Part shown: positions 1 through 64,000 of the stretch, in pieces | How the letters are laid out: every line of letters begins with the position of its first letter | How positions within the stretch are numbered: position 1 is the stretch's first letter | Assembly: GCA_965178125.1 (NCBI GenBank) | Contig: OZ237740.1 | Location: forward strand, 930,001-994,000 | Origin: Bilabrum cf. latius | Taxonomy: Eukaryota | DNA length: 64,000 nucleotides | Direction of reading: 5' to 3' | The notes under the pieces: model-generated | Told to the model about the DNA's origin: nothing | Seen by the model: only the letters and a program-made list of their open reading frames with translations | Database searches by the model: none | Made by a program: the position numbers and the translations under genes

Positions 1-3000
1 AGTGACAAGCTCTTGGAGCACTTCTTGCTCCTTCTCTTGCTGTTTTTCCTGCTCACGTTCCTGGGTGACTTCCTGCTGACTCACTAGCTCTCCGTCAAAC
101 CCAACGATCCGAGCTGCTGCGTATTCGACAGCAGCGTCTCCTCCCAGCACATCGTCACCATCTGCAGTCCCTTCATCATCGGCGGCAGTTTTGCTCTCGG
201 CTGCACCAGATGAAGCATGCTGCTGCTCCTACAACTCTCGCTGCCTCTCCCTGGCAGCTCTTATTCTGCGCTGCAGGCTGCTATCTCGGGAACTTTGAGC
301 GTCCGCTACGGCCAGGAGAATAACGTCCCGAGCCGCCGTTCTCGCGTCCCTGAGCGCCTCAGACGCATATCCTCGCATGGTTGTATCATCCCCAACAATA
401 TCGCGCCACTCATGGAGCATTCTCTCTAGCTTCTGCGCGAATCCGATCGGAGGCTCGATAACGGCCGGCACATCGAACTCGAGGGGGTCCAAGAACGCCT
501 CCACGCACCGCGAGAGTAGTTTCTGCCGCTTGTCCACCCCAATGAGAACGTCAGATCGCTTCAGGTCGTAGCGTGTCAGCTTCTTCTAGGGCATACTATG
601 GGCAAGCTTCTTCCTCGCGAGTCTACTTCTGGATCCACCAGACCTGAAGCTGCTGGTGGAGCCCCCAGACCCAACGCCAGTCAAGTAGGTGTCATCTGGC
701 GACTGAGAACCGAATTTTTCTTGGAGCAACTCTTTCGTCCCAGTGTCTGCATGGTACTCGGTGAGAGCGCGCGAATCAGCGAACCTAGTGACAAGTGGCA
801 TCAGCCTAGCACCCTGGAACATCCTTTCGTACGACAACAGGAAGGGGGTAGGCGGCCGGAGCCCGGGCGTGTCGATCAGTGGGAAGAAGGCCTGCATGTG
901 GGTGTGCCAGCCCAGGAACCCACTGGCTATGTTGCCAAAAGATCGATCGCTCGAGCCGTCGGAACCAGCTGCACTAGCAACGGGCACTGCCGCAGCGCCC
1001 CCAGAAGCTGCACCTGCACCGCTGCTCGGTCCTGATTCATGCGACAGTATCTCCAAGATTGCCTAGGCCAGCATCGCCCTGGACGGTGGGTGGAGCACCG
1101 TTGCACCCGAAGCACCCTCCTCAGAGTCGCCGTAGCCAGAGCTTTGCGCCCCCTGGCGGAACGCGCGCAGCATCCTGTCTCGCAGCGCCGTCAGCTATTC
1201 GCTAGACTCAGCATCTCCACGAATAAGCGTTCGCAGTGTTCTATCCCTCACGCGATTACCCACTTCGCGTTGCATGGCGTCATTGTTGAATATAATGCCA
1301 TCGTCTCCGCTGAGCGTGAGTGGCTCGCCTGAACACAAACCGGGCGGTCCGCTCTCCCTTGCCTTCCGGCCGTCATGCGCGGCCAGGTACAGCTGGCGCT
1401 CGACCAAGAAGGGTGGCAGCGGCTCCGACCGCAGCGTCTTGAGCGCTTTCTGCCTCCAAATGTTGGTAAGCCGTAGCTAGCACAGGGACAGATGCTGCAT
1501 GTGCTCCGAGCGAATGGACTTGGTGACCAGCCAGGCCACCACATCGCGCGGCAGGAAGCCGGTGTCCGACACCTCTCGCACCCTAGACAGCACCTCTGGA
1601 ATTACAGCAACGCTGAGTTTTTGTCCTTGCCCCAGACCGCGCATCCGATAGCAGCCCTGTGCCATGTCACGGAGAGTCATGTCATTGGACAAAGTGACCA
1701 CGGCCCGGGCATCGAGGCCCTGCTTGATGTCTTGGCCAGTGGTGTGGGCGTGGTCAAATACCACAAATCGCGCGTGCGGCGCAAGGCCGCAGTCCTGGAG
1801 CGGAATGGTGCGACCGCTCGCTCGCATTACCGCCATCTGTCTACCAGCGTTGTCGATGAACACGCAGCCCTTGAACCGGGGACGCAGCTTGCTCAGAATG
1901 AAACGAGCTGCCTGTTCGTTCGACATTCCAGTGATCAGAGCCCCCGTGTCGATCACCGCATTGTACGGCGGATCTGCTTGCGCGATTGATGTGAGCAGGC
2001 TCTTGACAGACCAATCATCCAGGCTGCCTTCGAACACCCCGATGATACCGCTGTCTGTAAGCGTCCGGAGGATCTTTGCCTCGCTACCCGGCTCGTACTC
2101 ACACGTCATGCCACGGGGAAGCAGGTCATTCGGCGTACCAGAGAAGCCCAGTCGCCTCGCAAACAACTGCTCGCCAACGATATCAACCCCTGTTGCCATG
2201 ATCTTCACCTTTTGGTGATGCATCACTGCGGGGAACACATGTTTGCGCAAGAAATGGGATATAATTGCGGGAGAGTCGCACAGCACCTCATGGACAGCCA
2301 TCGTCTGCACCTGATTTCCCATGTCGATCAGCGGAAGCGGAAGCACGCCAGCGACGCGAGAGCGGTTCCCACCAGTGCTCCATGAGTCGTTTCCAGATCC
2401 AATTAGCACATCGAGGCTGCGCACGCGTTTCTTTCCACCCCTGCTGCGCTTGCTACTTGCTCCACCGGTCGAGCCGTCAGCACTTGAGCCTCTTTCGGTA
2501 ATGTCAAACTCCCCGCCTGAGCTCCCTCGTCGGCGGAGCGAGACGGTGCCCTCCTCACCGCCACCTAGCCCAAGCGACGGCATGCGAAGCAGCGTAGGGG
2601 CAGGCATCTGCGCAACATCATCATCTGTAACAGTGGCGGTGGAATCCTGCCTTGACATTGGCTGCAACGCCAAGCCCTCCCCATCCGCGTCGCCTACAAC
2701 CCCAGCCCCAGAATCCGCTGCAAGCTGCTTGGCCTGCGTCTCCTTGCGGAACGCCTCCCTAGCTGATTCTGCCCGGCGCGCCTGCTCCAACCACGACATG
2801 AATAGTCTGCTAGATGGCCGTTCATCGGGCCGGCCTTGCTCACGAGACATGGAGAGTCGCAAACTCTGCACCACGCTGTGGCAGTCTTCGTACCTCAGTC
2901 CCTCGTACCTGTACGCCAAGTAGCTAAGGCAAATCAGCACGTCCTGGTGTGAGAACTCTGAAGTGGGTGATGGCTGCTCCTTGCCGAGGAACGGTACGGC

Positions 3001-6000
3001 GAGCACCGCACGCGGAGTCAGGTGGCCCATCGGGTCTCGCTCCATGAAACCAGGGTCACCTTGTTGCAGCAGACCATAAGACACGCGGTCTACCTTACTG
3101 AGCGCATGCGGAATATACAGATTCAGCAGATCCCTGTTCAAGTTCAGCAACCGGATAGTCTTGCCTGAGCTGCGGGACATGAGCAGCTCGGATTCCTAGG
3201 AGCGGGATCCAGCCTCGCCTGACACGTACTTGAGAGCGGCTCGGATCACAAGGGGGTCAAGCTTGGAAGAAGTCACCTCGACGGCCTCGATTCGCTTCAG
3301 AGCATCATCTGCCGCGATTCCGTCCGCGTCCTTTTCGCTCGCATCTGCCGAAGTCGCTGCGGTTTTCCCCGGATCGCTTGCAGCGGTTGTGGAGATCAAC
3401 CAGTCCTCGCCGACGCACTCCTGCTCGAGCACCCACAGCAGTGACCACCTGGCTAGCTCCGGGAGCAGTTTCCGCTGGTACCACTACTTGTCTAGCAGGA
3501 CAACGTGTGGCACCGTCTGCACTGCGAGCTGTCTCACACCGTCTCGAAGGGTGTCGCGCATGCGCAGCAACAGCTCGGACGCATTGGAAGCAGTGCCTGT
3601 CGCACCCTAAAGCACAGGAAAATCCTCTGGCGAGTCGCCGTCGGCTGCGTCCCCAAGCACACCGGCAGGAAGCACGATGCGGGCAGCTGCAACGGTCTTC
3701 TCTGCAACATCACCGGAAGCACCAGACTTTGACTTGTCGTCGTCTTCGGCACTGGGCTTCCCTCCATCTGATCCGCTGCCAGACAGCTGCTCGCTGTACT
3801 GCGACGAAAGTGGTGGTACCTCAGGGGGATTCCCGCCCTCGGCAAGCGTCTCGGGCGAGCAACACGCCAAGAGCCCAGAGAGGATCCAAATTGGCATCAG
3901 CCATCGCTCTGGGCTAAGAAACAAGGGGTACTTCCTGTTCAGCGGAAAGTTCAGCTCGCTCTTCAGCGGTTGCACCACGAGATCCACTTCGTCCACGAGC
4001 ACGAGTCCGTTGTTATCCTTCGACCAAAGGCTCAAGATCTGACGGAGTGCCTCCGCACAGGCTTCAGTTGCCGTCAAACGCAAAGATTCCTCTTCGAGAT
4101 CATTTGCTAGATCCTCGCTCGTTTCTCGTATTTCAGATGGTGGCACAAACGCATGAGGTGGGGCCGAGCGCAAGTCCTGCATCATGTCCACGTACTGTAG
4201 CATGGCAGATTTGACAGCCTCAGGAGGGGCAATTACGATCGAGCCCCTGCGACGAGCCATGTCCAGTCGCTCCCATAGACGCCAGAGCATGTCGTGGTAC
4301 TTGCTGAGCTTCAAGCGACCCATCTGTGCGGCACTTGCTGAGACAACAACTGGGTAAACCTTGCCCTGCAGCTCTGTCCACACGTTTCTATCATCCCATA
4401 CCTAGGCGACCACAAAACCACGACTCGACAGAATGTCTTGAATCGGAGACTTTCCTGACTCTGCCACGCGTCGCTCCTCCCTCGTCCTGCGAGTGAGTGT
4501 GAACTCGGGCTCCACCACCAATGACTGCACCCCGGCGTCATGATCAGGGAGAGGACCTTGCTCCCCTTGCAGCTGAGGAATGACGAAGCGTTCGAACTCG
4601 AACGTGATCACCATTCTGTTAAAGAATGGCGCTGCAACCACTGATCTAAGCATGCGCCTTGACATGTCCAGCAGCGACGAGGGCACAACCGACGTCACCA
4701 AGGACTTCCCGTCACTCAAGCTTATGGCCAGCGCAGGCTGAATGACACTCGACTTCCCCAGGCCCATGATCGCCTAGATGATTCTAGATGGCGACTGCGA
4801 GCTCTGTGCCGATTCGAGGAAGGCATCGATCATCTCGACCTGCCTCCCGCGGAGCACGAAACCCGTCACAAGCTCCATAGCGAGGTACCGCGGATCAAAT
4901 GTCCATATGCAACGCCTAGAGTCCACCTGTCGCATGTACTGTCGTTTGCCAGAAATAAAAGAGGCAGCAGCGACCGATTTCGCTCTCGTGACCTTCACAT
5001 CTCCATCCAGGCTTGCACATGCAGACTGAAGCCAACCTTGCAGCGCACGATTTGATGCCTCGCTAGCAAGCACAGCTGCTTGCTGCGGTGCGTCCTGCAA
5101 GGCCCCGAGAACTACCGCGCAACCTTCTCGAGACTCAATCGCAGTTCCAATCCGAGCCTCTGCTGGCTTCTGAGGCAAGCCAGCAGTCTCTGCAGCTGAG
5201 CTGGAGCCAGCAGCTACCAGCAGCCGCTCCCAGTCCATAACTGGTGTCGTTGCGAGTAAACTGCCCACAGTATCACGCTGTCTTTTCCTCACAACGGAGT
5301 AGGCGTCTGTCATGGTGGCTTCACCTGCAGCTGCACCACTGCTGCTGGCTGGAAGTGGCTGGGAGGCCCCACCGTAGGCGAGGAATACCCGGACCCAGCT
5401 TCGCATCTTTCTGAGTCCTGATGCTGCATTGAACGGCAGGGAGTCCAGCTCTGGCTTCGAAAACTCGATCTTAACGCTGTCAAGATTGACCAACCTGTCT
5501 TCGGATGCCATTTGCGGTATCAATGCGCGCTGCACCTCCGATCTAGGGGGCCGTACCATCGCTGCCGGATCAATGTCACCCCAACCCTGCGCAGCAACCA
5601 CGCCCGAGGCAATGAGCTCGGGTAGCTCCGCTGTAATCCTGTTCCAAACGCTATCAATGATTATTCCTTCCAGCTGACGGCGCACTCCCCTTACCGCGTC
5701 TCTGCACTGCCTGGCTTGTTCGCCTCGCAAGGCGACTGCAGTGAGCACGGCAACAGCCTCTACCACAGTATCCACGGACTCGCTGGACAAGGACGGGTTC
5801 CATTGCCTGGAGACGATGCTTCGAGAGTTCGTCAAAAGCGTGGAAATAATCCTGCTGTATGTTGGTGGCGCCCGTTCCGACGAAGTGTGCTGCAACCGAA
5901 GCATGGCATTCCTTGTCACGGTGCCCTCATCTCGTGGGCCATCCGACCCATCCTGTGCGCCGGGACTAACGTTTTCTTGCTCGTTTTCGCTTGAATTTGC

Positions 6001-9000
6001 ATCTTGACCCGCCCCGCTGGACGTGCCAAATTGTGGTGTGCTGCACTGCACCAGCATTTCAACCATTTGCTCCGTGGTGAGGCTGCTGTCGGACTCTGCA
6101 ATGAGCTGCAAGCGAGCCTCAAGCCGGATTAGACCCTCGCGCGCTCGAGCAAGATCATCTGCTGCTTCTTGGAATGAAGAGCCTCCAGAGCTCGACTATT
6201 CGTCTGAGCCAAGCCCGGCGATCCGCTTGGAAATATCCTTAGCTTTATCAATGAGGGTCTAAGCGGCAACGCAGACCGAGTCGTCTGCACTGCGCAACAA
6301 CCTCTGCATGGCAGAAGCATTCGACTCTGCCGATCGCTCTGCATCTGCCTTAAATCGTTCCATCATGGCCTGGCCCACCGCCGACTTTAGCTCGGGCATC
6401 TTTGAAACGTCAAAGGGGACATTCCTGGAGAACTCGCCGCCGCGATGAGACGAGTTGCCAGGCGCAGGCACCTTTACAATCAAACTATCGGCTACGTGTG
6501 ATGGCCTGTCCTCCATCGAGTCTTCTCCTGCTATACAAGACAGAAGACCCTGTCCATGCAAACCAGTTGCGCCTCTCGTGTCAAGAAGTCTATCGCGGAT
6601 ATCACCGATCTTGGTTGCAAATTCGGACGAGTCGTCCGTCATTTCCACTGCAGAGTCTCCAGCTCGCAGCGCGATCTTCTGGCTGTCGCGTAGCGAGTCC
6701 ATCGCAAAGGGTCTCTGCATCGGCTCCTGGGCAAGCACCTCGTCCACGTTCATGGCAGCGAGAGGTTGCCGTGGCGCGAAGAAAGGCTACTCCGCAGGCT
6801 TCTCCTGCGTAATTTCTCCCGAGAAGAACATGTCGAGCGCGTGCAGTGCTAGGTTCCTGCATGCTCCAAAGAGGCGCAGGTCCCATTTGCTGATCTTTCG
6901 GCCTTGCACATCGGGCAGCTCAATGTCCTGGCCCAGGATAGTGAGTTCTTCCAGCCGATCCTGCAGGGGGGCCCGCAGCATGTCCTAAACCTTTGCTGCA
7001 GCGTGCAGGATACTGGGTGGGGGACGGGTCAGTACGAACGTGTTTATCACGGTACTCATCCCTGGAATGTCGGTAAGCGGTAATCCCAATCCGTCCCATC
7101 CTGAAAGTTTGAGACCACGGGAGGCGACAGACCGGTCACCAGCAGCATACCGCTCAGCTGCCCGCATCAGGGCAATCCCGATGCAGCCCATGGCGGAGTC
7201 TCTACCGCCACCATATTTGGCCAAGTGAGACACCTAAAACCGAAGCATGAACGCCCGCATCAGCGCTAGAGGCACCTCAAAGTCGTCTGCGGTAGGCTCT
7301 CGACCAATGGGCTCTCTGACTCCCATCCTCGAGTCGTCCATGTAGTCAGCATCCACGTCGTCTGCACTGGGTGCGGGCTCGCCTGGGGCTCCAATGCTCC
7401 CGGGCGCAGCCACACCCCGCGTATCTCGGCACTTGCGAAGCCATGACAGGTCAATCGCTCCGAAGAAAGCGGCCAACTCCTTGTCGCTGGAAGGATCCAC
7501 GATCGACTGGATTGCCCGACCGCATCCGGCATTATCAGTGTGCTTCGAGGGCACGTAGTCGCGCAGTTGCCCCACTAGATACGCGGTGATGACCAGCACG
7601 CTGCTGCCTCTGACAGTGTCAGGTAGGTCGGAAGGCTTAGTATCCCTATCTTGGCCGGTAATGCGATGGTACAAGCCGCTGTCCTTGTGCCTTTGCTTGA
7701 CAGCGTCCAGGTGGCGCTTGAAGTGCATGAAGGACTTCTGCTCCAAGTGCCGCCCACCATCGTTCTGCACCGCTTTCTCAAAGAAGAAGTAGCTGCCCGG
7801 ATGACCCGCTAGAACATCGGCAGGAAAGTGCTCGGCGCCCTGTAGGCACATCGCGTCATCAACCTCAAGGCACCTTGCAAGAGAATTACGACCCAACGCC
7901 TCCTCTAGAGAAGCCAAACTAGTAGCCTCAGGAACCATGCCGGGCATCTTGCAGCCGCGAGCAGCCTCGTATGAGCGAACTGCGTGCTCAGCGAGTCCTG
8001 CCCTAGGTCGCTCGAGAGCTGCATGGCTTACACTGCTGTGCGCCTTTGCGCTCCAGACCAAGGCTTTTCGCGCACCGGTTCTGCTAGCCGCTGCTGACTC
8101 GAGCTCGCCCGAAATCTCATGAAGGACGGGAGCCACCGGCAGAACAGCTCCAATGCTGACTATTCCTGCGCTAGACCAGCCATCAGACAAACCCGATGCA
8201 ATCCTCAGCTGCGGGTCGGCTCTGACCACGACAGACACGCCATCAAATAGCAGTGTGGTCTGTTCATCACCGTAGTTCATCGATCCGCGGCCCCGAATCC
8301 CAGTAGGTGCACTCCGCATGCCAAGCATGTAATTCGCAGTTGAAGGTGATCTCACTAGGGGTTGCGTAAGGCCCTCATCCAAGAACACGGCGGCAGTCCC
8401 ACACGATGACTGCTTTACCTGAAGGGCGACCCTCTTTGCCCCCGGGATGCGCACGTTCAGCACGCCCTCGGCGACCTGCAGGGGAGCTCCTGCTCCAAAC
8501 CCGATGACGGACTCCTGCGGGATCAACGTGAGCTCTTCAGGAGAGCGATGGCTAGTCCAAGCAATCTCGTCCTTGGTTCGCTGGTCTGCAAGCTGCCAAC
8601 GGCGCTGGCGAAGCGCTTGGAGAAGCACGGGCCTACCCTTTGCAGCAATGGGAAACATCCCACCCTTGTGCATGTCCATCTCTTCATCGATCGTGAGCCT
8701 GGCATGCTGAGCGACTTCATCGAAACACTCATAGTATAGCTCCAGCTTGAACTCCGTCATGCTGCTTGCAAGGTGTCTGGCTGACACGGCATAGTCTGTG
8801 GCTCCTATTCGGTTTCCCGCAACGGCAGGTGGAACGGAGGTGTGCTGGTCTACGTTGCCACCAGCGTTCGTAATACTGGTGACGAGGTTCTTCGATCGAA
8901 TGGCCTCGAATCGCTACAGCCGCAGCATGGCAGCAACAACGTCAGGATGCGTGTTTAGCTTCAGGTTAGCATCAGAAGTTACTTCTGCAATCGCGTTGGC

Positions 9001-12000
9001 GTCATCCATCGTTTGCACGTCGTCGACCTCGCACTGTTGAATAAACTCGTGAGCAGCCCTCGTGTCTCCCGCTAGCAAAGCGTTCTGAACCATGAATGCA
9101 GCTGCTGCAACGTTGGGACTCAGCACGTACTGCAAAGAGTGGTGCATTTCGGTGAGTTGCACCTTGCGACGTGACGTCTGGACATCACCAATCACCGCCT
9201 CGCGAGCTGTTTGCAACGGCATGCGTTCGATCGAATGCACGATTGAGCTGCAAACAGGTGAGAGGATGCTTATCTTGCCCGTTTCGTTGCCTAACACGAT
9301 AGAGAATGGCAGATGCCTCAGCACACCGCCAATCTGAGGCGGCCGCTTGTTGCTGAGATACTGGCCCGAAAGCTCCCTGCAGGACACTCGCCATGGCGTC
9401 TTCTCTTGGCAGTTGACTGTGCCTTTCCCGGCTTTTCCAAGCTGCAAACTAGTGATTGTAGACGGCTGGACATCAAAGTTAAGCTCGAGGCGAGGAAGTT
9501 CGATGTGAGTGACAGCGACGGTATCGCCATACGTCCGGCTGGCGGCTCCTTTGGACCAGTACAGCACGTGCCCAGGGCGTTCGATTCGACTGAAGCAACG
9601 GGCTAGTCTCCCCATGGCGCTGTCATCAGGACTGTGCTGCGTGGCAATCAGCATCTCACAATCTACAGCAAGGCCGTAGGCGGGAGGAGCAGCGCGCAGT
9701 CTCGTGGCGGCCCAGAATTTCACAAAATCAGCGAACTAAAACCGCCTAACTTGCGCCTCTACGTCAAAACCAAAGTACTCGCGCTGCTTTGAGTCACTCG
9801 CCGGTCTCGTATCTGCCAATGCGGAGGCTGCCCCGCCATCTACGCCGGATTCTACGGGTAAAAGAGCCTAGCCATTCGATTCTACGAGATGCTTGGAACA
9901 GGCGGGCGGTGAGGCAAGTGGCACAGGGGTCGGGGTGAGCTCAAGCACCACAACGGTATGTCTGACATGCTGCGGGGCCCTCGGTGCAGGATAACCAACC
10001 AAGGTTACTCTCTGCGGCGGCGCCTAGAAGCACTGCTCTGCTTGATCAAGAAGGCCAATACCCTTGGACCTGGCTTGGGCTGCAAGGGTGGCAGCCTGAG
10101 CCTGGCTCCTGTCTCCAGCACTAGAGCCAGCAACATCAACGGGCTGCTGCAGTCTTGTCTGCTACTTTTCAATCTCCGGAAGGGAAGCGAGAACTGGATT
10201 TTGGACGTCTTCCACTGCATCTCTGACGCGGAAGAAAGTGTACTACGTCGCTAAAGCCGATGGAATGGCACCGATCAGGTGGCTCGGTTCGATGAGCTCT
10301 TCTGCACCAACGAGGCGCTCGATCGATGCCACGGTCGCTCGCTTGCTGGCTCTTTCAATGGTTGCACGCGGAAGCAGTAGATCTGCCGATTGAGATGACT
10401 TACGAAGCTTGCCGTCTGCAGCTGGTGGGGCGAGCTAGTCGGGGATCGAGGCGCTCTTCGCAGCGGATCCAGCTCCAGCTGATGGAGACCTATCCTTTGA
10501 GTCATCGATCTCATCTTCATCTTCCCCTATTTCGATTGCTTTGGAAGCCGTTGCTGAGCTTAGCAGCGCAGCTTGTCCTGCAAGGCCAACAATCTCGCGC
10601 CGTACCGTGGCACCGCCAAGGTTCGTACCGTTCGAGGTCATCATGCCGCTTCTGTGCCACTGGGTGTACGGCGCATTCATTTCCATGTGATACCCTATGC
10701 CCGATGCCCGATGCCTGCACTCTTCTGAATACAAGACTCGACGGAGTGTCAGTCTGTCGTCAGGATCAAGGGAAGACACGCCACGCGTGCAATCGCTCTC
10801 AAAGCACAAGGTGCGCTTGAAGTGTCTGGCCACCTCCATGAGCCTAAACACCCTCACGCGTCGTTGTGGATTGCTAGAAATCTCAATGTCGAACCAGAAT
10901 CCGTCTACAAGGGAAGACACGCCACGCGGCAGGCCGGTCTTCCCGCAACTCGGATTGCCAAAGAGGATCACGCGTCCGTCCAGCTCTTCTCTGTGGCTTG
11001 CCACTGACGAAACAGAGCCGCCTGTCAATGTTTTCTGCGTGGATTTGGCGATGGCTTCGGGCAACCCATCGCTCATCCAAGCCCGAATGAACCGGTTGGG
11101 CTCAATGTTGAACATGGCAGCCACTCGTTCGTTGGGGCACGGTACCTCGTTGTAGGCATCGCGAGCATTCAGCCTGAGGTCGAATAGGCGGCCGAGCCAC
11201 CCACAGAGTTTCGGGTCATACTCACTCGTAAAGCGCATATTTCTGTAGTAGGCCACCCCACCACGCACCACTGGCATGCCATATGCAGTCACTGGCACAG
11301 TCGCACAATTATCATCGCCAGCCGGCGCGTAGCCTTGCGGGCGCACATGCTCCTGCACAATCGAGGCCTGCACACCCTAGGGCTGGGTCCCAATGTTGCC
11401 GCGCGATCGCCGAAGAGTTGCATCCGTCCGGCTCACCTCTCGTCTTAAAGGGCTTGGAAGCAGCAGCGGGGCTCGCATGGACGCGGGATGCGGCGCAGAT
11501 CCGGACGGGTTTGGCTGAGTCGAGCCATGGGCCAGCGCTGGATTCTTCCACAGGTCCACCGTGTACAGGTGGTTCTTAAACCGGAACGTGTACTGCCGCA
11601 TGTTCTCAGTCTCCTTGACGAGGGCACCAAGCATGGTATGCATTGCTGATTGCAGCCCTGGCACCCGCGACTTGAGCAAGGCAATTGGGGCTGAGTTCTC
11701 GACCTCTGTCGGAACCTTGCTGACGCTGGATCCCCGCATCCTCAGCTCTCCTGTCTGCAGGTTCACCTGCGTGCTGCCCGTACCGTCCACAAAGGTACCC
11801 CCCACCTGAGATCGGCCCTGCTGTGCGTTCTCAAGAGCTTTCCTGGCCTGCTCGCGGATTGCTTCACCTTCGTCATCCAGCAGACTCAGCGCCATGTCCT
11901 CGTCGTTGTTGCACCGGGACAAGGCGATCTCACTCGCTGCCACTAGCTCTGCTGCCATCCGGCTACGGTAGGACTCGTCCGACTCGGCCAGGTCTTCAGC

Positions 12001-15000
12001 CGAGTTCTCTCCTCCAGCAGGTGGTGCCTCCTGACTTTTTGATTCGGATGTGCCGCTACCACTACCACTTGCAGCAGTGGACACCACAGCCGCCTCTTCG
12101 CGCGCAAAGCGTCTACGCAGCAGCTGTCCCAGGCGCAGTGCCGCCGGGGCGCACACTGGCGACTCCACATCAATCCCGAAGCCCCACTGCGCCTGCACAC
12201 CCTGCTAGACTGCAAAGCTTAGGTTGCATCGCAGGCGTATCACACACCGGTCCGCAGGAATCACGAGAGGGGGCACGTTGCCGACGCCGGGCCATCGTGA
12301 TGCGTTACCATGCCCAGGCATCTGCGTGCCAGAGTATCCCTGCACATTTCCCCACACAGCAGAGGCCGTCTCATCTCGAAAGAAGTGGATCTTGTCTTGA
12401 GGGGAGAGGGAAGTCTTCGGGTCGAACCGGATTACGAGATAGGACGCACCTGGCGACCGCACGGTCATCATCATGTCCTCATAGAATCGGTACGGGTGAG
12501 GACTGTCGAGCCGTTGCTTGCACACAAAGCGGGCCGAAGTTTCGGGCATCCATAGGGGCTCTGGAGCAGGCGGTTGCAGCAGAGCAGCAGATGTCAGGGT
12601 TTCACACATCTGGGAGCGCTCCCCGGCCGATGCCTCGGATGCCCGCTGACAGATGAGCTCCCGGAGCTTTTGCAGCATCTCAAACGGCAAGGAGCCGCCC
12701 AGTCCCCGGAAGGTCTGCATGCCATGCAGGCTCCCGGTGGTGACGCTTGTGTGGTAGCCCTCCGGGTCCACGGCTTGCAAGGACCGAGGCTGGCGGTTGT
12801 TTTGAGCGCGTCGAAAGGTGTTCTGACTGAACTGTGTGACTCCACCCGGGTAATTGGCGCTTAAGTTGCCACGCATAGAGTCGCCCTTGTAGTACTTGGA
12901 CCTCGTGCGAACAGCAGCAGCCGATGCGACCACATGAGTAAGGTCGACCATAGTGAGCTTGGAGGGACTCAGGTGCTGGACAACTACGGCGAGGTGCACG
13001 CGAATCTCTGCAATTGTATCCGCGTGGCTCTATCGCGCCGACGCTGACAGTCTCCCTGGCTGGCTAGACTTTGAAGTGCTCTGCGGGGGTTTGGCATTGC
13101 CGCCCTGCGCACTTCGTCCACCGCGCACTCCTCCTAGAGCAGCGAGCCTGCCTCGCTGCTGCTCTGCAGCAGAACCACCAGCCGCTCCAGCACCGCCCGC
13201 CTGTTGCAACTATTGAAGCTATCGCTGCTGCATCCCTCCCGTCACTGTGATATTCGCATGAAGCCCGTCGTAGTCATCTTCGTCATAGCTGTCATCGTCG
13301 TCGTAATCGTATTCATCGCCATTGACTTGGATGCCATTCATATTAGTCGGAGGACCTGCCGCCTTACTCTCATCCCCCGCGTTACTGTTTGATCCACTCG
13401 CGATGTCCTCATCCGCCACATCATCGGCTGCTCCGGCGGCTTCGCCGAACATGGCCTTCATGTTGCGGTCCAGGAGCAGCAGCAGCTTCCGCCTCGCCGC
13501 CCCCATTGTCCACAAGCGGATGCGCTCTAGGGCTCGGAAGGCCTCGGCGGGGCGCGTGCCATCCGGCAGAACGCACCGCGAGTCCTTCAGAACTGCGGGT
13601 GAGAGGTGCTTGCTTTGCACCCACGCATATGCCACGTCGAGGATCAGCACCAGAGCGCCCTCTACCCTAGACAGATTTTGGATCATGTACATGAGGATAG
13701 GCAGCGTGCTACTTGCGGTATCGGCGGTACAAAGGCCATCCACCTCATGTGCAAGCTGCAAAAGCGGCGTCACGATGCCTGCAGGAGCGTGCTTTAGCTC
13801 GTTCACCAAGATGCCTTCCCGTGTGCCCAGACTCGCTCGTTCCTGGTTAGACAGTAATGGAACAGACTACACTTCTTCTGAGCCGGGGACGTACGGGATC
13901 GCAGGCTCCTGGTCGTTGCGGCCCGCGCCGCTGGAAGCTGCTCCGCTTGACGAGGCCATTGCCCCAGCTTGGGACAGGGCGCGCGCCACTGCAGAAGAGG
14001 AGGAGGACGTGGCTCCGGGCCGCGCATCCCTGAGATCGGCAGCTGCCTGCCTTGCGGACGTATACAGCGTAGCGCCCCGCGCAGCCGCAACTTTTGGGTC
14101 GAAAAACTCCCTCGGCTGGTAAAGCAGATGCTCGATGAGGCCCCTCACAACGTGCGAGCTGCAGATCGCTGACGCCCCGCGCCTCGCGATAAACCTCAGG
14201 ATCAGAGGCACTCTAATGTATGGTACGCACATGAGGCACATAATGTGCTCTACGTCTTGCTGCGACAGGCTCCCGCCCAGTGTGGGCATCTTGGGTGATC
14301 GCACAACCACGTCCTCGCTGTGCGTCCACTTGAATGCACCGTACGATTCAAACCCTTCGGGTCGGACGATTCGCAACGGGTCGCGAGCCGTCAACTCACG
14401 ACCATCTTCAGGATTGGCATCAAGTCCAAGCATGCCACCGATCCGCTACAATAGTGTTCTCCCAGACCGGGCAGCTGCACGCTCTCGTGCCTGGTGGTCT
14501 AGCCACTCATCCGTCCAGGGCCCCTTGCTGTTGGCCGACATCAAGAAGCGCAGAGGGGAGCCCACTAGGCTGTGTACGTCAGCGTTTACCATGTTTGGTA
14601 CGATCTGGACAGGACTCGTGTTGCGGAGCGACTTGTAGGTGATACCAACCGTCGACGCGGAAATTGACTGGCGCTCGAGCAGCCTGATGTGCGGAACCTG
14701 GTAGTGATCGTTCGGTGGACTGAACAGTGAGGTGCGTGCACCCTGGTGGGCAGTCATGCAGAGCGCGGCTATCTGTCCTGGAAGGCACAGCAGGTCCTAG
14801 AACCCATGCTGCCCGGCGCTGGCCCAGTCAAAGACGAGCGCAGCCACGACCCTTTCCGTAACGTACAAGTTCTCATTCGGCGGGTCGTCCTGCATGCCCC
14901 GAAAACCCGTACGAATCGTAAGCCCGCGCGGGCCTCCTGCTTGCAGAAACTGCCGGCGGATAGTAGTAGGCAGATGTTCTTCAGGGAAGTCGAAAGAACT

Positions 15001-18000
15001 TCCTCCGAGCTCAAAGGGTTTCACCATCCAATCAAGGAATTTCCATTCGATCTTGTCCACGTCTAGAATCCAATGCTGCTTGATCGGGTCGAACTTCATG
15101 GCCGTGAAGAACTCAAAGATTGGCTTTGCACCCCCGGCCTGATAGGCTTTGAAGCATTCGTCCACGAGCGGCCTGGCGGCAATGGCGGCAGGGTTGCACA
15201 GGCACGCCCCTGTGGTCATCGCGGCGAGGGAGTGAAAGCCTGGCGTCAGCGAGGAGAACCGAATATAGTACATCGGCCCTGCGGGTTTCATCCTACCTCC
15301 AACACTCCTAGCGGTCTGGTCTTGATGCCCACGGTTCAGTAGGATCGTGAGATCATCGTGCTGGCCGTGCATACCCTGCAGATGGCTGACAGCGTTCCAG
15401 CACGCCAGCATCTGGGCTGATGCCACCAGAGCTGTGCCCGACTCTGCCACGAGGTGCTCGTGGTTTCCGCGAGCAGCGACGTAGGCCTTGAGCAAGAACC
15501 GAATCTGCTCCATCGCATCCCGAAGCAGCTGCTGGTCTTGGCAAGGAGGCTGCCACGGATCGCACAGCCCGTCACGGGCAGCATCTTCGTGGGCCTGGAG
15601 AGCGAGCTCCTCGAGCTGCCTGAACGTAGCAACGGCATCCCGTCGCAGTTCCAAATCTGTGCTACGCAGCTCCCTGCCATGGGCAGCAAGCCAGTCGTCC
15701 ATAGTATCCTCCCGGCCTTCATTCTTAAGCGCATCATCGTTCGCGTTGCGAGCCTCGCTCCACGTCCAAGGCACCGGTAGACGCTGCAAAAACACGTCCT
15801 CGATCAAGGCACAGAGCTCCGAGCACACAAGCTTCGGGAAGGCAGTGCCTGACCGCGACATGAGCTTGTCCGCCGCAAGGCCTGCAGCCTGCAGCACCCT
15901 GACGATGTCGTGCATGTCCCCGCGGAAATCGACGCGGCCATCCGCTCGCCGCCCAGGCCTCGGACCCAGAGCCAGATCCACAAAGTGCTCCTGCATAGAG
16001 GTAAGATTCTGCCCTTCGAAGCCCGAAGTGTCGCGCTCATCGACGAGGTGCTCTAGCCCTCGAAAGCCCCTCACTGGTGCGAGAGTCGGCCCGTCCTCCT
16101 CGATAATGGGGGGACCCTGTCGAGCTGCCTTGTCTCTATGCCACGCCTCCACCTCTGGTCCGAGCGCTCGGGCCTCTGCATCGGTCAAGTGCATGGCATC
16201 TTCGATGTCAAGCACGCCCATCAGCCGCCGCACAGACATCAGCAGATTCTCAACAAAATTGGCGGCCTCGCTGCTGATGGCTTTGGCGCGGAGCAGCCTC
16301 AAGCACATGCGAGCGGTTGACTCCACGGCGGTGCCCAGCAGCTTGATCTCGAACTCATGGAGGCCCGGAAGGCGCCTCTCCCTCAGCCAGGCCTCGGCGT
16401 CACCCATTCCGTCAGCCGCCGACAGGTTCTTGGCGCAAGACTCGCTTACTTCGACAAGTAGATCCGCTTCTTCGGAGTGCTGCGTTGCCTCCTCTGAGCT
16501 CCACGCGTGCAACCCCTTGGCCTTGCCGTGCGAATTAGGCGCTGCTACTGCAATTGACTCGTCAGCGGCAATCACAGCCTCCAAGGGCTCCAGTTGATCT
16601 TCAGGTTTGTCACCGGGACTGCCCGATTTTGACTCGGACGCGCCCGCACCGGACGCGGCTTCCTCCTGCCCGGCTGGCTTTGATTCTGCTGCGAAGGCAA
16701 GTGCACGGCTGGCAGCAGCCGCAGCCGCTGCAGCGTCTTCATCTTGGGTCTTGAGGTCAATTGGAGGCAGCTGCGCGATGTACCGTAGCTGGCGCACGCA
16801 ATGCCTCAGGTAGGCGGACCGGAACGCGAGCCTCAGCTTGCCGCGCATCTCAGCTCCCAGGCCGTACCGAAACGCAGCGTACAGCGTCGCGGCTATCGTG
16901 CAGCGGTACTCTGATGTCGTTGACACGTCTGCTTTGATAAACGGACCCCTTGCATCCGAAGGGATCCTCTCCTGCGCGCTCAGCAGCCGCTCGCCCGCCA
17001 GCATCGGCAGGATGCTCTCATACAGGCTGTGGGGTGACAGCATGCCGGACTGCGCGACATTGAGAGAGCGCTGGCCGATTAACAGGCTGGCCAGCAGGCC
17101 TCGCTCTACTAGTCGCTCCGAGGGCACACCGTGCAGCACCAACGCTGCCCTCCTCCTGGGGGACATGCGAGGTCCAGCCCTGGTGCCCTCGTGATATGAC
17201 AGAGACTCATGGTCTGAGCTGCAGACGGCCACGTGCCAGCGGCCGCCAACAGGTGCGCCGTCTGGAGCCAGAGCTGATGTGATCCCATCCTGCGGCAGCC
17301 TCGCGCGGCCGGACTCTACGTACTGGTCGGGGGTCAGCGGTGGAGTACCAGCCTGAGGCGGCCCGCCTGGCACCGAGGCGGGAGCGGCCCCGGCACCTCC
17401 AGCCGCCGCTGCTACTTCACCGCCAGGTACGGATCCGACTGCACCCACAGGCCCAGTACCGCCGTCACGACCATTGTCCGCAGTCAGCCGCTGGCACACA
17501 AGCAGGCTGACCGCGAACTTTCTGCGAAATGGGGTCGTTCTTGAACAGATCAGATCGACAGCATGCAGCAGCAACGGGCAATCGAGCAGAGACACACTGC
17601 GACAAACAACATGGTACTGAAACGGGTTCCAGTACGCATTGGCTGCTCTTGGCATACCTCACCTGTTGATGGGCAGCACAACAAAGTCGCCAACTGAGCA
17701 TGCCTCGAGCTCGCGGACAGCCGACTCAATGGCTTCAACTACTTTAGAAGAATTACCGGACGCTGCAACAAGGGTTCCTTCCAGCTTTGATGCGAAAGCA
17801 AACTTAGCCGACAGCCGTTGTGCAAACGACGTGCACCCATCGTCTAGCTCAAGGCTAGCAGCGCAAGATCGCTGTGAGGAGGCAGCTAAGAACGCTGCCG
17901 AAGTCACCAAAGAAGGCCGCAATTTGATCCACGAAAGCTTGGATTCTGCATTAGATAATGATGTAAGGGGGAAGCGCACCAAGAATAGCATTGTGGGTGT

Positions 18001-18152
18001 CTTTGCAACGCTTCATTTCATCGCCAAGTGATCAACATCACCAATGCATTTCATCGCATACCTGCAACCGTATGGTCAGCAAATTCGCCAACAATTGAAC
18101 TACTAGTCCACACTCGTTCCTAAGGGCGCAGCCGAACTGATTCAACTTGCAT
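1..18152 (-). CDS. Giant DUF3638/DUF3645 P-loop (SF2-helicase-like) protein, 3'-partial (>5,900 aa if TAG is sense); two predicted 5' introns
   Basis: Minus-strand ORFs ending at 229, 586, 1195, 1477, 3196, 3607, 4402, 4774, 6259, 6787, 6985, 7234, 8914, 10435, 11377, 12205, 13219, 13867, 14446 and 14797 are all in one frame; every junction and gap I translated by hand contained only TAG. Motifs: LRGRQVEM...RII*AIMGLGKSSVI, LVDEVDLVV, LAVPFLGKEQPSPTSEFSHQDV (DUF3645), IDTGALITGMSN, FDHAHTTGQD, QGCYRMRGL and a terminal EQEKQQEKEQE tract. Predicted ATG at 18152. Confidence 0.85.
17522..17662 (-). other. Spliceosomal intron 2 of the DUF3638 gene (alternative acceptor at 17597)
   Basis: Donor AG|GTGAGG contains the in-frame TGA at 17659-17661. 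Both candidate CGCAG acceptors restore the frame. Confidence 0.6.
17946..18061 (-). other. Spliceosomal intron 1 of the DUF3638 gene
   Basis: CAG|GTATGC donor and CTAATGCAG acceptor. The phase-1 join gives ...DHTVAESKLSW and removes an in-frame TGA. Confidence 0.7.
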
Positions 18153-18309
18153 GCTTGCCCCTCAAATTTCGGTGTGAATGCCGCGTCGCTGACAGGTCCC
18201 TCGCTGCGACAAGCGGTTGCAACCTAAAAAATGTGCCCTTCGGCCCCACTTCGGGAACGCTACAAATACATGACATAAACACGGGATTGAGCGAATCTAT
18301 GGTACTAAA

Positions 18310-21300
18310 TCACATCACAGTCAACTTCATCGCCCCGCAGTTGTGGCATTTCACCTCCTTGTAAGACACTTCCGCGCCGCACTTGCGACACACCCAGTTC
18401 CTTCTGAATCGCGACTCCTCCAGCGATCCCTAGGTTCCGAATGTTCGCGAAGGCACAGCCATGTCGTCATTGATTCCATCTCTACCCTCGAACATGGCTT
18501 CACCGCTCGAATCCGTCGGGCGGCTCGTGTTGGGAGGCGTCTTGGATCGGCTAGCAGGCTTTCCCGAGCTCGAAGAGGAGGAGGAGCCTCCTGAGGAGGA
18601 AATCTTGCCGTCGGCCACCTTGGACAAATAGTCTTCCAGAGGATCCCTGTGCAGCTGGTCGATCTCGGGCTCGAACACCGTAAACTCCCACTTGTACGCC
18701 CAGTCGCCCCAAGTGTCCCTGGATGGATCAGCCTTCTCGTGCTGCGCGATGATCTTGTACGAGTATGCGCCGATAGCGTGCTCCTCGGCGTACTGCTCCT
18801 CCTCTGTCTTCAGTCCCTTGAAGTTTAGCTTGCTTTCATCGGGAAGGTCCTTTTTCTGCGGCTTGATCCGAAGCTAGAACTTGATGACGTCGCTGAACTC
18901 GTTCATAACGATGATGCCAAAGCGAGGCTTGCCGTCCGCTGGGTCTGTGAACATGATGGGATGCAATCGAAGCATGCGGCACATTCCATGCGCCCTGCGC
19001 TCGCCATGGGCATGCGCCCGGACAGTCTCCACCTCCAGCACGCTCGGTATCTGGAACCTGCTCCTTGCCAGCTTGCACTCGCCCTCAGCCGTCCTGGCGA
19101 CCTCACACAGCTGGGCGAAGAGATCCACGTGCTCGTCCAGGGTGGCCTGCTTGGCAAAATGAACGAACTGGCTGTACACCTCGGCACGCGCCCATTCGAT
19201 GATGCTGTCTCCGTACGAGTCATGCCTCTTGGGTGCCACTGGGGGCAGGTCCTGGAACAGGTACTGCCGCACAGGGGCGTGCTCCTTGCACAGGTCGAGC
19301 AGTAGCGTGCATCCCACAGTCATCAACTTGGCGTTCACCCGCCGCTTCTGAAACATGTACCCCAGCAGCCCACCCCTGAGGTTGGTGGAGCAGGTCAGTG
19401 TCCTGTCCACGCCCCTGGATACGGCCGCCGATCGGTCCACAATCTCCCTGGCCTTGCGCATCCTCTCGATGTCGATCTCCAGCTATGTAAGCTCCTTCTT
19501 CTTGGCGCTGTCGATGGCCACGGCCGCTGCTCCCTCTTCTTCCTTCTCGTCTTCCTTCTTTTTCGTTTCGCCTGGGTTGGCTGCCACCTCGGTCGACTCC
19601 TGCGCTGCTCCGCCGCCGGCTGCCTCGTCGATCTCCTCCGCCGCCTCCTCCTCGGGCTCGGAGGAGGAGAGCTCTGTGGGCAGCTCCTTGGGCTCGAAGC
19701 CCACCCCTACACCATACAGGAAGGTGCCATGGAACGGATCTCCCAGTAGGAGATGCGTCCTGCGCATCTGCAACGAGTCCTGCAGGCCGAGGAGCTTCTT
19801 GTAGGCCAGCTCATACGCCTTGAACTCGGCGATGGAGGCAATCTGCACCCCCTCGCCGCCCGCAATCCGAGGCAAGACTTCGTCCACAAAGCCCGGGTTC
19901 TCCCAAGACAGGTGGCACAAGATGTCCACTACGGCATCGGGTGCCTGGTTAAACTTCAGGCATGCCACGAGGATCTCGGGTTTGGCAAAGAGAGGGATGC
20001 CGTTGGTCATGAATTCATAGACTGCGGCGTCCATAGAATCGCCATCGCAATCCGATTCATCCGTTGCAGGGCCCGGCTTGCCGTCAATAAGAGGCCAGTT
20101 GAAGCCGCCGTCGTCGACCAGAGTTGGGGGCTGGGACTTGAACACCTCTTCTGACGGGATAGATGTCTGCTTCCTGTAGAACTTCGCCACGCTGCCCTTG
20201 GCACCGGGCCCGATCCGCAGCGGCGCGGGCAGCTTGAGGCTGCAGGTGAGCCTTTGCAGCAGGTAGAGGAACGGTCCCCAGTTGGCAGGCTGATACAAGG
20301 TACCCATGGAATCGTACTTGACCTCGCTGCGGTATTTCTCCTTGAGATGGCTGGCTTCTCCTAGGAAAAAGTCGCAGGACCGGTCCATGAGGTCGAGGTA
20401 AACGAGCATCTGCGTGGCCGTGTCCCCTAGCCGCGCCACCTCGTTGAACAGCTGCCAGTACTGGTCGAAGGTGCGCCACTGCCGGTTGGCACTCCGAATG
20501 AGGCCAAGGAGGGTTTCTACTAGGGTCACGATGCCTGACGTCCGCTCGCTGCCACCAGATCCAGCAGCACCGGAGCCTTCTGCAGCGCTTTCTGCCTCCT
20601 TCGCTTCCTTCTTCTTCTTCTTCTCGTCCAGCGGCTTCCCACCATTGGCCGCTACCGCGTCCAGCCGGACCTTGGCAGCCGCGGCGCACTCCATGAGGTA
20701 CGGCTCCTCCTCCTTGTAGGAGGCCTGCAGGCAGGTCACGAGCAGGTCCACGACCGCTGTGCGCGTCGCCGGATTGCTGGCCTTCAAGATCACCTGCTCA
20801 ATGTACTCCGAGTCCTTGGCAATCTCGATCACAAGAGCATGGCTCGCCTCCGGGCTGGCCTTGTAGACACGCATGAGAGCGGCAATCAGAGCGGGGAGAG
20901 CCCCAGCAGACTTGGATTGGGCGAGGACCCGCAGAGCAAAGTAGGTACCGGCATTTACCAGCTTGGCCAGCTCCTCCTTCGGGATGACAGCCGCCCCTTC
21001 CTGCTCCGTGGCAGAGGCTTCCAGCATGGGAGCCGCCCGCTCGAACATGTCCCGGACAAAGTCGAAGAACTCGCTAGAGTTGATGTCCTTGGACCGCAAG
21101 AAGCGCAGGTTGTCCCGGAACACCCTCTCGAACTGCATGCTGGGCAACAGGTTGCGGAGAAGCTGCATTCGGCTCATCTTCAGCTCGTCCGATCCCGTAC
21201 CGTCGGCTGGTGCGAACGCCTTGCCGGCCTTGACCGCAGCCTGGAACTGTTCCGTGGCCTCTTCCTCCCTCACCTTGACGAGTTCCGTTCCGAGTACCTC

Positions 21301-24300
21301 CTACGCACGGGCACGCATGTCGTCAGCATACGACGCCATAGCGGCATCTTGCTGCAGCAGCCGTGCCTCGGTAGCCTGGGGATCCGCTTCATTTCGATCC
21401 TGGGCGTTCTTGAGCTCCTGCTTGATCCACTTTTCGTCGAAGCGCTGGCGCTCCGGCACGGCCGGGGGCACGTACTTCTTGCCCATCACGCCTGCATGCA
21501 AAGTCACGGCTGGGAGGAGGGCAGTCGGGGTGACCCTCTCGTAGACAACCACGTAAGCGTTAGCGCTCTGCTCAATCTCTTTCTGCTCGCCGTAGTATCC
21601 CGAGGTCGTCACCTTGCGGGTGCCGCCAAAAGTCTCCGCCTCCATGTTCTTCGGGTCCCACTCGGTGACCCAAGAGTCGTTGAACTTAAACCACTTGTCC
21701 GTCGCACGATCCCGGATGAAGGAGTAGTAGTGGCCGGAGTTTGCCGTGCCAGTGTGCACTACCACGCCGCAAAGGCGGTACAGGAACTTGGCGCGCTCGT
21801 TTGCGGTCGAGGGTGGCTTGTAGTGGGGGTCGCGAAGATCCAAGAAGGGAGACTCCTGGTCGGTTCCGGCCTCCTTCTCCTTCTGCTCCCGGTCCAGAAC
21901 GCCCTCCTTGGTGTACGGGTACATGTCGAGCTCGTCAGGAAAGCTCAGGTAGGAGTTGATCTTCTCTTGCATGAAGGTGACCATGCTAAATTGCAGCCTC
22001 TTGATGTGGAACATGAGCACGTTCGGGAGCTGCTGGATGAGGGAACGCTTGACCAGCGTCGTCGGGATATCAGGGGCCACGTCGGTCTTGTAGCCCTCCA
22101 TGGTCTCCCCTTGCAGGGACGCCTTGAGCGAATCCTCCAAACTCTCGAAGCCCTTGGGCTCCAGAGGCCAGTGGGTGAACTGAACCACCGTCTCCGCCGT
22201 GTATCCAACTGCGGGCGCCACGCGCTGCTCCACCTGAGTCCCGCCGAAGCACTCTCGGATAGCGCCGCACTCGGGCAGATCAGCCATTCGGTGCTCCATC
22301 TTGTCGAAGAACTTGTTGAGGTACTCTTCCGCGTCCTGCTGCACCCCGGTCTTGATCGGGTTGCCCTGCGAGTCCTTGAAGACCTGGCACCAGGGCAGTG
22401 GGTTGTAGTACTGCCTCTCTGACATCATCTGGTTGGCATACATGCGCTGCAGCTGGTACAGCACGTCGTCCGTGGCCTTGCTCCTGCCGCCAAAGTCCAG
22501 GCCGGAGTTGCCGGCAGCCTTGGGATCTTCGCCTGCAGCCTTGGCTTTTTCGACCTGCTTAAGAAGCCTGTCACGGGCGGCGTCCTCCTCGGCCTTGACC
22601 CGGAGCGAGGCCTGCAACACACCGGCTCCGTCCTCATCGTCATCGTCAATGACGTCGCACTTTGCCCGTAGGACTGCCAGGCGCCAGTGCGGCACCATGT
22701 AGAGCTGCTGCATCATCGCGTTCATGTAGCAGATGCAGCCCAAGTTGCGGTAGCCCAGGTACCCGTGGTCGGCCTTGGCCTTCTCGTCGTACAACCTCGA
22801 GGATGCAGAGCTTCCGCCTGCCTTGGCGGCCTCGGCCGATGCGCTCATCACAGGGACCAGCGCCTTGCTCACGCTCAGGACGTTCTGAGGGCTGTCCTCG
22901 CATAGGGCTGACAGCAAGGCCAGAGCCTCCTTGCGTGTGCTCTTGTTCTTGCACTTGGGCAGCTGGGGTCTGACACTCTCATCCAGCTCCTCGGCCGTGC
23001 TAGGCGTGTAGAAGAGCAAGTCGTCGATGACGACTCGGACGAACGTATCCTCAGCGCCCTTTCTGGCCACGTCACCCGTCCCCGGCTCGCGGGCGAACTC
23101 ACGGAATTCCGGAATCGCTTTGACGAGCGTAGCAAGGGTGCTCAACAGCCCGCTGAGAAGGTGGTCCTGCTTCTTGTCGTCATCGAGGCGCCGCTCCTTG
23201 GCCTCGTGCTTCACAACTCGAGCAATAATTGATCGAAGCACAGGCTCAAACCTGGCCTTCTAATCGGCAGCTGAAAGAGCAGCTGGCGCTGGTGCCAGAT
23301 CAGCTTCACCTTTGTCTTCATCCGCAGCCTTCTCGCCTTGCTTGGCTGCATCCTCGGAGTACCCGCAGGTGGACTTGATCATGTTGGAAAGCACAGTGAA
23401 GAAGCTCGCAACCGGCAAAGTTGGCTGCTCCGCAGCCAGCTCAGACACGGTATCAAGCCTGCTGAGCAGCAGCTCAAGCAAGTAGTCTCGTAGAGTCGGG
23501 ACGCCTGCCGCTCGGAATGGCTCGATCGGCAGTCGTCGGCCGGCCCTCCGCAGCGCGAAGCTGGTCCACTTCCTGGCGGACACTTGGCCAGCCAACAACA
23601 GGTGCTGGATAAGATCGGCAAAGCGACGACTCGGTGCGGCCGGCCCCGTGGCGAACGGCTTGCCTTCCATATCCAGGACGACCATCTGCGCAACAGCAGG
23701 CGGATTGCCCGCCGCGGCCAGGAGCCAGATCTGCATGACCTGCTCGCACAGCTCCTTGTCTTCGGTGGAGTGCTCCTCGATCGCAGCCAAGTTCTCTGCG
23801 ATCCTCAAGCACGATGCCAGGGTAGTCAGGCGAGAAATCTGCTTCAGCACGTCGGCAGCCACGGCAACACCGTCCCCACTGTTCCAATCAGATGCAACGC
23901 GGCGGGCAGCTGCCAGCAGTCGCTGTGTGGTCTTGGAGCCAGGCTTGGGAGTCGACGGCGGCTTCGGCTGGGACGAGCCTGACGAGGAGGTCGTTGATGC
24001 GGCGATGTGAGCAGGCAAGGCAGGGCCCATGGGGACCCCGGCACCAACCTCATCCCCACCCATGCCAGGAGGCATTGCCGGACCAGCCACTGGTGCGGGC
24101 GCAGCCGCAGTGGCTGCTGCGTCATCAGCGCCCTTGCCCTCATCCTTCGTATTTCCAGCATCATCACCCGAAGCTGCGGCAGCATCGTCATCGTCAACAC
24201 CTTCCCTGTGCGGCTTGGGCAACTGCAGCGTCCTCTTCAGCACCTCTGCCTGTTCAACAGACAGAGGCCCAGGTCCCTGATCGGGTGCATGTGCTTGATC

Positions 24301-27300
24301 TGCTAGGCCGATCGCACTCGCCAAACCAAGCACTCGAACGAGCCTGCAGAGCGCCCAAAGGGACTTCGTCCTCAGCTCGTTCGCTCGGCCAGCGGTCCGT
24401 TGTTTGCCGCCAGCCATCGCTGCCTGGGCATCGAGCACCTCGACAAGGCGAGCAAACCCACCGTTCAAGACGAAGCCGCGCCTCCAATCCTACCGTCGGG
24501 ATCGCTCAGTGTCCTGAATGGCCTGTGAATCCTGGCGCTCGAGAGCCGGGGGCTCCGTGTCGTCACTCTCAGCCGAAGCAGCGGCGGCATCCGAAGCGGC
24601 AGCATCCGAATCAGCAGGCGAAGGGGCACCTGCTGCGGACGCAGCTGCACCCGAATCTGCGGGCGTATCTCCGCCAGACTTGCCTTCGTCCTCCCGCGAG
24701 CGCTTCTCGCCAGGCTTGGGCGCTGCAGCGGGCTTCTTTGTTTTCTTTACAGATAGCTCCTGCTCCGGCTTGATGGCAATATTCGCCACCACTTGCAAGC
24801 TGTAGTAAAGGGCGAAAGGGGAGTCTGCTGGCAGGACCGATTTCCAGTCTACTTCGGCAGAAGGAGGCTGGATTCCAGTGCCCTCCATGGGCGTCTTTCC
24901 GTCGTCGCCGAGCTTCAAGGCACCCCCCGCACCCCCCAAGCTGCGCAACACGGAAGGCTTCGTCGGGAGAGCCATGAGCATAGTCCAGGTCTTATCCGCG
25001 GTGGCGTCCATGGCGGCAAGCGTTTCATCGTCCCCAGAAGCATCGGCTGCAGCTCTGAGAACGTTCATGAGGACGTCATAGGTTGAGTCATCTCCAATCA
25101 GAATGCGGCGGGGATGCGAGTCGATCTTAGCGTGCATCACCTCACGCAGGCGGTCCTCGCGCCGGCCACACCCCTCGATCTGCCGCTGTAGGACCTCGGC
25201 TTTCTCCTCAGCCTGCTTCTTGTCCGCCTCCTCCTTCTCGGCAATTTCCCTTGCCTCTTTTGCCTTCTTCTCATCCTCGGTCAGCTCCTTCTACTCCTTG
25301 GCTTCTGCCTTGCTTCCGGCGCCTCCCGCGGCAGCTCCCTCACTCGCGGCCGAAGGAGACTCTGCAGCTTCACGCTTCGCCTGTGCCTCTTTATCAGCCT
25401 TCTCTTTCTTTTCCTTCTCGGCCGCACGCTTCTTCGCCTCGGCCTCCTTGCGCTCCTCCGGCCACGGGCGGTCGCGGCGCAACGTGTAGAGGTTGTACCC
25501 CAGCTTTGCAACGTCGGACTGCACCTTGTCCATGCGGGATTTGCAGGCCTCAGTGTAGAACTGGTTGAAGCCTTTGTACGTAATCTCACCGTTCGGTGTT
25601 GTATCGAATTGCTTGAAGACAGCTCTGAGCCTCTGCTCGTTCGTAGACTGGTGATCCGTAACGTCCACGGCCGCAAAGAAGGCAAGGATACCCTTGCGGT
25701 CCAGAGTGCCCTTGTCGTTGCAATAGCGAGCAAAGACTTCGGACACCATCTTTTCCGCGGCGTGAGTCAGCTGGGTGTCGCGCCAGGAACTCGCGTTTGG
25801 GTCCACCAGCATTGGCGACTTGGCATCAGTCGCGTCTATGGGCTGGGTGTTGAAGACGGCGACAACCTTGGCGGATGATAACGTAGCGCCAACCTGCTGC
25901 AAGGTCTTCTTGTACTCTGCAGGAGACGTGAACAACTTGTTCTTCACCCGAATACGAACCTGAGACGACACTAAACCAACGAGTCGAGCAACACGCTTTC
26001 TGAGCTCCGACACGGGCTGCGTGGATCTTACCTTGATCACCCAGTACTTCGGCTGCTCCTCCTTGCCGATGGGCAGCTGAATCTTCGGGATCGAGTTTTC
26101 CACCTTGAGGGCCACGATGTTCCCCGCCATCGACGTGCTATGCGGAACAAGGCCTTGGTCAGGGTCGATGCCCTCGGCACTCTTTGCCTCGGCCTCGAGC
26201 TCCTCGGGCGTGGCTTCTACCTTGAGCACCTTGCGAAGTTCCTGCTGCAGGCTAACTCGCTCCGCAGCGGTTGTGGTGACGGCAGAAGTGGCTTCTTCCA
26301 TTTCTTCGTCTGCGCTGCTGATCAGCTGCCGTAGGGCAGCAATGGCACGCGATGCCCGGCGCGCAGCCACAGTAGAGGCGCCCTTTGTGCAGTCCTTGAG
26401 CGCCTCGACGCACCTCATAACGTATGCACGGCGCACAGAAAGTAGCGCGCTGGCATCGTCTTCCGTGGGAGTGCCGCGAGCGGCAGGCTTTACGCCCTGC
26501 GACTTCGGAGAGTCGGTATCTGCGGCGGCTTGCCCATCGGCAGCAGCGGCCTTCTTCGCTTTGGCAGCTCGAATGGCCTCTGCAGCTTCCGCGTCAAGCG
26601 GCATCTTGGAGTAGAGCTATGCCAAGAGCATGATCGCGGCAGTGCCTACCCCCTCAGGCTCCGCCTCCAGCGCAACTCTCCACAGGTACTGGATTCCTAC
26701 CAGATCGTGCACGGGCACTAGCATCTGGAAATCATCGCTGCTAGATCCAATCGGCTGGTGCAGCTTCTCTAAATGATCGTTGATCGAGAAGAAGAATCCG
26801 CGCAAGCAGTCGAACTGCGATGTTCCCACTTGCTCTGGGGGTGCCATCACGGGGTCCACCATTCTCTGGACGTAGAGCTTCGCGGCAGCCTCGAAGTCAA
26901 TCAGCTGGCCAACGTCTGGACCACTGGTAGCTCGGCGAAGGAGCAGCATGAAAGCCTCCATCTCCGGTTCGCACAGCGACCCAAACCCGTTCTTCACGCC
27001 CGACGAAGCGGCCGCTGCGTCCCCAGCCCCAGAGGCAGGAGCCGCAGATTGGCCCCCACTCACGAAGTAGGACCAAATCTCATTGATCTGCTCCAAGCTG
27101 ATGCTAAGTGAACTGGCAACGCACACATTGGAAATGAAGCTCAGCCGAGCCCTGATGGCTTGCACGTGCGGCACCCCGGCATCGACCTCCATCTCTGCCC
27201 TCTTTTTCTCAAGCGCAGCCTCCGTCTCTTCCTCGTCTTCAAAGAGGCCATTGTCGCGCGCGTAGTGGGCTGCTCGTATCTTGTACTGCTTCAGCTCATC

Positions 27301-30300
27301 AAGTACCAGCTCTAGCAGACCCTCCTGCTCGTTGAGCTCTTCGACGGCCATTCCTTTGGTTCTTGGCCCCTCCCTTCGCACGAGACAGACCGGAAAGTCG
27401 TCGACCATAGCCCATACGAGCTCGAACATTCTGCTCGGATTGTGGCCCTGCTTCAGGCACCTTGCCGCTTTGCGGGCGTAGACCAGGCGAAGATGCCTTT
27501 GATCCGATCTTGTGAGGATGCTAGTCAGCAACCGCAGAGCCTTGCCCTTGATGTCCTTGGGAGCAGCAGTCCCTGCCTCCTTCTTCGAGAGGAGAGATTC
27601 CTCCGGCACCTGCCTGGCCTCGAACTGGCTGATGGCCTCCCCTGCCGGCCCGAAAGGATCCTCGTCAACCTCTGCCTCTTCCCCCGCGTCAGCCGCATCC
27701 GCTGACTTGGACTCCGAGGCCCCACCAGACGCTTCGGCCTTGTCTGCGTCTGGCGTCATGGTAGCCTCCGTGGGCTCACCGCCTACCACGAGCGGCGGGA
27801 GCACGCTCGTGAACGGCTCCCGCCCGTTCGACACGAGCCTCCAGAGGGCCCTGGCCACCACCGGCACCACCCGGAAGGAAGTTTCCGCGATATTCCCGAG
27901 CCTCTCAAGCAGATTGATGATGTCGTCCGACACCTCCGACCGCGGAATGGCAGCGAGCCTGCCGACCAACGCTGCTAGCTGGGGCGGCTTCATGTCCAAC
28001 GCCAGGGTTCGCAGCAGGCCGACCGCTTGCTCCGTTTCTTCCCGCCTTGCGCCCTGCCTGAATCCAAAGCTCCAGATGCGGTCAAACACGGTCTCAGGGA
28101 CGAGCTTGGCTCGAATGAAGGACTTGAGCAGACCGGGCAGGGCCTAGAGCAGCCCGCCGTGGGTCGTCCTCGGATCAAGCACGAAGTCGAGGTACCCTCC
28201 TGCCTTCACCCTATCGAACACCTCTTCCACCGTGAGGTTCTACACGTTCTGTTCTCTCACTGCCTCGGAGGCCTTGGCGTAGATGCCCATCCCGACCATT
28301 CGGGCCTTGAGCACGTCGTTCTGGAAGACAGCGTCAGCCACATCCAGCGAAGCGGCCTCTAGCACGCCGATTGCCTCTTTCTCAGGTACGGCTCGCTGGC
28401 AAACAAGCCTCATGGGCCCAAAGATTCTCTGCATCTCGTCTAGACCAACCTTGCGGGCGTTCTGCAGCCCCATGCATGCGCACCACCGGACCATGGCAGA
28501 AGAGAACACGGGGAACAGCTCCCGCAAGAAGTTCTTGTTGAACGCATGGTGGCAATCGAAGAGGTTCTCCACATAAAAAACGATGTCTTCGTACGCTACT
28601 GCTCCCGCTGCGTCTTTCTTTGCCTTCACAACGTCGCGCTCCTTGGGCTCCTCACCAAGGGCAGCCACGGCGATGGACTGCTACTCAGCGAGGAAAGCTT
28701 CCTTGTCAACGCCCATCGACGCAATGGCCTTGTCAGCATTCGACAGGATTCGAGCTGCGATCTCCGACTCTCGAAAGGCCTTGGCCCCCTTGGGAAGGTC
28801 GCCGCAGCAGAGCATCTTTGAGAGGAGGGTCTTGAACCCCCCGCTGAGGAAAAGGCATCTGACGACCCTGTCAAAGAACGGGCTCGAGTGGGCCTTGTAA
28901 GGATACCTCGAAAGAACGATCGCATCATCAGCTGCGTCAAAGAGGGGGGTTCCCTCCGGCAGAGGCGGGTCCGCGCTGTCGTCAACAGGTGCATCGGTGG
29001 CGTCGCACAGAGGCACCACTACGTCGTGGTACAGGGTGGTCTGCCGCCCACGGCCCGCAGGACATTTCGCGAGGCCGAACGTTCGGACTGGTGCGGTGCG
29101 GGTCTTGTGCGTCTGCACCCCTGGGTCCGCTGTGCGCACCCAGAGCAGTTGGTCGTAGGATGTACCCTGGGGCTTGACTTGAACCCAGTGCACGGGGGCG
29201 CCTTCCGGGCCCCCTCCAGTCGCCTCGATCTCCTTGATCTTTTCTGCTTCGGTCTTCTTCTTGTCCTCGCCGGCTTCCTTTTTGCCATCAGTGGCGCTGG
29301 GGTCCGCTGCCGCGGCAGAAGAGCTTGCCTCGGCCTCCTTGGTGCCACCTCCAGCAGCAGCGTCAGCGTCTGCAGGCGCGGGTGGTGCACCAATGACCGT
29401 GGCCGTCGGGATGCCCTCTTCGTCGATGCCATCGGCGGCAGCAGCCGTGAATGGGACCACTGCAGTAGAAATGGGCCCCGTGCTAATAGGGGTGAATGCC
29501 GACCCGGTGGAACCAGTGCCTGCTGCTGCCGCCCCGCCGCGAGCAGCAGCACCCCCCGTGTGAGCCTGGGCTGAAGACGATGCCTTCTGCACGGAAGGAG
29601 GGGCCTCCTCCTGCCGCCAGACGCGCTTGACCAGTGCGGGCCTCCACATGTACGTGCCTACCTTTGTGAGGAAATCGATCGTGTCGCCCTCCTTGAGCTC
29701 GCTCCTCCACTTTTCCTCGTCCCGCTTGTGCACCTCTTCCACCTCGGGCACACGGGACCCCGGTGGCATGACTCTCGGGGAGGACCGGTCGAAGGTGCGG
29801 TCCCTTGCGATGGCGGTAGGCACACCGATCAGGTCTACCTGCAGCTCGTCGTCGGCTTTGTTGATCTTCTCTACGTTCGCGCGACACCTGCGGCAGCAAA
29901 TAGTGGGGCTAGAGGGGACTGGTGAGGCATTGCGGTGGCGGGTCTGCTGGAGGGCATCCGTCAGCTAGTGCTATCTAAGTGGGTGGCATGTGTGCTTTGT
30001 CGGTTGATGCAGTCACAGTGCGTGCCAGGGCGGCGTCTCACCAAACGTTTGCCTCCGTCATGAAGACATCTACCTAGTCTCCCTCCTTCACACCCTTCCT
30101 CCACTCTTCCTGCTCGACGCATGAAGCAGGAATCTTGTCCTGTTCAATGCTACCGTAATTTTTATATACCCTCTGAGCGGGGCTGAGGATCTTGGCAGCC
30201 AGAGTCCGAAGATCATCTTTCTTGGACTAGCTCAGCCCTGCAGCGCAGGCGGACTGGATGATGTACTCGAAGCACTTGATGACTGCTTCTGCGTGTTCGT

Positions 30301-30823
30301 CCTTCTCGTATCTGCGGCGTACAAGCTAGTTTGATGCATTGATGCGCTTGATTGCAATGCTCGGACACCCCAGATGACCAGACAAACTGGGCCGTCCTTA
30401 CTTCGTGATGAGCAACTTGTTCACGGACTGCAAGCACTTTGCTCTGTTGATTGAGTTGTCCTTCTGCAAGCCATACTCGATTTGGCCCCGAATTGCTTCG
30501 CAGGCCTCGACCACAACTTCCTCTGGCGCTGCCTCGCCATACTCTGCGAAACGATGTTCTCGCTGCCAAGTGTTGGGCATCATAGCTGACTTGAATTAAG
30601 CATATATGCATTGCCGTTGGGTTTAAAGGGCATATGATAATACATAAATCAAGTCTAGCACAACTAAGTTCCATAACAGTCTGCTGTGTAAACGATGAAG
30701 GGCCAAGAACAGGGCCGACGGGATCTTCTCCAGAGCAAGCTCACTGATCTTGTCGAGGGATTTGTACGCGGCTCCCAGCCGCTCTGATGGTGTTTTGTCA
30801 GAATCCCCTCCATTTGATGCCAT
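18310..30823 (-). CDS. Ubiquitin carboxyl-terminal hydrolase, USP34/USP24/USP9-like (~4,036 aa); three 5' introns
   Basis: Cys box GYRNLGCICYMNAMMQQL, QQDAEEY and His box VVVHTGTANSGHYYSFIR lie in 21301-23241. Ten same-frame ORFs are joined only by TAG. Ends with a WVCRKC...CHNC zinc finger and TGA at 18310-18312. The spliced length is divisible by 3. Confidence 0.9.
29888..30041 (-). other. Intron 3 of the USP gene
   Basis: GTGAGA donor and TTTGCTGCCGCAG acceptor. The join gives EANVWCRANVEK. Confidence 0.75.
30312..30401 (-). other. Intron 2 of the USP gene
   Basis: GTAAGG donor and GCCGCAG acceptor. The join gives KLLITKYEKDE and removes an in-frame TAA. Confidence 0.75.
30586..30744 (-). 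other. Intron 1 of the USP gene
   Basis: GTGAGC donor, AT-rich body and TCAG acceptor. The phase-1 join gives SLDKITMMPNTW. Confidence 0.65.
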
Positions 30824-31470
30824 GATGTAAGCCGGTGCCTCGAAATGATCGCAACACACGGTCTGAAACAGCCCGCTTTGCAGAATCTGCAATAACCGCG
30901 ATTCTTCATAATTACTCGTTATAAAAAAAACACATTCGTCTTGTTCGTCCTGCGTCCGAGCTTTGGACGTCCCATGTAGCTCCTATTGGACTTCTCTTGG
31001 TCAGTTTATAGTATATTTACTGACCATCGGCATTATCCTTCCACATGCTCAAATTGGATCCCGCCCGCCGGCAATGAAGTGAATCGTCAGCTGCCGTGCA
31101 TTACCGCCCCCCAGCGGTTGCAACGACACGGAGCCGTCATGTGGCGCAGGCAATTAGTTTCCCGATCCGACGCAAACACGAGAAACGTATGCACTAGCAC
31201 CAACTACTAGCGAGAGCGATTTCTCCGCGTACTGGGGCTGGGCCCCTGCAGGCCTTGTTAACAGGCCTCGTCGTATCATGCTCCTTTCCTGGTAGTGAGC
31301 GTGCACAGGGTCATGCATCATTTCCCGGTAGCACTCCTTAGTGCAGGCACTAGTAGGGCACATGTACATCACATCACCACGAGCACTTGCTTAGGGAGGA
31401 CCTCCGCACCCTTCGTGAACCGGAATCGGTTGCTGGTGGTGGCCCCGCATATCCAACTTGCATCCACAAG

Positions 31471-31984
31471 TCATCGCCGCCTGGTAGGCTCGAAACCAGG
31501 CATATTTTCAGTTCTGGCCATCTCCGCTTTCTTGTTCAACTGGTCTCGTTTCTCGATATACTGCGGTGAACGCAAAGCGTGCACGTCAACAAAGAATCAG
31601 TGGGTCGTCAGGTGCCGTTCGAGGACCAATTGATACCAAACACACCAAGTAGCTCACCTAGTCAGTTACTTTCTACAGTGCTTCCCTGCCCACAACCACC
31701 ATTCTTGCTACGAGTAGCGGGTCCTTCTCGTTCCTAGCTTCGTCGAACTCCGCTCTTGCATTCTTCGCTAGCACCTCTCCCCAATCCCTACCTTTTTCAT
31801 CCGTCCAGTCAAACATTTTCGCAGCACGGAGGATGTCACGGTACAGCCGAATCGCTTCAACATTTCGTTGGCCTCCCACCAAGTCAGGTGGCTGCGCTAC
31901 CGAAGTGCTACGAACGCGTGCACGGCAAGCGCAGTGATGTATTAAACGACCTTGAACCGTCCTCAACCGGGAAGTGTATCGCAT
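31471..31984 (-). CDS. Complex 1 LYR-motif family protein (138 aa, likely mitochondrial); intron 31561-31657
   Basis: IRLYRDILRAAKMFDW...ARAEFDEARNEKDPLLVARMVVVGREAL, then *KVTD* | intron GTGAGC...CCGCAG | YIEKRDQLNKK... ending in TGA. The N-terminus is Arg-rich and presequence-like. Confidence 0.8.
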
Positions 31985-32108
31985 TGCTTAAAAATGGGGC
32001 GATTTTTGCTAAATCATGCGTGGCCACTCGTCACGTCAACACGGCAAACTGCAACTGCGAGAGCACAAAGTTATTGGTTCAAGCTAAGTGCACTAGACTG
32101 GATATACA

Positions 32109-33170
32109 ATGCCTCGATCCGTACGAAGACCTAAACGTTCAGGCACTGGCCGTGTGTCGCGACCTATCCCCAAAAAGAACATGAAGATGGGTCCTGGCGT
32201 CCAAGGCAAATGGCGCATGGACCAGACCGCTTTGCAGAACGCAGAGAGACTTGGTTTAAGCGTTGATGCGAATGAGCGCGACTCTCTTACGCATGCGCAT
32301 GTTTTGGGCAAGCGAGCAGCTGCTGGAGACGAAGTTGTGCTCGGCAGCCTGGCTGCCGCCCGGTCAACGGGGAAGATAGTTTCTCATGTGCCTAGTTGGA
32401 GGCCAAAGTTCCACATGACCGAGGATCAGATCGATTACATCAAGAAGCTGCAGGCGCGGCACGGCGACAATGTTTCTGCCATGGCTCGAGACATGAAGAG
32501 GAACTACTTGCAGAAGCCGGCCTCGAGTTTGCGCCGGTCAATCGACAAGCTGCGTGAGTTTGAAGCCTGGCTTGCCGCAAAGGCCTAGGCGGAAGAAGGT
32601 GGCGGTGCAGGCGGTGGATCTGGTCCCGAGCTGCCGAAGCAGGCTGCGGCAAGCGGGGCGGGTGCGTCGGACTCTGTTGGAAGCTCGGGGTAGAGCGCCC
32701 CCGACGGCAGCGGCCGCAGCGCGAAGCGACGGCGCCGCATGGTCAAGGTGGAAGGCGCGGCAGCGGCAGGCGTCCCCGAGGAAAGAGAGTACATGGGTGA
32801 GCTAACGGAGCGAAAGCTGGCCCGGATCGCTCCCGCCAGCTCCTCGAGCGCCAAGACGCTCATGAAGATGGCCACGGTGCTGGAGAGGCAGGCGGCGCCC
32901 AAGCCCAGGGACTCATCCACGAGGGGAAGCAAGGCCCCTTAGAAGGCAGAGAGGCAGTAGAAGATTGCAGAGATCAGGGAGAGCAAGCGCGCCGACGTGG
33001 AGGCGCTTCGGGCAGTGGCCGAGAAGGAGAAGAAGGCTGTGCGTAGGAGAATCAAGGAGGCCCAAAAGGTCGCCAAGAAAGAGCTAGCAGAGGCTGGCGC
33101 AGCTCTTTCCGGGGCATCATCCTCCTCCTCTTCTACGTCCTCTGGCGCAGCCAAGTCGCCTACTACGTGA
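32109..33170 (+). CDS. NOP16: Nucleolar protein 16 (60S biogenesis) with C-terminal extension, 353 aa
   Basis: W...QTALQNAERLGL and IKKLQARHGDNVSAMARDMKRNYLQK match Nop16 motifs. The frame continues through four TAGs to TGA at 33168-33170. Confidence 0.8.
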
Positions 33171-33294
33171 TGGGTGGAGTCCAAAATCAACAAAGATACC
33201 TGATATCAAGTCTGTGCACGCAAATGAAGTCTGTGCAAAGGTGCATCCCCGGCACAACAACCGGCCGGAAAGGTCGTAGTCTGTGCCGCGCATG

Positions 33295-34494
33295 TCACTG
33301 CCGCGTTCCCGCCATCAACTCACCTGGCGCGTCGTCTTGCCCCAAGTCGCGCTCGGACCTGCTGCTAGCCAGGCTGCGCTCCTCCCTGTTGCTCAGCTGG
33401 AACCATTCCTCGGCCCGAACCGGTGCCGCCTAGTGGTGGCGATCACACGACGGTTGGTACATGTCCGCGTCACCGATCGCAACCACGTCCACGTTACTCC
33501 CACTGCCGCCTGCCGGCGGCTGCGGTTGGTCGCGCTCTAGCCGCTGCGTTAGCCTGGCGGCGGCACCGCAACCGCCGGCTCCCTTCCGACCCCGAGACCC
33601 AGGAACCGCGCCGTGGGTGCAGCTAGAATGCAGCCGCACGACGCGTCCCGGACGCAGTGCCTTCTCTTCCGGCTGCGTGGCTGCTTCTGCTTCTTGCAGC
33701 GCGCGGTGCACCTGCATCAAGCCGCCGAACTCTTCCCCCCTGAAGTCGAGGTCGAGGCCCGAGAGGAGGAGCCGCGCCCCGGGGGTGTTTAGCGCGTGGT
33801 CCACGGCGCGCAGCAAGGAGGAGGGTCTGAAAAACTGAGCCTCATCGATTGCTAGCAGTGATCTAGCCCCAAGCACAGCACTGTCTCCAGTGGACAGGTC
33901 AAGCAGAGCCTCCAGTTCGTTGGATGTCGCGGGGACAACGCCATCGATCTTCTGCCCATCGCGAGACTGGAGGGTTTTCCACTACGTAGTTGGGCCCATC
34001 TAGTATGTGAGGATACGCTTGCTGCCCCCGCCGGTCATGTCGCCGACTTGCCAGCTTTGAACCAGACACTCTGCGGCAGCCAGGTCTTCGGGCGCGATGC
34101 TGTCATCGGTAGCTGCAGGGGCGAAGTCTGGGGAATCATCTCTGTCACCATGCCTAAGTCTTCTGGCAACACCGCACGCCCACCGTACCGCGGCGCGCAT
34201 GTGACCAACGCCCTTCTGGTCCGCAGCAGCCGGACTCGAGAGCTGAACTTGAATTGGGTGCTCCCACCGAGTATCCACCGTGCTCTTTATCAATACCACC
34301 CTGTCGATATTACTATTGGCATGAGTCGCCTCGCGTACTGCTCTGATAAACCTCGACGTTTTCCCGCTGTACATTGGTCCGGAGAAGCACAACACCTTCT
34401 CTCGAGTCGTCCATGAAGTCACACCCGAATGCAAAAAGCGCCATCTTCTCCCAGCTTGCTGCGCTTTCGTCAAGCATGCTTTACCTCGAATCAT
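33295..34494 (-). CDS. TK1: Thymidine kinase (TK1 family), ~399 aa, possible organellar presequence
   Basis: GPMYSGKTS, IKSTVDTRW, QSRDG, AIDEAQFF, SGLDLDFRGEEFG, IGDADMYQPSCDRH. The two halves are in frame across two TAGs. The 3' end is uncertain because a possible GTGAGT donor lies near 33323. Confidence 0.85.
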
Positions 34495-34692
34495 CTTAGA
34501 TGGTGATTCATATTCCCTGTAAATGCACTCGTTTGGGTTTTCAGCGATTGTATTTCAGCTCCGGGCGAAAGAGGTCGAAAATCAACGCCAATTTTTGCCA
34601 AGCAATTTTGGCTTGTTCTCTTTCATTTATTGGAGAAAGATAGTCCATATTCTTTAGAATTGTCGATATCTATCCGTGTCGGCCCGAATGAG

Positions 34693-37600
34693 ATGAGTTT
34701 ATCCGCCCGGGTGTGCTCGGTGTGCTTTGCTGCCTGTGCAGCGCTCGCAATGGTCCGTGCGAAGGTGCTGCAGAGAATGAACAACCTTTTGTGTAAGTCG
34801 TATGCGGTACTTTGTAGCCGTATGTTGCTCATTCACCGAAAACTTTTGTCCCTTACTGCGACAACCCTGCTCTTCTTGACGCAGCGAGCTGGGAGTATCA
34901 AGACGGTCACAAAGATGGCTGGGGAGCACAGACAGCCGACAGCTCTGGCATTGAATTGCATTCTTGGGGAGGATACTTGCGGGGGGAGATCGTGTCTAGA
35001 CGGCCGTATCTCGACTCTCCCTTATTGCGCGTTGAGGCAACGGACCGGACCACCCTGTCCATTTCAATGCGCTACAATGGTGCCTCTGCAACGACCGGGG
35101 CTCTGCTTGTTCGACTTACACCCAATGGGACCGACTTTCCCCCTCCTGTGTACGGCACTGGATCTCCGGTATGGCCTAGCGATGATGATGCACTTGGGAC
35201 CCTGTTCCCAGCGCCTGGCTCCACCGAATAGGATGAGGGCCCGGCATCCAGGGCCGTGCTCCTGCCGGATGGATCCATGGCGTGGCTCGTGCAGTTCAAT
35301 CTTATTGGTGATGGCTAGATCCGGCAGTACAATGTTCCTTTGGCCCCCTATCCCCAGCGCAACGACTGGCGGGTCTCGCACAACGCAAGCAGCACCGCAG
35401 CGGCCGTGCCGTTCCGGGATGGCTCGATTCCCACCCGAGACGGTCTGCCCACGGGTCTTGGGGGCATGGTGACACAGGTCAGGCTCTGGCCCGGCATGCA
35501 CCCGAATGCCAGCGCTGAGGTACGCGATGGCGTGATCGGGGCTGGGGGTGCTTCGCCCGGGCACTCGTTCGAGATCGACAGCATCCGCCTGTACGAGGCA
35601 CCGAGCATCCTACGGGTGCGAGGGTGCGTGAGGGTGCAGCCAGTGCCCGAGGTTCTGGACCCAAGGGTGCATGCCTACTCCACCTGGGGCTACGGCAGCG
35701 TCGAATCCCAGAATCTAGAGGCCATCGCTCTCCAGGCGGGCGGCGAGATTCCCCCACCCCGAGGAATCGAGAAGCTGGACTCGTACTTGCACGGTCCGGG
35801 TACCCTTGCAGCTGCTCGTAGGCACGTTCCCAGCCTCATGCAGTCGGTGCAGGCCCCGCCCCCCTCGATGGAATCCTCGGTGACGGGGAGGTATCCGGTA
35901 CTAGAGGGTGCCTTCTCGCCGCGGACAGCGGCCCATGAGCAGCCGTTGCTGCCTCCCCCCAACACGCTATTCGTACGAGCCGCGGGCACATCAGCGGAGC
36001 AGCACTTTATAACGGCTCACAACGCCACGCACCTGCGTGGGCTGGGCAGCGACCGGGCCTTTGACCCGCGGGACGGCGCCCTCTTGTCCGCGTCCGCTGA
36101 AGCTGCGGCGGCCGCTTGGGTCGCTGGCGTCGGCCAGTACGGCCCGTGGGACCAGGGTCAGCTTGCCCTGGCCGCCATGACTGCTTCTCGGGAAGGATCC
36201 TACGCGGTGCAGGCGGCCAGGGAGGCGCTCCCCGACGATGCTGAGCTCGACGGTGCAGTGGGTCTGCTGGCTCCGGGATACTACGCCCCCCCTGCACCTG
36301 CATCGGGGGCACCCGCCGCCTGGACGGAATCGGTCCGGTCAGTGTCTCAGCGCCCCTTCACGGCCACATACGGGTGCTAGCGTGCAGGCGGCGATCGGAT
36401 CCGGATCGAAGGCCTCTACCTTGGTGAAGGAGACGCCGTTCGCGTGTCGATCGGGGGCAGGCCCTGCACGGACGCCATCCACCTCGTGGACCAGGAGGTC
36501 ATCGAGTGCACGGCTCCTCCCGGGGAGGGCGAGCAGGCGTGGGTCACGGTGAGCGACGCACGCTCGCCGGGACTGAGCGACAGCCGCCCGTTCTTCTCCT
36601 ACGCCGAGGGACTCACGCCGCCCATCGCGTTCGTTCGGAACGTCGGCGCTCTCCATGCCGATGTGGCTGTCCGCCCGCACAGCCTGTGGGACGCGCTGGC
36701 CACTACGGGCTACGTGGTGCAGGCAAGAGCAGCCCTCACTGCCCCGGAGATCCTCCTCGCGTTCGGGACGGTGAATGCCACCGAGCTGCCCCTGCCGCCG
36801 AGGCCGCCGCCGCTGCGCATCAACAGGGACGGGCAGGCGGAGTTCGCCACACTGTCGGGCGAGCCCGAGGATTTCGCTTACTTGAGGGTGGAAGGTGACG
36901 GCGAGAGGGATTCGGGCGCCATCCTGTTGCCCTACGATCCGTACCAGGGTCCCGTCAGCCCAGATGCTGCTGCTGACGATCCAGATGGCGTCGATCACAC
37001 TGGTGGCGGGCGGTTCGACGCCCTCGTGACATCGGCCGCATACTAGTCCGACCAAGGAAGGGGCGGCTGGGGACCGTGGGTCACCGTGGCGGTCGCTTCT
37101 AACGTCAGCGTGGTGAGCATCGCGGGCCTGAGGCGGGGCCACATGCACCAGGTGCGGGTCGCCGCCATGACAGAGGACACCGTGTCTGCCGGAGCCTCAC
37201 GACAGTGGCAGCTCACCGACTACAACGGGCAACGTGCTCGCATGGGCCAGTCGGTGCGCGGGCCGTGGGGACCGCCGTCCAGGATCTTCCGGACGCTGGA
37301 CTTTGATATCGACTTTGAGTACTTCAACGCTAATTCTACGCTGGCCCATGGGCCTGTCGACAGGGATGATGGCTGGGGCTCCATGCCGTTCGAGGGAGGT
37401 GCATGGGCGGTACCAGATGCAGGTGTGGGGCACGCATTTGCCCCGGCCGACGGTGTGTTCGCCCGGCAAGGGTCTGGCTCGGGTCGCGCCGGCCGTCCTA
37501 TCGCCGGCCAGGCAAGCGTGGCCTCGTCAACGCAGTCCAAGACCCTTGCGGAAACAGAGGCAGAGCTAGGTTACAAGCAGTCTGGCGGACGAGTCCCGTC

Positions 37601-39677
37601 GGTGGGGCCTCTCGGCAACGCCAGGGGGGAGGGGCAGTTTGGCCTGCTGCTGGTAGGCTCGGCCCAGATCGCCGGGTGCAACGCGTCCCACGCGTGCTGC
37701 GACGGATACGCTGTGGGTGGCATGGACGTGGACCAGGACGGCGTTGCGGATGATGTCACCGCGTTCGCCCCTCGCCACTGGGAACTGACCGACCCGGAGG
37801 AGCACCCATTCGCCCACTACGATGACCGCAGTGGTGCAGTGTCTGCTCTGCAGTTTGCCCGCAGCATGGAGGAGTACCTGCTGAATGTGAGCTCTCCCCT
37901 GATCCTTCCAGATGCAGTGCAAGCCATTGTGAATGCGAGCGTCGTCAGACAACTCGCTCCTGATGCGAGGGCCCCCATCATTGCTGAGGCTGTGTCGCAG
38001 AGCGATGGGGCCGCGCAGCAGCTGGCTGATGCCATCGTGGATGCCCTTGAAAGGGAGGACATAGTGTGGGCTGGACCTGAAGGTGGGCGGCCCTACACGT
38101 CAGAGAGCTTGTTCCGGGAGACTGGGGGCGGCTCGGCCGAAGCTGCCACAATCGGAGGGCAGTACAGTGCGGGGCAGCCAGGGCTGCAGCACCTGGACGT
38201 CAAGGGTAACCGGGCAGCCAGACGAATAGTAGTGGAGCAAATGCTCTTCGATGCTGCTCGATAGCAGTTCCTACGCGAGAAGCATGGGTTCACAGCGAAG
38301 CGGGACGCGGCGGCCGCTGCGCTGCTCGCTTCCAACGGAACTTCGCGCGGCGCGAACGCGAGCGTTCCTCAGTGGACTTCGTGCGTGCTTGCGTGCGCCG
38401 CGCCCGCCCGGCTCCGTGCCGGTGCCAAGAACGGCTTGGACGTGCGTGGCAGCGGGGCCTCCGCCTCGTGGGCACCAGCCATGGACTACTCCCTCAGCGG
38501 CGACGCAAAGGGAGCGCAGCTGCCAGTGGGGCTCGTGGCGGCCCCACTCGCCCGGAACGGGACCAGTGCAGCAATGCAGGGTTCGGTGGGCGCGCAGCAG
38601 CTCGCTAGGGGTGACCTGGGCGCGCTGTCCACGTACATGGACAGCGAAGGCAGGGAGATTGTGCTCGGCATCCACAGCGGAGAGAATTCTACGTCGTCGG
38701 GTGGGGGTGAGAGGAACAACGCTACTGACCCAGCAGCCTTCGATGCCATCGCGCGCCGGACGGACGCGGCCACGCCGAGGTACGCAGGCCACCTGTGGGT
38801 GGGCCCTCCCGTGATGCTCTCCAGGCCGCCGCTCGGTGCGTGCGGGCCTGCCCTGAGGCTGACCGGTTCGCACCCGAGACAGACTGGGGCGGCGTGGTAC
38901 GCGCGTCCGCAGCAGGTGCGGGAGGGCTTCGAGGCCTCGTTCCACTTCAGAATATCCTCGCCCAGCGTGCATTGCGCACGGATGGATGACGCGTTCACTC
39001 GGTGCAGGAGCAGAGGTGGCGATGGCTTCGCATTTGTTCTGCAGGCCCAGTCGCCCACTGCCATGGGGCGGGGCGGCAACGGACTGGGGTACAGCGGGAT
39101 CCCAGGGTCGGTCGCTGTCGAGTTCGACACGCACTACTCTGATTCCCTGTTGGATCCGTGGGAGAACCACGTTTCCGTCCACGTGAGTCCGAGCACCACG
39201 GGTCGCGTGAGATCCCACCACGCCTCTAGCCTCGGGCATGCGTTCGAGAACGTGCCCGACCTGACCGATGGCGTGCACGAGGCGAGGGTGGTGTACGAGC
39301 CCGCGCTGAGGGAGCAAGACGTCTTGTCTGATGCCTTTGTGGGGGATGCACCCGCTGCTGCCACGCTCCTCGCCTCGCAGCACAAGGGACTGCGGCCCCT
39401 CTCTCAGGGCGAGGACATTCGCGGCAAGAGCCTACTCGGCAGAGGTCTTGGTAGCCTGTCGGTTTTTATGGATGGAGCGGCAAAGCCATCGCTGATTGTG
39501 CCCCTGGACCTAGAATCTGTCCTCGCGACGGACAATGGGCGGGCCTGGGTGGGATTCACCGCGGCGACGGGGGCAGACGTGTGGCAGGTTCACGATATCC
39601 TCGAGTGGAGGCTCACGCAGTTGAGGCGACCCTTGTTAGCGATCAAGCAGCCAATGCTAGCTCCGGATGGCCTGTAA
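34693..39677 (+). CDS. Secreted IPT/TIG + fibronectin-III + L-type (legume) lectin domain protein, ~1,630 aa; intron 34793-34884
   Basis: Signal-like MSLSARVCSVCFAACAALAMVRA and a GTAAGT...GCAG intron. GGDRIRIEG...VSIGGRPC...IECTAPPG (IPT); GLRRGHMHQVRVAA (FN3); GDGFAFVLQ, VAVEFDTHY and AWVGFTAATG (lectin). Fragments are joined by TAG only; ends in TAA. Confidence 0.8.
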
Positions 39678-39789
39678 TTAAGATGGTCGACCAACAAATT
39701 TCGCAAAACTTGGTTTGCCGGTGGTGTGTGACTCGAGCGCTAGAACACAACCTTCGTAATCTGCACACTCAGCCAAACACCACGACCCA

Positions 39790-42207
39790 ATGGTCTTTAC
39801 GGTGGGACTGCTAGCAATAGTTGCAGCTTTTGGTCTCGTACGCGCCACTTCCGTTTGCATGCTCTCAAAGTCTGTGTACCATCTGCCCGAGTTGCACTTT
39901 CAGCCTCGGGACGACTGGATCAACGTGAAAACGGATGAAAATGCCAAAGGCGATGGTGTAGCAGACGACACTGATCCTATTCAAAGAGCTTTTAGTCGAA
40001 TACAGGACAACGTGCAGGCGAACGGAACCAAAACGGTGTATTTTCCCCCTGGATGCTACAGGATCCGCAAAACTCTGGTTGCCAACCACACCCAGGGCGG
40101 CAACGTCTTTGGCACTGGTCGCAACACGGTGATTGCATGGGACGGTGATGCAGATGACCAGATGGTCTGGAGCGATGGAGCAGGGCGATTTCGTTGGGAG
40201 GGCTTGGTGTTCGCGGGCAGAGGCATCGCCGGTGTGGGCCTAGATCACGATTCGAAGTCTTACTACGAGTCCAGGGTGATGCATAGAAATCTTCACTTTG
40301 ACAATTTTACCGCTGCCGGCTTGCGAGATGGGCACAATCAGACCGTAGCTTCGGCGGAGATGATAGTTTCAAACAGCCTCTTCACTGCGGGTAACTCCGG
40401 GATCTCTTTCTTGCAATGGAACGACTACGACCTTCGCCTGACGGGGTCCGTGTTTTCCAATCTATAGATCGGAGTCAATGCCCAGGCCGGCAACTTTTAC
40501 GTCGACATGTGCAGGTTCGAGGGCTCGACAGACGTGGACATTGTCGTGCCCATCCACGGCCTGAGCGTCCGTCGATCCATCTCTCTGGGTTCCACAAGCT
40601 TCATTCGAACTACAAGCGGCACATATGCTGCCCCCATTATCATCAACGACTGCCAGGTTCACGGGTGGACAGGGACGGCAGCGATCAGCACGGACATAGC
40701 GGGGCCATTCACTGTGCTTGACCTGGCATTCCGGGACCCTGTCAATCCGTTCGCCGACGGGTGGGTGCTGAACCCAAGGGTCGGATCCAACACAACCGGG
40801 CCGGCCTATTCGATCATGCTCCGAGGAAACGTGTCGTACAACGGCAACGGCAGCGCGTTCAACTACCAGCCAGGGACCGCCCTCCTCGCCACCGAAGTGC
40901 AAGTCCCAAAGAGCGCGCCGCCGACTGCCCCGATATCGCGCGATACTGTGCCGTTCAATTCAAGCGAGTGGAATCGCTGGCCAAGAGGTCGAGTCTATGA
41001 TGCGGTGACCCAATTCGGCGCGCGAGCGGACGGCTCGCAGGACTCCACTCTGGCTATTCAGGCGGCCGTCGACCACGCCTCTACAGAAGGCGCAACGTCC
41101 GTCGCTTACCTCCCACCAGGAAAGTACATGATCAATGACACGATCAATGTCACCGGGTCGGATTTTTTCTTCGAGGGCAGCGGATACGGGACCATGTTGA
41201 CCGCAAACACCGAGCACTGGAGCGACTTCGGCAAGCCGCTCATTTCGGTTGGCTGCGCGAGCGGGGTCACCATCGGAAACATGCAAGCAGTCGCCGGCGG
41301 GGTTAATGAGAGTGCAGTGGGGTCCTTAAGGCTGGGAGCATGCAGTGCTAGCGACTAGTCGACCGTTGGTGGCACGCTCACCCCTGTTTCCCGATCCAGT
41401 GCCAGTGGGTCGCCATCGTCAGGTCGGATATCGCAGCGTGTCACTCTGGACGGATTCTTCGGGCAGGACGACCCAACCAAGAACCAGCCCGGTGTGGAGC
41501 TAGCTGGCCTGGGCCAGGGCGATGTTGTGCATGCGCTGCACCTGGATGGCTCACTCCGTGTGAGCAACTGCTCCGATGCCACGGTGCTCACCAACTTCCA
41601 TTGCGGGCAGGGGCTGACGGTGGAGGACGCGAGAGGAGACCGCGGGGGTTAGCTGGTGCAGCTGGTCCGCGTGTCTAGCGCCAAGTATCCTGTCGTTGAC
41701 ATCAGGGACTCGCTATCTGCGACGCTGCTGGACCACTACCACGAGGGTCAAGGAACGTTCATGAAGCTCTAGGGCGAGGCTCCGCCAGGCAAAAACCCCG
41801 GTATCGTGTCCGTCTCCAACCCCAAGCTCAACATCGGGGGCATCGCTGGAGCGCCGACCGTGCTGCTGCAGGATTTCGACGGGTTTGTGGCGCACACTGC
41901 TTCAGGCACTGGCTATGAGCAGGCGTCGTATTTGGAGTCAGGCACCAGGGCGAGCGCATCATCAATCCTGCTCGGTGGCAACGTGTACGACGATTTCGTG
42001 CCAGTCCTTCACTTCAGGAAGCCGAAGGAATCGCTGGTGCTTGCCGGTAATGTCGTTGAGTTTCTCGGCAACGACAGCCAGGTTCGCATCCCGGAAGCGG
42101 CGCCATCGCCCGCTGCACAGGCCGCATGGGAAGCTTTCTACACGGCCATTCGGCAGGCTGGGCAGCTCGATGTTCAGCTGAACTTCCCATAGCTCTCCCA
42201 TGATTGA
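39790..42207 (+). CDS. Secreted pectate-lyase-3 / GH55-like right-handed beta-helix protein with two helix starts, 805 aa, intronless
   Basis: Signal peptide; INVKTDENAKGDGVADDTDPIQRA...VYFPPGCYRI and DAVTQFGARADGSQDSTLAIQAAVD...YLPPGKYMI. Five in-frame TAGs, then TGA at 42205-42207. Confidence 0.8.
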
Positions 42208-42292
42208 GTATCGCGTTGGAGCTACGCCGCCACCTCCATCATGGAGCGCCAACAGCTGTTTGTAACGTATTGTGACTGGATAATACCAACGA

Positions 42293-42372
42293 AAATCTGC
42301 CAAATTCTGCCAGTTTCTGCCAGTTCTTGCCAAGAGCTGCCAGAATTCTGGCAGGACTTTTCTGGCCAGAAA
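42293..42372 (+). repeat. Left CTGCCA ~10-bp repeat cluster with two perfect palindromes
   Basis: About five (C/T)TGCCA units. CTGCCAGAATTCTGGCAG (42337-42354) and TTTCTGGCCAGAAA (42359-42372) are self-complementary. Confidence 0.75.
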
Positions 42373-44149
42373 TAGTCAATGACAGCCAGTACAGCCAGAA
42401 ATACTTGTGGTCAGACACACCATATATTGCACAGCGATGGACATGATTCACTTTAAATACTAAAATAAAAGACACTGCTGCGGGTACACGCCCTCAAGGG
42501 CGATACATGGGGCCAGTATTGACGAAAGCACAAATTCTCCCGCAGCACGTGAGCGCCCAGCTGCTGACACAGTGCTGAGTGCAAGTCTAACCAAAACAGC
42601 TTGAACTGCTTCACTTATTAGTACATACCATATTGCTGTATTCAAAGCGGTCAGGTCTGGGCAGATAGTCCGTTTGATGATGCTGGATGTATCGAGCTGC
42701 TGACAAGATGCCAGGTCTGACAAATTCTGCGAGCACTTCATCCTCATACTACAAGAGAATACTTTAATTACTAATAAACATCAATTGACGACCGCATATG
42801 CCGCTGTTGTGGGATGGTCAGTATCTGGAGTGTGTGTTGCTGTTGAGCGGTTTGCTCTCCATACACTCCGCGCAAATCATACGAAGAAAATGTACTGTCG
42901 CAAGCAGGTAAAGCTAGCACCTATCATACAGTGTATGTTGGCGTCGAGGTCTAGCAGTAGTCTTGCACCCAAGAAGGACATCTGCTTCAGTGTGCGTGTT
43001 TGCCCAATCCAAGGTGATTGCGGAAGCCTCTCAAGCAAGGGAAATCAGTTCAGTGCCTACCGAGCGATGCGTAAGTAGACTTGATGCCATGGGGGTAGTT
43101 CTGGGAATCGGCAACATGGTGGAGCTCCGGGGTGGCCAGCTGATGTAGATTCAATCGCGATCATAGAAGTGGGCAGACGCGCTGGGTTGCCGTTTGGTGC
43201 ATACTCGGAGGCGTCCTATTCCGCTCCATGCACCGTCTAGTCCTTTATCTTGTAGGTTCACGCGCGCAGCAAGGCACTAGTGCGGGTGGGCGTAGAGCGG
43301 ATTTCAAGAGGATAGTTGACAACGACAGATATCCAGCCACCTGCGTTACAACCTGCAATCATGGATAGTCGATACTGAATCCCCATCCTGAGTCATGTAA
43401 ATTGCCCGATACTAAGCCCTTGGGGTCTATAGATAACTGTAGTATCAATGGATTGCAGGAGGGCGACCTCTCGGAACGCAACGTTCAAAGATGGAGGCAG
43501 CCAATGATATCATGTTTACTCGGACATTAGGATTGAAGCGACGGGGAGCAGAGATGAGCTGGAAGACGAGGCAGGCACAGGCGAGGATAGTGCGGTGTCA
43601 ATAGGTAGAACACAACGGGAGGAATGGGGCCCCAGGCGCCAGGCACAAGGGATACGCGAGTGGTAGCGGGCTGCATGGTAAGCAGCGCACAGGTGGCCAA
43701 CAGGCAGGTGGGTAGACGAGGCGCAGGGGAAGGTCGGCCAAGACCTGCACGTGCTAGCTGTGGTTTAAGGAACAAATCTGATCTCAAGCCTAGGTCTAAG
43801 TTCAACTCTAGGATGCGGCCCAGTGGCAGCGCATCAGAGCAGTTCAAGCGAGACGAGTAGGCTCGTCGTAGGCCTATCCATAGGATCGGATAGAAGAATC
43901 TCAGGTGGCGACGTCCAGCCTTGTACAATGCATGATAATACAGCGGAGGCGAATTGGAATCGAGAAACAAGTGGTGCTAGACATTGTCTAAACGAGCGGC
44001 TTATATGCGCAAAGCAATCAGGATCCATCAGATCACGATAAACAAAACAAGTGATCAACAAGATAACAATACACGAATAAGCAACTCAAGTGGCAAAAAA
44101 AACAAGTAATGAAATATTACAAACCCAACATCAATCTAAATATATCGCA

Positions 44150-46355
44150 AGCCCTCCCTCCCCCTCTCCACCTCACACCCGGCCAGCCACAGCACCAGCT
44201 CGCACTGCCCTCGAGGACATGACGCCGATACTGCACATGGCTCCCTCCCCCTCTCCACCTCACACCCGGTCGCCCACAGCACCAGCTCGCACTGCCCTGG
44301 AGGACATGACGCCGATACTGCACATGGCTCCCTCCCCCCTCTCCACCTCACACCCGGTCGCCCACAGCACCAGCTCGCACTGCCCTGGAGGACATGACGC
44401 CGATACTGCACACGGCTCTCGTCCCCCTCTCCACCTCACACCCGGTCGCCCACAGCACCAGCTCGCACTGCCCTCGAGGACATGACGCCGATACTGCACA
44501 TGGCTCCCTCCCCCCTCTCCACCTCACACCCGGTCGCCCACAGCACCAGCTCGCACTGCCCTGGAGGACATGACGCCGATACTGCACACGGCTCTCGCCC
44601 CCCTCTCCACCTCACACCCGGTCGCCCACAGCACCAGCTCGCCCTGCCCTCGAGGACATGACGCCGATACTGCACACGGCTCCCTCCCCCCTCTCCACCT
44701 CACACCCGGTCGCCCACAGCACCAGCTCGCACTGCCCTCGAGGACATGACGCCGATACTGCACATGGCTCCCTCCCCCCTCCCCACCTCACACCCGGTCG
44801 CCCACAGCACCAGCTCGCACTGCCCTCGAGGACATGACGCCGATACTGCACACGGCTCCCTCCCCCCTCTCCACCTCACACCCGGTCGCCCACAGCACCA
44901 GCTCGCACTGCCCTCGAGGACATGACGCCGATACTGCACATGGCTCCCTCCCCCCTCCCCACCTCACACCCGGTCGCCCACAGCACCAGCTCGCACTGCC
45001 CTGGAGGACATGACGCCGATACTGCACATGGCTCTCGTCCCCCTCTCCACCTCACACCCGGTCGCCCACAGCACCAGCTCGCACTGCCCTGGAGGACATG
45101 ACGCCGATACTGCACACGGCTCCCTCCCCCTCTCCACCTCACACCCGGCCAGCCACAGCACCAGCTCGCACTGCCCTGGAGGACATGACGCCGATACTGC
45201 ACACGGCTCCCTCCCCCCTCCCCACCTCACACCCGGTCGCCCACAGCACCAGCTCGCACTGCCCTGGAGGACATGACGCCGATACTGCACATGGCTCTCG
45301 TCCCCCTCTCCACCTCACACCCGGTCGCCCACAGCACCAGCTCGCACTGCCCTGGAGGACATGACGCCGATACTGCACATGGCTCCCTCCCCCTCTCCAC
45401 CTCACACCCGGCCAGCCACAGCACCAGCTCGCACTGCCCTGGAGGACATGACGCCGATACTGCACACGGCTCCCTCCCCCTCTCCACCTCACACCCGGTC
45501 GCCCACAGCACCAGCTCGCACTGCCCTCGAGGACATGACGCCGATACTGCACATGGCTCCCTCCCCCCTCCCCACCTCACACCCGGTCGCCCACAGCACC
45601 AGCTCGCACTGCCCTCGAGGACATGACGCCGATACTGCACACGGCTCCCTCCCCCCTCTCCACCTCACACCCGGTCGCCCACAGCACCAGCTCGCCCTGC
45701 CCTGGAGGACATGACGCCGATACTGCACACGGCTCTCGTCCCCCTCTCCACCTCACACCCGGTCGCCCACAGCACCAGCTCGCACTGCCCTGGAGGACAT
45801 GACGCCGATACTGCACACGGCTCCCTCCCCCCTCTCCACCTCACACCCGGTCGCCCACAGCACCAGCTCGCACTGCCCTGGAGGACATGACGCCGATACT
45901 GCACATGGCTCCCTCCCCCCTCTCCACCTCACACCCGGTCGCCCACAGCACCAGCTCGCACTGCCCTCGAGGACATGACGCCGATACTGCACACGGCTCC
46001 CTCCCCCTCTCCACCTCACACCCGGTCGCCCACAGCACCAGCTCGCACTGCCCTCGAGGACATGACGCCGATACTGCACACGGCTCTCGTCCCCCTCCCC
46101 ACCTCACACCCGGTCGCCCACAGCACCAGCTCGCCCTGCCCTGGAGGACATGACGCCGATACTGCACATGGCTCTCGTCCCCCTCCCCACCTCACACCCG
46201 GTCGCCCACAGCACCAGCTCGCACTGCCCTCGAGGACATGACGCCGATACTGTACATGGCTCCCTCCCCCCTCCCCACCTCACACCTGGTCGCCCACAGC
46301 ACCAGCTCGCACTGCCCTGGAGGACATGACGCCGATACTGCACACGGCTCCCTCC
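44150..46355. repeat. Tandem minisatellite, 25 copies of an 87/88-bp unit
   Basis: Unit CTCCCTCCCC(C)TCTCCACCTCACACCCGGTCGCCCACAGCACCAGCTCGCACTGCCCT(C/G)GAGGACATGACGCCGATACTGCACA(C/T)GG. I counted 25 occurrences of GAGGACATGACGCC by hand. Confidence 0.97.
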
Positions 46356-46768
46356 TCTTTTGCACCTCGCAATCGGTTGTTGGTTGGCGTTTCCATTGAG
46401 TAGTTGTTGTACAACAATGAGTTGAGTTCAATGCGGGAAAAGGATCTGTATTAGATAGGGAAGGCATATATATTCAGATCCGGTGCTACTTATCATTAAC
46501 TACAACTACATTATCGTAGATTAACAGTTAAAATTAGTCAGCGGTTGACACGCTAAGACAAGAGTGAACACAAACAACTTGAAGGTTTTGCGATAGCTTA
46601 CAGTCGAACAAGTCCATATCTTCCCTAAATACCAGAAAACACAAGCATAGCTGTAGCACGCTGCCTAAACATGAACGATAGTTAGCAAATTTGAAAACCA
46701 GTAAGTGTTGGTATCCAGTTTTCGCCATGTCCTTGTAGCCATTCTAACAGCCGTGCAATGCATTTTTC

Positions 46769-46845
46769 TTTCTGGCAGGAACTGGCAGGAACTGGCAGAA
46801 ACTGGCAGAAACTGGCAGAAATTCTGGCAGAAATTCTGGCAGAAC
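46769..46845 (+). repeat. Right CTGGCAG 10-12-bp tandem repeat, seven copies, inverse of the left cluster
   Basis: tctggcagga actggcagga actggcagaa actggcagaa actggcagaa attctggcag aaattctggc agaa. Confidence 0.85.
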
Positions 46846-46963
46846 GGTTCCGTCAGACACAATACAGCGACAACACGCGCCGGAATTGTGGCTCCGGGCG
46901 ACACGCTTTGCGATCCCCAACAAAACAAATATTCGCGGTGCCCTGACTTCTTCCGAGACTACA

Positions 46964-49900
46964 ATGTCCTCTGCGCCAAATATTCACGTAGTAGTATCAT
47001 CCGTACTTCCATCGGTTGCAGTGGAGGATATTTGCACACCCGAGTTGAAGTACCCACACACGCTTGATCTTGAACTTCAAATTGGAGCTGCTCCATGCGG
47101 GTTACACTCGCAACCTTTGCCCTCCATGAACGTTTGGTGGCTTTGCGTTAGCGAAGATATTTCATTAATTGGAATATGCTGCACTCAAGAAAGACGGGGT
47201 TCCAAAAAACGAAAGCGAACGGCCGGTACACTTGGAGAGTCGGCGGATGCTGCAAAAAAGTGGTTTGCAGCGCAAATGAAGGCGTCGGGTGAAGTCTCCC
47301 CACGAATCACATGTTTTCCTGTCTCTAGGTCTTCATATTTGCTCGGGCCCATGCTTCGACTGGGCAATAGGCACAACTGCTTGTCGCTTGCACATTTGAA
47401 GCGGGGCGATGCAGCGATCGATGCGAACAGGGTCACGCTGGTGTGGGGAATGGAGCATGGAAGGGACGTGAATTGGGAGGGACTTATATCCGACGGCCTG
47501 CGACATGACTTTGTGCAGCTGGCCCGCGTGACTGATCACCCGGCCATTCGTTCCCCTGTCGTGCGCGGAGCTGTGCTAGGGCATGCCAAGCAGGCCGGGA
47601 CTGGTGGTCGAGATGGATGGCTCTGCCAGCACATTGAGTCGGGTATCGATCCAGAGGAGGCTGAGTCTCGGTATGCCCGCCGAAGCCCAGCGCTGTCCCA
47701 GGGAAGCGAATCGCCCGGCTCATGCTCATGCTCGCCCACGCACTCGCCCATAGTACTCGCTTGCCTCAGGCATCCTGACCGAGTGCAGCGGCTGGCATAC
47801 CGCCTAGCCCGGGCCAATCGTCTGGAGGGCAGGCTCACCAGGCAGAGCGCGGCGGCATCGTCGGCTGAGATGCTTTACGGCCTGCCTCTGCCCCCAGTGC
47901 GGGGGCTCACCGCGAGGGAGCGTGACTTCCTCTCCCCCCTGCCTCGAACGCTGCGGCCAGACTAGAACAGGTCGCTAGCGTTCCTGCGGGAGATCGAGCA
48001 CGATGGGTGCGTTATCCGGCAGCCGCCCGCAGCTGCTTTGCACGAAGCTGACCTTTGCACCAGCGAGTCGTTCGGATCCGCGTTCGAGGTTCCGATCCGT
48101 GCTGGGTCGGGTATGTAGCAGTCGTAGCGTGCCATGAACAGTAGCGATTCGGGCCGATATGATGATAAGGAAGACTCTGCCGCTAGTGCAGGTCGCACAG
48201 GTGGTGCAGATGCGGGTGATGGACCTGTGTCCTTATCGAGTCAGGCCAGCTCAGCAGCGGGCGCTAGCTCTGGAGTCGCTGAACCTGCTGCCTCTGAATC
48301 AGCCGATGATACTGCCGGGACCATACAGACTGGCCTGTGCGTGACGGTGAAGCTATGGTCTTCCCCCTCGGTAATCAGACGGCCTGCACTCTCCGAGATC
48401 TTCAGCGAGCACCGGTTCAACTTTTACTTCCGGCGCATCCCCTTCGCACATTCGTCAAGGCTGCTGTCGCTGCGTGGCTCCCCGTCCCGTTCTAGTGCGG
48501 CATCTCCATTGCGCTCTTCGGAATAGGCGGGCACCTCACTGCAGCACGACGAAGTTGGCTCGAGAACCAGCTCTGTGGCTGGGACTGCAATCTATTACAA
48601 CACAGTCGCGCAGAACCACATCGAAACAGATTCTTCGATCCGGCGGGGCTGGCAACTCCACCGCTGGAATGGCGGTGGTGTGCTGGCAAGCGAGATGGGC
48701 TTGGGCAAGACCAGCGTGGCGGTTGGGCTCGTCTACCTAGACGTTGTCGATCCCGCTCGCAGCACTGGGAGGGTGCTGCAATCGGAACAGATAGCTGCGC
48801 AGCTGAACGCCCCAGTGGCGCAGGCGCTCTTCAAGGCCGCCGGCCGCGGCGAGATCGTTGGGTTTGCGCAGAGTCAGGAGCAGCAGGAGGAGTCCCGAAG
48901 GCATGCAATGGCAAGGTACCTGGGTCTGCCCGCCCCCACTTCGAATGCGGAGCTAGCCATGAAGCGAGCAGTGTGGTTTGGCGAAGTCGACGACATGCGC
49001 ATGCCCAAGCATCCTAGGGGCTTCGGATCTCACTACGTTGTGGACTCTGACATCCTGTCCTCGGTGGTCGCTGTGCCAAAGAGTGCGTCTAGTGCGCATG
49101 CGGATGGTACGGACGATCTGGAGGATCTGGAAGATAACATGTCGGAGTGCAGCGTCGAGTTCTTGCTGGAGGAGCATGGCGAGGTCATGGACATGAGGGA
49201 GGTATGCAAGCGCGCTGAGACTGTCACTAAAGGGACAACAAAGGGCCGGCGGGGATCTGCTACCAAGAGGGCAGAGCTTGGCTCGACTTCGTCGTTCAAA
49301 GCTACCTTGGACCAGGCCGGGGAGGTCCCATCGAAAGGCTCTCGCTGGAGCGATGGCACTAAGCTGGCAAGCAGCGCCTCGATTGAGGTGCTGGATGAAA
49401 GCGACGATGAGCAAAGCAGCGCTGGAGTCGTTCGACCCCAAGGATGGTCATCCATCCAGCCTGTGCAGGATCGTCTTGTGGACCGCAAGGGCCCAGTCAG
49501 CGTGATGCAAACCACCAGGCGAGACAATCTGATCTAGACTCAATCAACGCTGATCGTGGTTGATTCGGTTCTCTTGGATCAGTGGGTGAAGGAGATTCGG
49601 GCGACTGTTGGTAAACGGCTACGGGTGCACGTTTATTGCGGCATTTCGCAGACTGGCACCCTGCGGCCAGGGACCGATTGGGACCAGGTGCTGCGGTTAT
49701 ACCGGGCGTCGTACGGCTCCAATCCGGATCAGAGCGGGCCCGGTGATGCTAGGCCAGGTCTACCCTCGATGGAGTCCACCGATCGAAATGCAGATAGATT
49801 TGCCGCGCAGAGCGAAGCAACGTTGACACCATAGGAGCACAAGGACTTGATCTAGCTGCGGTTACTCCGCAGCTGCGGCCTGCTGCCGGATGGTCCGCAC

Positions 49901-52900
49901 CGGCTGCGGTTGGCAAAGCTGGAGTGCCTCGCAATGTGCAATGCCGACATTGTGCTAGCAACCTACAACACACTCAGACAAGAGTTCGCGCTGTCCAAGT
50001 CCGCGAGGCGCTCGTCGCGAGTCGAGACCGAGCGCAAGTCAAAGACCGCACCTCCCGTCACGCCGCTACGTCGCATCGAGTTCCGCCGGATGGTCATTGA
50101 TGAAGCGCAGCAGGTAGCGAAATCAAGTGCTGGTCTCGGCATCCTGATGAAGATGCTCACTAGGATAGAGGCGAAGAGGCGGTGGTGCGTCTCTGCCACC
50201 CCGCTAGGAGACGCGTCACTGCCTGCCATGTTCGGCCTACTTCGATTCCTGCGCCACCCGCTGCTTGGAGACGACAAGGTGTGGCGTGATCTTGCCGAAC
50301 CTCTCCTTGGGCTGGGGTCAGTGGATGCCTCCGTGGAGATGCTCAAGTACATGGTGGAGACTTTCTTTTACAGGCAAGACCAGTCCGCTGTGGAGGGCCT
50401 GTTCCTGCCCAGGCACACCTTCACGGTCAGAGTGCAGCCAACCACGGCAGAGCGGGAGAGGATCCGCGAGATCGAGGGCAGGGCGTGGACCTTGCTGCAA
50501 GACACTCTCAAGTAGCAAGCGGGTCTTCAAGGTCGAGCTGCCCAGACTGGTGAGGATGCCTGGGTCTCTGCTGGCGGAGGCGGTGCAGCCTAGGCTGACG
50601 GCTCCACTGGCAACCCTCCAAATGGAGAGAGTGGTGATTCAGAGGTCGCCCCACGAATCAGCCTGGACAGAATCCCAACGTACGACCACTCTCAGCTACT
50701 CACGCTTTAGCAAACTCTGCGGAAGATGCTTGATCTCAGGCACAAGATTTCGTATGCGAGAGGCGGCAAAAACTCCAAGCAGCAGCAGTCACAGGAGCAG
50801 CTATTGCGAGGCATTCGGATCCGATGCGCACAGCAGCATGAGGGCATCCGGAGGCAGCTCTGCTGGCGATGGCAGCACCTGGCTGAGATGCTTTTCCGGT
50901 CTGCCGCCTGTATTCGAACCGTGCAGCCGAGCGAGTACGCTTCGCTGCGAGAGCTGCTCACACAGGGATGGACGGTTCCCAGGGTGTCCTTGTCCGCTGA
51001 GGGCTTCCTGTCCAGCTCGACTGGCAGCCAGTTGAATGGGGCGGAGACTTCAGATGCAGGCGCGTGGCTGGATGCTTCGCTCGTGTTCGAATTGGGGCGA
51101 GCCATTGTGGGCGACTAGGAAGCAGCTGCGATTGCCCGCGTGTTGCGCTTGGAGAAGAACGTCACGAGGGGAGCACACCCGACAACTGCCCTCCTCCACG
51201 CGTCTGCGACGAGGCAGCTGCCCCTGGATGTTGAAGCTATCCGATCCAAGATGGGGGTCTCAACTAACGACGAAATGTTTGGGGATCTTGAGATGGGAGC
51301 GCGGCAGCTCATCCGCCTGTCTGCGGCGAGCAGTGATATCACGAGTGGCAAGGCTTAGCTGGGTTCAGAGTATGGCTTTGACTTCGAGGGCTGGAGTGGC
51401 ATGCTGCTGGCTGCTAGCCGCGACCAAGTCGAGAGAACTTACGTCGCTGCGTACGGTGACGGGGCTTACTTCCAGCACCGTGGATTCTGCGCGCGGCATG
51501 GGTTTGGAGTGATCGAAAACCAGATCGATGAGTACCGTCAGGCCTTACTGAGTGAGATCTCAGCGCGTTGTGTCGCATCTCGCGTCCTGCAGCTCCGCAA
51601 CGCCGACGTAGAGTACGCCGATGTGCGGCACACCTCCGGCGAGGCCGATTGGGAGTATCAGGACGAGTGCGATAGGCTGCAGAATGCGGTGATTGAGAAC
51701 GCAGACGATTCAGCTGGGACTGATGAAGACGTGGAGAGGGCCGGTAGCAGCGCCGCACAGTCCAAGTCCGGTGATTCCCTTGCTTCGGTGCTTCCGTTCT
51801 AGCAGACGAAACAGCGCTGGTGCGCACGCCTGCGTGGGTCGATAGCAAGCCTGAAAGAGCGAGGGGCTGATAGCAGCCGCCGGCAAAACGCTGCGCCGGG
51901 CAGCTCAGCAAGCTCGGCCGCCATGCCAAAGCCGCCTGCTTCGCTCCAGCGCTCAGCCTCGAGTGCAGGGGAAGATCGGTATCGCAAGCTGTACGTCGGA
52001 ATGCACTCTGCCGTCAGCAACGCGAAAGACATCGCTGACAACCGAATCGACCCCATCGGCCCGACACTCTTGCGATTACACCGCGGCACGATAGGCGGAA
52101 TGCCTGCGCCGGATTTCTTCAAGGGCTTGCAATAGCGCAAGGATCACATTGAACGGCTGCTGGCCTTATTCGACAAGATGCATCCAATGCTGATTCATTT
52201 GCAGCTTCTACCCAGGCTGCTCTTGATCGAAAAACAGGAAGATCCTGAGAGCGTGTTGAATGCAGCCCGCACGTTCATTGCTCCCCCTACCGTTCTTACC
52301 CAAGACATGGTGCATGCAACGCCGGATGGCAGAGACGGCCGGGAAGACATGTGGCACAAGAGCTGGGACAGCAGCGTCGATGCCTCTCAGGCGGACAACG
52401 TTGAAGAAAAGGGTAGTACCGAGGCAGCGGCAGCAGCACGGAGTACCTCCGCATCCGCTCCCATGGAATCCGAGGAGAAAGACAACGAGGAGGATGCAGG
52501 CAACGCCAAATCGGGCACGGATGGGCATGATCAGGGCACTTCAGCCAGGGCGGCGGCGGAAGATACAAGCCGCCACCCGCTTTGTCGCAGGGGACAGGAG
52601 GAGGATTTGAACCTGCGAATGGATCCGAGAGCGTTTGCGATCCTCGCCGGAGTCCGAGCCGCACTGCAATGCTACAGGGAAGCTCAAGACGTCGAGGTCG
52701 ACCGCGAGACTTTGGAAGACGAAGAGAGGGGCACCCTTCAGTGGAGTCTGCTTGAAATGCGCAATGCTGCCTTGTTGCAAGCTGTCGCAAGAGCCTTTGG
52801 TCGCTTAGATTGGCAGGAGGAGTGCAGGCGACAAAAACGAAGGAAGGTGCACCTGTACGTGCAGACGAAGGCAAGGCAGCTTCGAAAGCACTTCGTCATT

Positions 52901-55417
52901 CTGTAGGAACACATCAAGACGGCCTACGGCATTTCAAATTCGTTCAATCAAGACGCAGACTGTGTCGATGGAGAGAACGGCCAGGTTCGGCTGGCGAAGA
53001 GCGCGAGCACGGGGTCTGCAAGCGCGGCATCATCGGTGAGCATGCGGGACGATGGAGACGAGGATGCGGATGTAGTCGTCACCTCAAGTGCGGCCGGCTC
53101 GAGCACGGAAGGGAAGCACGCAGGAGCGCCTCGGGGGCTGCATGCCTGGCTGGACGGGTCCACTGTGCAGAACTCGAGTGGAGAGCGAGCGGACGGGACT
53201 TCACGTCCAGTGAATGGAGATTTGAAGGCGGTCACCGCAAAGCTCCAGAAGGACCTTTGTCACTTGGCAGAATTGACTGCATCTACTGTGCTGGCCGATT
53301 TGCAACGGGCAGTCGAGAACTCGTAGTCTTTTGACGAGAGGACAAGGAAGTGGATTCAGATCGAGCAATCGGTGATTGTGCAGCGCTGGAACCTGGTGAA
53401 ACCAGGTTCGGACGGCCGCCCCGAAGTTACCAGTGTGCGAGAGTACGAAAAGGCCAACGCAAGAATATTGGCCGCTGCAAATGCGCAGCTTCATGCGCTC
53501 CTGAGAGGAACAGATGATGTACCATACCCTTTGTCAAAGACGAGGCCGCGGCTGCTCAGCAGCCTGTCGCTGGAATGCCTTCACTAGATGCGTTCGCACA
53601 TTGAGGCGTCCCGGCTGCAGGCAGGTGTCCTCCTTTCCATACGGAACTAGGCCGCTGCGACGTACAAGGAGCTGCGGGGCATATGCACGGGGATGGACTA
53701 CGTCACGGACATGAGCAGCATCCTTGACCCCGTCTCGCACAACGACGCCGATTCGGGCCGCTGGAGTGACGCAGATGAGATGCCAAACTCAAGGATGATC
53801 GGCCTCGTGCGAGATGCACTGCGAGGGATTGCTGGAAGCGAACGGTTTGTGCAGCCCAGTGCATCTTAGGCCGAAGACCCCTCCAAACGAGCGGGTGCCC
53901 CACCGGACACGTGGCATCGCAGGGCAGGTATTGATCGTGGGCTGCACGAAATTGCAGACCTAGAGTCGCAGTCAACGAGAACGTTCAACCTGAAGCTCGA
54001 GCAGGACAAGAAGTTTGCGCTGCTCCAGCAAACGATCAAGCGGGCCGACGGCGCGGGGCTGGACCCTGGCAAGGCCGATGAGCTTAACCTGCCGCAGTGC
54101 GCCGTCACTATGTGCGTGCCTATCCATCCAGTAATGGTGCCTTGCTGCGGCAGTACGTACGAGCGCGAAGTTCTCGAGAAGTGGATTCGACAGAAGGGGT
54201 CTTGCTGCCTATGCCGTAGCCGGCTCACGAAGGACCAGATCATCTCGCTGGAGACCAGCACAGTCGCCGAAGAGTCTGGTATATTCCACGTGTCACACCG
54301 CAACCCATAGCAGCAGGTTCAGACGCTCAAGGCAACCAAGAACGCGCTGCTAGCTCAGGGCAAACTGGACTAGGGCTCGGCTGCAATGCATGCTGAGGAG
54401 GACGACGACATGAACCGACACTCGTCTGATGAAGATGACGACGAAGATGAGGACGAGGATGAGGACGAGGACGAGGAACCAATCGTTGCACGAAGAAGGG
54501 GTGGCGCCGGTGCTAGGCGAGCTGGTCGAGGCAGAAGTCGCCGCTATGACGCCGATACTGCTGCAGCCACCGCGGACACTGAGGCTCTGCTGCTCGATCC
54601 TCGCCCAGGGAAAATGCCAGCGGCTCCGTGGGAGAGGCGGACGCAGGTGCCCGCCCACCTTCTACCGGTGGCAAACTACGCACTGCCTGCCGACTCTGCC
54701 ACGAGCAACTCCGAAAAGGTGGGCGATTTCACGGCAAAGATCGCCGTGTTGATCCGAAGGACAAAGGCACTGCCAGCAGACGAGCAGGCCGTCGTCTTCG
54801 TCCAAGACTCGGGCATCGCGCAGCTAATCCTGAAGGCATTCTCTGGTTCTGGAGTGAAGGCGATCGGCATTTTGGGCTCGGAGCAGCAGCAGCGTGAGTC
54901 CATGCAGAAATTCGGCGATGGCGTTGCCAGGGTTCTCGTGCTCGACTACCAGCGGGGCGCCAAGGGACTCACGCTGAACCAGGCCAACAACGTGTTCCTA
55001 GTGGACCCGGCGCTGCCACACACAGAGGCACAAGCAGTATCCAGGGTGTGGCGCTATGGTCAGCAGAAACAGGTAAACGTGTTCCGAATTGTGCTTGAGG
55101 ACTCCATGGAGGAGCGGATGTTGCTTGCCAAAGATGCATCCAAGGACCGTCCCGCCAGCGAGCCAATGGACGTTGTCGAAAACGATCAGCAGGACGACGC
55201 GATTTTGCGTGATGCATTGCGCGTGGAGCCGGAGACAGCATGGCAAGAAGCCCCAGCGGTGCACCTCGGCGAGCTAGAGATCAAGTCTATCGGCGACCTT
55301 GCCTACATCGTCGGGGCCAAGCAAGGGACAGCTGGAAACAGCGGCACGGCTGCTTCGGTGGATCCGGGAGATGAGGCTAGCAGCGCTGCGCAGGCCATGG
55401 TCGATGATTTTGAATGA
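46964..55417 (+). CDS. SNF2-family ATPase, SHPRH/Rad5-like, with U-box/RING-like domain, ~2,800 aa
   Basis: TLRPD*NRSLAFL (Q motif), GGVLASEMGLGKT, TLIVVDSVLLDQWVKEI, ADIVLATYNTL, RRMVIDEAQ, RWCVSATP, GAKGLTLNQANNV, QAVSRVWRYGQ. Fourteen same-frame ORFs are joined by TAG; ends in TGA. The start and any 5' intron are uncertain. Confidence 0.85.
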
Positions 55418-55485
55418 TTTCTCTATAGATTGCTTCGTCGACTAGCTCACAAATCTTCACAATCACCCTCTACACTGCCGGCCGG

Positions 55486-58400
55486 TCAATCCTCGTCAGG
55501 TGCTGCGGTATGTACGTCAGTAAATGAGCTCATCTGCTCCACCCCCACGTCAGTGGATTGGGGAGAATTGGACCCGACACTACTTGTGTACCACTCCATC
55601 GCTTGAGAATTCTGCCTACTTCTATTAGACGCTGCGCTGAGTACACGAACCCGCGCCACACCGTGGCTGGTTGCGCCTGGTCCAGCTGAAAATTGACCAG
55701 GCATCGGCAAGTCTGCTGGTTCATCAACATGATCTACCAGATGCACAGCCTCGTGTCTGACACTGGTACTCGTGCCCATCACATGACTGTCTCCGCCCTA
55801 TCCTATCTCTGAGCTGTAGGTTTGCATCGGGCCCACCTAAGCAGTCACGACAGCAACCGAGCCGTCTCGCAACGCACTTCCTGTTGCACCAACTCGGCTG
55901 GCGCCACCTCGAATTCGAAAACCAGCCTCTGGATCGAGTTCATGCTATGCTGCAGCGTGAAGAACAGGTGTATGGTCCTTGCGCCTTTCACTCGGTAACC
56001 CTGCCCAAGCTGCGGCGTCGACAGCGCATGGCGCAAGTTCAACCGCCTGCCTTGAGCGAGACTACAGCCTCATGGGCGAGAAAATGGGAAGCATGCGTTG
56101 ATCTTCCTGAAGCTTAGCCGCGTCTGTGAGCCGTGCAATCCGTGCTAGAGCTCCTTCTGGCTAGTGCGGGACTTGCGCATCTCCGTCCACTAGGTTTGTC
56201 TGCAAGGATACGGTCATAGTCCCGGCCCCAGCAGCACTTGCTGCGCGTTCGGCGGACACAATGTGCGTGGTTCCACCTGCGAGAAGTTGCTCGCATTCAC
56301 TTATCGTCGAAGATGCTAGCTTTTTGCTACTAGTCGCAGACTTTCGGGCTTGTGTTGCTGCCGGTTCTCCCACCATGCCTGCCTCCAGTAGTTCCCCAGT
56401 TGCCTCTTCAAGCGCGGCAGCTGCTAGTTGAGCTTGCTGCGCTGCTTCGATGCCCATCTCAAGCGACTCTGGTGTTCCTTCTCGCGAAACCATCGTGGCA
56501 TATCCGTTGTATGCACTGGTCTGCAGGGTCAGCGCGGCGAGTTGCAGCTGCGGAGTGGTGGCATCAAGAGGAGTCCGGTCGTACCCAGCCTCGGCCGGCA
56601 GCTACCCGCGTGCAATGGCAGCTGATATTGCCCCTGCCCGGCGCATGGCTTCCTGAGGGCTGACTCGCAGCTGAGCGAGGATCGCACGCGCTGCCTCAAC
56701 TGCACCTCTGCCGCGACGTGCTGCGCTTGCACCTAACTGCTCCAGCCATCGTGCGAAAATGAGCTACACCTGCAACACAGGACAGGGAATGTGCAGCGCG
56801 CTGAATGTGGTCTCCTAGCTCTGCGCAATGGCATCCTCATCATCACTATCAGATGGAGCTGGGACGAAGTCTTGCGTTGGCAGAGTGCCATCCAAGACTG
56901 CTTGAGCGAGCACAACTCCAACTGCCGCGATCCTGCCGAGCCGAAGAGCCGCGTCGGCCAGTGCCACAACGAACTAGGAGTCAATGCGTGCTCCATTTAG
57001 TCTGGATGGGCACCCGTGTAGCACATGTACATCATCCAGGGCCATGGCTGCTCTAGCAGCTAGGGCGGCCTGCACGCCCTCCACTACCTAGATGCATGCT
57101 GTAGCTCGCTGCACGTGACCTTCAAGAGGCAGCAGTGGAAGCTGCTTGCCCTCCACGACGCACGCACCCTGCAATACCCCCAGCACGCTTCCCATCCACG
57201 CATCCCCGAATCTAGTCCCGGCCAAGCAAGGAAACGTCCGGATCGAGGCCTCTGGGTCCACGCTCTCGCGAATTGCCATTTCGTTTCTCAGTGCAACCCA
57301 CGCGCACCTAAAGCCCTAGCCCGCATTGCCGTGCTCCAGCGCTTGCGAAGCCAGAGCCAGCATGCAGCGGTCATACTGCGCAATAACATCGCTGGGAACT
57401 CGCACGCCGAGGCAGATGCTTGGTTTTGATTTCTTGCTGGCATCGGTCGATTCACCGCGCCAGGCACACACGGTTGGTAGGTCTGGCAGGCCCATGTAGT
57501 TCTTCCTGCCCTCTGCCTTGACCTGTCTCGCTGTCTAGTTGTGGTCGATTACGCACACGGGGCTGCAGTGGAAAGCAACCCATTCGTGAGCCTGGGATGG
57601 CATGTCATGCTCATCTTCGCGGCGAACTGCCAGCTGCGCAGAGAGTCCAGGCAGCCCGCTGAGAACAACAGTCGCCGGTTGACCCAAGAGGCTGCGAAGC
57701 GTCCGAGTGGCTTTCCACCTGCGTCTAGCATCCTCCTGTGCGTCGCCGATGGACTAACGGCGTGCTGTGGAGTCGTACAGCGCCTCGAGCGCGGACAGGC
57801 GGCGGATGGGCTTGGGAGGTGCCGGTGCGGTGCCGCTTATTGGGGTACCTGCTGAAGTTGGTGATGCAGCTATGTTGGGAAGAGCCTGCTTGGATGTGTG
57901 GAGCACTGAGACAGCAGTGCTGGATGGAATTGCCGCTAGACCACGAGTCTCTCGCTTGTCCAGGGCATCAAAACCTTCTGCTGCTTCGGCACGCTGCCTG
58001 GCCTGCGATTGAATGGACCGCAGGGGGGTGGTACCGTTGCGGGATTCACACCGCTTCCAGTTGTCCACGACAGCATCTAGAGATTCCTGGGCAACTTTTG
58101 CCCCTAGATTGAGAGTGTCTAGCAGTACGTCGGCCCATTCAGAGTCAGCAGTCTCCCGCGCATGCCCTGCACATTGGTCCATGCTACCGCTCTCAGCTGT
58201 GTTCTCTATTCGTGCAAGCGCAGACCGGATGGCCGCGCTTGATGCCTTCTTCAGAAGTGCACCCTTTAGGGTCTTCTCATCGTCGTTTCGCTTGTAGCCC
58301 GACTTTGGCGCTAGTGCCGCCAGTGTTTGCGCTGGCAGCTGCAGACGCTCGCCCGCAAATACAGCTGCGGCTTTGCATACCTCCTGCAGGGCAGCGACAA

Positions 58401-59871
58401 GGTTGCCATCGCACACACGCGACAGAGCAGCCGCAATGCACAAGCTTACTACTCTAGACTGCACGCTACCCGCAGCTCGTTGAGCAACCGACCGCAGCAC
58501 GCTAGCCACCGATGTGCTCGTGTGCAAGGGCGCTAGGTGCGCACCAAGTCGAGCAATGGCACTGCTTCTACCGCTTCTTCTTGCCGCAGTCGACTTTCCG
58601 CCACCCGCGCTTCCCTTTAGGGACATGACTGAGCCTTGGCGGCTCTGCAGGAGACCTGAGGTGATAGTCTGTCTGGTCTCGCGAGGGCCGCCTCCTCTAG
58701 TGGCCGCCACGGTACCAAAGCCGCCGTCCACCGCACGTCGATCAACTCCAACACGAGGGGCCGCCGTTTCAACCGCGCCATCGTGTTCGGCTAAATCAGC
58801 TGTTTTCACTGCTCCATCGGCCTCCTCCATTCCAGTAGCGGCGCCAGTCGCGGCCAGCGCCGTTCTGAACCCCTCCATGGCCGCCTGTCTCCTCGACGCC
58901 CTTGCCTCGTCGACCGCCCTGTGGGTAGGCGCGAGCTCCGCCAGCCTCTCCATCTGCTCCTCTTCCCGTCGACGGGCACCCAGTGCCCCGTATAGCCTAG
59001 CGCGCATGAGGTACAGCTCTGGTTCCTTCGGCCGCAGCACGATGGCCGCGCTGACATCGTCCAGGGCGAGATCCAGGCGGACCATGTGGGTGCGACAGGC
59101 TGCACGAAGGAAGTACAGGCGCCAGTCCAGGGGCTCAAACTCAAGGGCAGCGCACAGCGTGTGTTCTGCCGTCTGCCACTCTCCAGACGAGCACAGCGCG
59201 CGCGCCAAGGCGAGCTGCATGCGCGCCACAGATCGCGGGCGAAGCGCTGCTTGCTCCTTGGCAAGCGCCTCGAGCTCCACGCGGACCTCGTCTTCCGTGA
59301 TGACTGGCAGTGACAGCTCGGGCTTCGGTGATCCAGCGCCGTGCGGTGGCGGATCTAGCATTAGATCTGGCTTACTCTCATACACGCCGGCAACCGGAGG
59401 TTCCCACCGTACCGACTACAAATCACAGCCGTCGCGAAGCAAGCGGTTGAGTTGCGCTCGCTTTGTCCGACCCTCTCTCGATGCTGGGGATGGATGGCTC
59501 AGCGGCGTGGATGCTCGGCTATCCTAGCGTTGTCTTGAGCTACCTGGTCGCCTGTGAGTTTTGGCCGCAGCCATGAGCCGCTTCTGCAGCTCGGCCGTCG
59601 ACTGTCGATGTGATTCCGCAACAGCGGACGCACCACGGACTCGTAAGGCCTACGCCAGATCCTCTGTTGCAGATCGTAGATCCAATAAACCCAGCCACGC
59701 ATGGCTACGCACTAAATGAGCCCCAGCAAGCTCTGCAGGCAACCGGTTGGGGTCATTGATTGCCATGGTTGAACACCGCAAAGCCGAGTCATATCGCCGC
59801 GCCGCAAGCTATCTGCGAGCCAGCGCGAGACACACATCGCTTGCAATAATATCTCTACGAACACCTTCCAT
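55486..59871 (-). CDS. Tetratricopeptide-repeat protein, ~1,460 aa (an extra 5' exon is possible)
   Basis: TPRs: LARALCSSGEWQTAEHTLCAALEFEPLDWRLYFLRAAC...ALDDVSAAIVLRPKEPELYLMRARLY. Hand translation stays open except for TAG from 59871 to TGA at 55486-55488. A TTAACAG acceptor-like site lies near 59908. Confidence 0.7.
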
Positions 59872-60070
59872 TGAGATCAAGACAGGTGCTCGCCTTTCGA
59901 TGGCATCCTGTTAATGAAACGGGTCGCAGCCAGATGGTCGCACTTTACTTTTGTGGCGTGCGAAATTATGAAAAGTCTGGTATTCGGCTGGCTCTCGTCT
60001 GGTCTCACGATTGTTTTGGGCCTTGCCCAGCCGTCCTACGGGATAAATCGTATTTTACCGACCCTGTACC

Positions 60071-63000
60071 ATGAAAATGTGTTTATATATTCTATTCGTA
60101 GTTGGAATGCTGCTTGATCGTGAGTCGGTAGCTGTCGTGTCCTTCGTGCGCCACGCTGCTGCATTCAAGCCGACCGCCTGTCTCGTAGTTGCAGACCTCT
60201 TCTCACTGAAACCAAACCAAACTGTTTTCGGTGTGTACATTTTCATTTGCAGACGCGGCGGCAGTGGAGTCAGTGACACGAGCGCCAGCGACGTGCCACG
60301 AGCTCTGCGAACTGTCGGGGCATGGAGCTTGCACGAGTTTGCCAAGTGGGAAAGGAAAGTATTGCAAATGTGACGACGGTTATAGAGGTGTTGCATGCCA
60401 GGCAAAGTAGTGCCCCGGTGTCGTTGCAGCCAAGCTGTCAGCAAAGCTGAATGCGTTGGCCGAGGATGCTGCCACAGTGTCCGAATCCCAAGATAAGGAT
60501 GAGATCGCCAGTCTATCGAAAGCACTTAAGGCTGCGGGTGCCATATCCCCGAGCATGCTTGCTCAGCTTCATTCTGATTCGGCCAGATCCGTGGCACCGG
60601 CGAGTGACTTAGAGCAGGCTTTGGGGCTTGGGCCAGGCGGCGCAGACGCCCTCAAGGCAGCCTCAAAGCTGGCAGCCGAGCGCGATTTGGTCGAGGCAGC
60701 AGCGGAGAGCGGCGATAATGGCGTGGGTGATGCAGCTGAAGAGGAGAAAGAGGAGGCAGCGAAGCTGGCTCGATTGGAGGCAACGGGCGGGCGAGACCCC
60801 GTGGCGCTGTGTGGAGGGCACGGCGTCTGCCAGGCAAGCACGGGCGAGTGCAGGTGCTCGGGTGGGTGGCACGGGCCTGACTGCAAGACCCGCGAGGGAG
60901 AGGAAGTTAAGACCCCGGAGGGAGATGAAGTTAAGACCCCTAAGGGAGAGGAGGTTAAGCAAGCCGAGAAAAAGGACTGCGAGGAGGACAAAGACTGCGG
61001 GGGCAGCGAGGCGGGCAAGTGCGGAGACGACGGGAAGTGCTTGTGCTCAGAGGGGCGGGCTGGTAAGCATTGTGAGAAGAAACTGTGCTCCCCGAACGAC
61101 TGCAGTGGGCATGGCAAGTGCAACCACGGGTCTGGCAGCTGCCACTGCCAGGACGGCTGGCAGGGCGCTGGATGCAACGAGAAGGCGCCGGTGGTGCACG
61201 GCACTGTGGTGGGCAAGGTGGTGAACCAAACGGATGGGGATTCTACTCCTCGCTTCATGAGTGTTCCTGCGCACGGCGGGTGGCGGGAGGCGCTTGGTCC
61301 CAGCAGTGAGGGCGAGGATGAGGGTGAGGGCGCCGAGGTGGAGGAGCAGGAGACCGGCATGCGCTTCCGTTCCAGCTCTCTGTCAACTGAGGGCAAGCGG
61401 GCAGTAAAGTCCACAGAGAGGTTTCTTGTGGTATGCGAGCCGGGATGGACGGGCTCGGATTGCTCTGTTCGCGTCAAGGAAGCTGCCTGCAATGGAGGAA
61501 AGGGGTGCTCGGGGCACGGGCAGTGCACGCAGTACGGGTGCATTTGCGAGGGCGAGTGGTTCGGGCCTCGCTGCGACGTCACGGCCAACGGGGCGCAGTG
61601 CCCGGTGGGCCGCGGTTTCAAGCCCAGTTACGGCTCGGATGACCTCAGCCGTGCTGCCGCCCGTGACAGGCTCTCTCTCGATGCTGCCGTGGAGGCCGGC
61701 ATCGTGCGCGGTGCAGAGTCCACGAGGGAGGACGAGGAAGCGGGAGGCGAGGAAAACGAGTCCAAGCCACAGGCCATGGGCACCGTCTTTGGCACGGGGG
61801 AGGGGGGCTCTGAAGGAGACGAGGCCGTTGCCAGTGCGGGTGCGGCCGAGGAGGGGGAGGAGGCGGAGGACGAGGAGCAGGAGGAACTCGACAATGCGAT
61901 GACCGAGGCAGAGAAATAGGAGGACGAGGAGGACGCCAAGTCACAGCCAGTGATCAATGGCGGTGCCGCCCTGAGGGAAAAGGCAGGGCTGCCGAGATTC
62001 GCGGCTCGTAGGGGTGACGCAATGGGGCCCGGCGTGCTGCAGCAGAGCAACTGGGGCGGAGACTTCGACCAGGACTCCACGGACGACGACGGGCCCGCCA
62101 CCGATGAGCTGGCGGCCGCGCTTGCTGCTGCCCAGGGCAGCATGGGGGGCGGGCCTGTGCCTGTGCAGCGCAGTACCGGCGTCTTGGGTGATGCTCCTGC
62201 GCCGGGCCAGAGGGAGTTTGCGTCGATGCGTGCAGTGTCCACGGTTGCAGCTCAGCTCATGCAGTCGGGTGCCAGGGCAGCGGCGGGTGTATCTGACGCC
62301 AGGCAGCGCCACTTTGAAGCTGCATCCATCGGTGCCCTTGAGCGGGTTGGCGTGGTGGAGGCAGGGGATGCGGAGAGCAAGGAGGATACTGCCTCACGTC
62401 AGGCGAAGAAGGAGCTCTTGTCCAAAGCCGCCGCGTTCATCGCAGCAGCCGACGAGCCCACAGAGCTGCAGGAGAGGCACGAGTACCGGCACGGGCTGGG
62501 GAGCGGGAGACAGTGCTCTGGGCTTGGCCTTTGCGCTGAGGATGGGAGCTGTCGATGCTAGCCAGGGTATGGTGGGGACAGCTGCCAGCTTCGCCAGGTC
62601 AAGCACGGCGTTTGCAGCGCGGCGCCCGAGCCGCTGGCGAGCAATATGTTTGAGCTTGCGCTGGACAAGGTCGCGCAGAAGAAGAAGGCCAACGCGTAGG
62701 AATCGAAGGCCGGGAACGGCACCGCGGCTGCTCTGCAGGCAAGGGGGTCGGTGGCGCAGCGCAAGGACGAGGACGATGATGAGCCTCTCAGGCTAGTGTG
62801 TCGTTGCGGTCTTGTGCCAGCACAGAAAGCTGCGTTCCCAGGGCAGCGATACACAGGGCCATCGTGTGACAAGCTCTCCTGTCCCAAGGATTGCAGCGGG
62901 CGCGGCTCTTGCGGAGAGCACGGGCAGTGCCTGTGCCCGCCTGGATGGACGGGTGACGCTTGTGACAAGCCGTCGTGCGTGGACATGTGCGGCGGCCGCG

Positions 63001-64000
63001 GCAAGTGCATTGTAAAGCGTGTGCCCCTCGACGAAGTGCCGGAGGGCGCCGTGACGGCCCGCCCTCTCCGGGAGCTCCTGACGTCGGCTGACCGGGCCGC
63101 CGCTGGCGATGCAGCAGCGGCGATAGGCAGGCGATCGTCCGCCCTCGGCGAGACGCTCGGCAGCACAGCGGCAGCCAAGCAAGAAGATGCGCCCAAGGTG
63201 GGTGCAATCCTCGCCAACCACCAGGAATAGCCAACGGAAGGGAGGCCCAAGCTCGCTGCGATCGTCAGCGGTAGTGCGCAGTCGAGAGCAGAGCATAAGA
63301 AGCTGCAGCAGAGCAAACCGAACGCGGGCGCGGTTTTGGCGGGAGCGGGCGGGACCAAGGGATCGCCGAAGGCAGGCGCGGTTCTAGCCGGCACTTCCAA
63401 GAAACGGAGCAACAAGGCGGGTGCCGAGGCCTCGAAGACGGAGACCGCCTTGCTGCAGCGCAGCAGCTCGGTCTCAAGGCAGCGCAGCAAGGTGCAGGCG
63501 AGAAGCTACGGGAGGCTGAGGGCGTCCCATTCGGGTCGGCACGGAGCACAGCCTGCTGCAGGCGCCGGTCGCGACCCGGCCGAGATCGTATCCGATGCGA
63601 CCTCTGGAAGCAGGCAGGTCTCGCATGAGCAGCACGCCCGCAAGGCCTCTGCTGGAGTGTCGGCAACGAAGCAGCCTTTCAAGAAGGAGGACACTGTGGT
63701 TGCAGCATTCTGCGAGTGCGAGGCGGGGTACGCTGGCGCAGGCTGCGGCACGAAGGTGTGTCCAGTGGCCAACTGCAGCGGCCACGGGAAGTGCGACGAG
63801 GCGACCGGCACGTGCAAGTGCACCGGCCGGTGGTACGGCGCCGCGTGCGATAAGCACCGGGATAGGCAGTGCCCGGGTGCGTGCGGGGCCAAGCTTCACA
63901 GAGGCATGTGCCACGACGGCACGTGCTACTGCGCCAAGGGCTTCACCGGCCCATCATGCAGCAGCGTTCTGTGCCCGTCATCTTGTAGCGGGAACGGCGT
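60071..64000 (+). CDS. Secreted tenascin-like EGF-repeat protein, 3'-partial; intron 60120-60252
   Basis: Signal MKMCLYILFVVGMLL and a GTGAGT...TTTGCAG intron. Many CxGHGxC...CxCxxGWxGxxC repeats. One frame is interrupted only by TAG up to the window edge. Confidence 0.85.
60895..60962 (+). repeat. Coding 24-bp tandem repeat, about three copies (EGEEVKTP)
   Basis: EGEEVKTPEGDEVKTPKGEEVKQ. Confidence 0.7.

What the first reader, a model, noticed from the sequence alone, without database searches (positions are those of the whole stretch)
1..64000. Non-standard nuclear genetic code: UAG reassigned from stop to a sense codon (Gln)
Seen: all ten genes, on both strands, are split into same-frame fragments by TAG alone. 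The longest such frame runs about 17.5 kb with no TAA, TGA or frameshift, and catalytic motifs on both sides of the TAGs are intact (USP Cys/His boxes, TK P-loop, SNF2 motifs). Complete genes end in TGA (7) or TAA (1), never at a convincing TAG. Known: nuclear reassignment of UAG alone is very rare (UAG=Gln in the fornicate Iotanema spirale and some phyllopharyngean ciliates, UAG=Leu in a rhizarian). Inference: this GC-rich, intron-poor genome does not look like a ciliate, so this may be an independent, undescribed reassignment. Standard-code annotation would break every gene into pieces.
Basis: partly seen in the sequence, partly recalled or inferred. Interest (0 to 1): 0.97.

Follow-up and report, generated by a model that had tools for sequence, protein, structure and literature searches.

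The report
UAG read as glutamine, eukaryote nucleus
This stretch comes from a GC-rich, gene-dense single-celled eukaryote that reads the stop codon UAG as glutamine while still stopping at UGA and UAA, a rare change of the genetic code seen here in a lineage that matches none of the described cases.

Summary
In a conservative set of 18,582 codons from ten genes on both strands there are 103 in-frame TAG, no internal TAA or TGA, and eight gene ends (7 TGA, 1 TAA).

It is not an assembly artefact or RNA editing. Four runs from four studies carry identical letters. Spliced, transcript-sized contigs from two of them keep every TAG.

TAG means glutamine:
- One TAG sits in a column just before a Walker A loop that is Q in 73 of 77 ungapped homologues.
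- A 92%-identical relative has Q at that site.
- A 63%-identical environmental orthologue (L001) has 17 in-frame TAG of its own. At the 25 sites where only one of the two genes has TAG, the other has CAG or CAA 14 times. The log-likelihood is -50 for Gln against -76 for the next best residue.

UAA is not reassigned: 0 in-frame TAA were seen where about 30 would be expected.

The tRNA-Gln(CUA) and eRF1 could not be examined because no genome is held. The organism could not be placed.

The code type is already known from Iotanema and some ciliates. Stop usage, GC content and TAA behaviour exclude those lineages and Amoeboaphelidium. Ten literature searches found no description of this lineage.

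The parts
1..17658 (-). Giant gene (at least 5,886 codons; its 3' end runs off the window start) for a DUF3638/DUF3645 P-loop protein. It has 30 in-frame TAG and no TAA or TGA.
4774..4776 (-). TAG codon at residue 4295 of the giant protein, just before the Walker A loop (..SRII[TAG]AIMGLGKSSV..). This is the most informative single site.
   Evidence: Q in 73 of 77 ungapped homologues among the 102 that aligned there. Q in the 92%-identical fragment P0054. TAG also in L001.
1477..1479 (-). TAG codon at residue 5394 of the giant protein. L001 has TAG at the same site.
   Evidence: The column is variable in distant homologues: L 19, I 7, V 6, Q 5 of 64.
4402..4404 (-). TAG codon at residue 4419. 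The close relative's predicted fragment P0054 ends exactly before it.
18310..29884 (-). Main exon of a USP9X/USP34-like deubiquitinase gene. It has 11 in-frame TAG and a TGA stop at 18310-18312. Upstream exons are 30039-30311, 30402-30543 and from 30745, joined by GT..AG introns.
31471..31978 (-). LYR-motif (Complex1_LYR) gene in two exons (31978..31658 and 31560..31471) with a 97-nt GT..AG intron, 2 TAG and a TGA stop.
32109..33170 (+). Nop16-like gene with 4 in-frame TAG and a TGA stop.
33295..34494 (-). Thymidine kinase (TK1-type, with insertions), 3 in-frame TAG and a TGA stop.
34885..39677 (+). Main exon of a gene with TIG and legume-lectin domains. It has 5 in-frame TAG and a TAA stop. 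A 92-nt GT..AG intron lies at 34793-34884.
39790..42207 (+). Pectate-lyase-like (Pect-lyase_RHGA_epim) gene with 5 in-frame TAG and a TGA stop.
46964..55417 (+). SNF2-family ATPase with a cysteine-rich stretch that looks RING-like by eye (no Pfam hit) and Helicase_C. It has 21 in-frame TAG and a TGA stop.
55486..59871 (-). Gene of unknown family with 17 in-frame TAG and a TGA stop.
60210..63998 (+). Teneurin-type EGF-repeat protein gene, open at both ends in the window, with 5 in-frame TAG.

Best explanation
The window is nuclear DNA of a GC-rich, gene-dense, intron-poor eukaryote whose translation system decodes UAG as glutamine. UGA (mainly) and UAA remain the terminators. Shown: TAG is in frame in all ten genes. 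It stays in spliced RNA-like contigs. It exchanges with CAG/CAA in relatives. The trait is shared by a clade that includes a relative 63% identical in protein. Inferred, not shown: a dedicated tRNA-Gln with anticodon CUA, one base away from tRNA-Gln(CUG), reads UAG but not UAA. Also inferred: the release factor eRF1 has lost efficient recognition of UAG while keeping UAA and UGA. Reading must be efficient, because one frame needs 30 UAG decoded in a row.
For: 1) Counts: 103 in-frame TAG, 0 internal TAA/TGA in 18,582 codons, 8 of 8 gene ends at TGA or TAA, ln P about -447.
2) Real DNA: runs X1, X5, X6 and X8, from four studies, show no other letters and no indels over window 18001-38000.
3) TAG is in the RNA: X5 record 8 (12,121 nt) and X6 record 14 (12,122 nt) cover 18280-29884 with 0 differences and are spliced at three GT..AG introns that the X1 and X8 contigs retain. 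Transcript-sized contigs also cover the Nop16, TK, LYR and lectin genes. They end 20-115 nt past the TGA stops.
4) Meaning: residue 4295 lies in a column with Q in 73 of 77 ungapped homologues, and P0054 (92% identical) has Q there.
5) Orthologue L001 (63% identical over 2,160 aa, with a GT..AG intron of its own) has 17 in-frame TAG and no TAA/TGA before that intron. At the 25 sites where only one gene has TAG, the other has Gln 14 times; the rest are E 2, A 2 and V, N, M, I, S, R, T once each. Two sites are TAG in both. The 56% Gln matches Gln's own conservation in the same alignment (53%). lnL is -50.2 for Gln, -76.3 for Glu and -82.1 for Lys.
6) The gene is under purifying selection: pN 0.24 against pS 0.79.
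7) UAA is not sense: 0 in-frame TAA against about 30 expected from the CAA:CAG ratio.
8) TAGs lie in Q-rich runs such as MQQR#LQ#LQQ.
Against: - All evidence for the amino acid comes from one gene family, the giant DUF3638 protein. The TAGs of the USP gene fall in unconserved columns against its two homologues.
- Eleven of the 25 reciprocal sites are not Gln.
- The column at residue 5394 favours L in distant homologues (19 of 64).
- No tRNA gene is present in the window or in L001. No genome is held, so tRNA-Gln(CUA) and eRF1 are unseen.
- The library types of X5 and X6 are not on record, and the tool guessed 'probably DNA' for X6. Their RNA nature rests on splicing and contig sizes only.
- Contigs drop rare variants, so partial editing cannot be excluded.
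- Eight gene ends are too few to exclude occasional termination at UAG. One gene has a TAG four codons before its TGA.
Confidence: 0.92

Rival explanations
1. UAG is ambiguous: it is Gln inside genes but also a terminator near transcript ends, as described for UAA in Blastocrithidia nonstop (abstract) and, from recall, for stop codons in Condylostoma.
For: Only 8 gene ends could be examined. The pectate-lyase-like gene has a TAG four codons before its TGA. 3' UTRs look very short, a feature that, from recall, goes with position-dependent termination.
Against: 0 of 8 gene ends is a TAG. RNA-like contigs run 20-115 nt past the TGA stops.
Confidence: 0.06
2. UAG is a sense codon for another amino acid (Glu, Lys or Leu).
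For: Leu is the commonest residue at one TAG column (19 of 64). UAG=Leu and UAG=Glu exist elsewhere (passages).
Against: lnL is -50.2 for Gln against -76.3 for Glu and -82.1 for Lys; Leu was not among the eight best residues printed. Q is found in 73 of 77 at the conserved column. The 92% relative has Q there.
Confidence: 0.01
3. The TAGs are not translated: they are assembly errors, decayed pseudogenes, or codons edited to CAG in the mRNA.
For: None was found. Contigs cannot show low-level editing.
Against: Four runs from four studies give identical letters. Spliced contigs keep TAG. Only one of the three stop codons occurs in frame. pN is far below pS against L001, which has in-frame TAGs of its own at mostly other sites.
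Confidence: 0.01

Closest known systems
Iotanema spirale (Fornicata): UAG=Gln, with UAA and UGA as stops (Panek et al. 2017, PMC5304391; passages read)
   Same: Same code table. UAG is a minority Gln codon in both (about 8% there, 11.8% here). UAG is never seen as a terminator. The proposed mechanism is the same: tRNA-Gln(CUA) and an altered eRF1.
   Different: In I. spirale UAA is the main stop (104 of 119 genes, UGA 15). Here the count is TGA 7 and TAA 1, with GC 0.60. It is not the same organism. Common descent could not be tested.
Phyllopharyngean ciliates and Protocruzia tuzeti with UAG=Gln (McGowan et al. 2024, PMC11687900; passages read)
   Same: UAG alone is reassigned to Gln. Suppressor tRNAs with anticodon CUA were found there for the UAG=Leu relatives.
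   Different: Those genomes have GC 27.4-53.6% and use UGA least among their stops. The window has GC 0.60, uses TGA as its main stop, and carries ten genes on one 64-kb stretch with 90-200-nt GT..AG introns.
Amoeboaphelidium protococcarum (aphelid): TAG and TAA appear to encode Gln (passages in PMC5304391 and PMC6299283)
   Same: Stop-to-Gln change in a non-ciliate.
   Different: Here there are 0 in-frame TAA where about 30 would be expected.
Uncultured rhizarian exLh (UAG=Leu) and Scotinosphaera (UAG=Ser) (passages)
   Same: UAG is uncoupled from UAA in a non-ciliate nucleus.
   Different: UAG encodes a different amino acid in those two organisms.

Membership tests
Nuclear code with UAG=Gln and UAA/UGA=stop (Iotanema type, former NCBI table 15) | In-frame UAG in conserved, expressed genes | tested here: met
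   103 TAG in ten genes. Pfam domains lie on both sides of them. Spliced contigs keep them.
Nuclear code with UAG=Gln and UAA/UGA=stop (Iotanema type, former NCBI table 15) | UAG aligns with Gln in homologues | tested here: met
   73 of 77 Q at one conserved column. 14 of 25 reciprocal sites are Gln, and lnL favours Gln by 26 units. All of this comes from one gene family.
Nuclear code with UAG=Gln and UAA/UGA=stop (Iotanema type, former NCBI table 15) | UAA and UGA never in frame, and used as terminators | tested here: met
   0 internal in 18,582 codons; 7 TGA and 1 TAA at gene ends. L001 has 0 in its frame before its intron.
Nuclear code with UAG=Gln and UAA/UGA=stop (Iotanema type, former NCBI table 15) | UAG not used as a terminator | tested here: inconclusive
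   0 of 8 gene ends. The sample is too small for a genome-wide statement.
Nuclear code with UAG=Gln and UAA/UGA=stop (Iotanema type, former NCBI table 15) | Cognate tRNA-Gln with anticodon CUA | not testable with these tools
   No tRNA gene in the window or L001. No genome is held.
Nuclear code with UAG=Gln and UAA/UGA=stop (Iotanema type, former NCBI table 15) | eRF1 changed in its stop-codon recognition motifs | not testable with these tools
   eRF1 is not in the window and no genome is held.
Iotanema spirale itself | UAA is the predominant terminator (104 of 119) | tested here: not met
   TGA 7, TAA 1 against the passage.
Phyllopharyngean ciliates with UAG=Gln | GC 27-54% and UGA the least used stop | tested here: not met
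   GC 0.55-0.65 in all sixteen 4-kb windows. TGA is the main stop. Passages.
Amoeboaphelidium-type code (UAR=Gln) | UAA also read as Gln | tested here: not met
   0 in-frame TAA against about 30 expected; one gene ends at TAA.

The most novel reading that the evidence does not exclude
This is an independent origin of UAG=Gln in a eukaryotic lineage with no close named relative. The best named homologues of the giant protein are at most 47% identical and come from Rhizaria, an apusomonad, euglenozoans, a heterolobosean (placement from recall) and Cafeteria. The reassignment would be old enough to be shared by members that differ at 37% of residues in a conserved protein. It arose in a GC-rich genome where UGA is the main stop, so AT pressure or codon capture cannot explain the loss of UAG as a stop.
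Probability: 0.45. Interest if true: 0.85.

Novelty: new member of a known kind. Interest (0 to 1): 0.72.

Why it matters
Changes in which UAG parts company with UAA are among the rarest known nuclear code variants. The passages read list a fornicate, a rhizarian, a green alga and a few ciliates.

A further case would add an independent test of how eRF1 and a CUA-anticodon tRNA evolve together. This one is in a GC-rich genome with UGA as the main stop, has public DNA and RNA-like data, and has at least two relatives.

The practical consequence is immediate. Standard-code annotation cuts every gene here into pieces: the 5,886-codon frame becomes fragments of at most 953 aa. Fragment proteins of the relatives already sit in public protein collections (P0054 and P0112).

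Tried and rejected
- **Whole genome:** none is held, so there was no tRNA-Gln(CUA), eRF1, 18S or genome-wide inference.
- **Earlier findings of this scan:** nothing by place, by words or by sequence.
- **Rfam:** no family in the window.
- **USP gene against its two homologues** (Cafeteria P0008 and unnamed P0009): the TAG columns are unconserved and say nothing about the residue.
- **PDB alignments:** for SNF2 no TAG lies in the aligned parts. For TK one TAG aligns to I in two bacterial TKs, which is uninformative. The LYR exon had no hit.
- **SNF2 homologue search:** one weak hit.
- **Taxonomic placement failed:**
  - The Cafeteria top hit for USP may reflect word and composition bias.
  - Named homologues of the giant protein are scattered over supergroups.
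  - A FastTree of 81 rows (83 proteins of at least 2,300 aa were taken; those without a near-full span were dropped) joins the window with L001 (support 100), then with unnamed P0019 (94), inside a mixed 26-row clade.
- **Genome-contig scan:** no relative found.
- **ESM Atlas:** not used.
- **Sequencing runs:** no RNA holder is listed on record.
- **Literature:** ten searches found no description of UAG=Gln in a GC-rich eukaryote that is neither ciliate nor fornicate. Subscription journals and supplementary files were not searchable.
- **+4 base after TAG** (G 37, C 33, A 17, T 15) against the background: C is somewhat raised and there is no strong context signal.
Full report
**What is in the sequence.** Read with the standard code, the window has no open frame longer than 953 aa. 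Read with TAG as a sense codon, it resolves into seven long frames on both strands:

| Frame | Length (aa) | In-frame TAG |
|---|---|---|
| 1..17658(-) | 5,886 | 30 |
| 18310..30012(-) | 3,900 | 13 |
| 34797..39677(+) | 1,626 | 6 |
| 39760..42207(+) | 815 | 5 |
| 46748..55417(+) | 2,889 | 21 |
| 55486..59910(-) | 1,474 | 17 |
| 60210..63998(+) | 1,263 | 5 |

There are also three small genes. Pfam identifies ordinary eukaryotic proteins:
- a DUF3638/DUF3645 P-loop giant
- a USP9X/USP34-like deubiquitinase (UCH at 2420-2824)
- an LYR-motif protein
- Nop16
- thymidine kinase
- a protein with TIG and legume-lectin domains
- a pectate-lyase-like protein
- an SNF2 ATPase with Helicase_C
- a teneurin-type EGF protein
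- one gene of no known family

I trimmed the parts that spliced contigs show to be intron, and the frame extensions upstream of the first ATG. This dropped 4 of the 105 TAG counted and added 2 from the LYR gene. The coding set is then 18,582 codons with 103 TAG, no internal TAA or TGA, and eight gene ends (7 TGA, 1 TAA). The other two frames of the same DNA carry TAA+TGA at 0.0238 per codon, so ln P of the observed absence is about -447. GC is 0.55-0.65 throughout.

**Not an artefact, not editing.** Eight runs from four studies hold at least 96% of the sampled words of window 20000-29000. I laid four of them, one per study, on 18001-38000. None showed a different letter or an indel.
- X1 covers all 20 kb in one contig and may be the source of the window.
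- X8 covers 20377-33739 in one unspliced contig.
- X5 and X6 behave like RNA. Their contigs are transcript-sized. Their depth falls between genes. They skip five GT..AG introns that X1 covers without a break (X8 spans the four that lie inside its 13-kb contig): three in the 5' part of the USP gene, one in the LYR gene and one in the lectin gene.
- The 12.1-kb USP contigs of X5 and X6 match 18280-29884 with no difference, so all 11 TAG of that exon are in the spliced product.
- The contigs end 20-115 nt after the TGA stops of the USP, Nop16 and TK genes. This supports those stops as real.

Caveats: the library types are not on record, the tool guessed 'probably DNA' for X6, and contigs cannot exclude low-level editing.

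**Which amino acid.** A HMMER search of residues 4200-5399 of the giant protein against 1.84 billion representatives gave 5,737 hits, and I examined the best 150. The TAG at residue 4295 sits directly before the Walker A loop. Of the 102 homologues that aligned there, 25 had a gap, 73 had Q, and one each had G, P, V and E.

P0054 is a 225-aa fragment, 92% identical, from another assembly. It has Q at this site and ends exactly before the window's next TAG (residue 4419). That is what a standard-code gene caller would produce if the relative also had TAG there.

The other four TAG columns in this stretch are variable or gapped. The column at 5394 has L 19, I 7, V 6 and Q 5 of 64.

The strongest test came from L001, a 6.8-kb metagenome contig found with the same query.
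- Its orthologue is 63% identical over 2,160 residues.
- It carries a GT..AG intron that the window lacks.
- It has 17 in-frame TAG and no TAA or TGA before that intron.
- At two sites both genes have TAG.
- At the 25 sites where only one gene has TAG, the other has CAG or CAA 14 times. The rest are E 2, A 2 and V, N, M, I, S, R, T once each.
- Gln makes up 3.7% of this alignment and is conserved at 53% of its own sites, so 56% is what a Gln codon should show.
- With substitution frequencies taken from the same alignment, lnL is -50.2 for Gln, -76.3 for Glu and -82.1 for Lys.
- The gene pair is under purifying selection: pN 0.24, pS 0.79.

TAGs also tend to sit in Q-rich runs. All of this evidence comes from one gene family. 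The USP gene's TAGs fall in unconserved columns.

**UAA and UGA.** If UAA were also Gln at the CAA:CAG ratio (175:594), about 30 in-frame TAA would be expected. There are none. TAG supplies 11.8% of Gln codons.

**Mechanism.** What is shown is the decoding outcome. The machinery is inferred from established knowledge, as laid out in the passages read. An anticodon CUA pairs with UAG but not with UAA. A tRNA-Gln(CUA), one base from tRNA-Gln(CUG), would therefore explain why UAG alone changed. eRF1 must no longer compete at UAG, since a frame with 30 UAG needs near-complete reading. Neither molecule could be examined.

**Who is it.** This is unresolved.
- The USP protein's best hit is from Cafeteria (34% identity over 31% of the query, 904 bits). 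That search ranks candidates by shared words and may favour alanine-rich proteins.
- Named homologues of the giant protein come from chlorarachniophytes, Paulinella, Thecamonas (47%), Entosiphon, Flectonema and Cafeteria.
- In a FastTree of 81 rows the window groups with L001 (support 100), then with an unnamed protein (94), inside a mixed clade.

So there is a clade of at least three members: the window, the relative at 92% and the relative at 63%. It has no close named relative in the collections searched.

**Comparison with known cases.** The code table is the one described for Iotanema spirale, Protocruzia tuzeti and some phyllopharyngean ciliates (passages).
- The window is not I. spirale: UAA is the stop in 104 of 119 genes there, against TGA 7 and TAA 1 here.
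- It is not a phyllopharyngean: those have GC 27-54% and use UGA least.
- It does not have the Amoeboaphelidium code, in which TAA is also Gln.

Ten full-text searches found no description of this lineage. Subscription journals and supplements were out of reach. The public runs date from 2025, so their authors may already know of it.

**Verdict.** The observation and the reading 'UAG=Gln, UAG alone' are confirmed with high confidence. It is a new member of a known kind of code variant. Whether it is an independent origin depends on a phylogenetic placement that these tools could not give.

Noticed in passing
window 44154-46355: A tandem array of an 88-bp unit (25.1 copies, 95% matches), C-rich on the + strand. 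It lies in the only gene-free spacer (42.2-46.7 kb) and explains the GC skew of -0.27 there. A 10-bp repeat (CTGGCAGAAA, 6.9 copies) lies at 46772-46844.
   Followed up: partly
window 55415-55488 and 33168-33297: Convergent genes end very close together. The TGA stops of the SNF2 gene and the unknown gene are about 66 nt apart. The RNA-like contigs of Nop16 (ending at 33191) and TK (ending at 33180) overlap by about 11 nt. 3' UTRs appear to be only 20-115 nt long.
   Followed up: partly
window 29885-30744: The USP gene has three GT..AG introns (154, 90 and 201 nt) packed into its 5' end, followed by an 11.6-kb exon without introns. The start codon was not determined.
   Followed up: no
L001 about 6315-6442: The orthologue of the giant gene in the environmental relative has a GT..AG intron of about 127 nt at a place where the window gene has none.
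   Followed up: partly
window 33295-34494: The thymidine kinase matches bacterial and Leishmania TK structures in the PDB at E<=0.001. By the molecule names listed, no animal TK1 chain appears, and organisms are not given except by my recall. It carries long insertions between the P-loop and the DEAQ-like stretch.
   Followed up: no
protein cluster of P0098: A cluster of Cafeteria proteins at 90% identity also holds a protein filed under a Symbiodinium sp. record. This is a probable case of a heterotrophic flagellate's sequence sitting in an algal assembly.
   Followed up: no

Follow-up and report, generated by a model that had tools for sequence, protein, structure and literature searches.

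Across the 64-kb stretch of DNA analysed here (hereafter the window), the protein-coding frames give good support to a genetic code in which UAG would be an ordinary glutamine codon of the source genome while UAA and UGA are still stops. We further consider it likely that, with TAG read as glutamine throughout, the TAG at 47963-47965 specifies Gln-406 in a diverged, ATP-site Q motif of a very large SHPRH-like repair ATPase. A code of this type, with UAG reassigned to Gln and UAA and UGA as stops, is already known, and the window is a sound example of it.

The window, from a genome of eukaryote type, has a GC fraction of ~0.6, is gene-dense and is apparently without introns. Genes so few and so long argue against a viral origin. 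Its seven long frames containing sense TAG have the following lengths:

5886+ residues
3900 residues
2889 residues
1626 residues
1474 residues
1263+ residues
815 residues

Together these frames (~17,000 codons) hold 97 in-frame TAG versus no internal TAA or TGA. Five of them are closed at the 3' end, four by TGA and one by TAA, and two additional small frames of the window also terminate in TGA. The background rate of TAA plus TGA in the six frames of the window is 167-497 per ~21,300 codons, so that tens of these triplets would be expected in 2889 random codons; a frame of that length free of TAA and TGA is far beyond chance. The codon tally in the long frames separates the two triplets, with TAA at 0 versus 165 for CAA and TAG at 97 versus 578 for CAG, and had TAA shared the reassignment at the TAG/CAG ratio, ~28 in-frame TAA would be expected where none was observed. 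Pfam domains were found on both sides of TAGs in the window frames. A USP domain is among those encoded in the window, and the ESM Atlas gives 'Eukaryota' as its taxon. A search for tRNA genes returned none in the 64 kb; decoding would presumably rely on a CUA-anticodon tRNA-Gln and on a release factor that has lost recognition of UAG.

The sequence-only reading of this DNA had singled out one TAG, which indeed lies in frame at 47963-47965: the window reads c tag aac at 47962-47968, and positions 47945-48000 translate as RTLRPD*NRSLAFLREIE, the leading P of the peptide quoted there being the codon before. When TAG is taken as sense, the surrounding stop-to-stop frame spans 46748-55417 and comprises 2889 codons, 21 of them TAG, with a TGA at its end and neither TAA nor TGA inside, giving a predicted ATPase of 2817-2889 residues. 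The features of this gene, all on the + strand, are:

46964..55417, + strand: SNF2 / RING-like / Helicase_C gene, from the first ATG (residue 73) to the TGA
47951..47998, + strand: Q-motif-like segment LRPD(TAG)NRSLAFLREIE, residues 402-417 (profile scan, hhalign)
47963..47965, + strand: TAG codon 406, read as Gln, at the Gln column of the Q-motif-like segment (translation; Q in the relative's protein P0011)
48590..48712, + strand: 'IYYNTV' element and motif I (GLGKT, 48698-48712), family HMM E = 3.6e-9
48650..50467, + strand: Pfam SNF2-rel_dom (PF00176), residues 635-1240, profile positions 8-250, 92 bits versus a cutoff of 24.9
inside 48650..50467, + strand: motif Ia TLIVVD, motif II DEAQ (50099-50110) and motif III SATP
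54098..54247, + strand: Cys-rich RING/U-box-like segment, residues 2451-2500, between the ATPase lobes (Pfam)
54776..55060, + strand: Helicase_C lobe (PF00271) with motif VI QAVSRVWRYGQ, 25.7 bits versus a cutoff of 23.5

Motifs I, Ia, II, III and VI of Snf2 ATPases were thus all located, and the 'IYYNTV'/motif I block is the stretch that typically follows the Q motif in the homologue family. The RING-like segment falls short of the Pfam cutoffs, scoring 15.3 against 21.4 bits for U-box and 10.7 against 27.3 bits for zf-RING_2, and the best solved relatives of the C-lobe include the C-lobes of ISW1 and RAD5 (E about 1e-10 to 1e-11). Judged by these domains, the predicted protein is an ATPase of the Rad5/SHPRH kind, in which the SNF2 lobe is split by long low-complexity inserts and is followed by a RING-like segment and Helicase_C. 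It resembles the SHPRH / Rad5 / HLTF group in that SNF2-rel_dom and Helicase_C pass their Pfam cutoffs and flank a Cys-rich, RING-like piece, and differs from it in its length of 2889 residues, about twice the usual, and in its large low-complexity inserts. The best full-length homologues carry SNF2, RING and Helicase_C, some with SHPRH helical domains; among eight that were scanned, a RING passed a Pfam cutoff in five, was seen only below cutoff in one and was absent from two, while PF21325 was present in 3/8, PF21324 in 2/8 and a PHD in 1/8. Because neither the SHPRH helical domains (PF21325, PF21324) nor H15 or PHD were detected in the window protein with Pfam at E up to 1, we file it as SHPRH-like and not as an SHPRH orthologue. 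A word-indexed search with residues 370-700 among proteins of 1588-5056 residues gave no matches. A scan of JGI metagenomes returned one locus, at 24% identity (L001), which was left out of the comparisons.

The most direct evidence on the meaning of TAG comes from close relatives. In P0011, a ~93%-identical relative's protein obtained under the standard code, the sequence runs ...RPDQNRS... across codon 406. Relatives at least 88% identical cover five TAG sites of the window and have Gln at four of them and Glu at one: Gln stands opposite codons 406 and 457 in P0011, opposite 2053 in P0159 and, as CAG in the DNA of sequencing run X10, opposite 457 and 1321, while the Glu stands opposite TAG 2301 in P0161, which is 98% identical. 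The exchange also runs the other way, and the sites of both kinds in the ~92%-identical relative from X10 (+ strand) are:

48116..48118, + strand: TAG codon 457; CAG in the relative (48116 T>C, run X10, two contigs; Gln also in P0011)
50708..50710, + strand: TAG codon 1321; CAG in the relative (50708 T>C)
50792..50857, + strand: window CAG codons 1349, 1351 and 1370; TAG in the relative (50792, 50798 and 50855 C>T)

Among the 40 listed of the 1123 X10 differences over a 13.6-kb stretch, TAG in X10 corresponds to CAG in the window at 3/3 sites, third codon positions account for 24 of the 40 changes and, with TAG counted as Gln, 29 of 38 changed codons are synonymous. Over both directions, TAG and Gln codons are swapped at seven of the eight sites observed in relatives at least 88% identical, the exception being the Glu.

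All relatives retrieved from protein libraries are pieces of 61-435 residues. Of these standard-code fragments, five end exactly at a window TAG (codons 460, 593, 930, 1029 and 1256) and a sixth one residue short of TAG 2374; fragments of two relatives break off where the next window codon is for Gln, at 2167 (CAG) and 1210 (CAA), and two others end before K and R codons, which may be contig ends. A distant relative, P0009, with 46% identity over the aligned stretch, shows D, L, S, L and E opposite five TAGs of the window, in a region of low conservation, and was set aside as uninformative; a search with another window protein (P0006, 17 TAGs) found one fragment, which covered no TAG. Long pieces from sequencing runs X5, X6 and X7 differ from the window at 0-1 positions and so contribute nothing to the comparison. 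The window sequence was also met with, at a small share, in two sequencing runs whose labels are protist metagenome or algae metagenome.

A second TAG falls on a conserved Gln column elsewhere in the window, in a protein of 5886+ residues that carries a DUF3638 domain:

4774..4776, - strand: TAG in ...SRII(TAG)AIMGLGKSSV..., on a conserved Gln column immediately ahead of the DUF3638 P-loop (Pfam)

With the residue at this TAG varied, the Pfam score was 55.7 for Q, 52.3 for K, 52.0 for R, 51.7 for E, 51.3 for X, 51.1 for L and Y and 50.6 for W, placing Q 3.4 bits above the next residue, 4.4 above X and 4.0 above E. At three weakly conserved columns within other Pfam matches (residues 236 and 533 of P0005 and residue 930 of P0001), K, Q and E lie within about 0.5 bit of one another, with W and L 1-2 bits lower at residue 236 of P0005. 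A neighbour-context test found Gln enriched 1.42-fold beside TAG, yet its likelihood ranks L, R and K above Q. The claim that UAG encodes Gln is supported independently of the Q motif by P0011, by the interchange of TAG and CAG and by the DUF3638 column; the view that codon 406 offers the strongest single-site evidence did not survive this comparison, as the relative's Gln codon at 406 and the DUF3638 site each carry no less weight.

As to the Q motif itself, a profile of it could be located in 117 of 143 homologues, from which the consensus LRPYQxxxxxWMxxxE cited in the sequence-only reading was recovered (over the segment as a whole, LRPYQrrAVaWMlxRE). The counts per column are L 106, R 67, P 73, Y 92, Q 115/115, W 112, M 98 and E 115/115, and the Gln, claimed there to be highly conserved, is present in 115/115 SHPRH-like homologues. 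The segment of the window protein agrees with family residues at the L, R, P, R, L, A, F, L and E columns. The conserved Tyr before the Gln (Y, F or H in 115/115 homologues) is Asp in the window, Phe-Leu replaces the Trp-Met of the SHPRH / Rad5 / HLTF motif, the Arg of column 14 (R in 99 homologues) is Ile, and an insert of ~200 residues follows. Given the changes from Tyr to Asp and from Arg to Ile, the motif appears degenerate in this lineage, and its Gln may be less constrained than in the family. The layout of that family, LRPYQ..AV.WM..RE, then YYN, then GGILADEMGLGKT, is probably shared by the window protein, and the distance from the segment to GLGKT, 249 residues, is within the family range of 29-262.

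Methods differed in how readily they placed the segment. An alignment to the generic SNF2 HMM, one of the checks proposed in the sequence-only reading, bypasses the site: in homologues, position 1 of Pfam SNF2-rel_dom is the Y of LRPYQ, whereas the match in the window protein starts at residue 635. The SHPRH-like homologue profile, by contrast, peaks at 402-417. Scored ungapped without the Q column, these residues rank top of the whole protein at 3.46 bits (next, -5.8), a score that no position among the 15,095 of the other six window proteins attained; when the N-terminal 640 residues were shuffled 3000 times, 0.13% of the shuffles reached it (p about 0.001). With hhalign, the only local match in residues 300-640 was 401-421 on the Q-motif columns, at E = 0.084 with X at the TAG and 0.0076 with Q. 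HMMER with the family profile matched the segment only with Q entered for the TAG, and the match was then weak (E = 0.03-0.1); with X, the Q-motif profile found nothing in the whole protein or in its N-terminal 640 residues, and hmmalign left the Q-motif states unaligned. For a crude PSSM, the p value across the full protein was 0.055, and Pfam matched no family to a 40-residue segment alone with the TAG as Q, X, E, L, Y, W or K. MAFFT never brought the window motif onto LRPYQ, neither in alignment A1 nor in any of three modes applied to 14 homologues. AlphaFold2 on residues 385-1260 with A1 gave a mean pLDDT of 51 with the RecA-like parts folded; model residues 1-240, which contain the segment, had pLDDT 32-37 and no secondary structure, from a MAFFT input in which the motifs were unaligned. 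No rival Q motif lies beside motif I, since back-extension from W635 puts D628 and S629 on the Y and Q columns. The proposed placement of the Q motif is therefore upheld as the best and only credible candidate site, but as probable and not as proven.

On this evidence, residues 402-417 are probably the Q motif, with the TAG at its Gln column. LRPD-Q-NRSLAFLREIE would be the diverged form of the motif in this lineage, parted by a disordered insert of ~200 residues from the 'YYN...GGxLAxEMGLGKT' block of motif I, and the TAG would then occupy a column at which all the homologues examined have Gln. By analogy with the Q-motif glutamines of other SF2 enzymes, Gln-406 may be expected to contact the nucleotide.

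The principal alternative accepts TAG as Gln and takes 402-417 to be a chance look-alike or a decayed remnant of a Q motif, with the TAG in an unconstrained N-terminal region and the site uninformative on UAG. It would account for the late start of SNF2-rel_dom at residue 635, the lack of a Pfam match to the segment alone, the failure of hmmalign with X, the modest values from hhalign with X (E = 0.084) and the crude PSSM (p = 0.055), the loss of the conserved Y (to D) and R (to I) and the disorder in the AlphaFold model. It fits poorly with a top ungapped score obtained without the Q column (0.13% of shuffles, 0/15,095 control positions), with the choice of the same 16 residues by three different methods, with the correct order and orientation of Q motif, insert, YYN and motif I at a spacing within the family range, and with the want of any alternative candidate, and we regard it as unlikely. 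Diverged but genuine, the Q motif is the reading that we prefer. That TAG is sense for a residue other than Gln, most plausibly Glu, or is decoded with more than one meaning, is very unlikely. The Glu opposite TAG 2301 in the 98%-identical P0161, the near-equality of K, Q and E (within 0.5 bit) at three weakly conserved Pfam columns and a neighbour-context test that does not single out Gln all lean that way; against them stand Gln at 4/5 window TAG sites in close relatives and a relative's TAG at window CAG in 3/3 (among the X10 differences listed), the invariant Gln of the Q-motif column, and a DUF3638 column that prefers Q by at least 3.4 bits, the margin over E being 4.0. One Glu is in any case to be expected, GAG to TAG being a single transversion and Q to E a common replacement.

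Two further explanations would leave the standard code in place. U-to-C editing that turns TAG into CAG in the mRNA predicts an identical protein and would equally let TAG and CAG alternate among relatives, but some 100 individual sites would have to be edited within 64 kb, and the absence of TAA from coding frames in which CAA is common is better fitted by a one-codon decoding rule. Editing on such a scale is known only from some plant organelles, and we hold it to be extremely improbable here. Still less credible, and in fact refuted by the codon counts, is that the TAGs are real stops, in pseudogenes or within introns: although table 11 splits the gene into pieces of at most 405 residues, 97 TAG and no TAA or TGA occur in about 17,000 codons, the domains lie in correct order across many TAGs, the differences from a relative are mostly synonymous (29/38 codons, 24/40 third positions, among 40 of 1123 listed), and a relative is open over codons 406 and 457 under the standard code. 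UAG as glutamine, with UAA and UGA as stops, is accordingly the assignment that we carry forward.

We take this code, with UAG as Gln and UAA as stop, to be NCBI translation table 15. It has been described for the fornicate Iotanema spirale, for the ciliate Protocruzia tuzeti and, twice independently, for phyllopharyngean ciliates (PMC11687900, PMC5304391). As in those codes, TAG is frequent in frame in the window, interchanges with CAG and falls on conserved Gln columns, while TAA and TGA terminate genes and are absent within frames. What sets the window apart is that it is GC-rich (~0.6) and has very long, apparently intron-free genes; it does not resemble what is known of ciliate macronuclear genomes. 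A broader change, with both UAA and UAG (UAR) read as Gln, is attributed in the same and one further source to Amoeboaphelidium protococcarum, ulvophytes, Hexamita, Streblomastix and many ciliates (PMC5304391, PMC6299283, PMC11687900). The window shares with those lineages the reassignment of a stop codon to Gln in a nuclear genome, and departs from them in that TAA is never in frame (0 versus about 28 expected) and ends one gene. A more far-reaching proposal, which we offer tentatively and think rather less than even in its chances, is that an undescribed GC-rich, intron-poor eukaryotic lineage, neither ciliate nor fornicate, has independently reassigned only UAG to Gln, that the trait extends to two or more diverged relatives, at about 92% and about 55% identity, and that the organism has passed unnoticed in runs filed under the names of several other organisms.

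For the ATPase, the Q-motif site is a neat illustration and no discovery, and it would be a useful internal control if the protein were studied. For the organism, the consequences are practical: standard gene callers fragment these genes, and its genomes will be mis-annotated unless the correct code is applied. Nuclear codes that separate the meaning of UAG from that of UAA are rare, and PMC11687900 and PMC5304391 list no more than a handful of lineages. The window adds a clean and easily checked example, in which 64 kb hold about 100 TAGs used as sense and no TAA so used, and in which TAG and CAG are freely exchanged with a close relative; such split codes bear on how changes in release factors and tRNAs can separate two codons.

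The TAG at 47963-47965 (+), codon 406 of the SNF2-like gene, lies in frame in 47942-48000, which translates as P-R-T-L-R-P-D-TAG-N-R-S-L-A-F-L-R-E-I-E. With TAG read through, this gene is open from 46748 to a TGA at 55415-55417, with 21 TAGs as the only internal stop codons, whereas under translation table 11 its longest piece is 405 codons; the first ATG is codon 73 (46964). Seven long frames of this kind occur in the window:

SNF2-like frame (46748-55417, + strand): 2889 codons, 21 TAG
Long frame: 5886+ codons, 30 TAG
Long frame: 3900 codons, 13 TAG
Long frame: 1626 codons, 6 TAG
Long frame: 1474 codons, 17 TAG
Long frame: 1263+ codons, 5 TAG
Long frame: 815 codons, 5 TAG

None of the seven contains an internal TAA or TGA, and of the five with a closed 3' end, four stop at TGA and one at TAA. 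Since TAA and TGA together number 167-497 per ~21,300 codons in each of the six window frames, open frames of such length are not due to chance. The TAG at 42190-42192 in the pectate-lyase-like gene (39760-42207) is only five codons ahead of its TGA.

Four lines of evidence, independent of the Q motif, support TAG = Gln. Gene calling under the standard code evidently produced the library protein fragments from close relatives: five terminate exactly at window TAGs 460, 593, 930, 1029 and 1256, and a sixth ends one residue ahead of TAG 2374. Two further fragments end ahead of window Gln codons (2167, CAG; 1210, CAA), and two others ahead of K and R codons, which may be contig ends. Partner residues were read only from fragments at least 88% identical that continue past the site, and were Q at TAGs 406 and 457 in P0011 (93% identical), Q at TAG 2053 in P0159 (90%) and E at TAG 2301 in P0161 (98%). 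Across codon 406, P0011 reads ...SPLPRTLRPDQNRSLAFLREIE..., and therefore carries a standard Gln codon at exactly that position. Contigs of X10, a public sequencing run, span the entire 13.6-kb stretch at ~92% identity. Among the 40 displayed of 1123 differences, five are TAG/CAG interchanges, in both directions (window TAG 457 and 1321 to CAG; window CAG 1349, 1351 and 1370 to TAG), and none exchanges TAG with any other codon; 24 of the 40 are third-position changes, and 29 of the 38 changed codons are synonymous when TAG is counted as Gln. Over all relatives at this identity for which a partner residue or codon was seen, the partner is Gln at seven of eight distinct sites and Glu at one.

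A second TAG, at 4774-4776 (-), lies directly ahead of the DUF3638 P-loop (...SRII-TAG-AIMGLGKSSV...) in a 5886+-residue protein. One 161-residue stretch was scored against Pfam under all 20 TAG meanings, and Q scored highest (55.7 bits), followed by K (52.3), R (52.0), N (51.8) and E (51.7), with X at 51.3, L and Y at 51.1 and W at 50.6 among the rest, so that Gln is strongly conserved in this profile column. The sequence-only reading had taken codon 406 as the strongest single-site evidence that UAG encodes Gln. The assignment itself is borne out, and codon 406 is a good single site, but not the strongest available, the DUF3638 TAG being the cleaner conserved-site test. The reassignment does not extend to TAA, which is absent in frame (0 vs 165 CAA) whereas TAG is frequent (97 vs 578 CAG); a TAA behaving like TAG should have appeared about 28 times.

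The protein has ATPase motifs I (GLGKT), Ia, II (DEAQ), III and VI, and solved relatives of its C-lobe include ISW1 and RAD5. Its domains are:

Residues 635-1240: SNF2-rel_dom (Pfam, 92 bits)
Between SNF2-rel_dom and Helicase_C: Cys-rich piece, U-box or RING, below the Pfam cutoff
Residues 2677-2771: Helicase_C (Pfam, 25.7 bits)

Used as the query in an exhaustive HMMER search, residues 350-1260 matched 1058 proteins with E of 0.001 or less. When eight of the long matches were scanned with Pfam, six had both SNF2-rel_dom and Helicase_C; all six had a RING match (above cutoff in five), and SHPRH helical domain, bromodomain and PHD finger were found in three, two and one of them, respectively. 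Because Pfam found no SHPRH-specific domain in the window's protein, we would call it SHPRH-like rather than a SHPRH orthologue, and place it in the Rad5/16-like group. Its neighbours are eukaryote-type genes (a USP9X-like deubiquitinase, a DUF3638/DUF3645 giant protein, a lectin/TIG protein, a pectate-lyase-like protein and a teneurin-type EGF protein).

Whether codon 406 is the Q-motif glutamine was assessed with a Q-motif-region profile, which located the motif in 117 of 143 matches, the remaining 26 being fragments or beginning downstream of it. The profile is biased toward Q because its 62 homologues were chosen by a pattern requiring Q; the additional homologues that it found, in whose choice this pattern played no part, all have Q as well. 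The consensus is L-R-P-Y-Q-r-r-A-V-a-W-M-l-x-R-E, with Q and E each in 115 of 115, confirming the claimed conservation of the Gln column among SHPRH-like homologues. The window's L-R-P-D-TAG-N-R-S-L-A-F-L-R-E-I-E shares L, R, P, R, L, A and E with the family consensus, and its F for W and L for M also occur in 5 and 10 homologues, respectively. The mismatches are I, against R in 99 homologues, and D (codon 47960-47962), where all 115 have Y, F or H. This Asp is shared with the close relative.

Scored without the Q column, codon 406 is the top site of the whole protein (3.46 bits; runner-up -5.8). None of 15,095 positions in six other window proteins reaches this score (maximum 2.85), and when the N-terminal 640 residues were shuffled 3000 times, just 0.13% of the shuffles did. 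With hhalign, residues 300-640 gave a single local match, which places 401-421 on the Q-motif columns (E = 0.084 with X, 0.0076 with Q). The family HMM also matches 'AIYYNTV...GGVLASEMGLGKT' (E = 3.6e-9), the YYN block found downstream of the Q motif in this homologue group, and the 249 residues from L402 to GLGKT fall within the family's 29-262 (median 84). The alignment proposed earlier, to the generic SNF2 profile, misses the site, although the homologue profile is best there: position 1 of SNF2-rel_dom is the Y of LRPYQ in homologues, but the match of the window's protein begins at W635 (profile position 8), downstream of codon 406. Its backward extension puts D628/S629 on the Y/Q columns, and so neither offers a rival Q motif nor confirms 402-417. 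No Pfam family matched the segment alone under seven TAG readings, HMMER detects it solely with Q typed in (E = 0.03-0.1), hmmalign left it unplaced, and a first crude PSSM gave p = 0.055. AlphaFold2 predicts a disordered segment; its MAFFT input alignment had left the motifs unaligned. We consider it probable that codon 406 is the Q-motif glutamine; the motif is atypical, with Asp replacing the conserved Tyr, and nucleotide binding may be atypical too. At 48138-48203, following this segment, the ~92% relative has 64 bases replaced by 82 others in a low-complexity insert, which would fit fast, unconstrained evolution.

Several repeats and depth features surround the gene. The gap upstream holds a tandem array (44154-46355; 88-bp unit, 25 copies, 95% match), one strand of which is C-rich (GC skew -0.43 over 44001-46000). 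Immediately 5' of the first ATG, about seven copies of the 10-bp CTGGCAGAAA occupy 46772-46844 within 46500-46953; contigs of public run X5 over 46500-46876 have a depth of 103 against ~5 in neighbouring single-copy contigs (~20-fold), so that 46500-46953 is probably a multi-copy element. The acidic D/E run at 54431-54477, with its GAC/GAG repeats, is of low complexity, and the contig depth of 600-2500 that it draws from all four runs is a simple-sequence artefact and not copy number. Lower-GC stretches (30001-32000 and 42001-44000, ~0.52 vs ~0.60) coincide with coding-strand switches and are probably intergenic or regulatory. The region 46500-60100 is present in public runs under four organism names from four studies, with long pieces in X5, X6 and X7 differing at 0-1 positions; a fifth run, X10, contains the ~92%-identical relative. 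The window's organism may therefore have gone unnoticed alongside others in cultures or samples.

In several SF2 enzymes, the adenine is contacted by the glutamine of the Q motif. Because motifs Q and I of the SWI2/SNF2 protein SMARCAL1 are described in PMC4608764 as required for hydrolysing ATP but not for binding it, the adenine contact assumed earlier for codon 406 holds as a general expectation from SF2 enzymes, not as a demonstrated fact for Snf2 enzymes. As judged from the sequence comparisons, TAG is evidently translated through, is interchangeable with CAG across relatives and occupies two columns where other organisms have Gln. By analogy with other UAG = Gln lineages, a tRNA-Gln with a CUA anticodon would decode UAG while leaving UAA unread, and competition from the release factor at UAG would have ceased, as PMC11687900 reports to be established there; the 64-kb window holds no tRNA gene.

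UAG = Gln with UAA as stop is a code type already known: PMC11687900 and PMC5304391 report it for phyllopharyngean ciliates, Iotanema spirale and Protocruzia tuzeti. Both UAA and UAG are reported to be Gln in Amoeboaphelidium and several other lineages (PMC5304391, PMC6299283), unlike the window, where sense TAA is absent. A weak literature search, not by organism name, found no GC-rich, intron-poor lineage with UAG = Gln and UAA stop. The TAG = Gln finding is real and correctly read, and the window is a new or unrecognised case of this known code change.
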